In this document: positions 1 to 64,000 of the stretch, in pieces
Layout of the letters: every line of letters begins with the position of its first letter
Position numbering within the stretch: position 1 is the first letter of the stretch
Origin: Octopus vulgaris
Lineage: Eukaryota
Length of the DNA stretch: 64,000 nucleotides
Assembly: GCA_951406725.2 (NCBI GenBank)
Contig: OX597842.1
Span: 15,686,001-15,750,000, forward strand
Direction: 5' to 3'
Translations under genes and position numbers: made by a program
Notes under the pieces: generated by a model
The model's database searches: none
What the model was told of the DNA's origin: nothing
Seen by the model: only the letters and a program-made list of their open reading frames with translations

Positions 1-377
1 AGAAAAGGGCGTATGAAACCTCTGGTGCTAAATACACAAACTGAAGTGTTATTCAAGGCAGTTACTCAGCATCGATCTAAAGGTAAACGCCGTACACATT
101 ATACACACATGGTAATATAAATATTATACACACATGATAACAAAATCTTCCTTAGACAGAGACACGTAGTGGATTTGATGTTCCCCTTAATTACCACGAT
201 CTCATATATCTCCTATCTTAAAAGTGGACCCAGACTCACATTCACAAACATCCAAAAACAATAAAATGCATGTATAGAGAGACGGATGTACACCTTAAAT
301 TGAAGTATGGAAAGACATTACGGATTTAGGAAGATATCTTCAGTGAAATAGTATAAAAGAAGATTGATTCAACTTAC

Positions 378-449
378 AGAGTTGTTAAACTGGAGAGATT
401 TTGGAAAGTTTTTTCGTTGATTGCTTGGATATCGTTAAAACTCAAATCC
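378..449 (-). CDS. LRR exon 8 (DLSFNDIQAINEKTFQNLSSLTTL)
   Basis: 72 nt, ttccag / gtaagt, phase 2-2, no stop. Confidence 0.92.
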
Positions 450-3400
450 CTGGAAAATAAAATTGTGTCAAGAAGAACATTTATGGCAAGAAAAAGAAAA
501 AGATAATGAAGAAGAAGTAGATAATGATGATGATGATGAAGAAGAAGAAGAAAAAGGAAAAGAAGAAGGAGAAGAAGAAGAAGAAGAAGAAGAAGGAGAG
601 GAAAAAGAAGAAGGAGAAGAAGTGGAAGAGAAAGAAGAAAGAGAAGAAAAAGAAGAAGAAGAAGAAGAAGGAGGAGGAGGAGGAGGCGAGGGAGAAGAAG
701 AAGAACAAGAAGAAGAAAAAGAAGACAAAGAAGGAGAAGAGGAGCAACAAGTAGGAGATACTTCCTGAGAAGGAAACAAACACTAGTTGAGCGAAGTCCC
801 TAAATGGAAAAAATGCATGAAGGACACCATCCAAGCACCTCCCCACAACACATACACACAACTATCTTCTATAACACCAAAATTACCAACACCACCAATA
901 CCGCTGCCAGCACCACCCGCACCACACGCCATACAAATATCCCCTTCGAAATCACCTTCGTAAATTTCCCTGCAATCCACATATTGAAGCCCTAATGAAA
1001 TACATACAAAAAACTACTAACATCACACCAAAAGATCACAGCACCTAACGTTTCACCTCAAATACAAATACTCAGCATAACTAACAACGCCTTAATTTCT
1101 TGAGAAAAAACCTACCCCTTTGCGCTGGGAAATTTCCAAAGAACAATAACCAAAAGTTTATACGAAACCTGATCGTGGAAACTCCTACAACCACCGAGAA
1201 GGGTGAGAGAAAACATTCACCCTCTCCGCAGCCCAAAAAGTAAGTTGTGCATCATTTTGTTTTCCCATTTCTCTCATCATTGTTTTGCTCAAGCAAGGCA
1301 GTTTAAACGTGCGTGGACGGGGATCATTTTTCAAGTAAGGACGATTTCTAAACGACCTCAGTTCACTGGATTTGGACGGTGTAGTCATTAGTGAAGCCAG
1401 ACTGAGCGGACCACAAGTTTTCTTGCCCCTCTATGGAGGATATGAGATGTAACGATTCAGTGGCACCCGAGACAAGGCGATGAAGCTGCAATTTGGTTCC
1501 AGAAAGGTCTAGATCTAGAGATCAGTGCAGTCTTTGCGGACCCAGACGGCAACTCGTCGTCCTTTATGGGAATGGTAATGATGGTGATGCTTTCAGACTG
1601 GTCGCTGTCTATGCACCAACAAATGTTGGACATTAAGATTATTTCAGGCGTCCGGAAGCTTTTTTGGGAATGTTGCGTAGTTTAGTATTAGTAGGCGATT
1701 TCACAGAATCCTAAGATGCACGAATGGATTGTGAGGGGTCAAATGATAGAAGTGGAAACAAATGCCTCACAAACCTGCTCAGACGTTTCCAGCTGTCTGA
1801 CAAGTATCGCGCCCTCTTCAGAGTTACTGACGCACCCCCTGCCCCAGGGGACGCGCTCCTAGGTTAAGAACCACTGATCTCATGGTAAACAACATACATG
1901 ATATAGACACTGAATTACACACTAATTTTTATACACTCCCATTCACTCATCCATACACCGAGACAGGTATTTATATATAAACACAGGTATGCATTAAATA
2001 TGCCTCCTCAAGTGTCACACTGATATATATATATACCAACTATCAGAAATGCTACCACACTCACAGTCACAATCATTCGCAAACATCCCTTTAGAGAGAG
2101 AGAGAGAGAGAGGGGGGATACTTTAGATATAGAGGGCTGAGGAAGCTTAAGAGGATGGATGAGAATATATTAAATATTTAGAAACCTATCGGCAATGAAA
2201 TCCTGTGAACAAGACATATAGATTTGCTTACACTGTTAATGAATGATGTTGATGATGATGAGGATGATATCGAAATTGATGTTGTTGATGATCGATACAG
2301 ATAACAATGACGACACTAAAGTGATCAGGACGATAACAAAAAAATCGCTAATAATAATGGCGGCGAGGAGGAGGAAGTGAATTAATAGAAGAAGAAGAAG
2401 ATGGAGCAGAGGAAGAAGAGGAAAAAGAAGGAGGAGGATGAGAACGATGACAACAACAACAACAAGTTAAGACTATGTTGAAGCATCAGTGTATGAATAA
2501 AATAGTTCTAAATATACAAGCACAAAGAATATTCAAAGATGTTATTTAACGTCAACCTAGATGTATTCATCGTACATAATATACACACCGTATTACAAAC
2601 ACACGTGTTAATACGCTGCCATACACTCATTCATACACAGACATTACATATGCATGCACTAAATATTTCTCCTCAAGTATCACACTCGCATATATCTCAA
2701 ATCTCAGAAATGGGCCCACACTCACATACACACAGATTGAGAAGCAATAAAATACATCTTTAGAAAGACGGATGTCGGAGCCCTAAATGGAAGGATGGGA
2801 AAATATTACAGATTTACAAGTATATCATCAAGGAAATACTATAAAAGGAAACAGATTCAACTTACAGTTCTGTTAAACTGGACAGATTTTGGAATGTTCC
2901 TACTTTTATTTCTTGGATATTATTATCCCTCAAATTCCTGGAACATAAAATTGAGAAGAAAAGAAATTTACGTAACCGATTTGACAGAATGTTAAAGAGA
3001 ATGGCAAATCAATTCGATGATAGAAGAGATGGAAATCAGATTGCGAACGTGAGGAGCTGGTAATGATGGTGATGATAATGTTAGTGAGGTGGTATTGATA
3101 TAAATAATAATGAGTCAGGGAAGAAAATTTGGTGGTAGTGATGATGAGAAAATTATGATGTTGATGATGGGGGTAACGGTGTTGATGTTAATTATTCTAA
3201 TATTGATGGGGATTGCTATGTTTCTTCTTCTGATGAGGATGATGTCTGCGGTGGAGTTTCTCTTGGCGATGATGATGATGATGTTGAAATTTGTTAATAG
3301 TGGTGGCGATGAAGATGATAGTGTTGAAGATCCTCTGGATCTGATAGGAGTAATTTGCGAAAATAAATGATATTGATGATGATAAGGGCAATGATGAATT

Positions 3401-6400
3401 CGGCGATGGTTATTATTGAGGAGGGTGTGGAAGAGGAAGAAATGAAGAAGATGGTGGGCGGGGAAGTCAGAGATGAATATAAAGATGAAACAAAGGAGAT
3501 GAAAATATTATGAGACTTCATAACAAGGATCTTATGATGCAGATGATGGGGAGATGATGTTCATTTTCATTCTTATGATAACGATGCGGATTCGCAGCAT
3601 TTGTTGTGATGATGGATATGTCTAGAAGAAGAAGAAGAAGAAGAAGAAGAAGAAGAAGAAGAAGAAGAAAGAAGAAGAAGAAGAAGAAGAAGAAGAAGAA
3701 GAAAGAACAAGGAGAAGAAGATGAAGAAGGAGAAGAAGAAGAAGAAGAAGAAAGTAAGAAGAAAATGATGATGATGATAATGATGATGATGAAGAAGAAG
3801 AAGAAGAAGAGAAGAAGAAGAAAGAAGAAGAAGGAGAAGAAAAAGAAGAAGAAGAGGAAGAAGGAGAAGAAGAAAGTAAGAAGAAGAGGAGGAAGAAGAA
3901 GAAGGAGAAGAAGAAGAAAGAAGAAGAAGAAAGAAGAAGAATAAAGAAGAAGAAGAAGAAGAAGAAGAAGAAGAAGGAGAAGAAGAAGAAGAAAAGGAAG
4001 AAGAAGAACAACAACATCAAACGCAATAAGTTGGAGATGTGTTCAGAAAAGGGCGTATGAAACCTCTGGTGCTAAATACACAAACTGAAGTGTTATTCAA
4101 GGCAGTTACTCAGCATCGATCTAAAGGTAAACGCCGTACACATTATACACACATGCTAATATAATATTATACACACATGATAACAAACTCGTCCTTAGAC
4201 AGAGACACGTAGTGGATTTGATGTTCCCCTTAATTACCACGATCTCATATATCTCCTATCTTAAAAGTGGACCCAGACTCACATTCACAAACATCAAAAA
4301 ACAATAAATTGCATGTATAGAGAGACGGATGTAGACATTAATTTGAAGTATGGAAAGACATTACGATTTAGGAAGATATCTTCAGTGAAAAACTATAAAA
4401 GAAGATTGATTCAACTTACAGAGTTTTTAAACTGGAGAGATTTTGGAAAGTTTTTTCGTTGATTGCTTGGATATCGTTAAAACTCAAATCCCTGGAAAAT
4501 AAAATTGTGTCAAGAAGAACATTTATGGTAAGAAAAAGAAAAAGATAATGAAGAAGAAGTAGATAATGATGATGATGATGAAGAAGAAGAAGAAGAAAAA
4601 GAAAAAGAAGAAGGAGAGAAGAAGAAGAAGAAGAAGAAGAAGAAGGAGAAGAAAAAGAAGAAGGAGAAGAAGTGGAAGAAAAAGAAGGAGAAGAAAAAGA
4701 AGAAGAAGAAGAAGAAGAAGAAGGAGGAGGAGGAGGCGAGGGAGAAGAAGAAGGAGAAGAAGAAGAAAAAGAAGACAAAGAAGGAGAAGAGGAGCAACAA
4801 GTAGGAGATACTTCCTGAGAAGGAAACAAACACTAGTTGAGCGAAGTCCCTAAATGGAAAAAATGCATGAAGGACACCATCCAAGCACCTCCCCACAACA
4901 CATACACACAACTATCTTCTATAACACCAAAATTACCAACACCACCAATACCGCTGCCAGCACCACCCGCACCACACGCCATACAAATATCCCCTTCGAA
5001 ATCACCTTCGTAAATTTCCCTGCAATCCACATATTGAAGCCCTAATGAAATACATACAAAAAACTACCAACATCACACCAAACGATCACAGCACCTAACG
5101 TTTCACCTCAAATACAAATACTCAGCATAACTAACAACGCCTTAATTTCTTGAGAAAAAACCTACCCCTTTGCGCTGGGAAATTTCCAAAGAACAATAAC
5201 CAAAAGTTTATACGAAACCTGATCGTGGAAACTCCTACAACCACCGAGAAGGGTGAGAGAAACCATTCACCCTCTCCGCAGCCCAAAAAGTAAGTTGTGC
5301 ATCTTTTTGTTTTCCCATTTCTCTCATCATTGTTTTGCTCAAGCAAGGCAGTTTAAACGTGCGTGGACGGGGATCATTTTTCAAGTAAGGACGTTTTCTA
5401 AACGACCTCAGTTCACTGGATTTGGACGGTGTAGTCATTAGTGAAGCCAGACTGACCGGACCACAAGTTTTCTTGCCCCCTCTATGGAGGATATGAGATG
5501 TTACGTTTCAGTGGCACCCGAGACAAGGCGATGAAGCTGCAATTTGGTTCCAGAAAGGTCTAGATCTAGAGATCAGTGCAGTCTTTGCGGACCCAGACGG
5601 CAATCTCGTCGTCCTTTATGTGAATGGTACTGATGGTGATGCTTTCAGACTGGTCGCTGTCTATGCACCAACAAATGTTGGACATTAAGATTATTTCAGG
5701 CGTCCGGATGCTTTTTTGGGAATGTTGCGTACTTTAGTATTAGTAGGCGATTTCACAGAATCCTAAGATGCACGAATGGATTGTGAGGGGTCAAATGATA
5801 GAAGTGGAAACAAATGCCTCACAAACCTGCTCAGACGTTTCCAGCTGTCTGACAGGTATCGCGCCCTCTTCAGAGTTACTGACGCACCCCCTGCCCCAGG
5901 GGACGCGCTCCTAGGTTAAGAACCACTGATCTCATGGTAAACAACGTACATGATATAGACACTGAATTACACACTAATTTTTATACACTCCCATTCACTC
6001 ATCCATACACCGAGACAGGTATTTATATATAAACACAGGTATGCATTAACTATGCCTCCTCAAGTGTCACACAGATATATATATATATACCAACTGTCAG
6101 AAATGCTACCACACTCACAGTAACAATCATTCGCATATATCCCCTATCTTAAAAGTGGACCCAGACTTACATTCACAAACATCCAAAAACAATAAAATGC
6201 ATGTATAGAGAGACGGATGTACACCTTAAATTGAAGTATGGAAAGACATTACGCATTTAGGAAGATATCTTCAGTGAAATAGTATAAAAGAAGATTGATT
6301 CAACTTACAGAGTTTTTAAACTGGAGAGACTTTGGAAAGTGTTTTCGTTGATTGCTTGGATATCGTTATAACTCAAATCCCTGGTGAATAAAATTAAATC

Positions 6401-6582
6401 AAGAAGAACATTTATGGTAAGAAAAAGAAAAAGATGATGAGGAAGAAGTAGATAATGATGATGATGATGATGATGAAGAAGAACAAGAAGAAAAAGAAGA
6501 AGAAGAAGAAGAAGAAGGAAAAGAAGAAGGAGGGGAAGTACAAGAAGATGAAGAAGAATAAGAAGGAGGAGGAGGCGAGGGA

Positions 6583-6614
<32 letters not shown>

Positions 6615-9600
6615 AGAACAAGAAGAAAAAGAAGGGAAAGAAGGAGAAGAGGAGCAACAAGTAGGAGATACTTCCAGAGAAGGAAACAAACACTAGTGGA
6701 GCGAAATCCCGACATGGAAAAAATGCATGAAGGACACCATCCAAGCACCTCCCCACAACACATACACACAACTATCCTCTATAACACAAACATTACCATC
6801 ACCACCAATACCGCTGCCAGCACCACCCGCCATACAAATATCCCCTTCTAAATCACCTTCGTAAATTTCCCTGCAATCCACATATTGAAGCCCTAATGAA
6901 ATACATACATAAAACTACCAACATCACACCAAAAGTTCACAGCACCTAACGCTTCACCTCAAATACAAATACTCAGCATGAGTAACAACGCCTTAATTTC
7001 TTGAAAAAAAAATCTACCCCTTTGCGCTGGGAAATTTCCAAAGAACAATAACCAAAGGTTTATATGAAACCTGATCGTGGAAACTCCTACAACCATCGAG
7101 AAGCGTGGGAGAAACCATTCACCCTCGCAGCAGCCCAAAAAGTAAGTTGTGCATCATTTTGTTTTCCCATTTCTCTCATCATTGTTTTGCTCAAGCAAGG
7201 CAGTTTAAACGTGCGTGGACGGGGATCATTTTTCAAGTAAGGACGTTTTCTAAACGACCTCCGTTCACGGGATTTGGACGGTGTAGTCATTAGTGAAGCC
7301 AGACTGACCGGACCACAAGTTTTCTTGCCCTTCTATGGAGGATATGAGATGTAACGATTCAGTGGCACCCGAAACAAGGCGATGAAACTGCAATTTGGTT
7401 GCAGAAAGGTCTAGATCTAGAGATCAGTGTAGTCTTTGCGGACCCAGACGGCAATCTCGTCGTCCTTTATGTGAATGGTACTGATGGTGATGCTTTCAGA
7501 CTGGTCGCTGTCTATGCACCAACAAATGTTGGACAGTCAGATTATTTCAGGCGTCCGGAAGCTCTTTTGGGAATGTTGCGTACTTTAGTATTAGTAAGCG
7601 ATTTCAACAGAATCCTAAGATGCACGAATGGATTGTGAGGTGTCAAATGATAGAAGTGGAAACAAATGCCTCACAAACCTGCTCAGACGTTTCCAGCTGT
7701 CTGACGGGTATCGACAGGATTTCCCGAATGTGCCAATGTGGTCTTGGGCCAACCGCGTCGGGTCATCCAGGTCATATTTAGGTAAGGTTTTCATTACGAC
7801 AACGGAGAAGGGTAATATAAGTTGTCTACTTTTCCAAATCGTCAGCTATACCGTCCGCAAATTTGTGATATCTGATTTAATTTAGATTTCATAGATTTCC
7901 AGTTACTGAAAGCTGAACACGTCATACCTAGCATTCTAAGCTTACAGTGACCGGATTACAGAATTATTTATGCGGGCTTTGACAGGCGCAATTGTTAACA
8001 AGGCCTGGGGGTAGGCCCTAAAATAGCGGTTAATGCAAAATCAGATTTAGCAAGGCTTCCGTGCAAGAAATGAATGTTATACAGGGTGAGTTAGTTAAAT
8101 CCTTAAAATTGACCTTAAGGGTAAGCAGTGCAACTGATATGCTGACTGCGAGATTGGCCATTGACGAGCACTTCAGGGATAAGCACGAAGGGTGCATTAT
8201 CAGTGCTTTGAGATAGGGGGATCTAACGCTGCTCAACAGGCCCGGGTGATAGAGGCACAACGTGACAAGAAAGCTACCATTCAATCCCTGATTGACCAAA
8301 GTAGGTGTTTGGGATGAGTGCTTGGCCAAAACGTAGGTTGAATTTCTCCGATTTCCTACCGCGACTCCTGGGCAGCGAAACTGCGATGGGCTGATAACAG
8401 CTACAAAGTTAAGGGATTCTTTGACGGGCTGCACGAGGAATAAGTCGCCTAGTTTGGATGGCCTTACCTATGAACGTTATTATAGAATTCCAGATTTGAT
8501 TTAAGGCATTTTGGCAGATATCTACGACAACAAGCAACGAAATGGGAGAATTTCTAGCTCTGTGAGCCGAGGGACTCTGATACTCTATCGTCCCTTTCGA
8601 ACACGCGTGTTTTTTGTGCTCGTGAGTTTTGGATTTTTCTTGTGTCTTCAAACATGTATAATTTAGTTTGAACATTTAAAGTCTATAAAAGGGAACCTGC
8701 TTGAAGGGGGAGGTTTCCTGGACTATACGTATCGCCCTTTGGTGACGAATTTCTATCCTCTTTTGTATACTGTGAGTTTGATTTATGGCACTCGTTTTTT
8801 TATTCTTCTAAACATTGCCTCACGCCCTGGAGAAAGTAACACCCTCTCCCTCAATGCGAACAAGAGGAAAGATGTAAAAGTGTCGGCAAATGAAATCACG
8901 GCGGAGGAAATTCGAACGTCACTACAGCCAGCAAATCAATTGATACTAGCGAAATAAAGAAACATAAATTCGACAGTCACGGTTTCGCTTCCGTAGCAAA
9001 ACTCTACCAAGAAACAGTCAACATAAATATGGATGATATTTTAAAAATCAAAAATCTAATCGAAAGAAAAGGAACAAATGTCACAATGACCCCCACCCCA
9101 CCCCATGTGATATCACACAACCCACTCCATGAAGAGCTGTCACCTTCAAAAAGCTAATTCTAAATGACAAAGTTAGGTTTCCCTCCATAGTGATTCTAAA
9201 GACTGTAGTTCTCCTGCCGACCAACATCGGTCGGTGAGTTACTTACATTAACTTAAAAGTAAACTTTCCCAACGCGGTAGGCAACTTCCAAACAAACCTA
9301 AACAAACAGCTTTATAGAAGTCTGATCGTGGAAGCATTCACAGCCAGCCACTGGAGAGAAGAAAAAACATATTCACCCTCCCCTCAGCTAAAACCATATG
9401 TAACTATTCGTCCCGTTTTTTCCCCATTTTCATCCATCATGGTCTTGCTCAAGTTCAGTAGTTTAAATGTACGTGGCCTGGATCGCACTGGAAGCAAGGA
9501 AACCAATAGCAAAACAAGTCTGACAGGGCTGCAAACTTTCATGCCTCTCTACGATGGATACAAGATCTACGCGTCTCTGCGCCAGCCGAGAGGGAGTGGT

Positions 9601-12600
9601 GGAGCTGCGGTTCTGTTCCGGAAATCTCTGTATCTAGAGATCAGGGCAGTCTTTGTGGACCCAGAATACAAGCTGGTTATCCTCGATGTGAATGGCAGTG
9701 ACGGTTGTGCCTTCACACTAGTCGCTGCACCAACAGATGTTGGACAATCAGATTATCTTAAGCGCCTGGAGATCTTTCTAGGAACGTCTGGAAGTTTAGT
9801 ATTAGTTGGTGACATTAACATCGTCCTAGATGCACGTGTGGATAGTGTAGGGTCAAGAAATAAGAGAAGAGGAAACGAATGCCTCGTAAATCTGCATAGA
9901 CATTTTTTTGACAGGCATCGACTGGATTACCCGAATGTGCCAATGTGGGCTTGGACCAACCGCATCGAGTCTTCCATATAATATCTCGATAATTTTCATT
10001 AGGTTAGAAGATAAGTATAGCATCAGTTAGGTTTAGCGAGGCTTTAGCGTTAGAAAAAACAGATAAGAGGATGATTTATTTTGAACCTTATAAGAGGCGT
10101 TAAGGGTAGGCATTGCAACTGATGTGCTGGCAGCGTGATTGTCCCTCGACCAACACGTCAATACTAAGCACGAGGTTGCATTGTCAGAGATCAGGCACGT
10201 GCTATGAAACATGAGGGATCGGTGGGCCCGGGTGGTAGAGGCGCAGCGTAACTGCAAAGCCACTATTCGGTCTTTAGTTGACGAAAATGGGTGCATGATA
10301 GATGAACCCAGCCGGATGTGTACGACATTTCAGTAGGACATCGCCCAATTGGGACGAGAGGATGGCCAAAACGCAGCATGGACTTCACGGAATTCCTTGT
10401 TGGCCTTCCACGACTCTTGGCGATAAAAGCCACAGAGGTATGGGATAACTTTGCTGGCTGCACGGTGTGCAAGTCGTCGGTTGTGGATAGTATTTCGTAT
10501 GACAGTTATTATAGTATGCATGCCAGACCTGTTTGAATTCATTTTGGCAGATAACTACGGCAACTGGTAACAGAATGGGAAAATTCCTAACTCTGTGAGC
10601 CTAGGTTTGTGGTACTGCTAAAAAAAGACCCAAACAAGGAGGTTGTAATTAATAACTTTAGGCCCGTCACTCTGCTAAATGCAGATTTTAAGATTTTGAG
10701 TTAAGTTTTAGTGAAGTTTGGCGTTTGTCGTCGAGTAACTGTTTGGGGATGCGCAAACCTACGCCATCCCAAACAGGATTGTCCACGACAAACTCCACCC
10801 CGTACGCTACACTATAACAGGACGGTAAAGGAACCTGGCATGGGAGGTGCACTGATCAATTTAAATTAACAGAAATCCCTAGATAGGGCAGTTATCGGTA
10901 TTTGGTGGCAATTCTCATTGCTATCGGCTTGGGTCTAGTATTTTCGGGCTAGATCACGGCAATTTTCTGTGACATTCGGTCAGTGGTTCGGGTGAACGGT
11001 CTCCTATAATGCGCTCGGTCCACCAAGGATGCTCACTCTTCTCTCTACTTTATGTATTGAGTCTGGAACCATTACTGCAGAAACTGGAGGCCTTGAGGAG
11101 CATGCCGTATGAACTAGGGTGCAGGAGATCTGTCTCGTCATATGCGGATGATGTCACAATCATAGTTGTGAACGACAACCACTTGCACATTTTTGTTTAT
11201 GTCGGAAAAGAATAGGTGGTGATAGGAACAAAAGTAAACCCAGAATTGGCACCTGGAGAGGCAGATTGATGACGTCTAGCAACGTCGTCTGACGATTGAC
11301 GAACGGCTCAGTGAAATTGCTCGGCGTCTGATTCGGTCCGAACGTCCAGGTAGAGAAGAACTGGGACGAGGTAGCGGACAGGGTAGCCAATAACACCCAG
11401 AAATGGGCTGAAAAAAAGCACTCCCTGAAAGGACGGGCAGAAGTATCGAATATATACATCGCATCCGTCCTCTTCTACCTCCTGGCCGTCGTTCCTTGCC
11501 TTAATTCGGGCCTGAACAAACTGGAACAGTTATTTTTGCGCTTACTGTGGAAAGAACACTGCCCGCAGGCCAGGCGCTCTATCTACTGCCAACAGTCACT
11601 GAATGGAGGGCTGGGAATGCCGTGGCTAAAGATGCGCAGACACGTGCTGAGGCTGCGACATCTCCAGCTTTACCTTGACGATGAGTAGATGTAGTCACCC
11701 TTTCTCAGACTCGCTTTCCCACAGGTCGTCTCTTTCGACGAGCAGAACCCATGGATCAGTGGAGGTTCCACCTTGGCTTTCTATGGACATTTAGTAGCTA
11801 ATATGTGCGATGTTATTCTCAGGGAGACTGCGTCGACGATAATGACTCGTTAGTCTGTTCCGGAGGATTTTCGGGCCAGGCTCCATGGATAACAACCATA
11901 AATTCCTGGCCTGACGGTGCTACCGGAGGGCACTACCTGTTGATATAAACTATACAGGCACAAAAGGCGGACCAGCCCATGATGCAAACCAAGTGTTGAG
12001 ACTTTTCTACACGCGCTCGTCCAGTGCCTAAAATTATCTGAATTGTGGTTTATGTTGAATACCTGCCGTCGCATTTTGGACGATCACAGATGTCAACTGA
12101 GTCCATTATAAATATTGCTTCACCGTTTTCCTTTAACCGGGAAAGGCGGGCGGTTTTTCCCTGTCTAGTGGATATCGCACTGGAAGGAGGGGTAAACATT
12201 GCATGAATAAATGGGCCTGACTCGAGCATATATATCTAGGCATTTTGTCCTAATTTTGAGGTTGTTTCGTGACTTGTGGGGTTTCCACGACCAACTCAAG
12301 AAACCTCCCCCTTTTGGTGAATTACTGTTGCTGAATATTTCTACATAATCTTTTAAAATCTTTTACTATTGTTAATTTTTTCGTACACGACTTTCATGTA
12401 TGTCCCCACCCGTATGTCCTCTACTGTTCCTCTATGTTGAGTTCTCAATGGCTGAAAAAAAACGTATTTCTTGCTGAACGGACTTGCTTATTTGCGCTCG
12501 GGAGGTTTTAATTTTCACTTTCACCAACTTTGTGAATATTTTGGACCTTTTAAGTCTTTAAAACTGAACCTACTTGACAGGGGAAGTTTCTTTGACCGTA

Positions 12601-15148
12601 CAAATTCGCCGTTTTGGGGGTGAATCTCAATCTGGAATTCAATCGTGTATTGGTTTAACTTTAAAACACAAACATGGCCTCCGGTTACGCAGAAAGCAAC
12701 GACCTCCACCCACCAAATTTGGCAGTACGAAAGAATGTTTCCCACTCTTCCTTGTCACAAACAAGAAGAAATTAAAATGTTGCAAATGAAAACACGAGCA
12801 ACACCACATAGACAAGTTTTCAATGCCACCGCTACCACCACCAGTAACAGAATTGAACCCAGCGAAGAAAATAAGCAAAATAAATGCAACAGTCGCAGTT
12901 TCGCCGCTGTCGTGAAAGTCAATCAAGAGACAATATAAACGTTGGCAATTTATAGAAATATAAATGATTAATACAAAGAAACGGTAGAAATGTCTTATTA
13001 ACACCACCATCCTTTTGATATTATAGAAGAACAGTTCGCAAACCTTACTCCTACAAGACTCTAACGATGAAAATAAATGAACAGGTTACAAAGGAAAAAG
13101 TTGGAAAATGTTTGCAACCAGTCTAGAACAAGATCGCATACATGGCAAGGGGAAGAACATATGACCCTGTCGAAGTGAGGTCCACCACGGAAGACGAAGC
13201 AAGGAATACCCCACAGTACCTCTAAAGACAGAGGAACAAGTGCTCTTACCGACTTACCTTGGTCGGTGATTTTCCAAAATAAAAATTGGTTAATTACCCC
13301 CATAATTCGACATTTTTGGTTAGTGGCGTCCGTCCTAATTGACAATGAAGTTAAAGCTGAGACTCTTCAAATACACAATTTACACTATCGTAATTGGTGG
13401 GGTCAAGGATCTTAGCTGTTAATTCAAGTAGACTATCAAACGCTCGGAATAATACCAGATCTCATCCACTTACCGGAAGGCGCAAAGCTGCATTTATCGG
13501 TGAAGGGTCGTAAACCAATTTGCTATCTCTGCGGCAGAGGGACCACCTCAGAAACTTTTGCCCGGAGTGATCAGTTGGGAAACTTATCCTTCCACCAAAA
13601 CCATTATCGCAGCATCACCAACAATAGCAGAGGTAAACTACAGTAGAAGCAACACCACCTCCACTCAAAACAACAACGTCAACACAATGTATAGAAGATA
13701 CAACAAAAATAATAGAAGAGAAAACAACAACGAAAAACAAACCAGAAAGAGCAACAGCAACAGCAACAGCAACATGACCAATGGGAAGAATAGCAAACAC
13801 AGCAAAAGCAACAGGACTGGCTGTGGAAAACACAGCAGAAACCACAACAACGGAACAAAAGAAAAATCAACAACAAAAAAATCTCAAAAATAAACCCTAA
13901 AAGGAACACCAAGAGAGACCGACCCAAGAGAGTTATCCCTTCACGAGTTTGATTTGTAAATATGGAAAAAGATAAAAACGGACAGAGTGAAAAGAAGTTC
14001 CACAAAGAAAGAAGACGAAAGATGGACACAACCACAGCACCTCTTCACAACAGAGACACTATCACACAACCTCTACCCATAACACCCACATTACCAACAC
14101 CACCAATACCACTCCCAGCATCACACACAGAACAGAAACCAACATTAGAAAGCATAATGAACCTTACTGAAATAAACACAAAAAATACACATACAAGAAC
14201 ACAGCGACGACATTACCGCAAGAAATGTTCTTTGTGCACCACCCAAAGAACCACTACACATACAGATCCTCAGTGTTTCAAATAACACGTTCATTGACAT
14301 ACAAGAAAGGTATCCCAATGCGGTGGGCAAATTTCAGAAAACTATAAGTAAAACTCTTCACATAAATCTGACCGTGAAAGAAGCCACAACCAGCCTGAGG
14401 AGTGAGAAAACCACTCACCCTCCCTTCAGTCAAAACAGTAAGTAGTTTTCGTTTTTTGGCGGGGTATAAATGTTGCAAGAAGAGCTCGAATGAATGGTTC
14501 TGACTTGAACATAATTTTTCTAAACAAAGACATAGATTTTTGCCCTACAGATCAGGCATCTCTCTGGCTTGTGTGGTTTCCACGACCAGCCCAGGAAACT
14601 TACCCCTTTTAGGGAATTACTGCTGTCAGCATTTTACTATTCTTAATGTTTTTCTACACACTTTTATGTATGATGCTAACCGTATGTCCCGTATAATCTG
14701 TCTATGCTGAGCCCTTGTGGCTAATAAAGAAAAAATATTCTTGACCTACTCCACAGACGATTTGTTTATAGTAATCAAATGTTTGTGTACACATAAGCGT
14801 ACTCCCTCCATGAAATCGATATTACCTGTTCAGGTGCACCGTATGCCACATGTCAGATGACGAAATGATCGCAGAGCAATGTGAAATGAAGTGCTTTGCT
14901 CTTGAACACAACGCAACGCCCGGCCTGAGAATCGAAGCCTTAATCACTATGCCATGCACGTTCATACACACACACACACACACACACGTGTATACTACGG
15001 GTTTCTTCCAGTTTCCGTCTACCAAATCCACTCATATGGCTTTGATCACCCCATCAACCTAAGGTTATAGCAAAGACACTTTTTAATGTGCCACCCACGT
15101 ATGTGGTTGGGAAGCAGAGTTCTTACCACTCAGCCACGCCAACGCTTC

Positions 15149-15224
<76 letters not shown>

Positions 15225-17165
15225 AAGTTGAAAAGGAACACACGAGTTGATATATATGGTAAAAAATATCAAGATGGAAAATGCTAAAATAATTTTATAA
15301 AAAACATTTCAGTACCGGTTTCAGTCATTGAGACTTTTTCATCTGTAAGTATGGAAAAGAATTATATTTTGGAAAAATTAAAGGAATAGATTTTTAAAAG
15401 AATATTTGCATAGTGTTCAAATACAAGTGGCATTTTCTCCTCTCTCTGTCTCTCTTATTTACTCTTGTGGATTCGAGGTCGTTGTGAATTCTTGGTAGGG
15501 AAGAAGAAGAAGAAGAAGAAGAAGAAGTAGAAGAAGAAGAAGAAGAAGAAGAAGAAGAAGAAGATGAAGAAGAAGAAGAAAAATGTGGGAGTGCCATGAC
15601 AGCAGTATGTTAAATGGACAACTGCCCGGTGTTGATGTTAGTAGAATGGTCAAGTGACCCACTGTGGATGGTAGTTGTAATTGTTGAATTCCTGAAACAT
15701 CTCTTTTGAATGCTTCGATTATAAAATTTGTGTAGGTGTTATTCTAAGCAGCAATAGTGGTAAAGTTAGGAAGGAGAAGGAGGAAGACAAAGAAGAAGAA
15801 AGTGAAGGGAGAATAAGAAAGGAATATAGGTAGTATTAAAGTAGTAAGGTGTTAAATAGTCAAATTACTTAAAATTGGCACGTTAAGGATTATAGCAGTG
15901 ATTGGGACTGTTTTTAATGAATTCGTGGGAATCTATAGAGTGTATCATATTTAATAATTGCATGTGTATTTGTGTTATTCTAAGGCCGTGGCGGATATAT
16001 CGTTTGTTGTAGACGCGTTCAAAAGGGGTCTGTATTTTTCAATAAAGAGTGTTTCTTTACTGATTTGTTCCTTGTTGTAGCGTCCCTGAATTGGTAGAGG
16101 GGAAAAGTTCTGATTTTTGTTATTGGCGCAAATGTCTATGTGTTGGCTGAATGCAATTTTTCTGTTATGGGGAATTTTGATCTGGGATCTGTGCAGAGCC
16201 ATTCTTCTACGTAGACTTTTTGTTTGGCCCATGTATTGTTCTTGACACCCAGATCAGGTTAGTACATATATCAGGTTCCCCGAAGCAAATTTGAAGTTGC
16301 TTTTCACTGTGAAACGTTGTCCCTGTTCCAAAGAGAACTCTGATCCCTCAATTAAATTGACGAATATCTCACAGTTAGGTCTTCCGCAGTTTTTCACTGA
16401 CGGCTTCTGTGTTGTTGAGAGTATTCGAACTTGTGTTAGGAGACTTTTCATAGATTTGGGTTATCTCTTGCTTTTTATGATGGTGTGTGTTTGGAGGATT
16501 AAGTTCATTCTGTCTAATTTTAGCAGGGGTATGCATTGGAGGATGGTGTCGAAGGCTTCATTGTTGAGAGGGTTGTGTGTGGAGATGTATGGTAGGGCTT
16601 TTGGTTGTAAATCATTCTTTAATTTAGGATGTCTGTGTTGCTGGATGTTGAGTTGAAGAGACTGTTGAAAGCATATGTCTATTAATGAAGGTGAGTAGTT
16701 CCTGGTGATGAGTCTATCCTTTATTTCATGTAGTCGTGTGTCTCCGGTGTTTGCATCTCTTATTATAAAAGGCAGATTTTATCTGCCTCCCTTTGGGAGT
16801 TATACAAATCTACAATATAGGATTTCTTCAATTACAATTTACCTAGCAATTTTAAGAGTACAATGCATCGCGTCATGCCAGGTCCAGTTTTTAAAATTTA
16901 AACTCCAATTAAGCAAAATTTACAGAAAACTCACATTCTGGTGTGTGTGTCAAATGCTTTTCTTAGTCTGGTTTACACCACACGCAAACGCACACACACA
17001 GTGGGCAACGAATAAAGTGAAACTAGATGTAATATTTGTTTCTCTCTATCACGCTGATAGATACATGAGTAAAATGTATGGGAAGCTAACACATAAGTGT
17101 GAGTGAAAATGTTCTTGGAAGAGAGTAAATAGCCAGAGATAGTGATTTGAGGAACACTCATACAT

Positions 17166-17200
<35 letters not shown>

Positions 17201-20200
17201 TACATACATACACACACATATACATACATACACACATACATACATACATATACATACATACATACACACACACACATACACACACACACAGTATTGAAGC
17301 TTGAGAACAATCAGATACACTTGCAACACATCTGTTGAAAATATTATTGTTCACACACATACATATACATATATACATACAAACAGACAGACAGATAGAC
17401 ACACACACACATGATCCAGCATGGCCACAACCTCAAGGCTGAAACATATAAAAGAATAACAGAATATAAATGTGTGCATGTGTGTGAGAGAGAGAGTGTG
17501 TGTGTATGTATGTATGTATGTATGTATGTATGTATGTATGTATGTATGTATGTATGTATGTATATATATATAATAATGCGGTTTTTTCAACAGCTTGAAC
17601 TAAAAGTCAGAGGAGAATGGGATAAACTACTTATATTAACTTGCTATAAAAGCAGGTAGTAATTTTATCTTGTCCTTATTCATAGTGCAAATTTTGAAGA
17701 GTGCATTTCGATTTTAACAGCTATTTTTTTCAAAGCTATATTGGAACAGCCTAGAAGACGAGCCTCATCCTGAAAGATCTGTAGAACTCGACAAGGACAT
17801 CCTGAAAACCCTGGTGGAACAAAATATCATCGTAACTGTTGAGGAACTAGCAGAGAAGCTTGGATTTGGTCATTCAACCATTCATTGAGACCTGTGTGCT
17901 ATCGGAAAAGTCAGCAAATTGGGTCAATGGGTTCCTCACGAACTTTCCGAGTCTAATTGCATGCAGAGAGTGAATGTATGCTTTTCTTTGCTGTCACATC
18001 TCACCACTACTGCGCTATGTATATCTATATATATAAAACTGTAGTTGTGTGAGTGTCTGTCCCCTTCGATTTAGATTCCTAACTACTCCCACATTTTGCG
18101 GTGCAGTTTAACCAAATTCGGGAAGCTTATAGTCGTGATTCATATCGAGCCCGTCTGAGTATTAGCGCGCGTCTACGATGAGTCTACGATTTTAAAAATA
18201 ACTTAACATCATTTTTTATTCCATTTTAATGCATAATTTTTCGTGTGTCGATGGCGGCGGAGTTGGCGTCCACGCTCACAGCTGCACCTGTGGGGAAGGG
18301 AGTGTAAGGAAATCAACGTCGTAATGCGTTGTCAAGGAGACCAGCGTTCTTTTAGAACAACGACTTCATGGCTTGAAGACACCAAAACAAAAATGGCTAA
18401 GAAAGCGTCTACATGAGTCTACGATTTAAAAAAAAAATTACCATCGTTTTTTTTTCCATTTTAATGCATTTTTTCGCTATTATATAAGGGAAGTAACTCT
18501 CTAAAAATGTCTACGATGAGTCAACGATTTTTCAAAAAATTTACCATCATATTTTTTCCATTTTTAATGCATTTTTTGCTATTTTTGGGCTATAACTCTC
18601 TAAAAATGCTTATATAGTTATTTCCCTTACAAACCCGAGCAACGCCGGGCGATACTGCTAGTTAGAAACTATAGTACATACCCCTTTTGCTAGGTTGAAG
18701 AGAATATAGTATATATCTGTTATAGTATATATCTGTTTCCATTACGTTGTTAGAATTCTTGGTGAGGATATCGAGGAAGGGAAGTTGTTTCTTTGGCATG
18801 AAAATATAGAGAAACTTAAAGAATCCCAAGCACTTCTAAATGGACTTGACTTAAATATTCAATTTATGGTTGAATATAGCCAGCAACACCTTACGTCTCT
18901 CTCATTAACTGAATCCCCGACGAACACTGAGAACGAGAGCGTGTTTTAACGACAAACTACAAAGTGTATACACTATAATCTTTATCAACTACCAACTTCA
19001 ACCACAATCCGATTCCTGTAAGCCATGTGTTAAAGGGTAATATGTCACAAATATGGAAAAATAACTAACACCCGATGCTATATTCAGTAGGAAAGATAAT
19101 ATAAGAGCACGCTTGGAGAAACTAGCAAGTTCATAGCAGAATGCGGTGGAAGGCGTTCCTATTTGATAGAAAGAATATATAAGAGGATAAACCAGCGAAC
19201 ATGGATGCACATTCAGTAAAATCAAGGACAATCCACCGACAAACCAACACATAACCAGGTTCGTGGAGGAAATCTAAGATATATTGGGTCATTCCATAAA
19301 TAATGCGGTTTTTTCAATCGAATGAACTAAAAAGTCGAAGAGTGCAGTTTGGTTTCAACAGTTATTTTTTCAAAGTTATAATGGAAGTGACGGCGTGTCT
19401 TGCTTTATGAGTTCAATAAAGGCAACAACGCAACGGAAAACGTGAGGAATAACAATGCATTATATGGGGATTGGACAATAAGTGTAAGCCAGTGTCAACG
19501 GTGTTTCCAGAAATTCCGAGCCGGAGACTACAGCATAGGTGACGAGCCTCATCTTTGGAGGATCTGTAGAGCTCGACGAAGCGTCCTTCAAACCCTGGGG
19601 GAAAAAATCCCATCCTAACCAGTCAGTAATACCTGCGCTAGAAGAAAAGTGACCATCTTTGATTTCAAGACGAAAGGTGTTCTTCCATCAGGATAATGCT
19701 TAGCCAAGTACAGCAAGGATGACATTTCAAAGACTGGAGCAGTTTCAATAGGAAACGATGCCCCACCCAACATATTTGCCGTCGTTGCACCATCTGATAA
19801 TCATTTATTCCGTAGTCTTTGAAATTATTTGGACAGAAAAAATATGAATTCTATAAACGAGGGCAGAACAGTACTGGGGGAGTATTTTTCATAAGGGGCG
19901 GGCAAGGAAATTTCGGAAGAGGGGCCTTGAAATTCTACAAAATAGATAGAACATTGTAGAAAATGAAGGAGAGTATATTCTATATTAAAAACATTTGTCT
20001 TAGTTTTGAAAGAAAAAGGGAGTATAAAAAAGTGCATTATTTGTGGGATGACTCAATAATCAGAGCATGAAATTCAGAAAGTATCCTCCTAGACAAATGA
20101 TATCTTTTGATAGTAAAATGAAGTTTGGCTTGCTAATTAACTTATAGGAAGATATAATTGTTGTGATGCTATCACTTTTTATTGGTTAATTCATGAGTTC

Positions 20201-23200
20201 TTTTGTCTCTATTAGTCCATTTCGTTATACCTAGTTTTATAACATTTTCATGCTGTTATATATCTATAATTATAGCCATATCGTTATATGTCACTAATTA
20301 CAATAATAATTATATATAACTGATGCTACCGATTCACATATTAATGATAATTTAGAGCTCAGGCATTCAAAGCTGATATTATTTCTGTGTGCATTCTTGT
20401 AATGATGAGTTTTCAGGTTGGCGTGTTGATTAATTTTTTGAATGATGGGCCATATTTTGGGTCACAACCGATTGTGCCCTTTGTTTATCCCCGCGAGAAT
20501 CGATGCGGGATGAAGAAATAATTATAGTTATAAGTCATTTGCATTATTCGGTAGCTTCGTAAAATCTATGTTAGCTAAGTCTAAAAGCGTTAGCGGTAAT
20601 ACACTTCGGAAACTTCATAGAAGTCCCTTTGTCTAGCTTCGTTTCATTGTCACCATTGGTCAATGAATGACTTTCTCACTGAGACTACACCGCTGTCATA
20701 TTGTTTCCCACGGCTTCGCCTGTAACCCTAGATTGAATGGAAGATGGGTGATACGCTGAGCCAAAGGGCAGCTGTGTTTGCGCCAACAAAGTATTTCCTT
20801 ATTTGACGTAATCCCTATATTTAAAGGCTGTTCCATTGTCCACCGCCTGGTAACCTACCGAATAGTAGATACTCACTCAAGATTTACACATTCGCACACA
20901 CATTCATAGCCATCCTTAAATCGCGAGTCGTGCGAGTATGTCTTGGTAACATATCTAATGCTTTTACTAATTGCTTCAGGTGCCGATGTATTTCCGAGCA
21001 GACATAGATACACTTTTATATCTCCAACCCTAACCCTGACCCAGCTGTCACATCCAACACCTGACTGGGAAACATTTACAACTAAGTAGACTGAATCAAC
21101 CTTGATCAACGTCGCAAACACCGAGCTTAGTTCATGAACTGAACCAATCACATTATGATAGAGCAGCGACATGCTAATAACTGTGTCATATCTTTCACAC
21201 ACACTGAGGTACTACAAGTAGAAACTGATACCAACTTCTCAAATGCAGCCCAAATCAATTTTCCCCTCTCATAGTCACAGGATCCACGCTCAAATCATAT
21301 CCAGTGCTATGGCAGTTTTAACAGTCAAAACAGCTCAGCTCAGATTTAATCTATTGGCTGAAGTAAAGTCATAGAGATGGGAACAGATTGCATTAAATGA
21401 TAGAATATCATAAATGCCGGACAAGAAATTCAAAGTTGTCTCTTGAATAAAGTCCAACATCTTTTTACACAAAAATATCTAAAAATCAAATGATTCTGGC
21501 AGCCATAAAGAATACTCTTCTGTTTTCTTTTGATCATGAAGGAAGTCACTTTTGAAGAAGAACATCGCTCTAGGAGAAAGTAGATCCCGTGTATATCTAG
21601 GACTGCATTTAAAAGACTATTATTTTTCATTTTAGAACCAGAAAATATTTCAATCCTAACAACTCCCACTTTTTGATGCTTAAGTAACCAAAGTAAGACC
21701 ACTCTTACATCAGTAATATTAACCGCTATGTTTAGTTATTCATCCTCAGAATATCGGCTTCCGGAATGCCCTCCATGTTCTTGTCTTCTTACCGGTGGGA
21801 ATTTATCTGTAACAATTTAAACGGAGCATTACCATCATCTCTCTCACCCATATCACACAACCAGCGAAATTAATGATCTCTACATCTTCTTCAAAACGCA
21901 GAAAGTAAAAACAAGTGGGATTTGAACTTAAAATGCAAAGAGCTAGAAAATGTCCATACCAGACCAAGTCCCACATCCCTATATTTGTTCTAGTTCAGTG
22001 GCCTCTTTAAGTACGCAAAACTCCGTAATTTAAGGACGTCCTCGGCTGGATTTTAAGTGAGAATACCGACTGCTAGATTAAATACCACAAGGTGTCATTC
22101 AACTCGATGACCTGCAGGTTCGTCAAATTTTTAACTAAATTATGAATTAAAATTTCTAAATAGTATATATCGTATATTCACCATCTGCATATATACCGAT
22201 TTCTATTTTATTCAGACAATCCCAAATGTGTAGAGAAGCAATTAAATTCGCATGAATCGATCGAATATAGTATTGGCATATTTTATTTAAACTGGAAACT
22301 TGAAATATTTAATGCCATATAACTTTTTCTACTGTAGACACAAGACCAGAAACTTTGGTGTAAGGAGAATCGATTAGATCGACCCTAGTACGCAATTGTT
22401 ACTTAATTTATCGACCCCGAAAGGATGAAAGGCAATGTCGACTTCGGCGGAATTTAAGTCAGAACGATTAATGCATTATAATACAAATCCTTTAATCTGA
22501 AATAATACTCAGGAAGAGTCGAACCCTCTCTGTACAATCTAGGATACTTTTCAGTTGAAAAGATCGAGAGATCAGCTAAATCTTAAGCTTAAAGGATTTT
22601 GTAGAATTATAACTAATGTGTTTTTATATCTAAAAAGGTATCGGGTTCATGATATCAACCTAAATTTTACCGATGACGACTTTAATAAAAATAAGTTTCA
22701 TAATACCGGACTATTTTACGTGTTTCATTTACGTAATTTCAGAGTCAGGCAATTTAAGCGGATCTCGTAATTATCTGCAGTTTAATTAGTCTAACAATAT
22801 CACTTTTAATTGTAAACGTAATATAGACATGCAATAATTAACTGTCATTCTGTTACTAAATCAGCTAATATCAATATAACTGTAACAATAAACATCTTCT
22901 ATTTAGGAAATGATGTTGCGAAATGCGGCACCCGGGGGGCAGCCCAGCAAGCAGATTTGATTAAAGTGGAAGAAGTAGGCATACCCGGCCGGATTATTTG
23001 CGTAATGTGGTTCTTCGTTGCCAGGTTCAAGTCGACTACTCACATGGCATCATTACACCGATTTCTTTGCTGCCAAATCCACACTGTATGCCATTCTTCG
23101 TCGTCTGACCTCACACCAACTGTTCACATAACCCAACTCTCATCTCTAACTCTTCCCATCGCCCAACACTTATCCGATTTTTAATTACCTACAAGGGTCT

Positions 23201-26200
23201 AACATAGACGGACAATACGCACATTTGGGGATAATAAACATATGAAAGAACAGAAGAAGAAGAAAAAGAAGAAATGGAAGAAGAAGAAGAAGAAGAAGAA
23301 GAAGAAGGAGAAAAATGAGGAAGAGCAGAACGATAAGATGTAGAAGAAGAGAAAGAAAAACGAGAATGGTAGGACAAAAACAACATCAAATCAACAACAT
23401 TAAAACAATAATAGAGGAAGTAGAAGAAGAAAACGGAGACGAAGAATATGTAGATGGAGATAATAACTAATATGATGAAAGGAAGGAAACGAAAATGACG
23501 AAAAGAAGAAGAAGACGAAGAAAAAGAGGAGGAGTGAGAAGAAGAAGAGCAAGGAAGTGGAGGAGGAGGTAATGAAGATGAAGTGGAAGTAGAAGTCAAA
23601 GAAGAAGAGGAAGGAGATGAAGAATAAGTCGGAGAAGAAAAGAAGAAGAAAGGAACAAGAATAAGTACAAGAAGAATTTTATAAATGAGTTTTATAAATG
23701 ATGTAGTTCTAAATGTACAAATGCCATCGGTATTGAAGCATGTTATTTAGCGTAAACACCAGACATAATATCCATACCGAATGATAGACACAGGTGAATA
23801 GGGATTTGTATGTTTCATAGTGATGATGAACATGGTGTTGATGCTGATGATGTTGGTGGTGAAGTTTCTCTTGTCGATGATGATGAACATATAATACCGT
23901 GTGAAAGGAAAATGACGAGAGTGAGCGAAATTACAAACATGGAAATATATCGTCAATGATATACTATAAATGAAGATTGATTTAACTTACAGTTCATATA
24001 AATTGGTCAAATATTGGAAGGTTTCTGGTTGGATTTCTTTCAGGTTATTATTGTTCAAATACCTGGAACATGAAATTGAGTCAAGATAAAACTTTATGGA
24101 ACAAGCATGTGGTTGTATATAACATATTCCAAGTAAGGAATTAGACTATGGAAATCATGAAGAGTTGATTACGGTTCTGTTGAAATTGATAATGACGATG
24201 ATGATGATGTTCAAGTGGGTGCAACTAACTGCGGTAGGATATGGTAATGAATGAACTTGATGATAAAGCTAACTTATTGCGGTAGTGTGTGGTAATGAAT
24301 GAAGTTAATGATAAAGGTAATGATGAGCCTGACAATATTGAAAACTGAGAGAAAGAAAAGTGTTGCGGATAATAATGTCGGTAATGATGATGGGAACGAA
24401 GAAATTGATAATGAATGAGAAGTAAATGAAAATCGGTAAGAAGGAGAATAAGAAAATATAGAAGAAAAATATGAAGATGACGAAAAAGTAGACGAAATGG
24501 AATATAAATAAGAATGATTAGAAATGAAGAACGACGAAGAAGAAGAAAATGAAGAAAAAGTAGAGCAGGAAGATACGAAGTAGAAGAAGAGAAAGAAAAA
24601 GAAGAATGTTAGCACAAAATCAACATCAAATCAACAACATTAAAAACAATAATTAGAAGAAGTAGAGAGAGAGAAAGAATATACAGATGGAGAAGATAAC
24701 TAAAATGATGAAACGAAGAAAAGGAAAATGATGAAAAGTAGAAGAAGGAGAAGAAGAAGAAGAAGAAGAAGATGAAGAAGAAGAAAAAGGAGAAGAAGGG
24801 GAATTAGTGTATGAATAATATACTTCTAAATATAGAATTACATGTAATATTCAATGATGTGAATTAGCATCGATCTATCGATCTGGAGGTAATCACCGTA
24901 CATAATGTGCATATCGTATTACACTCATATATGAATGCACTTCTTCAGACACAGACGCAAATACATGCATTTGCTGAAAAGTTTCCTCTCAATTCTCACC
25001 CTTTCCTATATGCCATATCTTATACATGGGGCTTCCCACTCTTTAACACACAATTACAGAAAGGTGGAGGATCATATAATCAAGTAAGGGACGATATTAC
25101 AAATATGCAAACATAGCAGCAATGATATACTATAAATAAAAACTGATTTGACTTACAGTATTTTTAAACTGGTCAGGTTTCGGAAGGTTTCAGTTTTCAT
25201 TTGATTCAGAATATTATAGTTCAAACGCCTGGAACATAAAATTGATTTAAGATGAAAATTTATGGAACAGGTTTTTGGAAGTATATAACATATTTCGAGT
25301 AAAGTATTAGACTATGGAAGTCATGAAGAGTTGATTACGGTTCTGTTGAAATTGATAATGATGATGATGATGATGTTCAAATGGGTGCAACTAACTGCGG
25401 TTGTCTATGGTAATGAATAAAGTTGATGATGAACCTGACAATGTTGACGGCTGAGAGAAAGAATCATGTTGCGGAGAATAATCTCAGTAATAATGATGGG
25501 AACGAAGAATGTTTCGGGGACCACTACCCTGGGATGATCATGAAGCAAGCAAGCGTGTGTTTATGCACGCACGAGTGTATGTAAGCATGTGTGTATGTAT
25601 GTGTTTTTCTGTATGCACGTGTGTGTTACCTCAATAGTTGAACATGAAGAACGAAGAATATTACATCTTCATAATTTATTTGTTGAAGCATTTTCTTCAT
25701 ATCACATTCATTGGTTAATCAGCCCAAGATTTCCTCAAGATGCTAAAAAGTACCTGCTCGTATTTCAAATTCCTATTCCATTACGTTACATATGTGTGTG
25801 TGTGTGGCTGTGTGTATATATGTATGTATATGCATATGTACATACGAGGGGATACACAAAAGTAACCGTAAATCTTCTCTGTAAGACAAACCCCCTTGTA
25901 GTTCAGGTTTCCGTCGATAAACTCCACTTGATGCGACTGTCAGGCATCAGTCAGCCAACCGGCGTTATCCGCTAGTGTTGTACTGCCGCGTAGTTCGTCT
26001 TTGTTTTGACGTGTTTCTGCTCAGTTCGTATGATTTTTGCAATGGCTGGAACGAAGGAACATTGTGCTTCTGTGAAATTCTGTTTACTGCTGCTGAAAAC
26101 TGCAGATGAAACAATTCTCATGCATCCCATCACAAGGATGATGCAATGGGCAAAGCACAAGTTTATGAATGGTTTTCTCGATTTAGGAATGGTCACTTGT

Positions 26201-29200
26201 CGCTTGAAAACCAACCTCATTCATGACAACCGTCGACCTCCCAAACATCATGAAAATTCATGATCTGATCCTGGAGGACTGTCACTGAGCAATTGATGAA
26301 CTTGTTGACATGTCAGTTTTGTCCTCGAGCTCCTGGCAATGAAGTTTGTGCGAGGAATTGTGAATGAAAAGCGTTCAAGCAAAATCTGTGCCTTGTTTGC
26401 TCACGGAATGTCAAAAACAGTCACGGCTGAATGCGTGTCGTTAGCTAGAATAACGGTTATGAGGTAATCCGAAAGTTTTTTCGAAGGTCATCACTGGTGA
26501 CGAAAGCTAGTACTACGGAATTTGAAGATGTTGAAGTAAGGAAAGAAATCGATGGGGGCGTTAAAAAGCATCACTTTGGAATAGGTCCAACACGGATTCC
26601 AGTAGCTGAAAAGGCGACAGGAACGTTGCATTGATTAAAAGGGAGAATTCTTTGAACACAATAAGAGTGTAAATATGTAAAACTAAGTGAATAATGTAAG
26701 GTATAACAGCCATCTCAATATGGCTAACAACAAAGTGGGGGTGTTACTGTAGCTTTTAGCCCCAGGAGATCGACGTCTCCAGCTGGCTTTAGACACACTT
26801 TCTGTGTCCTTTAGGTATTTGCAAAGGGAAGACATCCCTTCCTCGTAAGTCTCATCGTTTCCTTATATTTTGTGTAAACCGTTGTTTAAAAGATGCCAAG
26901 ACGCAAAAAATCCTCAGTTTGTCTGTGAATGTTAATTCACTGAGAATTGTAAATAAACAGAACATAAGTAAAATCTAAAATACACTTTACTTTTATATTT
27001 ATATTTTCTGTGGTAAATGTTTTTATAACATACGCTACACATTTTCAAAGTATCTTTAAAGTAATTGTTTTTCTAACAAGTCAACTTTTACAATGACTAA
27101 CGTAGTGCTTGAATTATACAACGTTCTTATTTCGCCCTTGGTTGCAGACAAGTGGTGAAGATCTCACATTTGATATTTAGGATGTCGGCTGGCAAGCTAA
27201 GACTTCATAGTTTTTATCTTACAGAATATGGCTTATTGTACTCTGTACCTTATATATCTTCGCCTTTGCAACTATACAACACATAACAAGGTTTTCTACA
27301 CTCACAACCCTTTAATTACTAGATTTATTTTGATTGTGAAATGATGTAAAGGCTTGCTGATCATCATCTTGTAGGGAAGATTTGATAATTGTATTTTTAT
27401 CACTTTTCGTTAGTCAATTCATGAGTCGTTTTGCCTTTATTGGTCCATTTCGTTAAACCTAGTTTTATTACACTTTCATGCTATTATATATATATATATA
27501 TATAATTATAGACATATCGTTATAACTCACTAATTACAATAATAATTATACATAACTGATGCTACCGATTCACATATTAATGATAATTTAGAGCTCAGGC
27601 ATTCAAAGCTGATATTATTTCTGTTTTCTTGCATTTTTTGGAATAAAGAGTTTTCAGGTTGACGCTGTTGATTAATTTTTTGAATGATGGGCCATATTTT
27701 GGGCCACAACCGATTGGGCCCTTTGTTTATCCCCGCAAGAATCGATGCCAGATGAAGAAATAATTATAGTTATAAGTCATCTGCATTATTCGGTAGCTTC
27801 ATAACATCTATGTTAGCTAAGTCTAAAAGCGTTAGCGGTAATACATTTCGGAAACTACATAGAAGCCCCTTTGTCTAGCATCGTATCATTGTCACCATTG
27901 GCCAATGGATGACTTTCTCACTGAGACTACACCGCTGTCATATTACTTCCCATGGTTTCGCCTGTAAACGTAGACTGAGTGGAAGATGGGTGATACGCTG
28001 AGCCAAAGGGCAGCTGTGTTTGCGCCAACAAAGTATTTCCTTATTTGACGTAATCCCTATATTCAAAGGATGTTCCATTGTCCACCGCCTGGTAAACTAC
28101 CGTATAGTAGATTCTCACTCAAGATTTACACATTCACACACACACATTCATCGCCATCCTTAATTCGCGAGTCGAGCGAGTATGTCTTGGCAACATATCT
28201 AATGCTTTTACTAATTGCTTCAGGTGCCAATGTATTTCCGAGCAGTCATAGATACTCTTTTATGTCTCCAACGCTAAACCTAACACAGATGTCGCATCCA
28301 ACATTTGACTGGTACACATTTACAGCTGAGTAGACTGGATCAATCCTGATCAAAGTCCCAAACACCGAGATTAGTTCAAGAACTGAACCAATCACATTAT
28401 GATCGTGCAGCGACATGCTAATCACTGTGTCATATCTTTCACACACACTGACGTACTACAAGTAGAAACTGATACCAACATCTCAAATGCAGCCCAAAAC
28501 AATTTTCCCTCTCATCAACAAGTCACTGGATCCACACTCAAATCATATCCAGTGCTATGGCAGTTTTAACAGTCAAAACATTTCAGCTCAGATTTAATCT
28601 ATTGGCTGAGGCTAAAGTCGCAGAGATGGGAACAGATTGCAAAAAATGATAGAATATCATAAAATGCCTTACAAGAAATTCAAATTTGTATCTTGAATAA
28701 AGTCCAACACCTTTTCACACAAAAACATCAAAAAATCAAAGGATTCTGGCAGCCATAAAGAATTCTCTTCTGTTTTCTTTTGATCATGAAGGAAGCCACT
28801 TTTGAAGAAGTACATCACTGTGGGAGAATGTAGATCCCGTGTATATCTAGGACGGAATTTAAAAGACATTTTTTTTTTATGGGAATCAGAAAATATTTCA
28901 TCCCTCAACAACTCCCACTTTTTGACGCTCAAGTAACCAAAGTAAGACCACTCTTTTTATTAACATTCCTTCAGTAATATTAACCGCTATGTTTAGTTCT
29001 GCATCCTCAGAACATCCGCTTCTGGAATCCCCTCTACGTTCTTGTCTTCTATCCTGCGGGAATTTATCTGTAACAATTTAAACGGAGCATTACCATCCTC
29101 ACTCTCACCCATATCACACAACCAGCGAAATTAATGAGCTCTACTCCTTCTTCAAAACGCAAATTTGAAGTGGGATTTGAACTTAAAATGCAGAGAGCTA

Positions 29201-32200
29201 GAAAATTTACATACGGGACCCAGTCCGACATCCCTACACTCTGTCTAGTCCACTGGCCTCTTTAGGTACGCAAAAAGCCGTACGTTAAGGACGACCTCGG
29301 CTAGATTTTAAGTCTGAATACCGAATGCTATATTAAATACCAAAAGGTGTCATTCAACTCGGCAGCTTGCAGGTTCGGCCAATTTTTGATTAAATTATGA
29401 ATTAAAATTAAGAAAATTTAAAATTTCTAAACAATATATATCGTATATTCACCATCTGCAAATATATGGATTTCTATTTAATTCAGACAATCCCAAATGT
29501 GTAGAGAAGCAAGCGAATTCGCTTGAATCGATCGAATATAGTATTGGAATATTTTATTTAAATTGGAAACTTGAAATATTTAGTGCCATATAACTTTTTC
29601 TACTGTAGACACAAGACCAGAAATTTTGGAGGAAGGTGAGTCGATTAGATCGGCCCTAGTACGCAATTGTTACTTAATTTATCGTCCCCGAAAGGATGAA
29701 AGGCAAAGTCGACTTCGGCGGAATTTTAAGTAAGAACGATTAATGCAATATAATACAAATCCTTTAATCTGAAATAATACTCAGGAAGAGTCGAACCCAC
29801 TCTGTACAATCTACGGTACTTTTCAGTTGAACTGTAACAGAGAGATCAACTAAATCTTAAGCTTAAAGAATTTTGTAGAATTATAACTAATGTGTTTTTA
29901 TTTCTAAAAACCTATCGGGTTTATGATATCAACCTAAATTTTACCGATGACGACTTTAATAAAAATAAGTTTCATAATACCGGACTATTTTACACGTTTC
30001 ATTTACCCAATTTCAGAGTCAGGCAATTTAAGCTGATCTCGTAATTATCTGCAGTTTAATTAGTCTAACAATATCACTTTTAATTATAAACGTAATATAG
30101 TACAGCAATAATTAACTGTCATTCTGTTACTAAATCAGCTAATATCAATATAACTGTAACAACAAACATTTTAAATTTAGGAAATGATGTTGCGAAATGC
30201 GGCACCCGGGGGGCAGCCCACCAAGCCAATTTGATAAAATTGGAGGAAGTAGGCATAACCGGCCGGATTATTTTCGTAATGTGGTTCTTCGTTGCCAGGT
30301 TCTTGGTCGTCTGACCTCAAACCAACTGTTCACATCAGCCAACTCTCATCTCGAACTCTTCCCATCGCCCAACTCTTATCCGATTTTAATTACCAACAGG
30401 GGTTTAACATAGACGGACAATACGCACATTTGGGGACAATTATCATATGAAAGAACAGAAGAAGAAGTAGAAGAAGGAGGAGAAGAAGAAGAAGAAGAAA
30501 TGGAAGAAGAAGAAGAAGAAGAAGAAGAAGAAGAAGAAGAAGAAGAAGAAGAAGAAAAATGTGAAAGTGCAGGACGATAGGATGTGGAAGAAGAGAAAGA
30601 AAAACAAGGATGGTAGGACAAGAACAACATCAAATCAACAACATTAAAACAATAAGTAGAGGAAGTGTAGAAGAAAAAGAAAACGGAGACGAAGAATATG
30701 TAGAAGGAGATAATAACTAATATGATGAAAGGAAGGAAACGAAAATGACGAAAAGAAGAAGAAGAAAAAGAGGAGGAGTAAGAAGAAGAAGAGCAAGGAA
30801 GTGCAGGAGGAGGTAATGAAGATGAAGTGGAAGTAGAAGTTAAAGAAGAAGAGAAGGAGGTGAAATAAGTAGGAGAAGAAGAGAAGAAGAAAGGAACAAG
30901 AATAAGTTCAAGAAGAATTTTATAAATGAGTTTTATAAATGACGTTGTTCTAAATGTACAAATGCCATCGGTATTGAAGCATGTTATTTAGCGTAAACAC
31001 CAGACATAATATCCATACCGAATGATAGACACAGGTGAATAGGGATTTGTATGTTCATAGTGATGATGAACATGGTGTTGATGCTGATGATGTTGGTGGT
31101 GAAGTTTCTCTTGTCGATGATGATGAACATATAATACCGTGTGAAAGGAAAATGACGAGAGTGAGCGAAATTACAAACATGGAAATATATCGGCAATGAT
31201 ATACTACAAATGAAGATTGATTTAACTTACAGATACTTTAAATTGGTCAAATATTGGAAGGTTTCTGGTTGGATTTCTTTCAGGTTATTATTGTTCAAAT
31301 ACCTGGAACATGAAATTGAGTCAAGATAAAACTTTATGGAACAAGCATGTGGTTGTATATAACATATTTCGAGTAAGGAATTAGACTATGGAAATCATGA
31401 AGAGTTGATTACGGTTCTGTTGAAATTGATAATGACGATGATGATGATGTTCAAGTGGGTGCAACTAACTGCGGTAGGATATGGTAATGAATGAACTTGA
31501 TGATAAAGCTAACTTATTGCGGTAGTGTGTGGTAATGAATGAAGTTAATGATAAAGGTAATGATGAGCCTGACAATATTGAAAACTGAGAGAAAGAAAAG
31601 TGTTGCGGATAATAATGTCGGTAATGATGATGGGAACGAAGAAATTGATAATGAATGAGAAGTAAATGAAAATCGGTAAGAAGGAGAATAAGAAAATATA
31701 GAAGAAAAATATGAAGATGACGAAAAAGTAGACGAAATGGAATATAAATAAGAATGATTAGAAATGAAGAACGACGAAGAAGAAGAAAAAGAAGAAAAAG
31801 TAGAGCAGGAAGATACGAAGTAGAAGAAGAGAAAGAAAAAGAAGAATGTTAGCACAAAATCAACATCAAATCAACAACATTAAAAACAATAATTAGAAGA
31901 AGTAGAGAGAGAGAAAGAATATACAGATGGAGAAGATAACTAAAATGATGAAACGAAGAAAAGGAAAATGATGAAAAGTAGAAGAAGGAGAAGAAGAAGA
32001 AGAAGAAGAAGAAGAAGAAGAAGAAGAAGAAGAAGAAGAAGAAGAAGAAGATGAAGAAGAAGAAAAAGGAGAAGAAGGATAATTAGTGTATGAATAATAT
32101 ACTTCTAAATATAGAATTACATGTAATATTCAATGATGTGAATTAGCATCGATCTATCGATCTGGAGGTAATCACCGTACATAATGTGCATATCGTATTA

Positions 32201-35200
32201 CACTCATATATGAATGCACTTCTTCAGACACAGACGCAAATACATGCATTTGCTGAAAAGTTTCCTCTCAATTCTCACCCTTTCCTATATGCCATATCAT
32301 ATACATGGGGCTTCCCACTCTTTAACACACAATTACAGAAAGGTGGAGGATCATATAATCAAGTAAGGGACGATATTACAAATATGCAAACATAGCAGCA
32401 ATGTTATACTATAAATAAAAACTGATTTGACTTACAGTAGTTTTAAACTGGGCAGGTTTCTGAAGGTTTCAGGTTTTATAACATTCAGATTATTATTGTT
32501 CAAATATCTGGAACATAAAATTGATTTAAGATGAAAATTTATGGGACAGGTTTTTGGAAGTATATAACATATTTCGAGTAAAGAATTAGACTATGGAAAT
32601 CATGAAGAGTTGATTACGGTTCTGTTGAAATTGATAATGATGATGATGATGATGTTCAAATTTGTGCAACTAACTGCGGTTGTCTATGGTAATGAATAAA
32701 GTTGATGATGAACCTGACAATGTTGACGGCTGAGAGAAAGAATAGTGTTGCGGAGAACAGTCTCGGTAATGATGATGGGAACGAAGAACGTTTCGGGGAC
32801 CACTACCCTGGGATGATCATGAAGCAAGCAAGCGTGTGTTTATGCACGCACGAGTGTATGTAAGCATGTGTGTATGTATGTGTGTTTCTGTATGCGTGTG
32901 TGTGTTAACTCAATAGTTGAACATGAAGAACGAAGAATATTACATCTTCATAATTTATTTGTTGAAGCATTTTCTTCATATCACATTCATTGGTTAATCA
33001 GCCCAAGATTTCCTCAGGGTGCTAAAAAGTACCTGCTCGGATTTCAAATCCCTATTCCATTACGTTACATATGTGTGTGTGTGTGGCTCTGTATATATAT
33101 GTATGTATATGCATATGTATATACGAGGGGATATACTAAAGTAACCGTAAATGTTCTCTGTAAGACCAACCCGTTGTAGTTCAGGTTTCCGTCGCTAAAC
33201 TCCAATTGATGCGACTGTCAGGCATCAGTCAGCCAACCGGTGTTATCCGCTAGTGTTGTACTGCCGCGTAGTTCGTCTTTGTTTTGACGTGTTTCTGCTC
33301 AGTTCGTATGTTTTTTGCAATGGCTGGAACGAAGGAACATTGTGCTTCTGTGAAATTCTGTTTACTGCTGCTGAAAACTGCAGATGAAACAGTTTTCATG
33401 CATCCCATCACAACGATGATGCAATGGGCAAAGCACAAGTTTATGAATGGTTTTCTCGATTTAGGAATGGTCACTTGTCGCTTGAAAACCAACCTCATTC
33501 ATGACAACCGTCGACCTCCCAAACATCATGAAAATTCATGATCTGATCCTGGAGGACTGTCACTGAGCAATTGATGAACTTGTTGACATGTCAGTTTTGT
33601 CCTCGAGCTCCTGGCAATGAAGTTTGTGCGAGGAATTGTGAATGAAAAGCGTTCAAGCAAAATCTGTGCCTTGTTTGCTCACGGAATGTCAAAAACAGTC
33701 ACGGCTGAATGCGTGTCGTGAGCTAGAAGAACTGTTATGAGGTAATCCGAATGTTTTTCCGAAGGTCATCAGTGGTGACGAAAGCTGGTACTACGGAATT
33801 TGAAGATGTGGAAGTGAGGAAAGAAATCGATGGGGGCATTAAAAAGCATCACTTCGGAATATGTCCAACACGGATTCCAGTAGCTGAAAAGGCGCTTGGA
33901 ACGATGCATTGATTAAAATGGAGAATACTTTGAACACAAAAAAAGTGTATATATGTAAAACTAAGTGAATAATATAATATTTCAAAATTACGGTTTCTTT
34001 TGGGCACTCCGTCGTAAGTATGTACACACAAGCGGCTAAGGCCGAGCTTCCCTGGGATTATTAATACCTAAAATAGATATCATCTCATCATTTCCTTATT
34101 TTTGGGGTAAACTGTTGTTTAAAAGATGCCAAGACGCAAAAAATCCTCAGTTTGTCTGTGAATGTTAATTCACTGAGAATTGTAAATAAACAGAACATAA
34201 GTAAAATCTAAAATACACTTTACTTTTATATTTATATTTTCTGTGGTAAATGTTTTTATAACATACGCTACACATTTTCAAAGTATCTTTAAAGTAATTG
34301 TTTTTCTAACAAGTCAACTTTTACAATGACTAACGTAGTGCTTGAATTATACAACGTTCTTATTTCGCCCTTGGTTGCAGACAAGTGGTGAAGATCTCAC
34401 ATTTGATATTTAGGATGTCGGCTGGCAAGCTAAGACTTCATAGTTTTATCTTACAGAATATGGCTTTTTGTACTCTGTACCTTATATATCTTCGCCTTTG
34501 CAACTATACAACACATAACAAGGTTTTCTACACTCACAACCCTTTAATTACTAGATTTATTTTGATTGTGAAATGATGTAAAGGCTTGCTGATCATCATC
34601 TTGTAGGGAAGATTTGATAATTGTATTTTTATCACTTTTCGTTAGTCAATTCATGAGTCGTTTTGCATTTATTGGTCCATTTCGTTAAACCTAGTTTTAT
34701 TACACTTTCATGCTATTATATATATATAATTATAGCCAGATCGTTATATGTCCCTAATTACAATAATAATTATACATAAATGATGCTACCGATTCACATA
34801 GTAATGATAATTTAGAGCTCAGGCATTCAAAGCTGATATTATTTCTGTTTTCTTGCATTTTTTGGAATTACGAGTTTTCAGGTTGGCGCTGTTGATTAAT
34901 TTTTTGAATGATGGGCCATATTTTGGGCCACAACCGGTTGAGCCCTTTGTTTATCCCCGCAAGAATCGATGCCAGATGAAGAAATAATTATAGTTATAAG
35001 TCATTTGCATTATTCGGTAGCTTCATAACATCTATGTTAGCTAAGTCTAAAAGCGTTAGCGGTAATACATTTCGGAAACTACATAGAAGCCCCTTTGTCT
35101 AGCTTCGTATCATTGTCACCATTGGCCAATGGATGACTTTCTCACTGAGACTACACCGCTGTCATAGTGTTTCCCACGGCTTCGCCTGTAACCGTAGACT

Positions 35201-38200
35201 GAGTGGAAGATGGGTGATACGCTGAGCCAAAGGGCAGCTGTGTTTGCGCCAACAAAGTATTTCCTTATTTGACGTAATCCCTATATTCAAAGAATGTTCT
35301 ATTGTCCACCACCTGGTAAACTACCGAATAGTAGATTCTCACTGAAGATTTACACATTCGCACACACATATTCGTAGCCATCCTTAATTCGCGAGTCGAA
35401 CGAGTATGTCTTGGCAACATATCTAATGCTTTTACTAATTGCTTCAGGTGCCTAAGTATTTCCGAGCAGACATAGGTACTCTTTTATGTCTCCAACGCTA
35501 AACCTAACCCAGATGTCGCATCCAACACTTGACTGGTACACATTTACAGCTGAGTAGACTGGATGAATCCTGATCAACGTCCCAAACACCGAGCGTAGTT
35601 CAAGAACTGAACCAATCACATTATGATCGTGCAGCGACATGCTAATCACTGTGTCATATCTTTCACACACACTGAGGTACTACAAGTAGAAACTGATACC
35701 AACAGCTCAAATGCTGGATCCACGCTCAAATCACATCTAGTGCTATGGCAGTTTTAACAGTCAAAACATATCAGCTCAGATTTAATCTATTGGGTGAGGC
35801 TAAAGTCGCAGAGATGGGAACAGATTGCAAAAAATGATAGAATATCATAAAATGCCTGACAAGAAATTCAAAGTTGTCTCTTGAATAAAGTCCAACACCT
35901 TTTCACACAAAAACATCTAAAAATCAAATGATTCTGGCAGCCATAAATAATTCTCTTCTGTTTTCTTTGTGTCATGAAGGAAGTCACTTTTGAAGAAGAA
36001 CATCACTATAGGAGAAAGTAGATCCCGTGTATATCTAGGACGGAATTTAAAAGACATTTTTTTTCATTTTAGAACCAGAAAATATTTCGATCCTAGCAAC
36101 TTCCACTTTTTGACGCTCATGTAACCAAAGTAAGACCACTCTTTTTATTAACATTCCCTCAGTAATATTAACCGCTATGTTTAGTTCTTCATCCTCAGAA
36201 CATCGGATTCTGGAATGTCCTCCATGTTCTCGTCTTCTTTCCGGGAATTTATCTGTAACATTTTTAAACGGAGCATTACCATCATCACTCTCACCCATAT
36301 CACACAACCAGCGAAATTAATGAGCTCTACTCCTTCTTCAAAACGCAGAAAGTAAAAACAAGTGGGATTTGAACTTAAAATACAAAGAGCTAGAAGATTT
36401 CCATACGAGACCCAGTCCGACATCTCTACACCATGTCTAGACCACTGGCCTCTTTAAGTACGCAAACCGCCGTACGGTAAGGATGTCCTCGGCTAGATTT
36501 TAAGTCAGAATACCGAATGTTAGATTAGATACCACAAGGTGTCATTCAACTCGACGGCCTGCAGGTTTGGCCAATTTTTGACTAATTATGAATTAAAATT
36601 ATGAAAATTAAAAATGTCTAAATAATATATATCGTATATTCACCATCTGCAGATATACGGATTTCTATTTAATTCAGACAATCACAAATGTGTAGAGAAG
36701 CAAGTGAATTCGCTTGAATCGATCGAATATAGTATTGGAATATTTTATTTAAACTGGAAACTTGAAATGTTTAATGCAATATAATCTGTTCTACCGAAAA
36801 TTTGGGGGAGGGTGAATCGATTAGATCGACCCTAGTACGCAACTGGTATTTAATTTGCCGACCCCGAATGGATGAAAGGCAAAGTCGACTTCGGCGAAAT
36901 TTGAAGTCATAACGATTAATGCAATATAATACAAATCCTTTAATCTGAAATGATACTCAGGAAGAGTCGAACCCACTCTGTACGATCTAGGGTACTTTTC
37001 AGTTGAACTGTAACAAACAGAGCAGCTAAATCTTAAGCTTAAAGAATTTTGTAGAATTATAAATAATGTGTTTTTATTTCTAAAAACCTATCGGGTTTAT
37101 GATATCAACCTAAATTTTACCGATGGCGTCTTTAATGAAAATAGGTTTCATAATACCGTACTATTTTACATGTTTCATTTACCCAATTTCAGAGTCAGGC
37201 AATTTAAGCGGATCTCGTAATTATCTGCCGTTTAATAAGTCTAACAATATCACTTTTAATTATAAACGTAATATAGTACAGCAAAAATTAACTGTCATTC
37301 TGTTACTAAATCAGCTAATATCAATATAACTGTAACAATAAACATTTTAAGTTTAGGAAATGATGTTGCGAAATGCGGCACCCGGGGGTAGCCCAGCAAG
37401 CCAATCTGATAAAATTGGAGGAAGTAGGCATACCCGGCTGGATTATTTGCGTAATTAGGTTCTTCGTTGCCAGGTTCACTTCGACTGGTCACATTGCATC
37501 TTTACAAATCCACACTGTAATCAGTTCTTCGTTGTCTGAAGAACTCACACCAGCTGTTCACATCACCCAACTCTCATCCCTAACTCTTCCCATCGCCCAA
37601 CTCTTATCCGATTTTTAATTACCCACAGGGGTCTAACATAGACGTACAATACGCACATTTGGGGACAATTAACATATGAAAGAACAGGAAAAAAAGGAAA
37701 CTTTACAAATGAAGTTGGAACGTCTATCCCGACCGCGCTCCAGGATGGTCACGTTATTTCAATTACGTCATCTTTAAAATCAATCTGCACTTAATACTTT
37801 ATGTTACTTTTAATGTCCTCATAGTTCACCACTGTATCGCTGGGTTCGATGCTCCCCTCGGGTCCCAGTGCGTTTACAACTGAAGGGAATACATCTTTAA
37901 GCGTTCTATATTTGTCTTTCTCCATCAGGACACAATCTTTTTCGTAACCTTCCGAAAGGATCAATCTAACAATCCCTTTCCTTTCTGTTATTCTCCTTTC
38001 AAAATTTTGGGGTCGTACGATATGTTATTCAAAATAACGTGTTCCTGTGGACCTCTTCTGTCTGTATGTCTGTTCTTAATGTCTTTGTTACTCTGTGTTA
38101 TCATGCGTCCGTCTATGTTTCTTTGTGTCTGTGTGTCTATGTGCTTATGTGTCTGTAAGTCTGTGTGTTTGTGTGATTGTAAGTCTGTACATTTGCTTGG

Positions 38201-40062
38201 TGATGTTGTCCTGCTTGTATCATTTTCCCGCGGTCATCCCACAGGCGTACTGCTTCTACTTGTTGTTGGTTGGCTCACTTTTTCCTCTACTTTATATTTC
38301 TTCCGTTCCATTTCAGGCTGTGAACTCTTCCTTTCTCTCTTCCTCAACTTGACCTCCACAAACTCCATGTTCTCTTCCACTTCCTGGACCTGACTCTCCA
38401 CCTCCATCACGCTTTCTTGTATGTTTACCTCTGCTTTTTCCATCGTTATTCTGGGGCGCACCATCTTCTAATATGCCCCTTTTCACCACACCCAAGGCAC
38501 TTTGGAGGCCTCCCCACCAACATTACATCCAGTTTGTCTTCATTTAACAGCACCAATGACTCTGGTATTGCCTCGTATAGTTTCTGATCCGCCGCAAAAA
38601 TTATCTCTGACTCGTGTCCCCATCAATTGACTTGTTGGGTCCAGGTTACAATAATTAAACTACTTCGTTGTCTTCTTCCTCTTATGTGGTGAAAAGTGCT
38701 GCTAATATCCACTCTAACTCGATTCTCGGCGGGATCCTGTCCACCCTAATCCTAGTAGATCGTTTACCCTGGTAATTGTGCAGAAGTGTCCATCCCCCCC
38801 CCCCCCCCCGCTACTAACCTTGTGGCGTATCTTTTTGCCACTTCTTCGGAGACAAATGTGACCGCTACTGAACCATATCTTTTTCCTTTTGTAAAATAAT
38901 AAAAAAAACTTTATGTTTTCTTTCAGGTCCTTTAGGCATTCTTCCATCTCCTCCTTCGTGGCGTTCTCAAGTCCCTTATTTTTCTTTTGAAAACGTTTTG
39001 TACTCTATTACTTTATTTTCTCTCCCCGCCTTGTCTTTCTCTGTTGGTGTCAACTTTACGTTTGACCTTTCTCTCTTTACCATATCTTAGTATTTCTGTA
39101 GCAATTTTATATCGCAACATATTTCATTTTGTTCTAGCATGCTTGGGACGACAAAAGCTTGACTCTCCGTTGCTGCCACGTAGCTCTTCCTTTTCGTTAG
39201 TCAGTACCACCCACCAAACAATGATGGTGTTACACTCAAAGAACTGCTGCAAAGCAGCATAAAACAATCCTCAGCACAAAACAATCCTAAGCACACAGCA
39301 ACTCTCACAAAAATCACTCAAACAGCCCTCATCACCGGCTGACAGACACCACGCGTTCCATCACCAATTTGAATTGTCCACCTCACAGTAAAAACGTACG
39401 AAAGAACGCGTAACATGTTTTAAACCAGCCGCATGATCCATGAATTTTATTTCTCATTAGAATCAATTATAGATCCATTAGTGGTTGTCTACTGTAAAAC
39501 AGGAGTACAGTATTTCGATATCGATCAGTAGAATTATATTTATCGGAATATTTCTTCCAATTTTATACTCTCCTTCATAACAACAATATATGCAACGAAT
39601 TTTGCAACAGTTTTCATACATTCCTTTCCCTGAATCTTGCCATAAAGAGTTTTGCTGTAATAAACTAACATAATCAAAGTTCGGATATTGTAAATTAAAG
39701 ATTCCATGAGTCAAAATACACAGATAAATAGTTTACTTGACTTAACGGCAGTTAACATATTTGCCCTTTTTACTCCAACATAACATTATGAGGTATTCAG
39801 AACATTACCAACGAGAATCTAAAGCATTAAATGTGGAAGTAGAAAGTGTCTAATACTTACAAAAATTCAACATTCGGTGGAATGGGTTGCGGGATCAAAG
39901 TCAGTCGCCGATTGTAACAAGATATACGTGTCTGAGAATCATAGCATCTACAAATGCTGCAAATATCTGACACAGCATGAGACTCCAAACAGAAACTCAT
40001 AGAGAGTATCAACACAAACGTCAATTTCAATTGTTGGAACATATTTTCAGGCGTTGATTAAT
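378..40062 (-). CDS. Multi-exon extracellular LRR protein gene (partial; 3' part lies left of the window): signal peptide + LRRNT + at least 8 tandem 24-aa LRRs
   Basis: Nine exons with canonical AG/GT(AAG) sites splice in frame without stops: MFQQLKLTFVLILSMSFCLESHAVSDICSICRCYDSQTRISCYNRRLTLIPQPIPPNVEFL-YLNNNNLNVIKPETFRNLPSLKLL-YLNNNNLKEIQPETFQYLTNLKYL-RLNYNILNQMKTETFRNLTSLKIL-YLNNNNLKEIQPETFQYLTNLYEL-DLSYNDIQAINENTFQSLSSLKTL-DLSFNDIQAINEKTFQNLSSLKTL-NLRDNNIQEIKVGTFQNLSSLTEL-DLSFNDIQAINEKTFQNLSSLTTL. Fits the typical LRR consensus LxxLxLxxNxL/IxxIxxxxFxxL. Family (LGR-type, TLR, LRR-TM, secreted) cannot be assigned without the C-terminus. Confidence 0.88.
480..770. repeat. Degenerate (GAA/GAT)n tract on the acceptor side of LRR exon 8; equivalents at ~2240-2470, 3050-4020, 4520-4810, 6410-6670, 23250-23680, 24190-24800, 30430-30920, 31430-32080
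   Basis: Direct inspection; produces the poly-E/K/S/F ORFs in the track. Confidence 0.95.
770..1810 (+). mobile_element. Tx1/L1-like LINE fragment (ORF1 end + endonuclease start) captured in the duplicated unit; second copy at ~4810-5860
   Basis: Reads IVLLKQGSLNVRG and FRLVAVYAPTN, homologous to the EN domain at 9439 (MVLLKFSSLNVRGL); frameshifted. Confidence 0.75.
2190..2240 (-). pseudogene. Relic of a deleted LRR exon (donor and last ~9 exonic nt only)
   Basis: Plus-strand cggcaatgaaatcc...gatttgcttac-actgttaa resembles the donor flank of real exons (cggcaatgatatac...gatttaacttac, 31191-31230). Minus strand reads TTAACAGT|gtaagc versus TTAACAGAACT|gtaagt in exon 7. It sits at the expected position in the module periodicity. 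Confidence 0.6.
2866..2937 (-). CDS. LRR exon 7 (NLRDNNIQEIKVGTFQNLSSLTEL)
   Basis: 72 nt, ttccag / gtaagt, phase 2-2, no stop. Confidence 0.92.
4420..4491 (-). CDS. LRR exon 6 (DLSFNDIQAINEKTFQNLSSLKTL)
   Basis: 72 nt, ttccag / gtaagt, phase 2-2; visible at the end of ORF 4416..4829. Confidence 0.92.
6309..6380 (-). CDS. LRR exon 5 (DLSYNDIQAINENTFQSLSSLKTL)
   Basis: 72 nt, caccag / gtaagt, phase 2-2; visible at the end of ORF 6305..6769. Confidence 0.92.
6680..8560 (+). mobile_element. Decayed Tx1/L1-like LINE (longer version of the captured fragment; EN to RT N-terminus)
   Basis: EN motifs in ORFs 7399 and 7628 (VAVYAPTN, DFNRIL, WSWANR); KSPSLDGLTYE at ~8440. Confidence 0.8.
8850..12460 (+). 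mobile_element. Decayed Tx1/L1-like LINE: ORF1 remnant, EN (9439-9981), RT (FRPVTLLNADFKIL; SVHQGCSLFSLLY; YADDVT), 3' UTR
   Basis: ORF 9328..9981, ORF 11009..11215 with the YADD motif, GGLGMPWL at ~11605. Confidence 0.88.
12560..14740 (+). mobile_element. Tx1-like LINE with gag-like ORF1 remnant, ORF2 internally deleted, 3' UTR retained
   Basis: SFAAVVK motif, knuckle remnant KPICYLCG at ~13515; ORF1 tail homologous to 770-1250 and 9320-9420; 14460-14740 resembles the 12200-12460 3' end. Confidence 0.65.
15960..16720 (-). mobile_element. Penelope-like element remnant (GIY-YIG endonuclease, CGRPNC motif)
   Basis: ORFs 16254..16451 (CGRPNCEIF...NLIYVLT) and 15975..16232 (GQTKSLRRRMALHRSQI...ETLFIEKYRPLLN). 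Confidence 0.8.
17573..18010 (+). mobile_element. Mariner transposon 5' fragment
   Basis: aataatgcggttttttcaa TIR-like start shared with the 19284 element; GQWVPHELSE motif at ~17920. Confidence 0.75.
18024..18661 (+). mobile_element. Non-autonomous Helitron
   Basis: A|TC start, 3' hairpin cccg-agcaacgc-cggg followed by CTAG|T end (AT target, no TSD). Confidence 0.85.
19284..20056 (+). mobile_element. Internally deleted mariner element with both TIRs and TA flanks
   Basis: Left ttgggtcattccataaataatgcggttttt versus right revcomp ttgagtcatcccacaaataatgcacttttt; HTH remnant LYEFNKGNNAT; HQDNA and APSDNHLFRSL motifs. Confidence 0.85.
23991..24062 (-). CDS. LRR exon 4 (YLNNNNLKEIQPETFQYLTNLYEL)
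   Basis: 72 nt, ttccag / gtaagt, phase 2-2; positional duplicate of exon 2. Confidence 0.92.
25157..25228 (-). CDS. LRR exon 3 (RLNYNILNQMKTETFRNLTSLKIL)
   Basis: 72 nt, ttccag / gtaagt, phase 2-2; positional duplicate of exon 1. Confidence 0.92.
25843..26690 (+). mobile_element. Decayed mariner element (copy in lower Y block; right end replaced)
   Basis: tacgagggg TIR; KVITGDES first catalytic D; homologous to 33122-34016. Confidence 0.75.
31231..31302 (-). CDS. LRR exon 2 (YLNNNNLKEIQPETFQYLTNLKYL)
   Basis: 72 nt, ttccag / gtaagt, phase 2-2, no stop. Confidence 0.92.
32436..32507 (-). CDS. LRR exon 1 (YLNNNNLNVIKPETFRNLPSLKLL)
   Basis: 72 nt, ttccag acceptor / gtaagt donor, phase 2-2, no stop. 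Confidence 0.92.
33122..34016 (+). mobile_element. Decayed mariner element with both TIRs
   Basis: Left tacgaggggatatactaaagtaaccgtaa versus right revcomp tacgacggagtgcccaaaagaaaccgtaa; ISGDESWYYG motif. Confidence 0.8.
37750..39350 (-). mobile_element. Probable retroelement ORF1/gag-like remnant in the first coding intron
   Basis: Charged coiled-coil ORF 38234..38464, multiple stops; class not identifiable. Confidence 0.35.
39861..40042 (-). CDS. First coding exon: signal peptide + cysteine-rich LRR N-cap
   Basis: ATG at 40042; hydrophobic leader LTFVLILSMSFC; C-x2-C-x-C-x8-C cap followed by LTLIPQPIP. Ends phase 2 (TT|gtaagt, plus-strand acttac 39855-39860). Upstream acceptor tcttacag at 40063-40070 implies a 5'UTR intron. 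Confidence 0.9.
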
Positions 40063-40899
40063 CTGTAAGAGAAGAAAATACAAAATACCAGAAACTTCAA
40101 TGTCAATTCTTTCCCATTGCAAATTCTTCGTAGGACAAGCATTGGCCCTTTTCCATGAGATGACTTTATCTTTGATTTCACTTTCAGATTAATATTTACA
40201 CTTAGGAAACTGAATTCAATTATAATTCAAAGTGGTGAACATAATAGATTATAGCTTTAATAAGTGATAATGTCGAAGACAAACAGAACATCAATCGCTC
40301 CTGCATACACACGCAAACACACACAGACACACATACACACATATACTCATGGGTGTGTGTGTGTGTAATGTTCTTTCTATGTTGTTCTCCTTTCATTCAA
40401 CATTTCCTCTCCCGTCAGACTCCATGGAGATATCGTGGGAAGTTGCTGCAACTGACCAACTCTCTATCAACAGCCTTCCACTCAGCTTTCTACCCTCAAT
40501 TGAAGAAACTGAAGTGACATCTGTTGATAACACCACAACCCCATCTACAACAACGCCATGAACAGCTGAGGACCCCTACACCTGAACATTGGCAGCGGGA
40601 ATATTTGCTCCCTGATTCCACGGAAGAGCAAGCTCTTCCCAAATTTCCTGCTTCCCAAACCAACAACAACAACAATCTAAATTCTTCTTTCGATCAAACC
40701 TCTCCATATTGCACAGACTCGTTGATTGTAGTGGCTGTGGTGGTGGTCATCTTCATCGTCGTCTTGGTGGTGCTGGGCGTGAATATCAACGGGGGTAGGG
40801 CCTTCAGAATTGCCACGGTTTACACATTAACAGGAGCTGGAAACACAGATTTCTTCAATCTCGCACTTTATTACTTGTAAGAGACTAGATTAGAATTTG

Positions 40900-41370
40900 A
40901 CAGATGGAAGAACTGTGTAGGGCTAGTAGTACATTATGAGAGGAATGTGAACCCTCGAAAATCTGCTTAAAATCTTCCAGCTGTCTGCAGGATTACCCTC
41001 TGTATGGCGGCTTAGGAAAGCTCTGGGTGTTGATGCTCAGACACACGGTGAGATTGCGACAACTGCAACGATTTCTTGACGATGAACGTGTGTGGACTCT
41101 GTAAAGCACTTTTCCTTGACTAGGCTGCAGTCCTAGTTGAAGCGAAGCCAGAAATTCTCTGCCTGATGCCTAGAATGTCAGACGAGCACGCATTTATTGA
41201 GTGTCCGAGCATGATAATGAAGGAAGAGCTAGTAACTGCTGGCATCACTGTACGGAATGAGTGGAGGATATTCCACTGTGACTGACACATGAGAAAACAA
41301 TTTTACTGTTGACGGATGCGTCAAAGGATAATGTGGTTCAGACAATCGACCAATAACACATTTACCAATC
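40900..41370 (+). mobile_element. Tx1-like LINE 3' fragment
   Basis: GGLGKLWVLMLRHTVRLRQLQRFLDDERVW homologous to 11605-11700; HAFIECP zinc-finger remnant. Confidence 0.7.
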
Positions 41371-41399
41371 ATGTGGTAACTGGTGACAGAAGTAATAAC

Positions 41400-43460
41400 T
41401 GAAGAATTGTAGACATTTTTAGATTATGAAAGATTTTTATCAGACGAGAAGAAATGTTGTAAACACAGGTCAAGTGGGACAAAAGATTAGGTGTTAATAG
41501 ACATGATAATATTAAGGAATTGTAGAAGAAGGTTAAGGGGACTAAGAGTGGTCTGCCTAGATTACAAAAAGACCTATGACATGATCCCTTCCAATTGGAT
41601 AAGGAAATATATGTGGTCATTTTAAGTGGTAGAAAGTGTACAAAGACTGCTAAAATGAGTTACCGTCTGTAGGAAGGTCATTGGATACAGTGAACATCAG
41701 AGGAGGAATATTTCAGGGAGATAATCTATCACCACACTTCTTTGTGTAACTACTAATACCTCTGTCGATGGTTTTGAGAAATGGTAAAGCTGGATAAAAT
41801 TTGGGAAATGGAGTGGAAGTGATTAACTGCCTACAATACATGGACGATTTATAGGAAAAATCGAGATGAAATTAGCTCATTTGTGAACACAGTAAGTATT
41901 TTCAGTTGTGATATACGCAGGGAATTTATCATGAATAAATGTATTACTTGGTATTGAAGAGAGAGAAGATAAAGCAGAGTGAACGACTAGAAATCAAATA
42001 ATCCACCAAAAGTTTGTCGAATTTTAGAATCAGATACCAACAAAAACAGAGAAATGAAGGAAACCATTTTGACGGAGCATTTCAGAAGGATCAAGTTGAT
42101 ACTGAAATTTAAGTTGAATTCTAGAAACATTGTAAAATTAAACAAGTAAAGTAAAAGTTATATGGAAAACATTTGCACATTCAGTTTATAAAGAACAGAC
42201 GCAGAAGACACTTGAAATTGGTTGAAAAGGAGATTTTTTCAATAAAGAGACAGAAGGATTAATAATGGCAGCTCATGATGAAGATGATGATGATGATGAA
42301 GATGATGATGAAGATGATGACAATAATAATAATGATAATAATAATAATAACAACAAATATAAACAAGAATCCATACCACCTAACAAATATGAAGAAGAAG
42401 AAGAAGACGAAGAAGAAGAAGAAGAAGAAGAAGAAGGAGGAGGAGAAGAAGAAGAAGAAGAAGAAGAAGAAGAAGAAGAAGGAGGAGGAGGAGAAGAAGA
42501 AGAAGAAGAAGAAGAAGAAGAAGAAGAAGAAAAAGAAGAAAAAGAAGAAGAAAACACAACAAAAGCTATAAAACAAATGAAATTCAAACAGCAACGGACC
42601 ATGATAAAACGATGGAAAGAAAAGCCTCTTCATGGCAAATACTGGACCGAACTAAATGCAAAAGAAATAGACAAAGAAAAACCCCAGCAATGGTTGAGAA
42701 GCTCAGGACTCAAAGCAGAGACGGAAGGATTTTTAGATGCAGCACAAGACCAAAGCCTCCCCACCAGAAATTACCAAAAACATGTAATGAAAAGAAATAT
42801 TACAAGTAACTGCAGAATATGTGGAGATGGACAAGAAACAATAAATCATATTATCTCTGGCTGCCCAGTCCTGGCTAAGAAGGAATATATTCACAAACAC
42901 GACAGAGTTGGGACCTACATACACTGGAAGCTATGCCAACATTATGGAATAACAACGAAAAAAGATAGTATAGGCACATACCAGAAAAGGTCACAGAAAA
43001 CGAGAAAGCAACCATACTCTGAGATATGCCGATGCACACAGATATAGAAATTAAGGCCAACAGACCATATATAGTTGTCAGAGATCATGAAGAAAAACAT
43101 GCTTTCTAATTGATGTATCAATACCAGCAGATGACAACGTTCCTCTAAAAGAAATGGAGAAACTTTCAAAATACAAAGACCTGGAAATAGAGGTAACTAG
43201 CACGTGGAATCTAAAAACAGAAACAATTCTTATCATAGTAGGTGCATTAGGCATGATAACAAATATTCAGACAAATATATAACAAAAACACCAGGACTTA
43301 CAAACACATATAACATACAGAAAATTGCATTACTAGACACTGCACACATCCTACGCAGAACACTTTCAATAGAGTAACCATCAGAGCACCACAACAAATC
43401 ACAACACATACCCAAGCCACACAGAGCTGCACTCGGTAGTGAAGTGAATGCCCACTATAA
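41400..43460 (+). mobile_element. R4/Dong-like non-LTR retrotransposon (RT, CCHC, restriction-like endonuclease) interrupted by a GAT/AAT/GAA microsatellite at 42265-42560; (AAT)n tail 43465-43565
   Basis: GIFQGDNLSP, YMDD, CRICGDGQETINHIISGCPVLAKKEY, RPYIVV...IDVSIP...KYKDL. Confidence 0.88.
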
Positions 43461-43471
43461 AAATAAAACTA

Positions 43472-43565
<94 letters not shown>

Positions 43566-43825
43566 CTCAGACTTGGTGGAGGGATTACATCGGCCCTAGT
43601 GCGTAATGGTTAGTTATTTAATCGACCCCGAAAGGATAAATGGCAAAGTCTACTTTGGTGGAATTTGAACTCAAAACGTAGCAGCAGACAAAATACCGCT
43701 AAGCATTTCCCCCCGTTGTGTTAAGGATTCTGCCAATTCAACGACTTAATAATAATAATAATAATACTAATAATCATAGTAATATTAGTAGTAGCAGCAG
43801 CAGCAGCAGTACTAGTAGTAGTAGC

Positions 43826-43886
<61 letters not shown>

Positions 43887-44103
43887 ATATTGAGAAGAAG
43901 ACGAAGAAGAAAAATCCGTTTTACTTTAGGCACAATTTCTGTAATGTGGGAGGGGGACCAGTCGATTAGATCTAGACCAGTACACAACTGGTATTTAATT
44001 TATCGACCTCGAAAGGCAAAGTCGACCTCGGCGGAATTTGAACTCAGAAGACAATGACGGACAAATACCCAGCGTGTTAACGATTCTAGCAGAATTATTA
44101 TTA

Positions 44104-44183
<80 letters not shown>

Positions 44184-44229
44184 TTTGCACAACTTCTAAC
44201 GCTGGGGATGTACTACGTTGTCAGCTGTT

Positions 44230-47050
44230 CACTCCCAGTGAACTAATGTACCACCTCTTCCAGAGTATTCGAGCAGTTCCCAGCAGTGTTGTTTTCTGCA
44301 AGTGCTCCACCCTTATTGCATCCCCTATTTATTCCATGTACTTCTCGAGGTTTTTGCTCACTGTTCCTAGGGCTCTGACAATTATTGGTACTACTGCTAC
44401 TTTTTTCATCGACCATAACTGCTTAACTTCCCGAGCTGCCTTGTCATATCTATCGAATTTTCTCTCTTCTTTATCGCATACCTTGCTGTCAACTGGACAT
44501 GCTATATCTATGATCCAGCATAGTTTGTTTTCTTTCTCAATTAAGACTATGCCTGGCTTCCTATTCTCTATCTCATCGTCGCACTGAATCATGAAAATCC
44601 ATAGGATCTTTGCAGCTTTATTTTCGATGATGCCTTCGGGTTTGTAGTCGTATAAGTTTTTTGCTTTAAGTTCCTACTTGTTGCAAATTGTCCAGTTGAC
44701 AAGTCTGGCTATATTGTCGTGGTGTCTGTTATATTCCTTCTGGGCTAGTGGCGTACACTGGCTGCTAATATGCCATACACTATCACCATTATGTCCACAG
44801 CCATCTTTTTTCTCTGTCTGCCTATCATCCCTATGAAATTGACCATGCATTCTTTTCTTTACCCACCTATTTTCCGTTTCCTTCGTTTTCCTTTCCTTGT
44901 ACAGTGTTTTATCTTTGCAATCTTTCATCCTACACATGCCGGACCTTCTTACGACAAATAATAGCCGTTCTTTGACATACCATGCTATGTTTTTCTTCTG
45001 CTCTAATGCTGTGTTCGCATCCAATAAGTCCTCTTCCCACTTTTTTCTTTGGTACACACAGTCTTTTTCTGTCAATTTTTGGGTGGAGTGTCCCATATCT
45101 AGTTAGCAAATTCCTTATCTTTCTGTCTAAGTTATTTAGCTCTCCTACTGTCCATCCGATCACCCTGCTCCATATCAAAGCAGTGAAACGGCCCGAGTGT
45201 TGATAGCTTCAATCTTATTCCGTATGTTTAATTTCGACTTAAGGATCAGTCTCAGTCTGCGCAGACACTCCACCTTAAATGTTTGTGTCATTTTCTTCTC
45301 CATCAATTTATTCATTTCCAAAATCTCCAAGTAATTATAGCCCCTGTCTTCTATCTGCTTCATAACCTCCCCTGACGGTATCGTTAGTCCGTCCATACAT
45401 TTGATTTTGCCTCTCTTCAAGACAAACACACCAGTCTTTCTCAGTCCGAACTTCGTTCTTATATCAGCACTGAAAGTATACACCGTATCAACGAGGGAAC
45501 TGACATGGGCTTCATCTTTACCATAAAGTTTGACGCCATCAATAAATAACTCTTTGTTGGCGGCTTTTGAATACATAATCTGCTTTTGCTTTCCTCAGAA
45601 TCAGAGTTAATGGTATTAATCACAGAACAAAGATCAGTGGGGACAGGCAGTCCCCTTGGAAGTTACCCCTCCTAATTTCTACTGTCCCTAAAACTCTTCT
45701 GTATGCTGTCAGGTCCGTCCTCCAATTCGCCATACTTTTTCCAAGCAGTTGCTCAACATTTGATGCAATACCAAATAGGTTCATACATTCCATAATCCAA
45801 GAATGTGGGATCATCCCGTACGTCTCACGATAGTCGATCCATGACATGGCTAACTTAGTTTTCCTTCTCTTGCAGTCTCTAAGTACAGTTTTGTCTATCA
45901 GGATTTGATCCTTGGTACATCTGCACTTACGCTTGCAACGCTTCTGTTCATGTGACAGGACTCCATTTTTTCCAGATGTTCATACATTGACTCTGCGACT
46001 ATTCCAGTCAATAACTTCCACATAAGTCGCAAACAGGATATCGGCCCCTAATTGTCTTTTTTCGATGATTTTCAAGCACGGAACAGTCCTACCCAATGTC
46101 AACCTCACTGGTGTTATTGGTCGGCATTTAACAAGGTGTTGAATTGTGCAGCTATTCGTGCACGATTTACACCGATCCTTTTGATCCAGAAGCCTTGAAG
46201 TACATCTGGTCCCGGGACCTTCCAGTTGCTCATTCTTTTGTTGATTTCCTTCCCTTCCCGAACTGAAATGACTACTTCTGCCTGTTTCGGACAGACTACT
46301 GTTTGTTTCAGTTCTTGCAACCATTCAGCATCCTTCTTGTGCTCCCTGTTACTCCGAAGCCTTTGACTTTTAATGTTATCTGGTTTCAACTTTTCATCTG
46401 TATACTCTCCCTGTATTTCTTTATAGAATCTCTTCTGATCTACTCTGAATAACCTAGTCTGGCGGTAACTCTTCGTTCTTTGGTCGTATCTTACCATCTT
46501 TTTCTTCTTGGCAACGAGGTGCTGTTTCAATTCCTTCTTTACTACTTTCAGGCCTTTTCTTTCAATATTATGCTTCCCCTTTAGCGCCCTGTATTTTTGT
46601 TCACTTTTAAGCTCCCCTTTCTCTTTTCGGTCTCCCACAGAGATTTCCTTCGAGAGCATGTCTAATCCTGGCTGTATTCTTCTTTTCCACCAAGGATCTT
46701 TTCTTTTGTCACTCCCATTATGTTTCTTTTTCTTGACCTCGACACCCACGTTTTCTGCTACAACAATACTTGCTGCCTTGATCAAATTATTTGTTTCTGT
46801 GATGTTGTTTGTTCTGATGTATTTAAGAATTTCATTGATATTTTTCGTTTCTTAGTTCAATTTCTATCGATGAAGGTTTTTTTAACGTTGGAAATAATGT
46901 CGCTATCGTTCTCCTGTAGTCTTCCCTTTATTCTGTAGTAGTTTGCCTTTTCTTCATCTATCATGTCACAATTAGTTTTATTGTCTTCTTACAAACCATC
47001 TATATGTCTCTCATCAAGTAAACTACCACTGCGCCTTCCCTATGCTCTCC
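44230..47050 (-). mobile_element. R4/Dong-like non-LTR retrotransposon, decayed, with (AAT)n tail at 44095-44180
   Basis: ORFs 46114, 45620 (IDY...[17 protein letters not shown]), 45175, 44674, 44329 (KPGIVL...IDIACP...YD). Confidence 0.9.
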
Positions 47051-47390
47051 ATATCAGAATGGGACCGCCACACACAGCGTAGATGGAGCGGAGCAAGCAA
47101 TCTAATGCTGTGGTCATGGAGTGTTACTAACAGAGCAGCCCGGTAGAATAAAAATGGAGCTCAAATTAGGGGTTACCGACGACGTATGTATGATCATTGT
47201 AGAGAAAAGTGATTGTTCCAACTAACGGAACAGATACTATGAGATCAAGCTACAGTAATAAGAAAAAAATCGTTGGTTCACAGAGGTGGAGCTCGAAGCT
47301 ATATAAGAGACGGGTCTTGGAAAATAGCAGCAGAGATAGCAATGAAAATTATTATTATTATTATTTTTTTTTTTATTATTATTATTATTA

Positions 47391-47518
<128 letters not shown>

Positions 47519-47523
47519 CATTA

Positions 47524-47573
<50 letters not shown>

Positions 47574-49019
47574 TAGTCGGCGATCTGGCAGGATCCTTAG
47601 CACACCGGGCGAAATGCTTAGCGGTATTTCATCTGCTTTACATCCGAAGTTTAAATTCCGCCGGGATCGACTTTGCCTTTCATCCTTTCAGGGTCGATAA
47701 ATTAATAATTTAAGTACGAGTTTCGCATTAGGGTCGATGTAATCGAGTTGACCCCTTCCTCCCAAATATGAAAATATGAGATTTGTGTTTCACGTACAAA
47801 GGATTACTGTTATTATTGTTTATGCATTAATGAGGGTTGGGATTTGTTTTGTTTTGTATTTTTATTTGTGTTTTACCCCTACCCGCTGTTACACTCGATT
47901 CCCACTAATTCTCCACAAACTCACCCTTCACAACTAGGGATCCAACTCCTAAGCATGTAAGACCGAAAAGCGGGGGTATCTTTGAGGATGGAAATTTGAT
48001 ACAGAAATTGGAATTTGACCAACAGGCAGATGCCGCTTTACATTTTGGTGAACCAGCATCTGATGGCGGGAACGAGCAGACTTGTGGCGATGACCTACCC
48101 TGTCAAATGCTTTGGGTTGATTCAAATTGACCAGAGTCTTTCCAATAATCAGATCTATTCTCGGTTCCCTTCTATGATTTTTGCCATATGGAAATTTAAT
48201 TCCGAAGGCAGATTATCCAATCCTGGTGATTTAATCCCCTCACAGCGGAACAGTATTTCTGGCACTTCATCTGCTGAAATTAGTTTTTCACAACCCTTAG
48301 TCTCCCAGTCCGATTGTTGCGGCAAATCATGGAATTAGGCCTTAAAGCCCGCTGTCTCAAGTATATCGCTCTTCGAGAACAGTTTAACGAAATGCTACGG
48401 AAACATGGCGCTCAGTTACTCGGAATCGGAGAGCACAAGATCGCTGCGTTCTGCTACTGACATAATTCTTGCTGCAATGGTTAACTGTGCCTCTACCACA
48501 CGGGCCCCACCGACAATATTTGAGCTTGCATGTTCCAGAGAGTCCACTGTAGCCCAAATAATGTACCCTTCGTGTTTAGCGTCGAAAAAATGGTCGAGAT
48601 CCATTCTCACCGCCAGCACGTACTTTGCTATCCCTTTCATCTCCTATGTGCCTCTTCTAAACTATTTAGTTTATTTTCTATCCTTTTATTCTTGTATTTG
48701 GTTCAGTCAATTAACTCCCACCATGCTGGAGCATCGCTTTCAGTAGAAACAAATTGATCACAGGATTTATTCTTTGTAAGGCTAGTACTTATTCTATCGG
48801 TTTCTTTTTATGAACCACTGGTTTACGGGGACCTAAACACACCAACATCGGTTGTCAATAGATGGTGGGGGACAAACACACACACACACACACACACACA
48901 TACATATAAGTGTACACACAGACAGACACAGACAGACAGACACACACACACATTTATATTTCTTTTTTTTTATATTTCTTTACTACCCACAAGTGAATAA
49001 ACACAGAGGGGACAAACAA

Positions 49020-49192
49020 GGACACAGAAACGGATTAAGTCGATTACATCGACCTCAGTGCGTAACAGGTACTTAATTTATCGACCTCGAAAGGATGAAA
49101 GGCAAAGTCGACCTCGGAAGAATTTGAACTCGGAACGTAGCGACAGACGAAATACGGCTACACATTTCGCCCGGCGTGCGAACGTTTCGCCC

Positions 49193-49195
<3 letters not shown>
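49020..49195 (+). mobile_element. Abundant SINE-like repeat (gtcgattacatcgacc...gaaaggatgaaaggcaaagtcgacctcggcggaatttgaactc); further copies at ~22330, 29600, 36790, 43565, 43945, 47570(-), 54095, 55560, 55715, 59260(-), 59460(-)
   Basis: At least 11 recognisable diverged copies within the window. Confidence 0.85.
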
Positions 49196-49224
<29 letters not shown>

Positions 49225-49299
49225 GGGGATTGATGTACCACGGACTTCTTTTCAGTTTCCGCCTACCAAATGCACTCAGAAGGATTTGGTAGAACAGAT

Positions 49300-49400
49300 G
49301 CTATAGAAGAAGACACTTATTCAAGGTGCCATGCAGTGGCACTGAAACCGTAACTGTGTGGTTGGGTAGCAAGCTTCTTACCACACAGCTACGCCTTCAC
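49300..49400 (-). mobile_element. tRNA-derived SINE head (a similar remnant at ~15070-15145)
   Basis: Minus strand AGGCGTAGCTGTGTGGTAAGAAGCTTGCTACCCAACCACACAG...GTGGCACCTTG with A/B-box-like segments. Confidence 0.7.
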
Positions 49401-52199
49401 CTGTAGTTTTCTATAACAATTTCTGCTAAAACTAACAGATGTCACTGATTTTTCTCTTTAGTAAAACACATCACTTACTCTAGATTATATCTCCTATCAA
49501 TATTTGCTTGACTCGTATAATAATCTGATCCTTGGAACATTTTCACACCGGAATGGATGCATTCATCTCCCAGTAACAGGATCCTTTTTATTAGTCTTTT
49601 CTATGTCAACTATAAAGGTTACTATAAAGGTTACGAGTTTGACTAATCCCAGAAAATATTTGTTTGCGTTCAAAGTCCCATTCCAATCACCCACCAAAAT
49701 TAAGGAGCGAGATATTCCCATCGGGCTCTACTGTTTCGTTTACTGTTGCTTATATCAAAGACCTACCGACCAGATCTAAGAAAACTTTTTCCAGGACGTT
49801 GTATGAGTCTTCTAAGATTCTTCTGTGTAAAATGTTTTTCAATCCTTCCACATCATGTTGGAAACTTTTCTTCGAAACACTGTACATTGTTGCTGGCGTT
49901 CCTACCAGAGCCTTTTCTTGTATATTTTTGGAAACGTTGAGAGCATCAAAAGCCTCATTTGTTAAACTTTTGCTTTTACCTAAGTTTGTAAACTTGATGA
50001 GATCAACGTTTTACTTTCGGAGAACTGTTCAGTTGGGAGACTCCTCCGTCAGGTGTTGCCCTAAATGTTACGTCCATTGTAATTGATGTGGGCGTCGGTT
50101 TGGTTGCTTTTGGCTTTGGTCATTTGGTCTCTTGTTTTTAAAGTTATTGTTGTGGGTTTTGTAATCGTTTTTCCATCGACTTATTTATGAGACTGGGGAC
50201 ACTCGTACTTGGTGGTAACAAAGTTTGAGGGGTTAGTGGTCAAGACACTATTTTCACCATTCCTGACTACCCGCTAGGGTGATTTTGTGTCCACCAAAGC
50301 CAGTTCTATATCCGAAGAGTAGCCTGGATTTGGATTTAATTTCTTCCGTATCATTTACTGATGTTGTTCGTAGTGGTGGTCGTGATTGTGGAGGTAGTCA
50401 CGGGACATTTTTTCACGCCTTTCCTTGAGTGAAGGTTTGTTTTGTTGCTTCTGTATTTATCGTTGTTGTGGTGGGTGCTGCTACCGTTCTCTTTGTAATT
50501 ACAGTAGATTTTGCGTTGGAAGCAGCGATGCAGTGCGAGTCATTTCACCACTGTGACGTAGAAAGCTTCGGGCTGATCTATTTTGCCACATGCATAACAT
50601 CTGGATTTCCTACCCTTGACGACCACCGGCATCTGCCAAACAATCTCCGATAGACAAAAAAGTTTGCTATGGAAACCACATCTTCTGGAACACTTAAAAC
50701 TTGGAATTCCTTCTTTTTATTTTGATGGGGGGTTGATTTCATGCTCATTATTTCCCCGTGCTTGTCCCTATGAGGAGGTACGTTTGTAACCCTCACGTTC
50801 GTCACATAGCGTTCCATATATAAGGGTAACATCGCGAACTAGGGTGCAGGTCATCGTATCCCTTCTAGGCCCATCCTTTGATAAACACTACGGTATGCTA
50901 CACATCTTCCAAATATTTGTTTTGTATTTCGGTTGAGGAAAGGAATTGTAGCATCGATTCTGCGCGATTGGTGCTCTTATAGATTCTTCTTATTTTCTCG
51001 ATGCACATCATTCCCCCTTCTGGGAGTGACATGGCCCCAGGATGAACGATATTCTTCCTATACGTTTTTAATGACATCTCCTCCCCCTTTAAGTAAAACG
51101 ACGATCCGCCGCTTTGTAACATTCGCGAAGAATGTTTTTTTTTCTTTATGTATTTTCATCGTTATTGTTGTTGTTGTTGTTGCTGTTGCCCTTGTAGATT
51201 ATGTTAGTGTTCTTCTCATTCATTTTATTGTTGTTGTTGTCTCAATTGTGGCGGCTGCTGTCGACGTTACAGTTGTAGTTATTGTTGTTGTTGCTAAAGC
51301 TATCAGCGCCATTGTTGGTAGCTTTATCGCTGCTGCTGATTACATTATTATTGTTGCTGTTGTTGTTGTTCTCGTAGTTCATACTAATACTAGTGCTATT
51401 ATTGTTACTGTTGTCGTCATCGTCGTCGCTGATGTTGTTTACTGTTTTGTGTTTTATTGTTCGTAGTTTCTTTTCTTCTTTCCATGGGAGTGGCAACCGA
51501 CTCGTATGGCTGACTACTATGTCAGATCGTTTAACTACGACGTAAGAGGTGAGGCGAATACATTTCCTCCAAAAACTAATCCTCTATTTAAATTCGTGGA
51601 AAAAGAAGTTCATAGATGATATGTATCGGGAAAAACCTCGGGACCAGCTGATGCCAGTTTCGTCATTAGAACTGGAACAATCTGCTTCAGTAGTAATTAA
51701 TATAACAGAGGAAGACAGTACTGGAGAAGACCTGTCCAGGGAGAGACCACCGATAGACTATATATACACGACTCATATATAATTATTTTCGTTGGATTCA
51801 ACTTTCGGAAACATTGAACAACTAATGGTTTTTGCATACGCATACCGGCATTAATGTTTAAACTACACGAAATTTTACAATTTTAAAGTTTATGCTCTTA
51901 AAACTTTATATTTACATGTATGTGCACCTTGTTGACAAGCATTTCTTATTAGCTTTCACGTCAAAATTTTGCAGTTTACAAAAAAAGACTACCATGACGA
52001 TGTCAACTGTGAATATGACGACGATGAAGATGCTATTACAGCGACGAGAACGCAGATATTGATGACGATCATAACGAATATGATGAGGTGGAGGGAAATT
52101 GTGAGGATTATCATGATCAAGATGATGATCATTATAATGATGAAGATGAGCCATAAATTTTCCAGTGGAGTTGTTAAATGAACAAAATCCACGTGGAAT

Positions 52200-53040
52200 T
52201 CCACCTCATATTCTGGTGATGAACGTTTGAAGTTTTATAATGTGAGAACGAAACCTCAGACCCCTGAAGAGTTTACTAAATTGAACATGAGCAACAATTA
52301 TAGAAGAGCGCAACGATCTTCTTTATACAATAGAAATATTTACAGGCAACAGTTAAGAAGAAAGTGTCTTCATTTCACGAATTTATTTGTCACATAGCGA
52401 GACAAATCTACTTTTTCAACAGAATCGCAGACAGTTCCCCTTGATACTATTCTTTGTTATTGTAAACGTAGTTTTCTCCCAGACCTACCAGATGCAAGTG
52501 AAACGAAAGAATGCTTCCCCACTCTAAATGGCATCAACTATTCTCTTAAACAACTATTTGTCTGAACTGAAGTCTTTTGATTCCCTACTCAACTTAAGTT
52601 CGGTCCTCCAAAATATCCGTTTGAACATTAGAATGAAAATTAAGAACTGGGTCTGGTAGGCCTAATGTGGTACAACTAACACCATGCAATCACAATATCA
52701 AATCTATTCCCTGTATGAATTGTTAAAGGAAATTTTAAAGTAGCTTCGTTAAAAGTCTTCAATGAATGTACTTTCAATCAGCTGATACAGTTCTACAGGG
52801 TATTTAAGCGTGTGAACTGCATATAGCTATGCATAGCTTCGCCTCAGTAAAGATGGGCGAATCATCAATACCTGCAGATTGTTCTAGAAATCTCATTCAC
52901 TTACAATCATAACCACGTAAAGTATATTTTTCTGCTGCTTTCGATAATGTTTCAAATACTTCACCATTTCGATTCCCAGTTGGTAGATCTTTAAAATTTA
53001 AGGCTCCTCGAATATATAATAGTAATGGAGGAAGAAAAAT
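52200..53040 (-). mobile_element. Highly decayed Helitron Rep/helicase fragment
   Basis: Minus-strand LLLYIRGALNFKDLPTGNRNGEVFETLSKAA resembles the Helitron LLLxVRGxxSFEDLRTVNGxxxxTFxEAA region; Pif1-like remnants downstream. Confidence 0.55.
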
Positions 53041-53159
53041 CTATCGGGCGGACATAATAAACTTGGATGGCCACAAGAAGGAGAACAACAACAACTAACA
53101 ACAACACGACTGTGCGAAGTTAGCTATAGTAAATATAGCCTCATACGTAGGTAACAATG

Positions 53160-53990
53160 ATGAAATTTTATAAAGAGCTTCAAGTGTAACAGTAGGAGAT
53201 AGGGAAACCAAAAGACCAAAGGGGTTAAAAACCTTTTAAAAAAATGAAGCAAGATTATCTGACTGGCAAGAGAAGGCTTTGCACGGTATATTTCCAAAGA
53301 TAATCACAGAAAAAATAATAATGAGACAGCTGTGGATTCACAAAGCAAGGCTGAAAAGGGAAACAAAACTGTTGCTAGTAATTGCACAAGGTCTGATATA
53401 GAGGACTATTTTGATAAAAGCCAGAGTAGAGGAAAATCTGGCAGATTAACAATGCAGGTTAAGTGAATCAAAGGGTAAAGTTCTACTCATGATAGTCTGG
53501 GTAGAATAATCCAGAGGAAGTTATGTAGATAGCTAGAAATTGACCATACTGATAAGTGTTATAAATATGAATCTAGTAAAGTGCTAGAAAACAAGAAAAA
53601 AATATAAGACATGGTGGGATTTTATTATTCAGGCCGAGAGATTAATAGAAGCTACAAAGCCTCATTTGGAAGTAGTAGTCTAAGAGAAAGGAAAGTGTCA
53701 GGTAATTGACTTAACTATCCCAAATGATGAGATAATCAATATGGAAACTATACAGAAAATAGCAAAGTACCAGGGTCTAGCCATTCAGTTATAGAGGCTA
53801 GGAAGTGTGTGGATAAAATGTAACCCTGTAGCTATAAGTGCATTACGAATTATCGCTAAGGGTTTCACAAAGAAATAGAAATACTAGGCATAAAACCTAC
53901 TTTAGTGCAGCTCCAGGAAACCGTGTTATTAGGGGCAGCTAGGATACTTAGGAAGGTTTTTCGCATATAAGGTTACTTGCTGCAGCCCGA
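53160..53990 (+). mobile_element. R4/Dong-like LINE 3' fragment
   Basis: WQEKALHGIF, WWDF, VIDLTIPND, KYQGLA remnants; followed by SINE and (AAT)n. Confidence 0.7.
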
Positions 53991-54189
53991 TGTTAGGAAC
54001 TTTTCATGTTCCAGTCTAATCTGTTGTGCGTAGAGGAAGTAATAATTCTTTCTTCTAAATACAAATGGGCTGCTTTTTTCCTAATTTTGGCGGTGGGGAC
54101 TAGATGATTACATCGACCCCAGTGTTTTACTGGTACATAATTTATCAACTCCGAAAGGATCAAATGTAAAATCGATTTCGCCGCCTTAA

Positions 54190-55485
<1,296 letters not shown>

Positions 55486-56347
55486 GGGTATATTGGGCTT
55501 CGTATATGTCAACCGTGTCACTTTGTTGGCATGCACTGCTCTCTCACTCAATCGTAATAATAACACTTTCTACTACAGGCACAAGGGCTGAAATTGCGGG
55601 TTAGGGTCTCGTCAGTTACATCGACCCCTGTACATAGTTGATACTTATTTCATCGACTCCAAAATTATGAACGGTGAAGCAATCTCGGCGGAATTAGTAA
55701 TAATAATCCTTTCTATTATAAGCACAAGGTTTGAAATTTGAGGGGAGGGGACTAGTCGATGACATTGACCCCGGTACCCAACTATTACTTAATTTAACGG
55801 AGCGGAAAGGGGGAAAGACAAAGTTGACATCGTTGAAAGTAATAATAATAATAATGATAATTATAATCCTTTGTACTAAAGGTACAAAGCCTGAAATGTC
55901 GGGGCTGAGGATATATTAATCAATCAATCGTAATGCAAGGCATCTATGTTCATTGCTACATCAAAATTGTGACATATGAAAAGAACGGAGTGAGAAAATG
56001 TTAGACTTACCTGAGAAAAATGATAATATTCGGTTGTTAATTTAAAAAATATATTTACTCTGACGGTTTGCGTTCGCTACTTTTAATAAAAATTAAGAAA
56101 GAATGCATTGAAGTAGAAATCAGCCAACCAGGATCTAACTTCTGTCAGCCAATGAAATTTACGAATCATCTTTTATGAGTCGTAAACATTTTTAATTGCT
56201 TTTCTCAATCGATTTCACCTCTCACCTCATCTCTTTTAACACAACGCCTTATATGCTTCTTTTCATGCATACATACATACAGACATACATACCTGCATAA
56301 ATATATATATATACATACATACATATATATATTATATGCACACACGT

Positions 56348-56386
<39 letters not shown>

Positions 56387-57264
56387 CATGTATAAATATA
56401 TGTATGTATGTATGACCATATACCAAGATCTATGCGCTGGGTATAACTCAAACTGCATCCAGAGGTGGGGTATTTTGTTCGGGAGTTCCAGGGTTTGTGG
56501 AATCTGGAATCACCTCGTAGTCACTATTGTCCCCCGCGCTACGCTGAGTGTTAGCAAATGTCAAAGTCCACCTATAAGTTAACTAATATAAGTGATGACA
56601 ATGTATCGGAGCGCGGAAATGCAGAAATAACCTTGGTTGATGTCACGGCATGCAGTAAAACCACTAAAAAAGACGGTTCCCTTGGTTGCATCAGAGGTGC
56701 CTACTGATGGAAAACCTGCTGTTTGACCTGATTAAAAGTCCTCTCTGTTCGGTCTGCCACTAGGTTGTAGTCACAGAGACTCAGAGTGGTACTGAGACTC
56801 AGAGTGGTACTGATATTCTACAGGGGCCTCTCACTATAATTAAATGATGCACAATTATCTCTTTAAGCTGACCACATTCAGCATTTAATCTGCTAAAGTT
56901 CCTACGGTGATGGAAGAATGAACGCGCACGGTAGACTACAACAACTTTCGTCTCTCACCTACGCTTCAAAGAAGGTAGATCAGCAGAGAGACTAAATTTC
57001 AACTGAGAGGTCATGAATGGAAACACAGAAATGCCATTCACAAACAGTAAGCAAAAGGTAACGGCAACCATCTGCCAAGATGGAGCAATCAGTTTATGTG
57101 TTTGTATATGTATATATATATATTTAAAATTTCATACGTTTAAAGTTTATGAAAGCTCACAGTGTTTTGTCAGTTATAAATAGTCCATATAAATATATGC
57201 CCTCGACGGAAAAAAGGTAGTGTTTGCCGTACAAATATATATATATATATACACAAATGCATAC

Positions 57265-57344
<80 letters not shown>

Positions 57345-57378
57345 ACATACATTCATATAGACATACATATATACATAC

Positions 57379-57460
<82 letters not shown>

Positions 57461-58127
57461 TATAATTTGAGAGAGAGAGGAGTATATAGATACGTATATT
57501 TATGTTACCCTAGCAATATCACAAGAAGGCAGTTGTATTCGTCAATATATACTTATGCTTGTGCGTGGGTTCACGTCTTTTTGTGTGTATCTACCCATAT
57601 ATCTATCTATCTAACTAACTAACTAACTAATTAACTATCTATCTGTCTATCCCTGTCCTTTCGCTAACCTCTGTAACAATCGCTACATCCTTGTACATGG
57701 ATAAGAGATCTAGTTTAGTTTCAAATCCACCGAAACGCAACCCAAAGTGGTCTTTCAGTCCATTGTTGTACTTTGTAGTCCTTTGTAGTAATTTGAGCCG
57801 ATACCTGTTTTATGCCTGTCTCATTCTTTGATATATTGGACGTAAACTTAGATCATATACATGTATGTACGTGTGTGTATTATATATATATATATATATG
57901 TATTATATACGTATGTATGACTAGGTTCCTTAAGTGTTCAGTGTAGGTATTTTGTTTTTCGCTGATCTTAAGGTTTATGTTAACACCCGATGGTCATCTG
58001 ATTTCCACAACTGTTGTCACTGGGACATTTCGCTACTACTTCTTCTTATGAGTGATGACGTTATCTGTCGTACTGTTGGCTATTGGTATGTATGCATGTA
58101 TTATATTTAGATACATATATGTATGTC

Positions 58128-58178
<51 letters not shown>

Positions 58179-58179
58179 G

Positions 58180-58214
<35 letters not shown>

Positions 58215-58340
58215 ATACGTAGGCATGCTCGCTTAGCCAGCGGGGTGGCGTCATTTGTTTGGAGGCTAAAACAAAGCGAAGCGCATTGTGACCAGCGATG
58301 TGTAGCAACATCTGACAGCCTGGTCGGCCACGTGATTGCG

Positions 58341-58387
<47 letters not shown>

Positions 58388-58392
58388 TATAC

Positions 58393-58423
<31 letters not shown>

Positions 58424-58572
58424 CATATATATACATATATATACATATATATATATACATACATATATAGATATAGTTAATTCAAACAAGAAAGCACAAA
58501 AAACAGAACGACGCGAGGACGTGGAACAAATATAGTATTATTGGACACTCAGGAAAGAAGGAAAGAAGGAGG

Positions 58573-58607
58573 GTTTAACGTTTCGAGCGGAGCTCTTCGT
58601 CGGAAAC
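58573..58607 (-). ncRNA. Minimal type-I hammerhead-ribozyme-like motif (Penelope-type, non-canonical core)
   Basis: GTTT-CCGACGA-A-GAGC-TCC-GCTC-GAAA-CG-TT-AAAC: stem I GTTT/AAAC, stem II GAGC/GCTC, palindromic ACGT stem III. Confidence 0.45.
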
Positions 58608-59873
58608 ATAGGAGAAGGAAAGATCCAGAGAAAGGAAGACAGAGAAAAAAATCACCAACGGTACACACGAGGTCACATTTTGAAGGACTGGAAGGAAAAG
58701 GGTGAAGAATTTTGTTTTCAAAGACAGAAGAGTGGTTCTGTCAAAGATAGGAGAATGCGTGTGTAAGTGTGGATCTGTGCGTGCGCGGAGGTCTGCGTTT
58801 GCGCGTGTGTGTATGTGTGCAATGATGACACGTGTGTGTGTGTACGTGTGCGTGTGTATGTGCGCGTGGTTGTATCTGTTGAACAAAGCGTGTTTGTAGG
58901 GCTAGTGTTTGTATGTATGTATGTATGTATGTATGTATGTATGTATGTATGTATGTATGTATGTATGTATGTACGTATGTATGTTTGCCATTTCAGTGGA
59001 CTGAAGCAACGTGAAAAAAGTGTCTTGCTCAAGGACGCAACGCTCGCTGTTGTCTCAATACTTTGTAGGAGAGGTGCGTTCTGATGTAAAACCTGCTATT
59101 TCACATAATCATTGTTCATCTAGATTCGGTCTGCCACTAGGTCCTAGTCACAGAACCTCAGAGTAGTACTCGTGTTGTACAGCCGTCTATCACTACAATC
59201 CAATGACCCACAGATATCTCTTTAAGATGAACACATTTGTCCTTTTATTTACTGAAGCTCCAAAGGCGGTGACATGGCAGAAACGTTAACACGCCGGACT
59301 AAATGCTTAGCGTTATTTCGTCTGTCTTTGCGTTCTGAGTTCAAATTCCTTCGAGGACGACTTTGCTTTAATCCATTAGGGGTCGATTAAATTAAGTACC
59401 AGTTTCGCACTGGAGTCGATGTAATCGACTTGATCCTTCTCCCTGTCCATGTCGGTTTCCTCCATGTTTAGCCCCGTGTGGGTAGTAAAGAAATAGGTAT
59501 TTCGTCTGTTTTTGCGTTCAGAGTTCAAATTACGGCGAGGTTGACTTTGCCTTTCATCTATTCAGGGTCGATAAATTAAGCACCAGTTGCGTACTGGGGT
59601 CGAGCTATCTATCTATATCTGCCCTCTCTCAAGCGTCTGTACCTCAGTGACAAGGATCTGGTATTTTGACAGGAAGATATCCAGTTTTGTTTCGAAGGCA
59701 CTTAAACCCACCCCATGTTGGCCTCTCATGTAATAATATGACCCGATACCTTTTTTTTTACAGTTTTGCTATTTGCTATATTATACGTAAAGTTACATAA
59801 TACATACACACACACACATATATATATATGTGTGCGTGTGTGTGTGTTTGTGTGTATTATATATGTATGTATG

Positions 59874-59904
<31 letters not shown>

Positions 59905-60010
59905 ACATATACGTATGCAATGCATATATATATATGCATACATACAATACACACACACATACACAAACACATATATATATATATATATATGTGTGTGTGT
60001 ATTTTATATG

Positions 60011-60053
<43 letters not shown>

Positions 60054-62123
60054 GTATGCAATGCATATATATATATATATATGCATACATACAATACACA
60101 CACTTACACAAACACACACACATACACAAACACATACACACACATATATATACACACGTACATATGTATACATATATAACTATGTGTATGCATGTATGTA
60201 TAGAACAAGTTTTCTTTTGTTGAAATTTCCAAGAAGCCTTCCTTTCTTAAAAAGTCTTTTCATATAACCGTGTCAAGTCAAGTGCATCTGAAATTTGAAA
60301 GGTTAATATCAGTACTTACAAATATGTCCCACACCCATCCAAGTAATGAAACTGGCTTTTGTGTGAGAAGCTTTGAATTCAGTAGATCACACAAAGATAT
60401 ACATATGTACCCTCAGGCACACATACACATGTCTCCTAGGGGAATGTGACCCAGAGTGTAGTGTGATGAGAGAGACTTAGAATATTAGGGAAAAAAGGAG
60501 GAATGATATATCTCATTTTGTAGGATTGCAAATACATAGCCTTCTAGCTGTGATGTTATGTATATACGGGTTCGAGTGAGGCTAGTATTCCTGTCACTCT
60601 CTGGTCCTTGTGATCCTTATTCTTGAACCAGATGGATCACAGAGCTGAGAAACAAAATGTATATTCTCTAAATAAACAAGGAATAGGGCAGAATATTTCT
60701 GCTCTTGTCTCACTGAGAAGACAGCATCAGTTGTATTTATTCTCGCCATAAAACAAAAATCACGTCTACATTAATTTTCTCTTTCTAAGCAAATGAGATG
60801 TAATTCTTTTCGTAACCTTCATAACTTGCCCCAACAGTTTAACACCTGAAGCATTCTTCCTTTAATTCATTACCTTTGCCTTTTATAGCAGTTGAAAATG
60901 GTATTACCACATCGGTCACAGGGTATGAGACTCTCCTATTCAAGTTGATTTACTAAGGGGCTGACTAACCCGCATCCCACTCTCACGAGTATTTCCTATC
61001 AGATACCTTCCCCACCTTCATACCGTTAAACGCATTCTCCACTGTACGGCTGTAAATTTGGATGGATGGCCCCCTCAACTGGGTTTACTTCCTCTACACT
61101 CTTTATCCCTCTTCTATTCTTTTCATCCAACAAATTCTCATTATCTCACGTCTGCACTTCTTTCTTTACATTTCATGAATAACAAGAGTATCATTGTTAT
61201 TCCGTACAGAATCTTCATCATTGACGCCTTTCATTTCTCTCCCAAACAATCTTGCCATTCAGAATATGCCACACTTCTGATGTTCACTTCTGATGTCTTA
61301 AAACATTGATAAACTTCTTACTCTGCTCATCTTCCTTTCTTTGATATAAATGTTGCGTTGCTTCTTTTCTTGCAGCTTGGTGTTGCTTTTTGTGGTCGTC
61401 TTTTGCCAATCTTTCCAAGCCCGTCCCTTAACCTATGTGGCCCTTTCTATGCAGCTATTCCACTACATATATAAATTACATATGCATGTCTGTTTGTATA
61501 CATATATATACACACACATATATACAGCACAGTGCTACTGCTGCTTATTGCACCAGGAATACTTGTCCTCCAGTTGGCTAATGACACACAGTCTGTGTCC
61601 GATTAGTATTTGCAAGGGAGGTCATCGCTCCCATGTCTAACCTTACGTCATACACACGGATGCAAGTTTCTAGGTGATTACCTCCCCTCCCACCGAGCAT
61701 GTCTTAATCACTAGCAAGTGATGAAAGTTCATTCCACTTGCAAATTATTATATACCTTTCTAGCGACTCACAGTCGCTGATCTCGTAAAACAGAGAGATA
61801 TGTCATTTTAAATTTAATATAACATATACAGATTTGATATAACATATCTCTCTCTTTTACGAGATCAGCGATAGTGAGTCGCTAGAAAAGTATATAGTGG
61901 TTTGGCTACAGATGGGAGTGATGGCCTCCTTCGTAAATACTAATCGGGCACAGACTGTGTGTCGTTATTCAGCTGGAGGAGATGTCTTCCTGGGGCTATA
62001 AAGAACAGTAGCACTGTCCTCTATAGCACGCCACATTCAGTTGACAAATATAGTTTACAATTCCGTACTGCTACTGTTTATATATCTCTCAGAAATTTCA
62101 TATAAGATATGTATGCATGCATG

Positions 62124-62179
<56 letters not shown>

Positions 62180-62339
62180 ATAAAGGCGGTGCTCCAGCAT
62201 GGCCGCAGTCAAATGACTGAAACAAGTACAAAAAAAAAATATATATATATGTATGTATGTGTGTGTGTGTGTATTTATGTATGTACTTGGTAAGGTGGAC
62301 AACTTTCGTTTAACTCCCTGTAGGACGAAAAGCAAACTA

Positions 62340-62950
62340 TTTCAAAGGCCGGGTGAAGACAGGAGAATCAACAGCCATCCAATGGCTGGGAGTGCAATAT
62401 AACTCCTTTTGTTGCGACATCTCTCTTATGTAATACCTATGATGTAGAATAGTTGTTCGTTTGGCAGAAATGTATTGGCTGTTTTGGGAGGGAGTCGGAA
62501 TTGCCATGTGCAAACTAACAGACACACGAGACATAATAATTCAACTGCTCATATCATTGCAAACTATTCCAATCTTGTACAACACACTCGATTAAATAAG
62601 CCAAACCACGCATATAGGAATCATCCTATATTTCCTCATCCTAACACGATCCCTAAAGTAGTAGAGAACTGGTACCTTGTTAACCTCATCGAAAGAGACA
62701 GATATATTGGCTAACATCAGAAGAATTGCCGCATTATACCCTGAAACAAAACATCTGAGTTCCCTGACGACTCATCAATAAAAGACAAAATATCTTTCGA
62801 AATCAGAAACTGGAGAGCTCCAGTATCCCTCAATAGAGTTACGGGACGTGGGAGAGACGTATTTCTCATACGTGACACATAACATGTTGAAACAAAGGGC
62901 AAAAACTCATTCCGAACTATGGAATCTGAGGGTTTACAAACAAAACTCTC
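62340..62950 (-). mobile_element. Gypsy-like LTR retrotransposon protease fragment
   Basis: PVTLLRDTGALQFLISK (aspartic protease DTG motif) in ORF 62717..62902. Confidence 0.6.
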
Positions 62951-63020
62951 CGAAAAGGTAGGGTTAGGTGCGACAAATACAAAAGCGTTCTGTGGACCTG
63001 TGAACTAAACCCCCATACTT

Positions 63021-63105
<85 letters not shown>

Positions 63106-63156
63106 ATATATATGTTTATATATATACGTATATATATATATTTATATGTATGTATA

Positions 63157-63187
<31 letters not shown>

Positions 63188-63288
63188 ATAATTATAAAAT
63201 TAAAATTTAGTGTAAAAATTGATATTTATCAATTAGAACCAGTGGTCTAGCATATTAAAGAAAGAATCCGAAGATTAAAATATTTATA

Positions 63289-63654
63289 TATACCAATTAA
63301 GAACTGAACACGAAAAGTGGACAGTCAACATGCTAGATATAGACGTCAAATCGCCATTCTCCACAAAAAGTCTATGTTCTCAAAACCAAAACAATAAACA
63401 AGTGAAAAATATACGAAATAAATATTTACCCATGTACTAAATTTAGTTTCGGCTGTTATTTTCCTCAAATAACAGCCGAAACTAAATTTAGTACATGGGT
63501 AAATATTTATTTCGTATATTTTTCACTTGTTTATTGTTTTGGTTTTGTGTTTGAGTTTGATCTGAGAACATAGACTTTTTGTGGAGAATGGCGATTTGAC
63601 GTCTATATCTAGCATGTTGACTGTCCACTTTTCGTGTTCAGTCCTTAATTGGTA

Positions 63655-63656
<2 letters not shown>
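63289..63656. repeat. Long near-perfect palindrome (173-bp arms, 5-nt loop)
   Basis: 63289-63461 is the reverse complement of 63467-63656 except 1 mismatch and a 17-nt bulge. Confidence 0.95.
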
Positions 63657-63708
<52 letters not shown>

Positions 63709-63926
63709 GTGTGTGTATATGTATGTATATATATATATGTATATATAAGTTCTGCAACAATTTAGGTTCAAATGAATATGGTACTTAATTTAGATGCACC
63801 AGAATTTTGTATGGTGTTATTCCTAAAAATTTGCGGGGTGATTATAATCAAAAATTAGCAATAAGAATGACTCCGGTAATTAGGTACAATTGTTTCTATA
63901 TATATATATATTTATATGTGTGTGTG

Positions 63927-63957
<31 letters not shown>

Positions 63958-64000
63958 TATTTCACAGGTTATTTAAACGATTAGGTACCATAATAAGTGC

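What the first reader, a model, noticed from the sequence alone, without database searches (positions are those of the whole stretch)
378..40062. Hidden LRR cassette receptor: eight interchangeable 72-nt single-repeat exons behind one signal/N-cap exon
Seen: one SP+LRRNT exon and eight exons of exactly 72 nt, all phase 2-2, all with AG/GTAAG sites and no stops, embedded in otherwise decayed DNA. The array continues past the window edge, because position 1 is already inside another repeat unit. Known: one-LRR-per-72-nt-exon architecture occurs in LGR/glycoprotein-hormone-type receptors, and LRR cassettes underlie variable receptors (agnathan VLRs by DNA assembly, brown-algal LRR genes by exon shuffling; Dscam does it with Ig exons by splicing). 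Inference: any subset of exons can be skipped or swapped without a frameshift (up to 256 subsets from these eight alone). With ongoing duplication, loss and diversification, this is a candidate variable pattern-recognition receptor system in a mollusc.
Basis: partly seen in the sequence, partly recalled or inferred. Interest (0 to 1): 0.9.

Follow-up and report, generated by a model that had tools for sequence, protein, structure and literature searches.

The report
Octopus adhesion-receptor gene with cassette LRR exons
This is the front end of an octopus-specific adhesion-type G-protein-coupled receptor gene whose binding domain is built from single-repeat 72-base exons. These exons are being duplicated, lost and rewritten unusually fast, but nothing shows that it is an immune receptor.

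Summary
On the minus strand there is one signal-peptide/LRRNT exon (39861-40062) and eight exactly 72-nt LRR exons. All have CAG|..|GTAAGT sites, all are phase 2-2, none has a stop, and every junction codon reads Leu.

It is not a hidden or unknown kind of gene. Its first exon is 83% identical to that of an Octopus vulgaris "ADGRG6-like" adhesion GPCR. It belongs to an Octopus-only family of more than 60 proteins: LRR, LRRCT, Cys-rich region, GAIN/GPS, secretin-type 7TM. That expansion is already published (PMC6408891). Paralogous loci have the same exon design.

New here:
- The orthologous O. vulgaris locus (93-97% identical) has only 3 LRR exons where the window has 7.
- Several exons differ 3.5-9 times more than their flanking introns, mainly at concave-face residues.
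- RefSeq isoforms of paralogues differ by whole 24-aa repeats.

So cassette use and rapid turnover are supported. The immune "pattern-recognition" reading, the LGR reading and VLR-like assembly are not. The 3' part of this gene lies outside the window, and splicing of this particular gene is untested.

The parts
50015..50131 (-). Candidate first 5'-UTR exon (promoter-proximal)
   Evidence: Matches exon 1 of the O. vulgaris model CAI9743452 (P0133) at 92% aa identity but contains a stop in the window, so it is probably non-coding.
40701..40868 (-). Candidate second 5'-UTR exon
   Evidence: Matches exon 2 of the O. vulgaris model P0133 at 86% and contains a stop in the window.
39861..40062 (-). 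First coding exon: 20 nt of 5'UTR, signal peptide (MFQQLKLTFVLILSMSFCLESHA) and LRRNT cysteine cap. It ends in phase 2.
   Evidence: phmmer gives 83% identity to O. vulgaris ADGRG6-like P0121, E=5.9e-24. Against the O. vulgaris orthologue, the signal-peptide part has 1 difference in 69 nt and the mature part has 25 in 113 nt, while the introns differ by 6.2%.
32436..32507 (-). LRR exon L1 (YLNNNNLNVIKPETFRNLPSLKL)
   Evidence: It differs 18% from orthologue V1 while its flanks differ 2.7% (p=1e-6). A 17-nt tract at its 5' end is identical to L2/L4, which points to micro-conversion.
31231..31302 (-). LRR exon L2 (YLNNNNLKEIQPETFQYLTNLKY)
   Evidence: It has no counterpart in the O. vulgaris locus L004.
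25157..25228 (-). LRR exon L3 (RLNYNILNQMKTETFRNLTSLKI), the tandem duplicate of L1
   Evidence: L1 and L3 differ at 13 of 72 exon bases, against 14 of 700 bases in the flanks (p=1e-7).
23991..24062 (-). LRR exon L4, the tandem duplicate of L2
   Evidence: L2 and L4 differ at 4 of 72 exon bases, against 7 of 699 flank bases (p=0.014).
6309..6380 (-). LRR exon L5 (DLSYNDIQAINENTFQSLSSLKT)
   Evidence: It is one of three copies of the O. vulgaris V2 type.
4420..4491 (-). LRR exon L6 (DLSFNDIQAINEKTFQNLSSLKT)
   Evidence: It is identical (0 of 72 differences) to O. vulgaris V2.
2866..2937 (-). LRR exon L7 (NLRDNNIQEIKVGTFQNLSSLTE)
   Evidence: It differs 6.9% from V3 while its flanks differ 1.9% (p=0.02).
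378..449 (-). LRR exon L8 (DLSFNDIQAINEKTFQNLSSLTT). The array probably continues beyond position 1.
   Evidence: Window 1-2089 repeats 4045-6143 at 97%. In the paralogous contig L001 a further LRR exon follows 1.1 kb downstream of the matching exon.
20099..37700 (.). 7.2-kb tandem segmental duplication in 2.4 copies (20099-27322, 27322-34554, 34554-37700). Each full copy carries two LRR exons.
   Evidence: Self-BLAST at 88-96% identity. The O. vulgaris locus lacks the 10.2 kb corresponding to window 21802-31992.
1..7713 (.). 1.9-4-kb tandem units carrying L5, L6/L7 and L8 (1-2089 matches 4045-6143; 200-1809 and 4243-5861 match 6131-7713)
   Evidence: Self-BLAST at 92-97% identity.

Best explanation
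The window holds the 5' part (two UTR exons, the signal-peptide/LRRNT exon and at least eight LRR exons) of a member of the Octopus-specific LRR-adhesion-GPCR family, which databases annotate as 'ADGRG6-like'.

Shown:
- The ligand-binding LRR solenoid is encoded one repeat per symmetrical 72-nt phase-2 exon, with a split Leu codon at each junction.
- The array grows and shrinks by tandem duplication and deletion of exon-plus-intron units. This is fast enough that sister genomes differ, 7 exons against 3.
- Some exons and the LRRNT cap change several-fold faster than their introns, mostly at concave-face positions.

Inferred:
- The exon-limited change comes from a mix of short-tract conversion between neighbouring exons and selected point substitutions.
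- The exons are used as cassettes, so that transcripts differ in the number and identity of LRRs, as RefSeq isoforms of paralogues do. This would tune what the receptor's N-terminal fragment binds.
- Signalling would go through GAIN/GPS autoproteolysis and a secretin-type 7TM encoded to the left of the window.
For: Family membership:
- The first exon gives 27 phmmer hits. All 20 whose source was looked up, including the best 15, are Octopus proteins; the two non-Octopus entries (unnamed ENA proteins P0142, P0145) are weak multi-LRRNT matches. The best is P0121 at 83% identity, whose model carries LRR, GAIN_ADGRA3 and 7tm_2.
- A search with full-length P0159 returns 63 Octopus proteins, many of them LRR+GPS+7tm_2. 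The next non-Octopus hit scores only 118 bits.

Same exon design in paralogous loci L001, L002 and L003:
- 5, 5 and 15 intact 72-nt LRR exons with the same conserved splice flanks.
- In L003 the array is followed, in the same gene model, by exons for the Cys-rich region, GAIN and GPS (P0155 residues 240-566).

Orthologue: O. vulgaris OX597842.1:14.79-14.84 Mb is collinear with the window at 93-97% identity. It lies inside a tandem cluster of at least 12 family genes.

Turnover: internal duplications; 7 exons against 3 in the orthologous interval; decayed exon copies in L001 and L003.

Diversification:
- Exon versus flank divergence is 18% vs 2% (L1/L3, p=1e-7), 18% vs 2.7% (L1/V1), 6.9% vs 1.9% (L7/V3) and 14% vs 6.2% (exon 1).
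- 11 of 18 replacements fall on the 6 concave positions out of 23 (p=0.002).
- A 17-nt tract is shared between L1 and L2.

Cassette use:
- O. sinensis isoforms of 525, 501 and 477 aa, and of 157 and 133 aa, differ by exact 24-aa repeats, including substitution of one repeat for another.
- Only 3 of 15 old but intact LRR exons are in the one O. vulgaris model for L003.
Against: - The GAIN/7TM part of this particular gene was not recovered. It lies outside the window and outside L004. The nearest annotated downstream GAIN+7TM model in O. vulgaris starts 356 kb away.
- The only O. vulgaris model at the orthologous locus (P0133, 'hypothetical protein') skips all LRR exons and looks spurious.
- No transcript of this gene was examined. 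Isoform evidence comes from gene models of paralogues, and short reads map ambiguously to repeated exons.
- All eight exons have strong consensus splice sites, which also fits constitutive inclusion.
- Synonymous and non-synonymous divergence are both raised in the fast exons (dN about equal to dS, 0.2-0.37). Positive selection is therefore not demonstrated separately from gene conversion.
- Concave positions are also the least constrained positions in any LRR.
Confidence: 0.65

Rival explanations
1. It is the same LRR-adhesion-GPCR gene, but the LRR exons are constitutive. All are always included, and the array is simply a recently expanded LRR domain. The isoform models in paralogues are annotation noise.
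For: All eight exons have strong consensus sites (pyrimidine tract, CAG, GTAAGT). The conserved intron flanks of about 40 nt can be explained by splice signals plus the duplication history. No docking or selector-like RNA pairing was found beyond shuffled controls.
Against: RefSeq isoforms of two different paralogous genes differ by exact single repeats. In L003, 12 old and intact exons are absent from the transcript-informed model (annotation method in PMC10700109).
Confidence: 0.25
2. It is a non-functional or truncated 5' duplicate, or an LRR-only secreted protein. The array is not joined to any 7TM, either as a decaying by-product of cluster duplication or as a stand-alone LRR gene.
For: The downstream part was not found. 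The O. vulgaris orthologue is annotated only as a 212-aa hypothetical protein that uses none of the LRR exons. Many family models in databases are LRR-only. Pseudo-exons exist in paralogous loci.
Against: - All 8 exons are intact with perfect splice sites, and the window has no decayed copy.
- The signal-peptide part has 1 difference in 69 nt against 6.2% in the introns.
- L6 is identical to V2 across species.
- Fast exons exceed the intron rate rather than equalling it, which is not the pattern of neutral decay.
- LRR-only models are expected from fragmented annotation of genes longer than 100 kb.
Confidence: 0.15
3. One reading: a variable immune pattern-recognition receptor system, like Dscam or VLR in logic, that diversifies by exon choice.
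For: The exons are interchangeable in-frame cassettes. Copy number turns over rapidly and change concentrates on the concave face. PMC6408891 reports gill and skin expression for its octopus-specific GPCR groups, including the adhesion group with LRR-bearing members, in Callistoctopus minor.
Against: - No immune domain (TIR, Death, NACHT) was tested or found for this gene.
- The family is adhesion GPCR. In O. bimaculoides the published octopus-specific GPCR groups are expressed mainly in axial nerve cord, suckers and skin (PMC6408891).
- No challenge-dependent expression data exist.
- No somatic rearrangement signals are present.
Confidence: 0.07
4. It is an ordinary LGR or glycoprotein-hormone-type receptor with a conserved 1:1 orthologue.
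For: LGR4 and LGR5 ectodomains are among the best solved-structure matches. Gonadotrophin receptors are also built from similar-sized single-LRR exons with all introns in phase 2 (as stated in PMC11378527).
Against: Relatives that share the diagnostic first exon carry GPS and 7tm_2, not 7tm_1. The family is Octopus-specific and multi-copy, not 1:1. The LGR similarity is generic LRR similarity; IGFALS and TLR3 score as well or better.
Confidence: 0.02

Closest known systems
Octopus-specific adhesion-GPCR expansion ('group 3' of Ritschard et al. 2019, PMC6408891; annotated 'ADGRG6-like' in O. vulgaris and O. sinensis)
   Same: The SP/LRRNT exon is homologous (83% identity). The LRR exon design is the same. 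The orthologous locus sits in the tandem cluster on O. vulgaris chromosome OX597842.1. Full-length relatives have LRR, LRRCT, a Cys-rich region, GAIN/GPS and 7tm_2.
   Different: The paper noted LRRs in only 5 of 22 sequences and did not describe the single-repeat exon arrays, their copy-number change between species or the exon-limited divergence. Identity of this family with 'group 3' is inferred from architecture, not checked gene by gene. The 7TM part of this gene was not seen.
ADGRE5/CD97 (and ADGRE2): adhesion GPCRs whose N-terminal EGF repeats are alternatively spliced
   Same: It is an adhesion GPCR whose tandem extracellular repeats are included in different numbers. ADGRE5 carries 3-5 EGF repeats, with different ligand affinity for each layout (PMC13197933). 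This is the closest working analogy.
   Different: The repeats are EGF, not LRR. The family is vertebrate and small. No rapid exon birth and death has been reported. Splicing of the octopus gene is not yet shown.
ADGRA2/ADGRA3 (GPR124/GPR125): vertebrate LRR-bearing adhesion GPCRs
   Same: They have N-terminal LRRs plus GAIN plus a secretin-type 7TM. Pfam GAIN_ADGRA3 weakly hits octopus family members.
   Different: They have a few fixed LRRs plus Ig and HormR domains and are conserved single-copy genes. The octopus family has a different Cys-rich module after the LRRCT and is massively expanded. Orthology was not tested.
Glycoprotein-hormone receptors and LGRs
   Same: One LRR per exon of similar size, with all introns in phase 2 (stated in PMC11378527, citing Koo 1991 and Kobe & Deisenhofer 1994). 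The ectodomain sequence is similar.
   Different: They have a rhodopsin-type 7TM, are conserved orthologues and have a stable exon number.
Brown-algal ROCO LRR genes (PMC11378527)
   Same: 72-bp phase-2 exons each encode one LRR. There is exon shuffling, several splice variants, and positively selected sites on the concave face.
   Different: They are cytoplasmic LRR-ROC-COR GTPases in a stramenopile, so the resemblance is convergent or reflects a shared exon-shuffling logic, not homology.
Dscam1 and agnathan VLR
   Same: The idea is the same: a repertoire built from arrays of interchangeable modules.
   Different: Dscam uses mutually exclusive Ig exon clusters with docking/selector RNA pairing, and none was detected here. 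VLRs assemble cassettes that lack splice sites by somatic gene conversion, whereas here every cassette is an ordinary exon.

Membership tests
Octopus LRR-adhesion GPCR ('ADGRG6-like') expansion | Family-specific signal-peptide + LRRNT first exon | tested here: met
   phmmer of the 60-aa exon product gives 27 hits. All 20 whose source was looked up, including the best 15, are Octopus family members; two weak hits (P0142, P0145) are unnamed ENA proteins. The best is 83% identical (P0121, with LRR+GAIN+7tm_2) at E=5.9e-24.
Octopus LRR-adhesion GPCR ('ADGRG6-like') expansion | LRR region encoded by single-repeat 72-nt phase-2 exons with conserved splice flanks | tested here: met
   The same design, with the same flank consensus (..ttttatgttccag | gtaagttgaatc..), is seen in L001, L002, L003 and L004.
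Octopus LRR-adhesion GPCR ('ADGRG6-like') expansion | Location in the tandem family cluster | tested here: met
   The orthologous O. vulgaris locus (14.815-14.841 Mb of OX597842.1) lies between family models at 14.66-14.69 Mb and 15.20-15.23 Mb. At least 12 members are on that chromosome.
Octopus LRR-adhesion GPCR ('ADGRG6-like') expansion | LRRCT, Cys-rich module, GAIN/GPS and secretin-type 7TM in the same gene | not testable with these tools
   The gene runs off the left edge of the window, and locus L004 ends at the same place. The feature is shown only for paralogues (L003/P0155, P0159, P0171).
LGR / glycoprotein-hormone receptor | Rhodopsin-type (7tm_1) transmembrane domain after the LRR ectodomain, and conserved 1:1 orthology | tested here: not met
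   Relatives that share the first exon have GPS and 7tm_2. The family is lineage-specific and multi-copy. This was tested on relatives, not on this gene's own 3' end.
Agnathan VLR-type assembly | Germline cassettes without splice sites that flank an incomplete gene and are copied in somatically | tested here: not met
   All eight cassettes are ordered on the same strand and have a canonical acceptor and donor. Somatic DNA was not examined.
Dscam-type mutually exclusive exon clusters | Docking/selector RNA complementarity between intron elements | tested here: not met
   Duplex energies between the downstream and upstream intron flanks of the eight exons (mean -5.6 kcal/mol) do not exceed shuffled controls (mean -5.95). 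Only the 45-50 nt next to each exon were tested.
Dscam-type mutually exclusive exon clusters | Transcripts that contain alternative members of an exon array | tested here: inconclusive
   RefSeq isoform models of O. sinensis paralogues show both skipping and substitution of single LRRs. No transcript data exist for this gene.
Toll-like receptor / LRR immune receptor | TIR or another immune signalling domain | tested here: not met
   No TIR is found in any family member scanned. The one 'toll-like receptor 5' name (P0156) is an automatic label on an LRR + Cys-rich + HRM-type protein. This gene's own 3' end was not seen.

The most novel reading that the evidence does not exclude
The Octopus LRR-adhesion-GPCR cluster may be a true diversity-generating receptor repertoire. 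Dozens of genes would each carry an array of interchangeable single-LRR exons that are spliced combinatorially. The arrays would be remodelled within about 2.5 million years by exon duplication, deletion and exon-to-exon conversion, under selection on the concave binding face. This would give octopus sensory, neural or barrier tissues a large, individually variable set of surface recognition specificities, for chemotactile, self/non-self or microbial recognition.
Probability: 0.2. Interest if true: 0.85.

Novelty: new variant of a known kind. Interest (0 to 1): 0.5.

Why it matters
Octopus-specific GPCR expansions are already proposed to underlie cephalopod novelties such as suckers and the axial nerve cord (PMC6408891), but how their ectodomains diversify has not been described. 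This locus shows a concrete mechanism. The binding domain is made of single-repeat symmetrical exons with a fixed Leu junction codon. They can be added, lost, converted and probably skipped without breaking the protein. Exon number changes between sister genomes, and sequence change is focused on the binding face. If long-read cDNA confirms combinatorial use, it would be an invertebrate adhesion-GPCR counterpart of ADGRE5 repeat splicing on a much larger scale, and a testable candidate for recognition diversity in cephalopods. If splicing proves constitutive, it remains a clear example of birth-and-death evolution at the level of exons.

Tried and rejected
1. LGR or hormone-receptor identity: rejected, because relatives carry GPS and 7tm_2.
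2. More LRR exons or pseudo-exons in the long introns (8-23 kb, 33-39.8 kb) or upstream (40-64 kb): none found by tblastn or HMM.
3. RNA pairing between the conserved intron flanks, as a Dscam-like or looping mechanism: no signal above shuffles.
4. Pure positive selection as the cause of the fast exons: not upheld, because dS is raised as much as dN. A 17-nt tract shared by L1 and L2 shows some conversion, but most variant sites have no donor among the 36 sampled exons. The cause is left unresolved.
5. Assembly artefact for the tandem copies: unlikely, because the copies differ by 4-16% and differ most inside exons.
6. Recovering the 3' end of the gene:
   - The P0121 locus is too long to fetch.
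   - P0002 and P0135 are not on record.
   - L004 ends level with window position 1921.
   - The neighbouring GAIN+7TM models are 125 kb upstream and 356 kb downstream and have no LRR exons within 10 kb.
7. The window's own product is not present in the protein collections searched. No row was marked as window-encoded.
8. The source species could not be fixed. The window is 93-97% identical to O. vulgaris at the orthologous locus and mosaic (82-96%) to an O. sinensis unplaced contig. It is therefore probably a member of the O. vulgaris/sinensis complex; this is inference.

Full report
**1. What is in the sequence**

The gene is on the minus strand. A scan for AG + 72 nt + GT[AG]AG with an open frame finds eight LRR-encoding exons there and none on the plus strand:
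- L1 32436-32507
- L2 31231-31302
- L3 25157-25228
- L4 23991-24062
- L5 6309-6380
- L6 4420-4491
- L7 2866-2937
- L8 378-449

Each has a pyrimidine tract plus CAG before it and GTAAGT after it.

The first coding exon runs 39861-40062. Its acceptor AG is at 40064-40063 and the ATG at 40042. It encodes MFQQLKLTFVLILSMSFCLESHA|VSDICSICRC... (signal peptide plus LRRNT) and ends TT|GTAAGT in phase 2.

All exons end in TT or CT and all LRR exons begin with A or G. Every possible junction is therefore a Leu codon, which is the first Leu of the next repeat.

The spliced 252-aa product scores LRR_8 at E=2e-55. It folds as a solenoid with a strand every 24 residues (AF2 single sequence, pLDDT 75.7). 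One hundred Markov simulations of the window gave no LRR-like exon. tblastn and a repeat HMM find no other intact or decayed LRR copy in the window.

**2. Internal structure of the locus**

Self-comparison shows two sets of tandem repeats:
- A 7.2-kb tandem unit in 2.4 copies (20099-27322, 27322-34554, 34554-37700; 88-96% identity). Each full copy carries two exons: L3+L4 and L1+L2. Those two exons are themselves an older 340-bp duplicate pair at about 84% identity.
- Units of 1.9-4 kb at the 3' side. 1-2089 matches 4045-6143 at 97%. 200-1809 and 4243-5861 match 6131-7713 at 92%. These carry L8, L6/L7 and L5.

The introns hold (AAG)n and other microsatellites and retroelement fragments. One has an endonuclease-like ORF at 9328-9981 and one a zf-RVT ORF at 42265-43047. 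This is ordinary octopus intron content.

**3. What gene it is**

The spliced product's best protein hits are short Octopus sinensis 'LRRC4-like' models with the same signal peptide.

An exhaustive phmmer search with the first exon alone returned only 27 proteins. All 20 whose source was looked up, including the best 15, are from O. vulgaris, O. sinensis or O. bimaculoides; two weak multi-LRRNT hits (P0142, P0145) are unnamed ENA proteins. The best is P0121 (O. vulgaris 'adhesion G-protein coupled receptor G6-like', 83% identity). It has LRR, GAIN_ADGRA3 and 7tm_2 hits and a gene range of 119 kb.

Longer members show the full layout: SP-LRRNT, n LRRs, a characteristic last repeat (..YEDGAFLFLPSI..), LRRCT, a Cys-rich module, an HRM-like region, GAIN/GPS and a secretin-type 7TM.

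A search with full-length P0159 found 63 Octopus proteins and then dropped to 118 bits for the best non-Octopus protein.

This fits the octopus-specific adhesion-GPCR expansion reported by Ritschard et al. 2019 (PMC6408891). They saw LRRs in 5 of 22 members. For their octopus-specific GPCR groups, which include this adhesion group, they reported expression mainly in axial nerve cord, suckers and skin (O. bimaculoides) or gill (C. minor). Equating the two families is my inference from architecture.

**4. The exon design is a family trait**

Three paralogous loci have the same design:
- L001: O. sinensis contig, 5 exons.
- L002: O. sinensis chromosome, 5 exons.
- L003: O. vulgaris P0155 locus, 15 exons.

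In each, one SP/LRRNT exon is followed by intact 72-nt LRR exons. In L003 the array is followed, within the same model, by exons for the Cys-rich region, GAIN and GPS (P0155 residues 240-566).

Across 26 non-redundant exons, the first 20 intron bases on each side are more conserved (68-70% mean pairwise identity) than the exons themselves (61%). Conservation fades to background by about 60-100 nt. The structural LRR positions are nearly invariant and the rest are highly variable. A few truncated pseudo-exons exist in L001 and L003.

**5. Orthologous locus and turnover**

O. vulgaris OX597842.1:14,794,724-14,841,463 (L004) is collinear with window 50578 to 1921 at 93-97% identity. It contains the first exon and only three LRR exons, V1-V3. 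The same interval of the window has seven. The correspondences are:
- L1 and L3 correspond to V1.
- L2 and L4 have no counterpart; 10.2 kb (window 21802-31992) is absent from L004.
- L5, L6 and also L8 correspond to V2.
- L7 corresponds to V3.

Because L1/L2-type flanks are only about 84% alike, the L2 type predates the split of the two genomes. Both gain and loss must therefore have occurred. O. vulgaris and O. sinensis are said to have diverged about 2.5 Mya (PMC10700109). The window's species is not known, but its identity level suggests that complex.

The copies differ by 4-16%, which argues against assembly artefacts. Population data are still needed.

**6. Exon-limited divergence**

Between the tandem copies, L1 and L3 differ at 13 of 72 exon bases but at 14 of 700 flanking bases (p=1e-7). 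L2 and L4 differ at 4 of 72 against 7 of 699 (p=0.014).

Between the window and the O. vulgaris orthologue:

| Comparison | Exon divergence | Flank divergence | p |
|---|---|---|---|
| L1 vs V1 | 18% | 2.7% | 1e-6 |
| L3 vs V1 | 15% | 3.9% | 3.5e-4 |
| L7 vs V3 | 6.9% | 1.9% | 0.02 |
| Exon 1 | 14% | 6.2% | 6e-4 |
| L6 vs V2 | 0 of 72 | 2.0% | not significant |
| L8 vs V2 | 1 of 72 | 2.5% | not significant |

In exon 1, 25 of the 26 differences fall in the mature LRRNT part and only 1 in the 69-nt signal-peptide part.

Amino-acid replacements fall preferentially on the six positions per repeat that form the concave face in the LxxLxLxxNxL motif (11 of 18, p=0.002). The strand register is confirmed by the model.

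Nei-Gojobori estimates show dS raised as much as dN (about 0.2-0.37). A 17-nt tract at the 5' end of L1 is identical to L2/L4. Short-tract conversion between exons therefore contributes. Most other variant sites have no donor among the 36 sampled exons. I cannot separate conversion from selected substitutions with these data. Neutral decay is excluded, because the exon rate exceeds the intron rate.

**7. Splicing**

No transcript data for this gene are available here. Indirect evidence:
- RefSeq isoforms X3-X9 of one O. sinensis paralogue are 525, 501 and 477 aa long. They differ by the presence, absence or substitution of exact 24-aa repeats.
- Isoforms X1 and X2 of the L001 gene differ by its first LRR exon.
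- The single O. vulgaris model for L003 uses 3 of 15 intact, mutually diverged LRR exons. That annotation drew on Iso-Seq, RNA-seq, protein alignments and ab initio prediction (PMC10700109).

Against regulated use, splice sites are uniformly strong and no intron-intron pairing signal was found. I rate cassette use of this gene's exons at roughly even odds or slightly better.

**8. Comparison with known systems**

- Similar-sized single-LRR exons with all introns in phase 2 are known from gonadotrophin receptors, and exact 72-bp phase-2 LRR exons from brown-algal ROCO genes, which also show splice variants and concave-face selection (PMC11378527).
- Alternative inclusion of tandem extracellular repeats in an adhesion GPCR is established for ADGRE5 (3-5 EGF repeats; PMC13197933).
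- LRR-bearing adhesion GPCRs exist in vertebrates (the ADGRA subfamily).

This locus combines these features inside a lineage-specific expansion and adds rapid turnover at the level of exons. It is not an LGR, because relatives have GPS and 7tm_2. It is not VLR-like, because the cassettes are ordinary exons. Nothing ties it to immunity.

**9. Verdict**

Most likely this is the 5' portion of an Octopus LRR-adhesion GPCR. Its LRR array evolves by exon birth, death and conversion, and it is probably spliced as cassettes (confidence 0.65 for the package; family membership alone about 0.85).

Novelty: a new variant of a known kind. Interest 0.5. The most novel reading that remains open is a combinatorially spliced, fast-evolving recognition repertoire. 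I give it a probability of about 0.2.

Noticed in passing
window 488-740, 4530-4790, 6419-6650: Long (AAG)n arrays on the plus strand read as roughly 230-260-nt (CUU)n pyrimidine tracts in the pre-mRNA. They start about 40 nt upstream of the 3' splice sites of L8, L6 and L5. Similar tracts lie a few hundred nt from L1-L4 (23252-23676, 24526-24798, 30457-30556, 31766-32077). They may be binding platforms for pyrimidine-tract proteins, or they may only be microsatellites carried along with the duplication unit.
   Followed up: no
window 39861-40042 vs L004 20471-20652: Within the first coding exon, the signal-peptide codons are almost invariant between the window and O. vulgaris (1 difference in 69 nt). 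The adjoining LRRNT codons differ at 25 of 113 nt, often in runs of 2-4 adjacent bases.
   Followed up: partly
window 13618-13839 (minus strand): A low-complexity hydrophobic ORF in the 17.6-kb intron is 90% identical at protein level to the terminal exon of the O. vulgaris model CAI9743452. That model splices from inside exon 1 to this exon and skips every LRR exon. It is either a spurious model or an alternative short transcript.
   Followed up: partly
L003 13312-54184 (O. vulgaris OX597842.1, 13.39-13.47 Mb): There are fifteen intact 72-nt LRR exons in the P0155 gene, but only three of them are in the annotated protein. Two further copies, at 38189 and 41378, lack their 5' halves.
   Followed up: partly
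L001 33563, 34051, 34661 (O. sinensis VCDQ01005429.1): Three truncated LRR pseudo-exons lie among the intact ones. The contig is a mosaic relative to the window: 95-96% identical over several kb but only 82% around the first exon. This suggests unequal exchange between paralogous arrays.
   Followed up: partly
window 9328-9981 (+), 42265-43047 (+), 44674-46785 (-): These are retroelement remnants. One is an endonuclease/exonuclease/phosphatase-like ORF in the large intron (Pfam E=2.8e-5). One is a zf-RVT ORF upstream of the gene (E=2.5e-5). Three are unassigned ORFs on the minus strand. Related copies occur in L001.
   Followed up: partly
window 47348-47573, 54187-54685, 55176-55483: Very long (ATT)n, (TAA)n and (AAT)n microsatellites of up to 166 copies lie in the upstream region. 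GC content falls to 27% around 54-56 kb.
   Followed up: no
proteins P0135, P0138, P0141, P0154-P0156 (family members): Between the LRRCT and the GAIN domain the family carries a conserved roughly 90-residue module with about 10 cysteines (..CQTCSG..C....C.G.EPVC....SCST...C......C......C..CC.GNLCN..). It resembles a three-finger/Ly6-uPAR pattern by eye, but no Pfam family was assigned to it.
   Followed up: no

What the first reader, a model, noticed from the sequence alone, without database searches (positions are those of the whole stretch)
378..31302. Variation concentrates in the beta-strand xxLxLxx positions, which are split across exon junctions
Seen: exons 2 and 4 are identical except 4 nt in two adjacent codons (KY versus YE) just before the donor. 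Exons 6 and 8 differ only at the equivalent site (KT versus TT); exons 5 and 6 differ at SY/SF among others. Spliced strands read KLLYLNN, KYLRLNY, KILYLNN, YELDLSY, KTLDLSF, KTLNLRD, TELDLSF. Known: these x positions form the concave ligand-binding face of LRR solenoids and are the hypervariable sites in VLRs. Inference: each strand is made from the 3' end of one exon plus the 5' end of the next, so skipping or reordering creates new binding-surface combinations, not just length variants.
Basis: partly seen in the sequence, partly recalled or inferred. Interest (0 to 1): 0.72.

Follow-up and report, generated by a model that had tools for sequence, protein, structure and literature searches.

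The report
Fast-evolving binding face in octopus receptor exons
The window holds the start of an Octopus vulgaris gene of the octopus-specific adhesion-GPCR family, whose ligand-binding domain is built from recently duplicated 72-base exons (one leucine-rich repeat each), and the codons for the binding face, which sit at both exon ends, change far faster than the rest of the exon and the neighbouring introns.

Summary
Eight 72-nt exons lie on the minus strand. All are in phase 2, with the intron inside a Leu codon.

The exons are the front of a 21-exon LRR array. It follows a signal-peptide/LRRNT exon (window 39861-40042) and precedes LRRCT, a Cys-rich region, a hormone-receptor-like region, GAIN and GPS exons to the left of the window. 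This is the octopus-specific "ADGRG6-like" adhesion-GPCR family, and the genome is Octopus vulgaris. At this locus the TM1 exon is frame-shifted, TM2-7 were not found, and no deposited protein matches.

In 44 unique exons, the five xxLxLxx positions have the highest entropy, with complete separation from the other x positions. Their pN/pS is about 3 (95% CI 2.2-4.1), against 0.75 for other x and 0.21 for consensus positions. Between close copies they differ at 13% of bases, against 1.5-4% in flanking intron.

So variation does concentrate on the junction-split β-strand, most likely through diversifying selection after tandem exon duplication. The splicing idea was not tested for this gene. O. 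sinensis and O. vulgaris relatives do have annotated isoforms that lack single LRR exons. The general pattern is already known from brown-algal ROCO genes and other LRR receptor families.

The parts
39861..40062 (-). First coding exon. About 20 nt of 5'UTR follow an acceptor. The ATG is at 40042. It codes a signal peptide, an LRRNT Cys cluster (CSICRC...C) and the start of LRR1. It ends TT|gtaagt (phase 2), and joins the A of ex1 to give Leu.
32436..32507 (-). LRR exon 1 (YLNNNNLNVIKPETFRNLPSLKL), 72 nt, phase 2-2
31231..31302 (-). LRR exon 2 (YLNNNNLKEIQPETFQYLTNLKY)
25157..25228 (-). LRR exon 3 (RLNYNILNQMKTETFRNLTSLKI). It is the duplicate of exon 1 in the 7.2-kb unit. The exon differs at 13/72 nt, while its introns differ at about 2.6%.
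23991..24062 (-). LRR exon 4 (…QYLTNLYE). It is the duplicate of exon 2. The 4 nt differences all lie in the x2 and x3 codons.
6309..6380 (-). LRR exon 5 (DLSYNDIQAINENTFQSLSSLKT)
4420..4491 (-). LRR exon 6 (DLSFNDIQAINEKTFQNLSSLKT). It is identical to two further copies just left of the window.
2866..2937 (-). LRR exon 7 (NLRDNNIQEIKVGTFQNLSSLTE). It is identical to the copy at C29:15683018, and the flanks show 0/800 differences.
378..449 (-). LRR exon 8 (…QNLSSLTT). It differs from exon 6 by 1 nt, in the x2 codon.
20251..37315 (.). About 7.2-kb tandem unit (two exons plus introns). The intron part is present three times, at 90-98% identity.
1..8100 (.). About 4.05-kb tandem unit present twice (94-99% identical). 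It carries exons 8/7 and 6/5. The array continues left of the window.

Best explanation
**What it is.** The eight exons are the first LRRs of the extracellular domain of a member of the octopus-specific LRR-bearing adhesion-GPCR family in Octopus vulgaris. NCBI names this family 'ADGRG6-like'.

Each 24-residue repeat is one 72-nt exon. The intron sits after the second base of the Leu4 codon of LxxLxLxxN. The concave-face β-strand (x2 x3 L x5 L x7 x8) is therefore coded half by one exon and half by the next.

**How the array grew (shown).** It grew by recent tandem duplication of one- and two-exon units together with their introns.

**What happened next (inferred from rates).** After duplication, the codons for the five solvent-exposed β-strand residues accumulated amino-acid changes several times faster than synonymous sites or flanking intron. 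The structural L/N/F codons stayed under purifying selection. This is the signature of diversifying selection on a ligand-binding surface. The likely biological sense is diversification of recognition specificity across repeats and paralogues.

**Splicing (possible, not shown).** The symmetric phase makes any exon loss, gain or skip in-frame and always re-forms a Leu. Alternative splicing could therefore add combinations, but this was not shown for this gene.
For: **Anatomy**
- Exon structure and splice sites.
- Pfam LRR_8, E = 2e-55.
- Same-strand downstream exons match octopus family proteins at 52-92% identity, through LRRCT, Cys-rich, hormone-receptor-like and GAIN regions.
- Pfam GPS, E = 8e-15.
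- Family context: Ritschard 2019, PMC6408891.

**Duplication**
- Tandem units.
- Intron identity between duplicates is 0-8% divergence.

**Variation in 44 unique exons**
- Entropy is 2.36-3.29 bits at x2, x3, x5, x7, x8, against 0.36-2.29 bits at the other x positions (Mann-Whitney p = 2e-4).
- Changes counted along a minimum spanning tree (MST) that links each exon to its nearest relatives give nonsynonymous/synonymous counts of 114/6 (concave), 74/13 (other x) and 13/17 (consensus).
- Nei-Gojobori pN/pS is 2.95 for concave codons (bootstrap 95% CI 2.2-4.1), 0.75 for other x and 0.21 for consensus.
- On close tree edges, concave codons differ at 13.3% of bases. Other x differ at 1.7%, consensus at 0.5% and intron flanks at 1.5-4% (Fisher p = 3e-21).
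- The ranking is the same when pairs are chosen by intron similarity alone.
- The direction is the same in 124 repeats from 20 octopus proteins, but the contrast is weaker (p = 0.034).

**Structure**
- AlphaFold model with pTM 0.76; strands span x3-L4-x5-L6-x7.
- Nearest solved folds are Nogo receptor, LGR4 and VLR (TM about 0.72).
Against: - The locus may not be a working receptor. The TM1 exon has a 1-nt frame shift.
- No TM2-7 exons lie within 117 kb downstream.
- One LRR exon is decayed.
- No deposited protein model matches.
- The rate analysis compares paralogous exons on a minimum spanning tree, not orthologues on a phylogeny.
- Synonymous counts are small.
- Intron flanks next to exons may be under splicing constraint.
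- Gene conversion among copies was not modelled.
- ex1 vs ex3 differ all over the exon, so acceleration is not confined to the concave codons.
- Pfam did not confirm the Cys-rich or hormone-receptor-like regions at this locus.
Confidence: 0.72

Rival explanations
1. Neutral decay. The locus is a dying pseudogene, and the variable codons are simply unconstrained.
For: The TM1 exon is frame-shifted and TM2-7 are missing. There is one decayed exon with a GTCAGC donor and Asn9->Tyr. No annotated protein matches.
Against: Neutral sites cannot evolve faster than introns or synonymous sites. Concave codons run 3-9 times faster. Consensus codons have pN/pS 0.21. All 21 canonical exons keep an open frame, an AG acceptor and a GTAAGT donor. 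The same pattern is seen in exons from other loci of the family.
Confidence: 0.08
2. A mutational process rather than selection. Short gene-conversion tracts or complex multi-base mutations at exon ends shuffle the end codons between copies.
For: Changes are often multi-base within a codon, as in AAG TAT -> TAT GAA. Some copies have completely identical flanks, which suggests ongoing homogenisation.
Against: The variable codons sit at both exon ends and are bracketed by conserved sequence. Donor +1..+8 differs at 0.3%, and the exon core at 0.5-1.7%. Conversion tracts would therefore have to be about 6 nt long. The 'YE' pair of exon 4 occurs in none of the other 43 unique exons. A 114:6 nonsynonymous-to-synonymous ratio is not expected from conversion alone.
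Confidence: 0.1
3. Regulated skipping of LRR exons is used to generate many binding surfaces from one gene, in the manner of Dscam or protocadherins.
For: Exons are symmetric, and all 210 forward junctions code Leu. These would give 107 distinct strands, against 18 in the constitutive order. O. sinensis isoforms X2-X6 each lack one LRR, and O. vulgaris CAI9744518 and CAI9744517 differ by three LRRs.
Against: There are no transcript data for this gene. The isoforms are computed models, and several involve near-identical exons where mis-mapping is likely. There is no sign of the selector or docking elements known from mutually exclusive splicing (not searched for). Symmetric LRR exons are common in genes not known to diversify this way, such as the gonadotropin receptors (PMC11378527).
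Confidence: 0.15
4. Assembly artefact. The near-identical tandem copies are alleles or collapsed repeats wrongly laid out in tandem, so the 'paralogue' differences are polymorphisms.
For: ex7 and its copy have 0/800 flank differences. The region is rich in repeats and microsatellites.
Against: Copies show graded divergence from 0 to 14% with differing intron lengths. Runs of near-identical LRRs are also present in independently assembled O. sinensis proteins.
Confidence: 0.05

Closest known systems
Octopus-specific adhesion-GPCR expansion ('group 3' of Ritschard et al. 2019, PMC6408891; NCBI 'adhesion G-protein coupled receptor G6-like')
   Same: Same gene family. Downstream exons match its members at 52-92% identity. 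Genes are clustered in tandem on the chromosome. Some members have LRRs. Branch-level positive selection was reported.
   Different: That study found no individual sites under positive selection. It did not describe the exon-per-repeat structure. Here the fast sites are located: the LRR concave positions. This particular locus lacks a recognisable TM2-7.
Brown-algal LRR-ROCO genes (Zambounis et al. 2012; PMC11378527)
   Same: 72-bp LRR exons in one symmetric phase, heavy exon duplication and shuffling, positively selected sites on the concave side, and multiple splice variants.
   Different: Unrelated protein (ROC-COR GTPase, intracellular, an alga). Here the LRRs form the ectodomain of an animal adhesion-GPCR relative.
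Lamprey and hagfish variable lymphocyte receptors
   Same: Same LRR class and fold (hagfish VLR 2o6q is among the fold hits). Hypervariability lies on the concave β-strand positions (established knowledge).
   Different: VLR diversity is made somatically, by copying cassettes into an incomplete gene. Here complete germ-line exons with splice sites carry the variation. No evidence of somatic assembly was sought or found.
Glycoprotein-hormone receptors / LGRs
   Same: One LRR per exon of about 72 bp, with all introns in phase 2 (as cited in PMC11378527). LGR4 is a close fold match.
   Different: Those genes are conserved single-copy receptors, without recent exon duplication or fast concave sites.
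Tetrahymena 90-bp-exon LRR arrays (PMC6564038)
   Same: Tandem arrays of equal-length LRR exons with phase-2 introns and a 'junction' residue coded by two exons. They expanded by unequal crossing-over, with LINE-like elements nearby.
   Different: Exons are 90 bp, the organism is a ciliate, and the proteins are different.

Membership tests
Extracellular 'typical' LRR domain with capping motifs | Tandem 24-residue LxxLxLxxNxLxxLxxxxFxxLxx repeats | tested here: met
   Pfam LRR_8 E = 2e-55 and LRR_4 E = 1.5e-29. AlphaFold solenoid with pTM 0.76. Nogo receptor and LGR4 fold hits at TM 0.72.
Extracellular 'typical' LRR domain with capping motifs | Signal peptide plus Cys-rich LRRNT and LRRCT caps | tested here: met
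   Exon 0 reads MFQQLKLTFVLILSMSFCLES…CSICRC…C. The LRRCT exon …MMCGCHLPALVNY… aligns to family proteins at 64-72% identity. Pfam did not call the caps itself.
Adhesion GPCR (class B2) | GAIN domain ending in a GPS motif | tested here: met
   Pfam GPS E = 8e-15 on the exon at C29:15555089-15554937 (…CSCDHLTSFALL).
Adhesion GPCR (class B2) | Seven-transmembrane domain (7tm_2) after the GPS | tested here: not met
   Only a TM1 exon was found, and it carries a 1-nt frame shift. tblastn with two full-length relatives finds no TM2-7 within 117 kb downstream on either strand. Intact relatives do have 7tm_2.
Octopus-specific aGPCR expansion (Ritschard group 3) | Closest relatives are the octopus ADGRG6-like proteins, clustered in tandem | tested here: met
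   Best hits are O. vulgaris, O. sinensis and O. bimaculoides ADGRG6-like proteins, several on the same chromosome. Dozens of related exons lie on C29 between 13 and 16.3 Mb.
Exon-shuffled, diversifying LRR receptor genes (brown-algal ROCO type) | Equal-length (72 bp) LRR exons in one symmetric phase, duplicated in tandem | tested here: met
   21 canonical exons of 72 nt, all phase 2-2. Tandem units with their introns.
Exon-shuffled, diversifying LRR receptor genes (brown-algal ROCO type) | Positive selection at concave-side residues | tested here: met
   Pooled pN/pS 2.95 (CI 2.2-4.1) at x2, x3, x5, x7, x8, against 0.75 and 0.21 elsewhere. The rate exceeds that of intron flanks. This is a counting method on paralogues, not a likelihood site model.
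Exon-shuffled, diversifying LRR receptor genes (brown-algal ROCO type) | Alternative splicing of LRR exons | not testable with these tools
   No transcript data. Only annotation-level isoforms in relatives are available.
Variable lymphocyte receptors | Somatic assembly of LRR cassettes into an incomplete germ-line gene | not testable with these tools
   The germ-line sequence shows ordinary spliceable exons. Nothing suggests cassette copying.
Dscam/protocadherin-type alternative exon arrays | Regulated choice among tandem alternative exons | not tested
   No RNA data, and no search for selector elements. The exons here are additive repeats of one domain, not alternatives for one slot.

The most novel reading that the evidence does not exclude
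Octopus neurons or sucker cells use regulated skipping among these symmetric, junction-split LRR exons to display many different binding surfaces from a single adhesion-GPCR-family gene. This would be a splicing-based recognition code, working on top of germ-line diversifying selection, and comparable in logic to Dscam1 or the clustered protocadherins.
Probability: 0.1. Interest if true: 0.8.

Novelty: new member of a known kind. Interest (0 to 1): 0.5.

Why it matters
Octopuses expanded a family of adhesion GPCRs that is expressed in suckers, skin and the arm nerve cord. Nobody knows what these receptors bind. The published selection analysis found fast branches but no fast sites (PMC6408891).

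This analysis places the fast sites on the concave LRR face and shows that the repeats are still being duplicated. That points to the ligand-binding surface as the target of selection. It also gives a concrete set of residues and exons to test for chemotactile, cell-recognition or immune roles.

In addition, it adds an animal example to the 'one exon per repeat, symmetric phase, diversifying concave face' design, otherwise known from brown algae.

Tried and rejected
- **Single-frame motif scan.** A six-frame scan for LxxLxLxxN found nothing useful, because the motif is split by the intron. Success came only after requiring AG…GT around 72 nt in phase 2.
- **Genome fetch limit.** I worked round this with 150-190-nt stretches.
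- **Search for a deposited protein.** Three database searches for a protein model of this gene found only paralogues. Queries were 564 aa, 1130 aa scored on the non-LRR part, and 253 aa. Best identities were 48%, 83% and 57%.
- **Whole-genome 7tm_2 scan.** It listed none near the locus, but only 150 of 422 candidates were scored. I therefore checked directly with tblastn.
- **Pfam on the downstream regions.** Pfam on the Cys-rich and hormone-receptor-like region gave no family. 'Ly6/uPAR-like' is only my reading of the Cys spacing.
- **Rejected: bacterial-style gene content.** The window is eukaryotic.
- **Rejected: ADGRA (GPR124/125).** I first guessed this as the family. The best relatives are the ADGRG6-like group.


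Full report
**1. What is in the window**

The sequence is eukaryotic, with microsatellites, LINE debris and long tandem units. It is G000:C29:15686001-15750000 of a 2.8-Gb genome. C29 is 34,562,309 bp long. That is exactly the contig length recorded for several Octopus vulgaris proteins found later, so the genome is O. vulgaris.

A scan for AG-72 nt-GT in phase 2 with an LRR-like translation finds eight of them, at 32436-32507, 31231-31302, 25157-25228, 23991-24062, 6309-6380, 4420-4491, 2866-2937 and 378-449. Each starts with the third base of a Leu codon and ends with CT, the first two bases of the next Leu codon.

Every difference and every spliced strand named in the finding is correct.

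**2. The gene**

- **Start.** Upstream, at window 39861-40042, lies a first coding exon with a signal peptide and an LRRNT Cys cluster. It ends TT|gtaagt and joins exon 1 to give Leu.
- **LRR array.** To the left of the window the array continues. An nhmmer profile finds 20 canonical 72-nt exons in all. There is also a decayed one (donor GTCAGC, Asn9 replaced by Tyr) and a divergent last LRR.
- **Downstream exons.** Further downstream on the same strand, tblastn with octopus proteins finds exons for the LRRCT, a Cys-rich region, a hormone-receptor-like region, GAIN and GPS, at 52-92% identity. Pfam calls LRR_8 (E = 2e-55) and GPS (E = 8e-15).
- **Relatives.** The best relatives are O. vulgaris, O. 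sinensis and O. bimaculoides 'adhesion G-protein coupled receptor G6-like' proteins. Intact ones carry LRR + GPS + 7tm_2. This is the octopus-specific adhesion-GPCR expansion described by Ritschard et al. 2019. It is expressed in axial nerve cord, suckers, skin and gills. That study found branch-level positive selection but 'no specific amino acid sites' under selection (PMC6408891).
- **State of this locus.** The TM1 exon reads …GISLACLILI*. The family sequence resumes one base out of frame (IIFYVCSK). No TM2-7 exon lies within 117 kb downstream. Three database searches find no deposited protein for this gene. The locus may be a truncated or recently broken copy, or the assembly may carry an indel there.

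**3. How the array was built**

The exons sit in tandem units that include their introns.

- A unit of about 7.2 kb carries exons 1+2 and again 3+4. A third copy of the intron part is also present.
- A unit of about 4.05 kb carries exons 8/7 and 6/5.
- Shorter units of about 0.9 kb lie just left of the window.

Intron sequence 20-420 nt from the exons differs by 0-3% for the youngest pairs (ex2/ex4, ex6/ex8, ex9/ex10). For ex7/ex11 it differs at 0/800 bases.

**4. Is variation concentrated on the β-strand positions?**

I collected 58 exon copies, of which 44 unique sequences were analysed (the divergent last LRR was left out). They comprise the exons of this gene plus paralogous exons from C29, C9, C10 and C8.

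*Entropy.* It is 2.36-3.29 bits at x2, x3, x5, x7, x8. It is 0.36-2.29 bits at the 11 other x positions, with no overlap (Mann-Whitney p = 2e-4). It is at most 1.34 bits at the L/N/F positions (mean 0.30).

*Change counts and rates.* Changes were counted along a minimum spanning tree (MST) that links each exon to its nearest relatives.

| Class | Nonsyn / syn changes on the tree | pN/pS against pooled synonymous rate | Base differences on close edges, <8 nt apart |
|---|---|---|---|
| Concave (x2, x3, x5, x7, x8) | 114 / 6 | 2.95 (bootstrap 95% CI 2.2-4.1) | 13.3% |
| Other x | 74 / 13 | 0.75 | 1.7% |
| Consensus L/N/F | 13 / 17 | 0.21 | 0.5% |
| Intron flanks | n/a | n/a | 1.5-4% |

For the close edges, the concave-versus-intron contrast gives Fisher p = 3e-21.

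*Independent pairing.* When pairs are chosen by intron similarity alone, which is independent of the exon, the ranking is the same: 32.7% concave, 9.6% other x and 5.2% consensus.

*Wider family.* Across 124 repeats from 20 octopus proteins the direction holds, but the contrast is weaker (3.30 vs 2.83 bits, p = 0.034). All x positions vary at that depth.

*Window alone.* Inside the window the evidence is modest (p = 0.0015 by base, 0.023 by codon). ex1 vs ex3 shows whole-exon acceleration (13/72 nt against about 2.6% in introns), not only at concave codons.

**5. Structure**

A single-sequence AlphaFold model of exon 0 plus the eight window exons has pLDDT 74.8 and pTM 0.76. Its β-strands are at residues 60-65, 84-88, 108-112, 132-136, 156-158, 180-182, 204-209 and 228-232. 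The junction Leu residues are 61, 85, 109 and so on. Each strand therefore starts at x3 in one exon and runs through L4, x5, L6, x7 in the next.

The nearest solved folds are Nogo receptor, netrin-G ligands, LGR4, hagfish VLR, LRRTM2 and LRIG1 (TM about 0.7). That these strands line the concave binding face is established knowledge for this LRR class. I could not measure surface exposure, because the tool returns no coordinates.

**6. Most likely mechanism**

*Shown.* Tandem exon-plus-intron duplication, symmetric phase-2 exons, β-strands split across junctions, and the highest variability at the five exposed strand positions.

*Inferred.* The excess over synonymous and intron rates, together with strong conservation of the scaffold codons, indicates diversifying selection on a ligand-binding surface after duplication.

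Neutral decay cannot give rates above intron rates. Short conversion tracts are unlikely, because the variable codons are bracketed by highly conserved sequence, and because the 'YE' variant has no donor among the sampled exons.

**7. The splicing idea**

Any forward junction among the 21 exons still codes Leu. All 210 possible junctions would give 107 distinct strands, against 18 in the constitutive order.

There are no transcript data for this gene. In a relative, O. sinensis isoform X1 (1208 aa) is accompanied by X2-X6 (1184 aa each). Each of these lacks a different single 24-aa LRR, cut exactly after the junction Leu. X3 and X6 create strands absent from X1 (TKLSLEH, KSLILRN). Two O. vulgaris models differ by three LRRs.

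These are computed annotations, and several involve near-identical exons. They are a lead, not proof. 'Reordering' is seen only at the genomic level.

**8. Comparison with what is known**

The design has been described in brown-algal ROCO genes: 72-bp LRR exons in one phase, exon shuffling, positive selection at concave sites, and splice variants (Zambounis 2012; PMC11378527). Phase-2 LRR exons are known from the gonadotropin receptors (same source). Equal-length phase-2 LRR exon arrays with a junction residue are known from Tetrahymena (PMC6564038). Hypervariable concave positions are textbook for VLRs and plant resistance proteins.

Two things are new here. The setting is an animal adhesion-GPCR family specific to octopuses. 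And the fast-evolving sites are located, which the earlier study of this family did not find.

**9. Verdict**

The splicing part is untested. The finding is a new member of a known kind, of moderate interest.

Noticed in passing
C29:15553393-15553563 (left of the window) and 117 kb downstream: The TM1 exon of the gene has a 1-nt frame shift relative to paralogues (…LACLILI* and then IIFYVCSK in the next frame). No TM2-7 exons were found. The copy is either broken or truncated, or the assembly has an indel.
   Followed up: partly
window 2866-2937 and C29:15683018-15683089: Two identical LRR exons have 400-nt flanks on each side that are also identical (0/800 differences). This is a very young duplication, a conversion event, or an assembly duplication.
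   Followed up: partly
window 32436-32507 vs 25157-25228: Exon 1 and exon 3 differ at 13 of 72 nt, while their flanking introns differ by only about 2.6%. The whole exon is accelerated, not just the concave codons.
   Followed up: partly
C29:15586393-15586464: A decayed LRR exon lies within the array. Its donor has changed to GTCAGC, and the conserved Asn9 is replaced by Tyr. It is probably skipped or dead.
   Followed up: no
C29:15572383-15572574: The Cys-rich region after the LRRCT has lost two Cys that are present in relatives (CC -> CY and LCN -> LGN). From the spacing, these look like one disulfide pair lost together.
   Followed up: no
window 9238-9981 (+), 42226-43047 (+), 45620-45979 (-): LINE remnants. 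There is an Exo_endo_phos ORF in the 17.6-kb intron between exons 4 and 5. zf-RVT and RVT_1 ORFs lie upstream of exon 0 (all below Pfam cut-off, E about 1e-5 to 1e-4).
   Followed up: partly
window 480-760, 3620-4010, 4560-4790, 54000-55600: Long (GAA)n/(GAT)n microsatellites sit inside the duplicated introns. An A/T-rich trinucleotide tract at 54-55.6 kb has GC about 27%. These are possible substrates for unequal crossing-over.
   Followed up: no
G000:C9:114397140-114397291: A copy of the exon-2 unit (exon plus 40-nt flanks) lies on a different chromosome at 95% identity. The units have therefore dispersed as well as duplicated in tandem.
   Followed up: no
genome-wide (C29, C30, C31, C8, C10 and others): More than 50 copies of a conserved last 7tm_2 exon (profile positions 148-250) were found, besides a separate cluster of about 30 intronless 7tm_2 genes on C9:28.2-28.9 Mb. 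Both point to very large class-B GPCR expansions.
   Followed up: no

What the first reader, a model, noticed from the sequence alone, without database searches (positions are those of the whole stretch)
25157..32507. Duplicate exon diverges ~18% while its flanking introns are ~97% identical
Seen: LRR exons 1 and 3 occupy the same position in the 7.2 kb duplicate and differ at 13 of 72 nt, giving 8 amino-acid changes (Y/R, N/Y, N/I, V/Q, I/M, P/T, P/T, L/I). Only 2 differences are silent. Flanks differ at about 1 of 76 nt (donor side) and 3 of ~100 nt (acceptor side). This inverts the usual exon>intron conservation. Over four duplicate comparisons (8v6, 6v5, 4v2, 3v1) I count 21 nt differences, 19 in amino-acid-changing codons. 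Inference: diversifying selection or exon-targeted conversion/mutation.
Basis: partly seen in the sequence, partly recalled or inferred. Interest (0 to 1): 0.82.

Follow-up and report, generated by a model that had tools for sequence, protein, structure and literature searches.

The report
Hypervariable LRR cassette exons, octopus receptor
Two recently duplicated 72-base exons of an octopus leucine-rich-repeat receptor gene differ nine times more than the introns around them. Across the gene family, the fast-changing codons are those that line the predicted ligand-binding face, a known evolutionary pattern seen here in a new animal gene family.

Summary
Exons at 25157-25228 and 32436-32507 (minus strand) differ at 13 of 72 nt: 8 amino-acid changes and 2 silent. 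The flanks within 1 kb either side differ at 2.0% (Fisher p = 1e-8).

The exons are cassettes 3 and 1 of one gene. It has a signal-peptide + LRRNT exon at 40042-39860, then at least 22 LRR exons. All are 72 nt, phase 1, and share the donor CT|GTAAGT. They are spread over 140 kb. Cys-rich exons follow, as in octopus proteins that RefSeq names "adhesion GPCR G6-like". The genome holds at least 49 such first exons.

- dN/dS is 1.2 for this pair and 1.8 pooled over the four comparisons (p = 0.38).
- Two of the four exon pairs diverge less than their introns.
- The left third of the 7.2-kb unit is 9% diverged, with non-exonic peaks as high as the exon's.

The family gives the stronger signal. In 15 sister cassettes, the x positions 2, 3, 5, 7 and 8 of LxxLxLxxNxL have pN 0.54. 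The rest of the exon has pS 0.034 and the introns differ by 0.10.

Best reading: selection for diversity on the ligand-binding face, in an array kept similar by tandem duplication and patchy homogenisation. This is a new member of a known kind.

The parts
39860..40042 (-). First coding exon: signal peptide plus Cys-rich LRRNT-like cap (MFQQLKLTFVLILSMSFCLESHAVSDICSICRCYDSQTRISCYNRRLTLIPQPIPPNVEF). It ends TT|GTAAGT in phase 1.
   Evidence: tblastn with O. sinensis P0003/P0014 gives 80% and 72% identity; sequence read. It is the only such exon in 264 kb.
32436..32507 (-). LRR cassette E1 (YLNNNNLNVIKPETFRNLPSLKL), lineage b, in unit B.
31231..31302 (-). LRR cassette E2 (YLNNNNLKEIQPETFQYLTNLKY), lineage a, in unit B.
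25157..25228 (-). LRR cassette E3 (RLNYNILNQMKTETFRNLTSLKI), lineage b, in unit A. It is the positional duplicate of E1 and differs from it at 13 of 72 nt.
23991..24062 (-). LRR cassette E4 (YLNNNNLKEIQPETFQYLTNLYE), the duplicate of E2. The 4 differences all fall in exon nt 64-69 (LRR positions x2 and x3).
6309..6380 (-). LRR cassette E5 (DLSYNDIQAINENTFQSLSSLKT), lineage c.
4420..4491 (-). LRR cassette E6 (DLSFNDIQAINEKTFQNLSSLKT), lineage c.
2866..2937 (-). LRR cassette E7 (NLRDNNIQEIKVGTFQNLSSLTE). Its 472-nt module is identical to another copy 5.8 kb downstream, outside the window.
378..449 (-). LRR cassette E8 (DLSFNDIQAINEKTFQNLSSLTT). The array continues beyond the left end of the window.
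20099..27321 (.). Tandem unit A (7.2 kb, carrying E3 and E4). The left part 20099-23300 is about 9% diverged from unit B. The exon-bearing part 23695-26655 is 1-4% diverged.
27322..34553 (.). Tandem unit B (7.2 kb, carrying E1 and E2).
34554..37700 (.). Partial third unit C. It has the left part only and no LRR exon.
26700..26850 (.). Non-homologous replaced block between units A and B (counterpart about 33980-34083). This is a non-exonic divergence peak of a different nature.
1..7713 (.). Second intragenic tandem array of 1.9-4 kb units carrying E5-E8. Here the exons are as conserved as their introns or more so.

Best explanation
The two exons are neighbouring cassettes of a germline array. 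Each 72-nt exon encodes one 24-residue leucine-rich repeat, in the ectodomain of an octopus-lineage receptor. The gene has a signal peptide, an LRRNT-like cap, at least 22 LRRs, an LRRCT-like cap and Cys-rich modules. Its paralogues are annotated as adhesion-GPCR-like.

The array grows by tandem duplication of multi-kb units. Parts of the units are later re-homogenised, by unequal crossing-over or gene conversion. This keeps the introns and the scaffold-coding part of each exon nearly identical between copies.

Against that background, selection favours or maintains amino-acid differences at the solvent-exposed x positions of the LxxLxLxxNxL beta-strand, which forms the concave ligand-binding face. 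Those codons sit at the two ends of every cassette exon. A duplicated exon can therefore be far more diverged than its introns.

Shown here: the anatomy, the exon-limited excess, the position-specific hypervariability, and the mosaic identity of the units. Inferred: that selection is the cause, that the concave face binds ligand, and that the gene is expressed as a receptor.

For the E1/E3 pair, two histories cannot be separated. The differences may have arisen after a recent duplication. Or they may be older differences that escaped homogenisation of the flanks.
For: Local excess: 13/72 against 40/1999 in the flanks, p = 1e-8. It is still in excess against the oldest-looking part of the unit (287/3125, p = 0.015).

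Family, 19 modules aligned: intron pi is 0.07-0.10, exon pi is 0.21, and pi reaches 0.5-0.73 at exon nt 0-2, 7-12, 18-24 and 64-69.

Nine disjoint nearest-neighbour pairs: pN at the concave codons is 0.346, against intron K of 0.034 (p = 2e-35) and all pS of 0.177 (p = 0.003). pN at the other codons is 0.047.

Lineage a, 15 cassettes: positions 5, 7 and 8 each carry 7-8 different residues. Codons 9-21 are nucleotide-invariant except K/Q at one codon and one synonymous variant. Strand-x pN is 0.54, core pS 0.034, core pN 0.017 and intron K 0.10.

Structure: the AF2 model (pLDDT 74.8) places a strand every 24 residues, covering x3-x8.

Mosaic units: identical runs of 418, 353 and 305 nt, against a maximum of 164 in 1000 permutations.

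Integrity: all 22 modules of the gene have open frames and GT donors.

Literature: positive selection was reported for co-localised octopus-specific adhesion GPCRs, some with LRRs (PMC6408891).
Against: About half of the E1/E3 replacements lie at scaffold positions (13, 14, 16, 23) that are invariant in the other lineage-b cassettes. Two silent changes in about 16 synonymous sites also exceed the flank rate. This pair therefore looks accelerated across the whole exon, not only at binding positions.

The Leu11 codon turns over synonymously inside the hypervariable patch, which amino-acid selection alone does not predict.

The nearest-neighbour pairs were chosen by lowest intron divergence, which biases K downward.

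The cassettes are recombining paralogues, so the pair counts are not independent.

There is no expression, polymorphism or orthologue evidence for this gene. Three conserved Cys are lost in its downstream Cys-rich exons, so this copy may be decaying or may make only short secreted forms.
Confidence: 0.6

Rival explanations
1. Old neutral divergence with homogenised flanks and no selection for diversity. The duplication is as old as the 9% divergence of the left part of the unit. Later gene conversion erased differences in the introns. The already diverged exon stopped heteroduplex extension or fell between tracts, and so kept its differences.
For: The units are a mosaic of 1.0%, 3.7% and 9.2% segments, with identical runs far longer than chance allows. 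Exon pS of 0.158 is near the 9% background. dN/dS is not significantly above 1.
Against: The exon (18%) still exceeds the 9.2% background (p = 0.015). Two tracts would have to stop within a few bases of both splice sites. The family-wide restriction of variability to strand x codons, with a frozen core and frozen introns, needs a position-specific cause. The three-way comparison of the left parts gives no clean conversion or hybrid breakpoint.
Confidence: 0.2
2. Ectopic micro-conversion or exon shuffling. Short patches were copied into E1 or E3 from other cassettes of the family. Those cassettes share near-identical introns, so only the exon patches show as differences.
For: E1 nt 1-17 are identical to the adjacent E2/E4-type exon, and its first 10 nt match cassettes L008 and L014. 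The same 5' and 3' patches recur in different combinations, and two modules (L010, L004) combine the core of one lineage with the flank of another. Differences cluster: GTT against CAA, and AAGTAT against TATGAA. Exon shuffling is documented for 72-nt LRR exons in Ectocarpus (PMC3341825).
Against: Whole-genome searches find no exon more than 87% identical to E1 or E3. At least 9 of the 13 differing states are unique among about 33 sampled cassettes. Core and flank types are otherwise congruent. Conversion only redistributes variation and does not explain where it came from.
Confidence: 0.12
3. Targeted mutational process. A hypermutation-like mechanism, germline or somatic, acts on the cassette exons.
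For: Multi-nucleotide changes within single codons. Synonymous turnover of the Leu11 codon inside the hypervariable patch. Silent changes in E1/E3 above the flank rate.
Against: In lineage a, the synonymous sites of 13 core codons are invariant in 15 copies apart from one variant. The Leu6 codon, which lies between hypervariable codons, has no synonymous variant. An exon-wide or patch-wide mutator would mark these sites. No mutator-associated motif or enzyme was looked for or found.
Confidence: 0.04
4. Assembly artefact. Mis-assembly or collapse of a tandem repeat made the flanks look more alike than they are, or mixed haplotypes.
For: Tandem 7.2-kb repeats rich in microsatellites are hard to assemble. 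Some modules are 100% identical over 472 nt.
Against: Both exons are intact, in frame and carry canonical splice sites. The same exon-against-intron pattern recurs in many independent modules on two chromosomes. The flanks still carry scattered differences.
Confidence: 0.04

Closest known systems
Ectocarpus ROCO / LRR genes with one LRR per 72-nt exon (Zambounis et al. 2012, PMC3341825)
   Same: Each 24-residue LRR is one 72-nt symmetric exon. The exon boundaries match that paper's 'type II' pattern xLxxNxL...LxxL. Both show intragenic duplication and reshuffling of cassettes, high variability in LRR number and sequence, and diversifying selection inferred on the LRR domain.
   Different: Here all 22 modules lie on the coding strand, and no intronic antisense or inactivated cassettes were seen in this gene. 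The host protein is an extracellular receptor of an animal, not a cytosolic ROCO GTPase. Core and flank lineages are mostly congruent, so shuffling looks modest.
Octopus-specific adhesion GPCR expansion, 'group 3' (Ritschard et al. 2019, PMC6408891); RefSeq 'adhesion G-protein coupled receptor G6-like' of O. vulgaris (P0141, P0177)
   Same: The same N-terminal architecture, exon by exon: signal peptide, LRRNT, LRR array, a terminal ...YEDGAFLFLPSI repeat, an LRRCT-like CGCHLPA motif, a Cys-rich module and an HRM-like module. The genes are co-localised in clusters, and positive selection is reported. Annotated isoforms differ by whole LRR cassettes.
   Different: No GAIN/GPS or 7TM exon was located for this gene. 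Three conserved Cys of the downstream modules are replaced. The paper reports LRRs in only 5 of 22 sequences and does not describe the cassette-exon array or its position-specific hypervariability.
Plant R-gene / receptor-like protein LRRs, and lamprey/hagfish VLRs (my own knowledge)
   Same: Hypervariability concentrated on the solvent-exposed x residues of the xxLxLxx beta-strand on the concave face, on a conserved scaffold. The loci are clustered, duplicating and recombining.
   Different: VLR diversity is assembled somatically from cassettes that have no splice sites. Here the cassettes are ordinary exons of a germline gene. Plant LRR domains are usually encoded in one or a few large exons.
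Tandem duplicates with exons more diverged than introns: primate L/M opsins, MHC class I/II (my own knowledge)
   Same: Gene conversion or recombination homogenises the introns, while selection keeps functional exon differences. This gives islands of divergence in near-identical flanks.
   Different: Those cases involve whole genes or alleles. Here the duplicates are cassettes inside one gene, and the islands are 6-12-nt patches at exon ends.
Conus venom peptide genes (my own knowledge)
   Same: A mollusc example of a hypervariable coding segment next to strongly conserved introns and signal sequences.
   Different: That is a secreted toxin with a single hypervariable mature-peptide exon. It is not a repeat scaffold with position-specific variability.

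Membership tests
Leucine-rich repeat proteins (typical 24-residue extracellular LRR; Pfam LRR_8) | Tandem LxxLxLxxNxL-containing repeats recognised by LRR profile models | tested here: met
   The model of exon 0 plus E1-E8 hits LRR_8 at E = 9e-56 (186 bits), and also LRR_4 and LRR_1. AF2 gives a strand every 24 residues.
Extracellular capped LRR proteins (LRRNT / LRRCT) | A signal peptide plus Cys-cluster caps on both sides of the repeats | tested here: inconclusive
   An N-terminal hydrophobic leader and the motif C-x2-C-x-C...C are present. An LRRCT-like exon (CGCHLPALVNY...C...C) lies downstream. The Pfam LRRNT and LRRCT models did not score on this gene. The paralogue P0133 carries PF01462.
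Adhesion GPCRs | A GAIN/GPS autoproteolysis domain followed by a family-B 7TM (PF00002) | tested here: inconclusive
   Paralogues are named ADGRG6-like. 7tm_2 exons lie about 100 kb downstream of first exons on the same strand at C9:114.3 Mb and C10:6.7 Mb. None was listed between this gene's last mapped exon (15564540) and the next first exon (15429951). Only 150 of 422 candidates were scored, and further sequence could not be fetched.
Adhesion GPCRs | A hormone-receptor-motif (HRM) domain in the ectodomain | tested here: inconclusive
   P0141 matches HRM weakly (E = 8e-4, below the cut-off). The homologous exons exist in this gene with one Cys replaced, and they do not score in Pfam.
VLR-type somatically assembled LRR receptors | An incomplete germline gene, flanked by donor cassettes without splice sites that are copied in somatically | tested here: not met
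   Every cassette has the canonical YAG|...|GTAAGT, the same phase and the same strand, downstream of one signal-peptide exon. It is an ordinary multi-exon gene. Somatic change cannot be tested from one assembly.
Dscam-type mutually exclusive cassette splicing | A docking site and selector sequences able to base-pair | tested here: not met
   No complementarity longer than 13 nt between the first intron and the conserved flanks of E1-E7. Only the first intron was searched.
Ectocarpus-type LRR exon shuffling | One repeat per 72-nt symmetric exon | tested here: met
   All 22 modules are 72 nt and phase 1-1.
Ectocarpus-type LRR exon shuffling | Intact or inactivated cassettes on the non-coding strand or within introns | tested here: not met
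   All modules found by motif scan and by flank homology in 264 kb are on the coding strand with open frames. Frameshifted cassettes exist elsewhere in the family (L007, L019).
Concerted evolution with selection-maintained exon differences (opsin / MHC type) | Mosaic tracts of near-identity between duplicates, beyond what chance allows | tested here: met
   Identical runs of 418, 353 and 305 nt against a permutation maximum of 164. Segment divergences range from 1.0% to 9.2%.
Concerted evolution with selection-maintained exon differences (opsin / MHC type) | Paralogous introns more alike within a species than orthologous introns between species | not testable with these tools
   No orthologous octopus genomic sequence could be reached.

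The most novel reading that the evidence does not exclude
The array of at least 22 interchangeable, phase-symmetric LRR cassettes behind a single signal-peptide exon is a diversity generator. Regulated cassette choice would give different cells differently composed LRR ectodomains, in the manner of Dscam or clustered protocadherins. Alternatively, termination after any cassette would give short secreted forms, because every unspliced donor reads CTG-TAA (Leu, then stop). The product would be an adhesion-GPCR-like receptor or a secreted LRR protein, with the hypervariable concave residues as the recognition code. The gene is repeated in at least 49 copies. Annotated isoforms of paralogues that differ by one or three whole cassettes (P0003/P0015/P0051; P0141/P0177) are compatible with this reading.
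Probability: 0.15. Interest if true: 0.85.

Novelty: new member of a known kind. Interest (0 to 1): 0.5.

Why it matters
Cephalopods lack antibody-type adaptive immunity. They are known for lineage-specific expansions of recognition molecules such as protocadherins, GPCRs and chemotactile receptors.

A clustered family of at least 49 genes, whose ectodomains are built from duplicating one-repeat exons, with extreme variability on the predicted binding face, is a strong candidate for a fast-evolving recognition system. Its targets could be pathogens, prey or surface chemistry, self/non-self cues, or neuronal wiring partners.

The one-exon-per-repeat layout makes the evolutionary process unusually easy to read. 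Introns and scaffold codons serve as an internal neutral or constrained reference only tens of bases from the selected codons. The layout also makes cassette-level alternative splicing directly testable with long-read RNA.

For genome annotation, the result shows that short "LRRC4-like" models probably end where an LRR cassette's splice donor is left unspliced. They may be fragments of much larger genes.

Tried and rejected
- Donor search. Whole-genome searches with each 72-nt exon found nothing closer than 86-87%, so simple whole-exon conversion is rejected.
- A-to-I editing. Rejected, because both versions are genomic and only 3 of the 13 differences are A/G.
- Dscam-like docking/selector pairing between the first intron and the cassette flanks. 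Best match 13 nt, E >= 0.017 over 14 queries, so no evidence.
- Regex search for a canonical LRRCT (NPW.C.C) found nothing. The cap was later found by homology to paralogues.
- Pfam on this gene's downstream Cys-rich exons gave no hit.
- Locating the 7TM. The PF00002 genome scan lists none in the expected interval, but it scored only 150 of 422 candidates.
- Three-way comparison of the left parts of units A, B and C, to date the duplication as NAHR between older repeats, gave no clean hybrid breakpoint.
- Orthologue search. Two protein-database searches found only paralogues of 80% identity or less, so no cross-species test was possible.
- Relaxed constraint alone is rejected for E1/E3. It cannot exceed the neutral rate, and the exon is 9 times the flank rate.
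- Exon-wide hypermutation is rejected on the invariant core synonymous sites.
- My first pooled estimate that synonymous sites were 5 times the intron rate was inflated by one cross-lineage pair and by the Leu11 codon. Within lineage a, core pS (0.034) is below intron K.

Full report
**Context.** The window is G000:C29:15686001-15750000 of a 2.8-Gb, 227-contig assembly. It is about 37% G+C and full of microsatellites and retroelement debris. The closest named proteins are from Octopus sinensis, O. vulgaris and O. bimaculoides, so the source is an octopus.

**Checking the observation.** A scan for AG|72 nt|GT with an LRR motif finds eight exons on the minus strand:

| Exon | Window coordinates |
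|---|---|
| E1 | 32436-32507 |
| E2 | 31231-31302 |
| E3 | 25157-25228 |
| E4 | 23991-24062 |
| E5 | 6309-6380 |
| E6 | 4420-4491 |
| E7 | 2866-2937 |
| E8 | 378-449 |

All are 72 nt and phase 1, with a YAG acceptor and a GTAAGT donor.

- E3 and E1 differ at 13 positions.
- E4/E2 differ at 4 positions, E6/E5 at 3 and E8/E6 at 1.
- A global alignment of unit A (20099-27321) with unit B (27322-34553) has 466 mismatches in 7089 aligned columns, or 6.6%.
- Around E3/E1 the flanks differ at 1/100 nt on the donor side and 3/100 on the acceptor side, and at 40/1999 within 1 kb. Fisher p is 1e-8.
- In segment 23301-26655, the exon is the only place where a 72-nt window reaches 13 mismatches.

**Limits of the observation.** The unit is a mosaic:

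| Segment (unit A coordinates) | Divergence from unit B |
|---|---|
| 20099-23300 | 9.2% |
| 23695-25156 | 1.0% |
| 25229-26655 | 3.7% |
| about 26700-26850 | replaced, non-homologous block |
| 26856-27321 | 1.3% |

- In the 9% part, 169 non-exonic windows reach 13 or more mismatches. It is met in the unit as a whole but not in the exon's neighbourhood.
- Identical runs of 418, 353 and 305 nt far exceed the maximum of 164 seen in 1000 permutations. The units have therefore either been partly homogenised or are composites of different ages.
- A three-way comparison with the partial third unit (34554-37700) did not resolve which.
- Against the 9.2% background, the exon is still in excess (p = 0.015).
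- The inversion of exon and intron conservation is clear only for E3/E1. E4/E2 is marginal. For E6/E5 and E8/E6 the exon is less diverged than its flanks.
- Within-exon dN/dS is 1.2 for E3/E1 and 1.8 for the four pairs pooled (p = 0.38). The count of 19 of 21 in amino-acid-changing codons is about what neutrality predicts, because 80% of the sites are nonsynonymous.

**What the exons belong to.**
- A single first exon at 40042-39860 (minus) encodes a signal peptide and a Cys-rich cap. It is 80% identical to O. sinensis "LRRC4-like" proteins and ends in the same phase.
- I fetched 200 kb around the window. This first exon is the only one in 264 kb.
- It is followed by 22 LRR modules, all on the minus strand and all with open frames, down to C29:15585254.
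- Then come exons homologous to an LRRCT-like cap, a Cys-rich (Ly6/uPAR-like by eye) module and an HRM-like module. These match O. vulgaris "adhesion G-protein coupled receptor G6-like" proteins and an O. bimaculoides protein named "toll-like receptor 5".
- Three Cys that are conserved in those paralogues are replaced in this gene.
- Pfam confirms the LRRs (LRR_8, E = 9e-56). In the paralogue it gives only a sub-threshold HRM match.
- I could not locate a 7TM for this gene.
- Genome-wide there are at least 49 such first exons. They lie in clusters on C29, C9, C10, C8, C30, C31 and C2 that also hold family-B 7TM exons.
- This matches the octopus-specific, co-localised, positively selected adhesion-GPCR expansion of Ritschard et al. 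2019, in which some members carry LRRs (PMC6408891).

**The family-wide pattern.** A genome search with the 339-nt module (E3 plus its flanks) finds at least 41 copies on C29 and C9.

- In an alignment of 19 full modules, the introns are strikingly conserved for more than 300 nt upstream and about 40 nt downstream (pi 0.07-0.10).
- The exon has pi 0.21, concentrated at nt 0-2, 7-12, 18-24 and 64-69, where pi is 0.5-0.73.
- Numbering the repeat L1-x2-x3-L4-x5-L6-x7-x8-N9-x10-L11-x12, with the intron falling inside the L4 codon, these are positions 5, 7, 8, 10-12 at the 5' end of each exon and positions 2, 3 of the next repeat at its 3' end.
- An AlphaFold model (pLDDT 74.8) puts a beta-strand every 24 residues over x3-x8. 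In LRR solenoids these strands form the concave face, and the x side chains point into solvent (established structural knowledge).

Modules fall into three lineages by exon core and flanks.

In lineage a (15 cassettes):
- Positions 5, 7 and 8 each carry 7-8 different residues.
- Codons 9-21 are invariant at the nucleotide level, apart from a K/Q site and one synonymous variant.
- Averaged over 105 pairs, strand-x pN is 0.54, core pS 0.034, core pN 0.017 and intron K 0.10.

In nine disjoint nearest-neighbour pairs, concave-codon pN is 0.346. This compares with intron K of 0.034 (p = 2e-35) and pS of 0.177 (p = 0.003). Other codons have pN 0.047.

Lineage c cassettes (E5-E8 and their copies) are conserved like ordinary exons. 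Even there, the few differences fall on x positions.

**The E1/E3 pair in detail.**
- I polarised the differences with the other lineage-b cassettes. About 5 changes are derived in E3 and about 8 in E1.
- At least 9 of the states are unique in the sampled family.
- No exon elsewhere in the genome is more than 87% identical to either exon.
- E1's first 18 nt equal those of the adjacent E2-type exon, so one short conversion is plausible.
- About half of the replacements fall on strand x positions (5, 8, 10, 3). The rest fall on scaffold positions (13, 14, 16, 23) that are invariant in the other lineage-b cassettes.
- Codon 9 of E1 (GTT, against CAA in the others) carries three adjacent changes.

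This pair is more broadly accelerated than the family norm.

**Mechanism.**
- The invariant synonymous sites of the core, 10-40 nt from saturated codons, exclude an exon-wide mutator. They also exclude the idea that whole exons are simply older than their introns.
- Relaxed constraint cannot give 9 times the flank rate.
- The simplest account is selection for amino-acid diversity on the binding face, acting in an array that expands by tandem duplication and is patchily re-homogenised. Occasional short conversions move patches between cassettes.
- For E1/E3, I cannot tell recent change after duplication from older differences that resisted homogenisation. The flank rate (2%) and the left-part rate (9%) bracket the possible age.
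- Some points remain unexplained: the synonymous turnover of the Leu11 codon inside the patch, the clustered multi-nucleotide changes, and core synonymous sites that are more conserved than the introns (notebook).

**Comparison with known systems.**
- The closest analogue in gene structure is the Ectocarpus ROCO/LRR system. It has 72-nt one-repeat exons, the same "type II" boundaries, shuffling and diversifying selection (PMC3341825). Here no antisense or intronic cassettes were found.
- In logic, it resembles plant R-gene LRRs and VLRs (hypervariable concave residues), and opsin/MHC-type exon islands in homogenised introns (my own knowledge).
- It is not VLR-like in mechanism, because the cassettes are ordinary spliced exons.
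- No Dscam-type docking/selector pairing was found.
- Annotated isoforms of paralogues differ by whole cassettes (P0003/P0015/P0051 by one; P0141/P0177 by three), so cassettes can be skipped.
- Every donor reads CT|GTAAGT, so an unspliced donor gives Leu then stop. This explains why the short RefSeq "LRRC4-like" models end in ...L.

**Verdict.**
Conversion plays at most a minor role. Targeted mutation is unlikely.
- This is a new member of a known kind and is of moderate interest. Interest would be high if the array proves to be a splicing-based diversity generator.

Noticed in passing
window 378-7713 and beyond the left end (C29:15678819-15692380): A second intragenic tandem array of nine lineage-c cassettes (DLSFNDIQAINEKTFQNLSSLKT and variants) in 0.9-4 kb units. 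Two 472-nt modules (C29:15683018 and 15688866 = window 2866) are 100% identical. Here the exons are as conserved as their introns or more so, the opposite of E1/E3.
   Followed up: partly
every LRR cassette donor, e.g. window 25151-25158 and 32430-32437: All cassettes end CT|GTAAGT, so an unspliced donor reads CTG TAA (Leu, then stop). The O. sinensis RefSeq 'LRRC4-like' models of 133-157 aa end in ...L at a cassette boundary. They probably stop by reading into the intron, and may be fragments or short secreted isoforms of much larger genes.
   Followed up: partly
outside the window: C29:15572383-15572574 and 15564603-15564656 (minus): In the downstream Cys-rich and HRM-like exons of this gene, three Cys conserved in paralogues are replaced (CCTGNLC becomes CYTGNLG; KCSPFTG becomes KGSPFTG). 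The exon between them (SEA-like region of the paralogues) was not detected. The C-terminal part of this copy may be decaying.
   Followed up: partly
outside the window: C29:15586393-15586464 (minus): A 22nd cassette (YLSYYDIKEIKVDRFRNLSSFTY) has Tyr in place of the conserved Asn9 and a weak GTCAGC donor. It is possibly a dying exon.
   Followed up: no
window 9238-9981 (+), 42226-43047 (+), 44674-46851 (-): Retroelement debris. One ORF has a sub-threshold Exo_endo_phos match (E = 4e-5) and one has a zf-RVT match (E = 3e-5). Three further long ORFs on the minus strand have no Pfam hit.
   Followed up: partly
window 47348-47573, 54187-54700, 55176-55483: Long AAT/ATT-type microsatellite arrays related to each other in inverted orientation. 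G+C drops to 27% at 54-56 kb.
   Followed up: no
window 481-800, 3520-4070, 4510-4830, 6420-6670, 23250-23680, 30450-30920, 31680-32080, 42390-42555: Purine-rich (GA/GAA-type) low-complexity tracts recur in the introns of the array. They give GC skew up to +0.43 and cross-match each other at 73-88%.
   Followed up: no
loci L007 (C29:14588112) and L019 (C29:14502256): Family members with frameshifted cassettes: two 1-nt deletions in L007 and a 1-nt insertion before the donor in L019. Their intron flanks are conserved, so some cassettes are pseudo-exons.
   Followed up: no
window 26700-26850 v 33980-34083: A block of about 150 nt in unit A is replaced by an unrelated block of about 105 nt in unit B, in the middle of otherwise 96-99% identical sequence.
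   Followed up: partly
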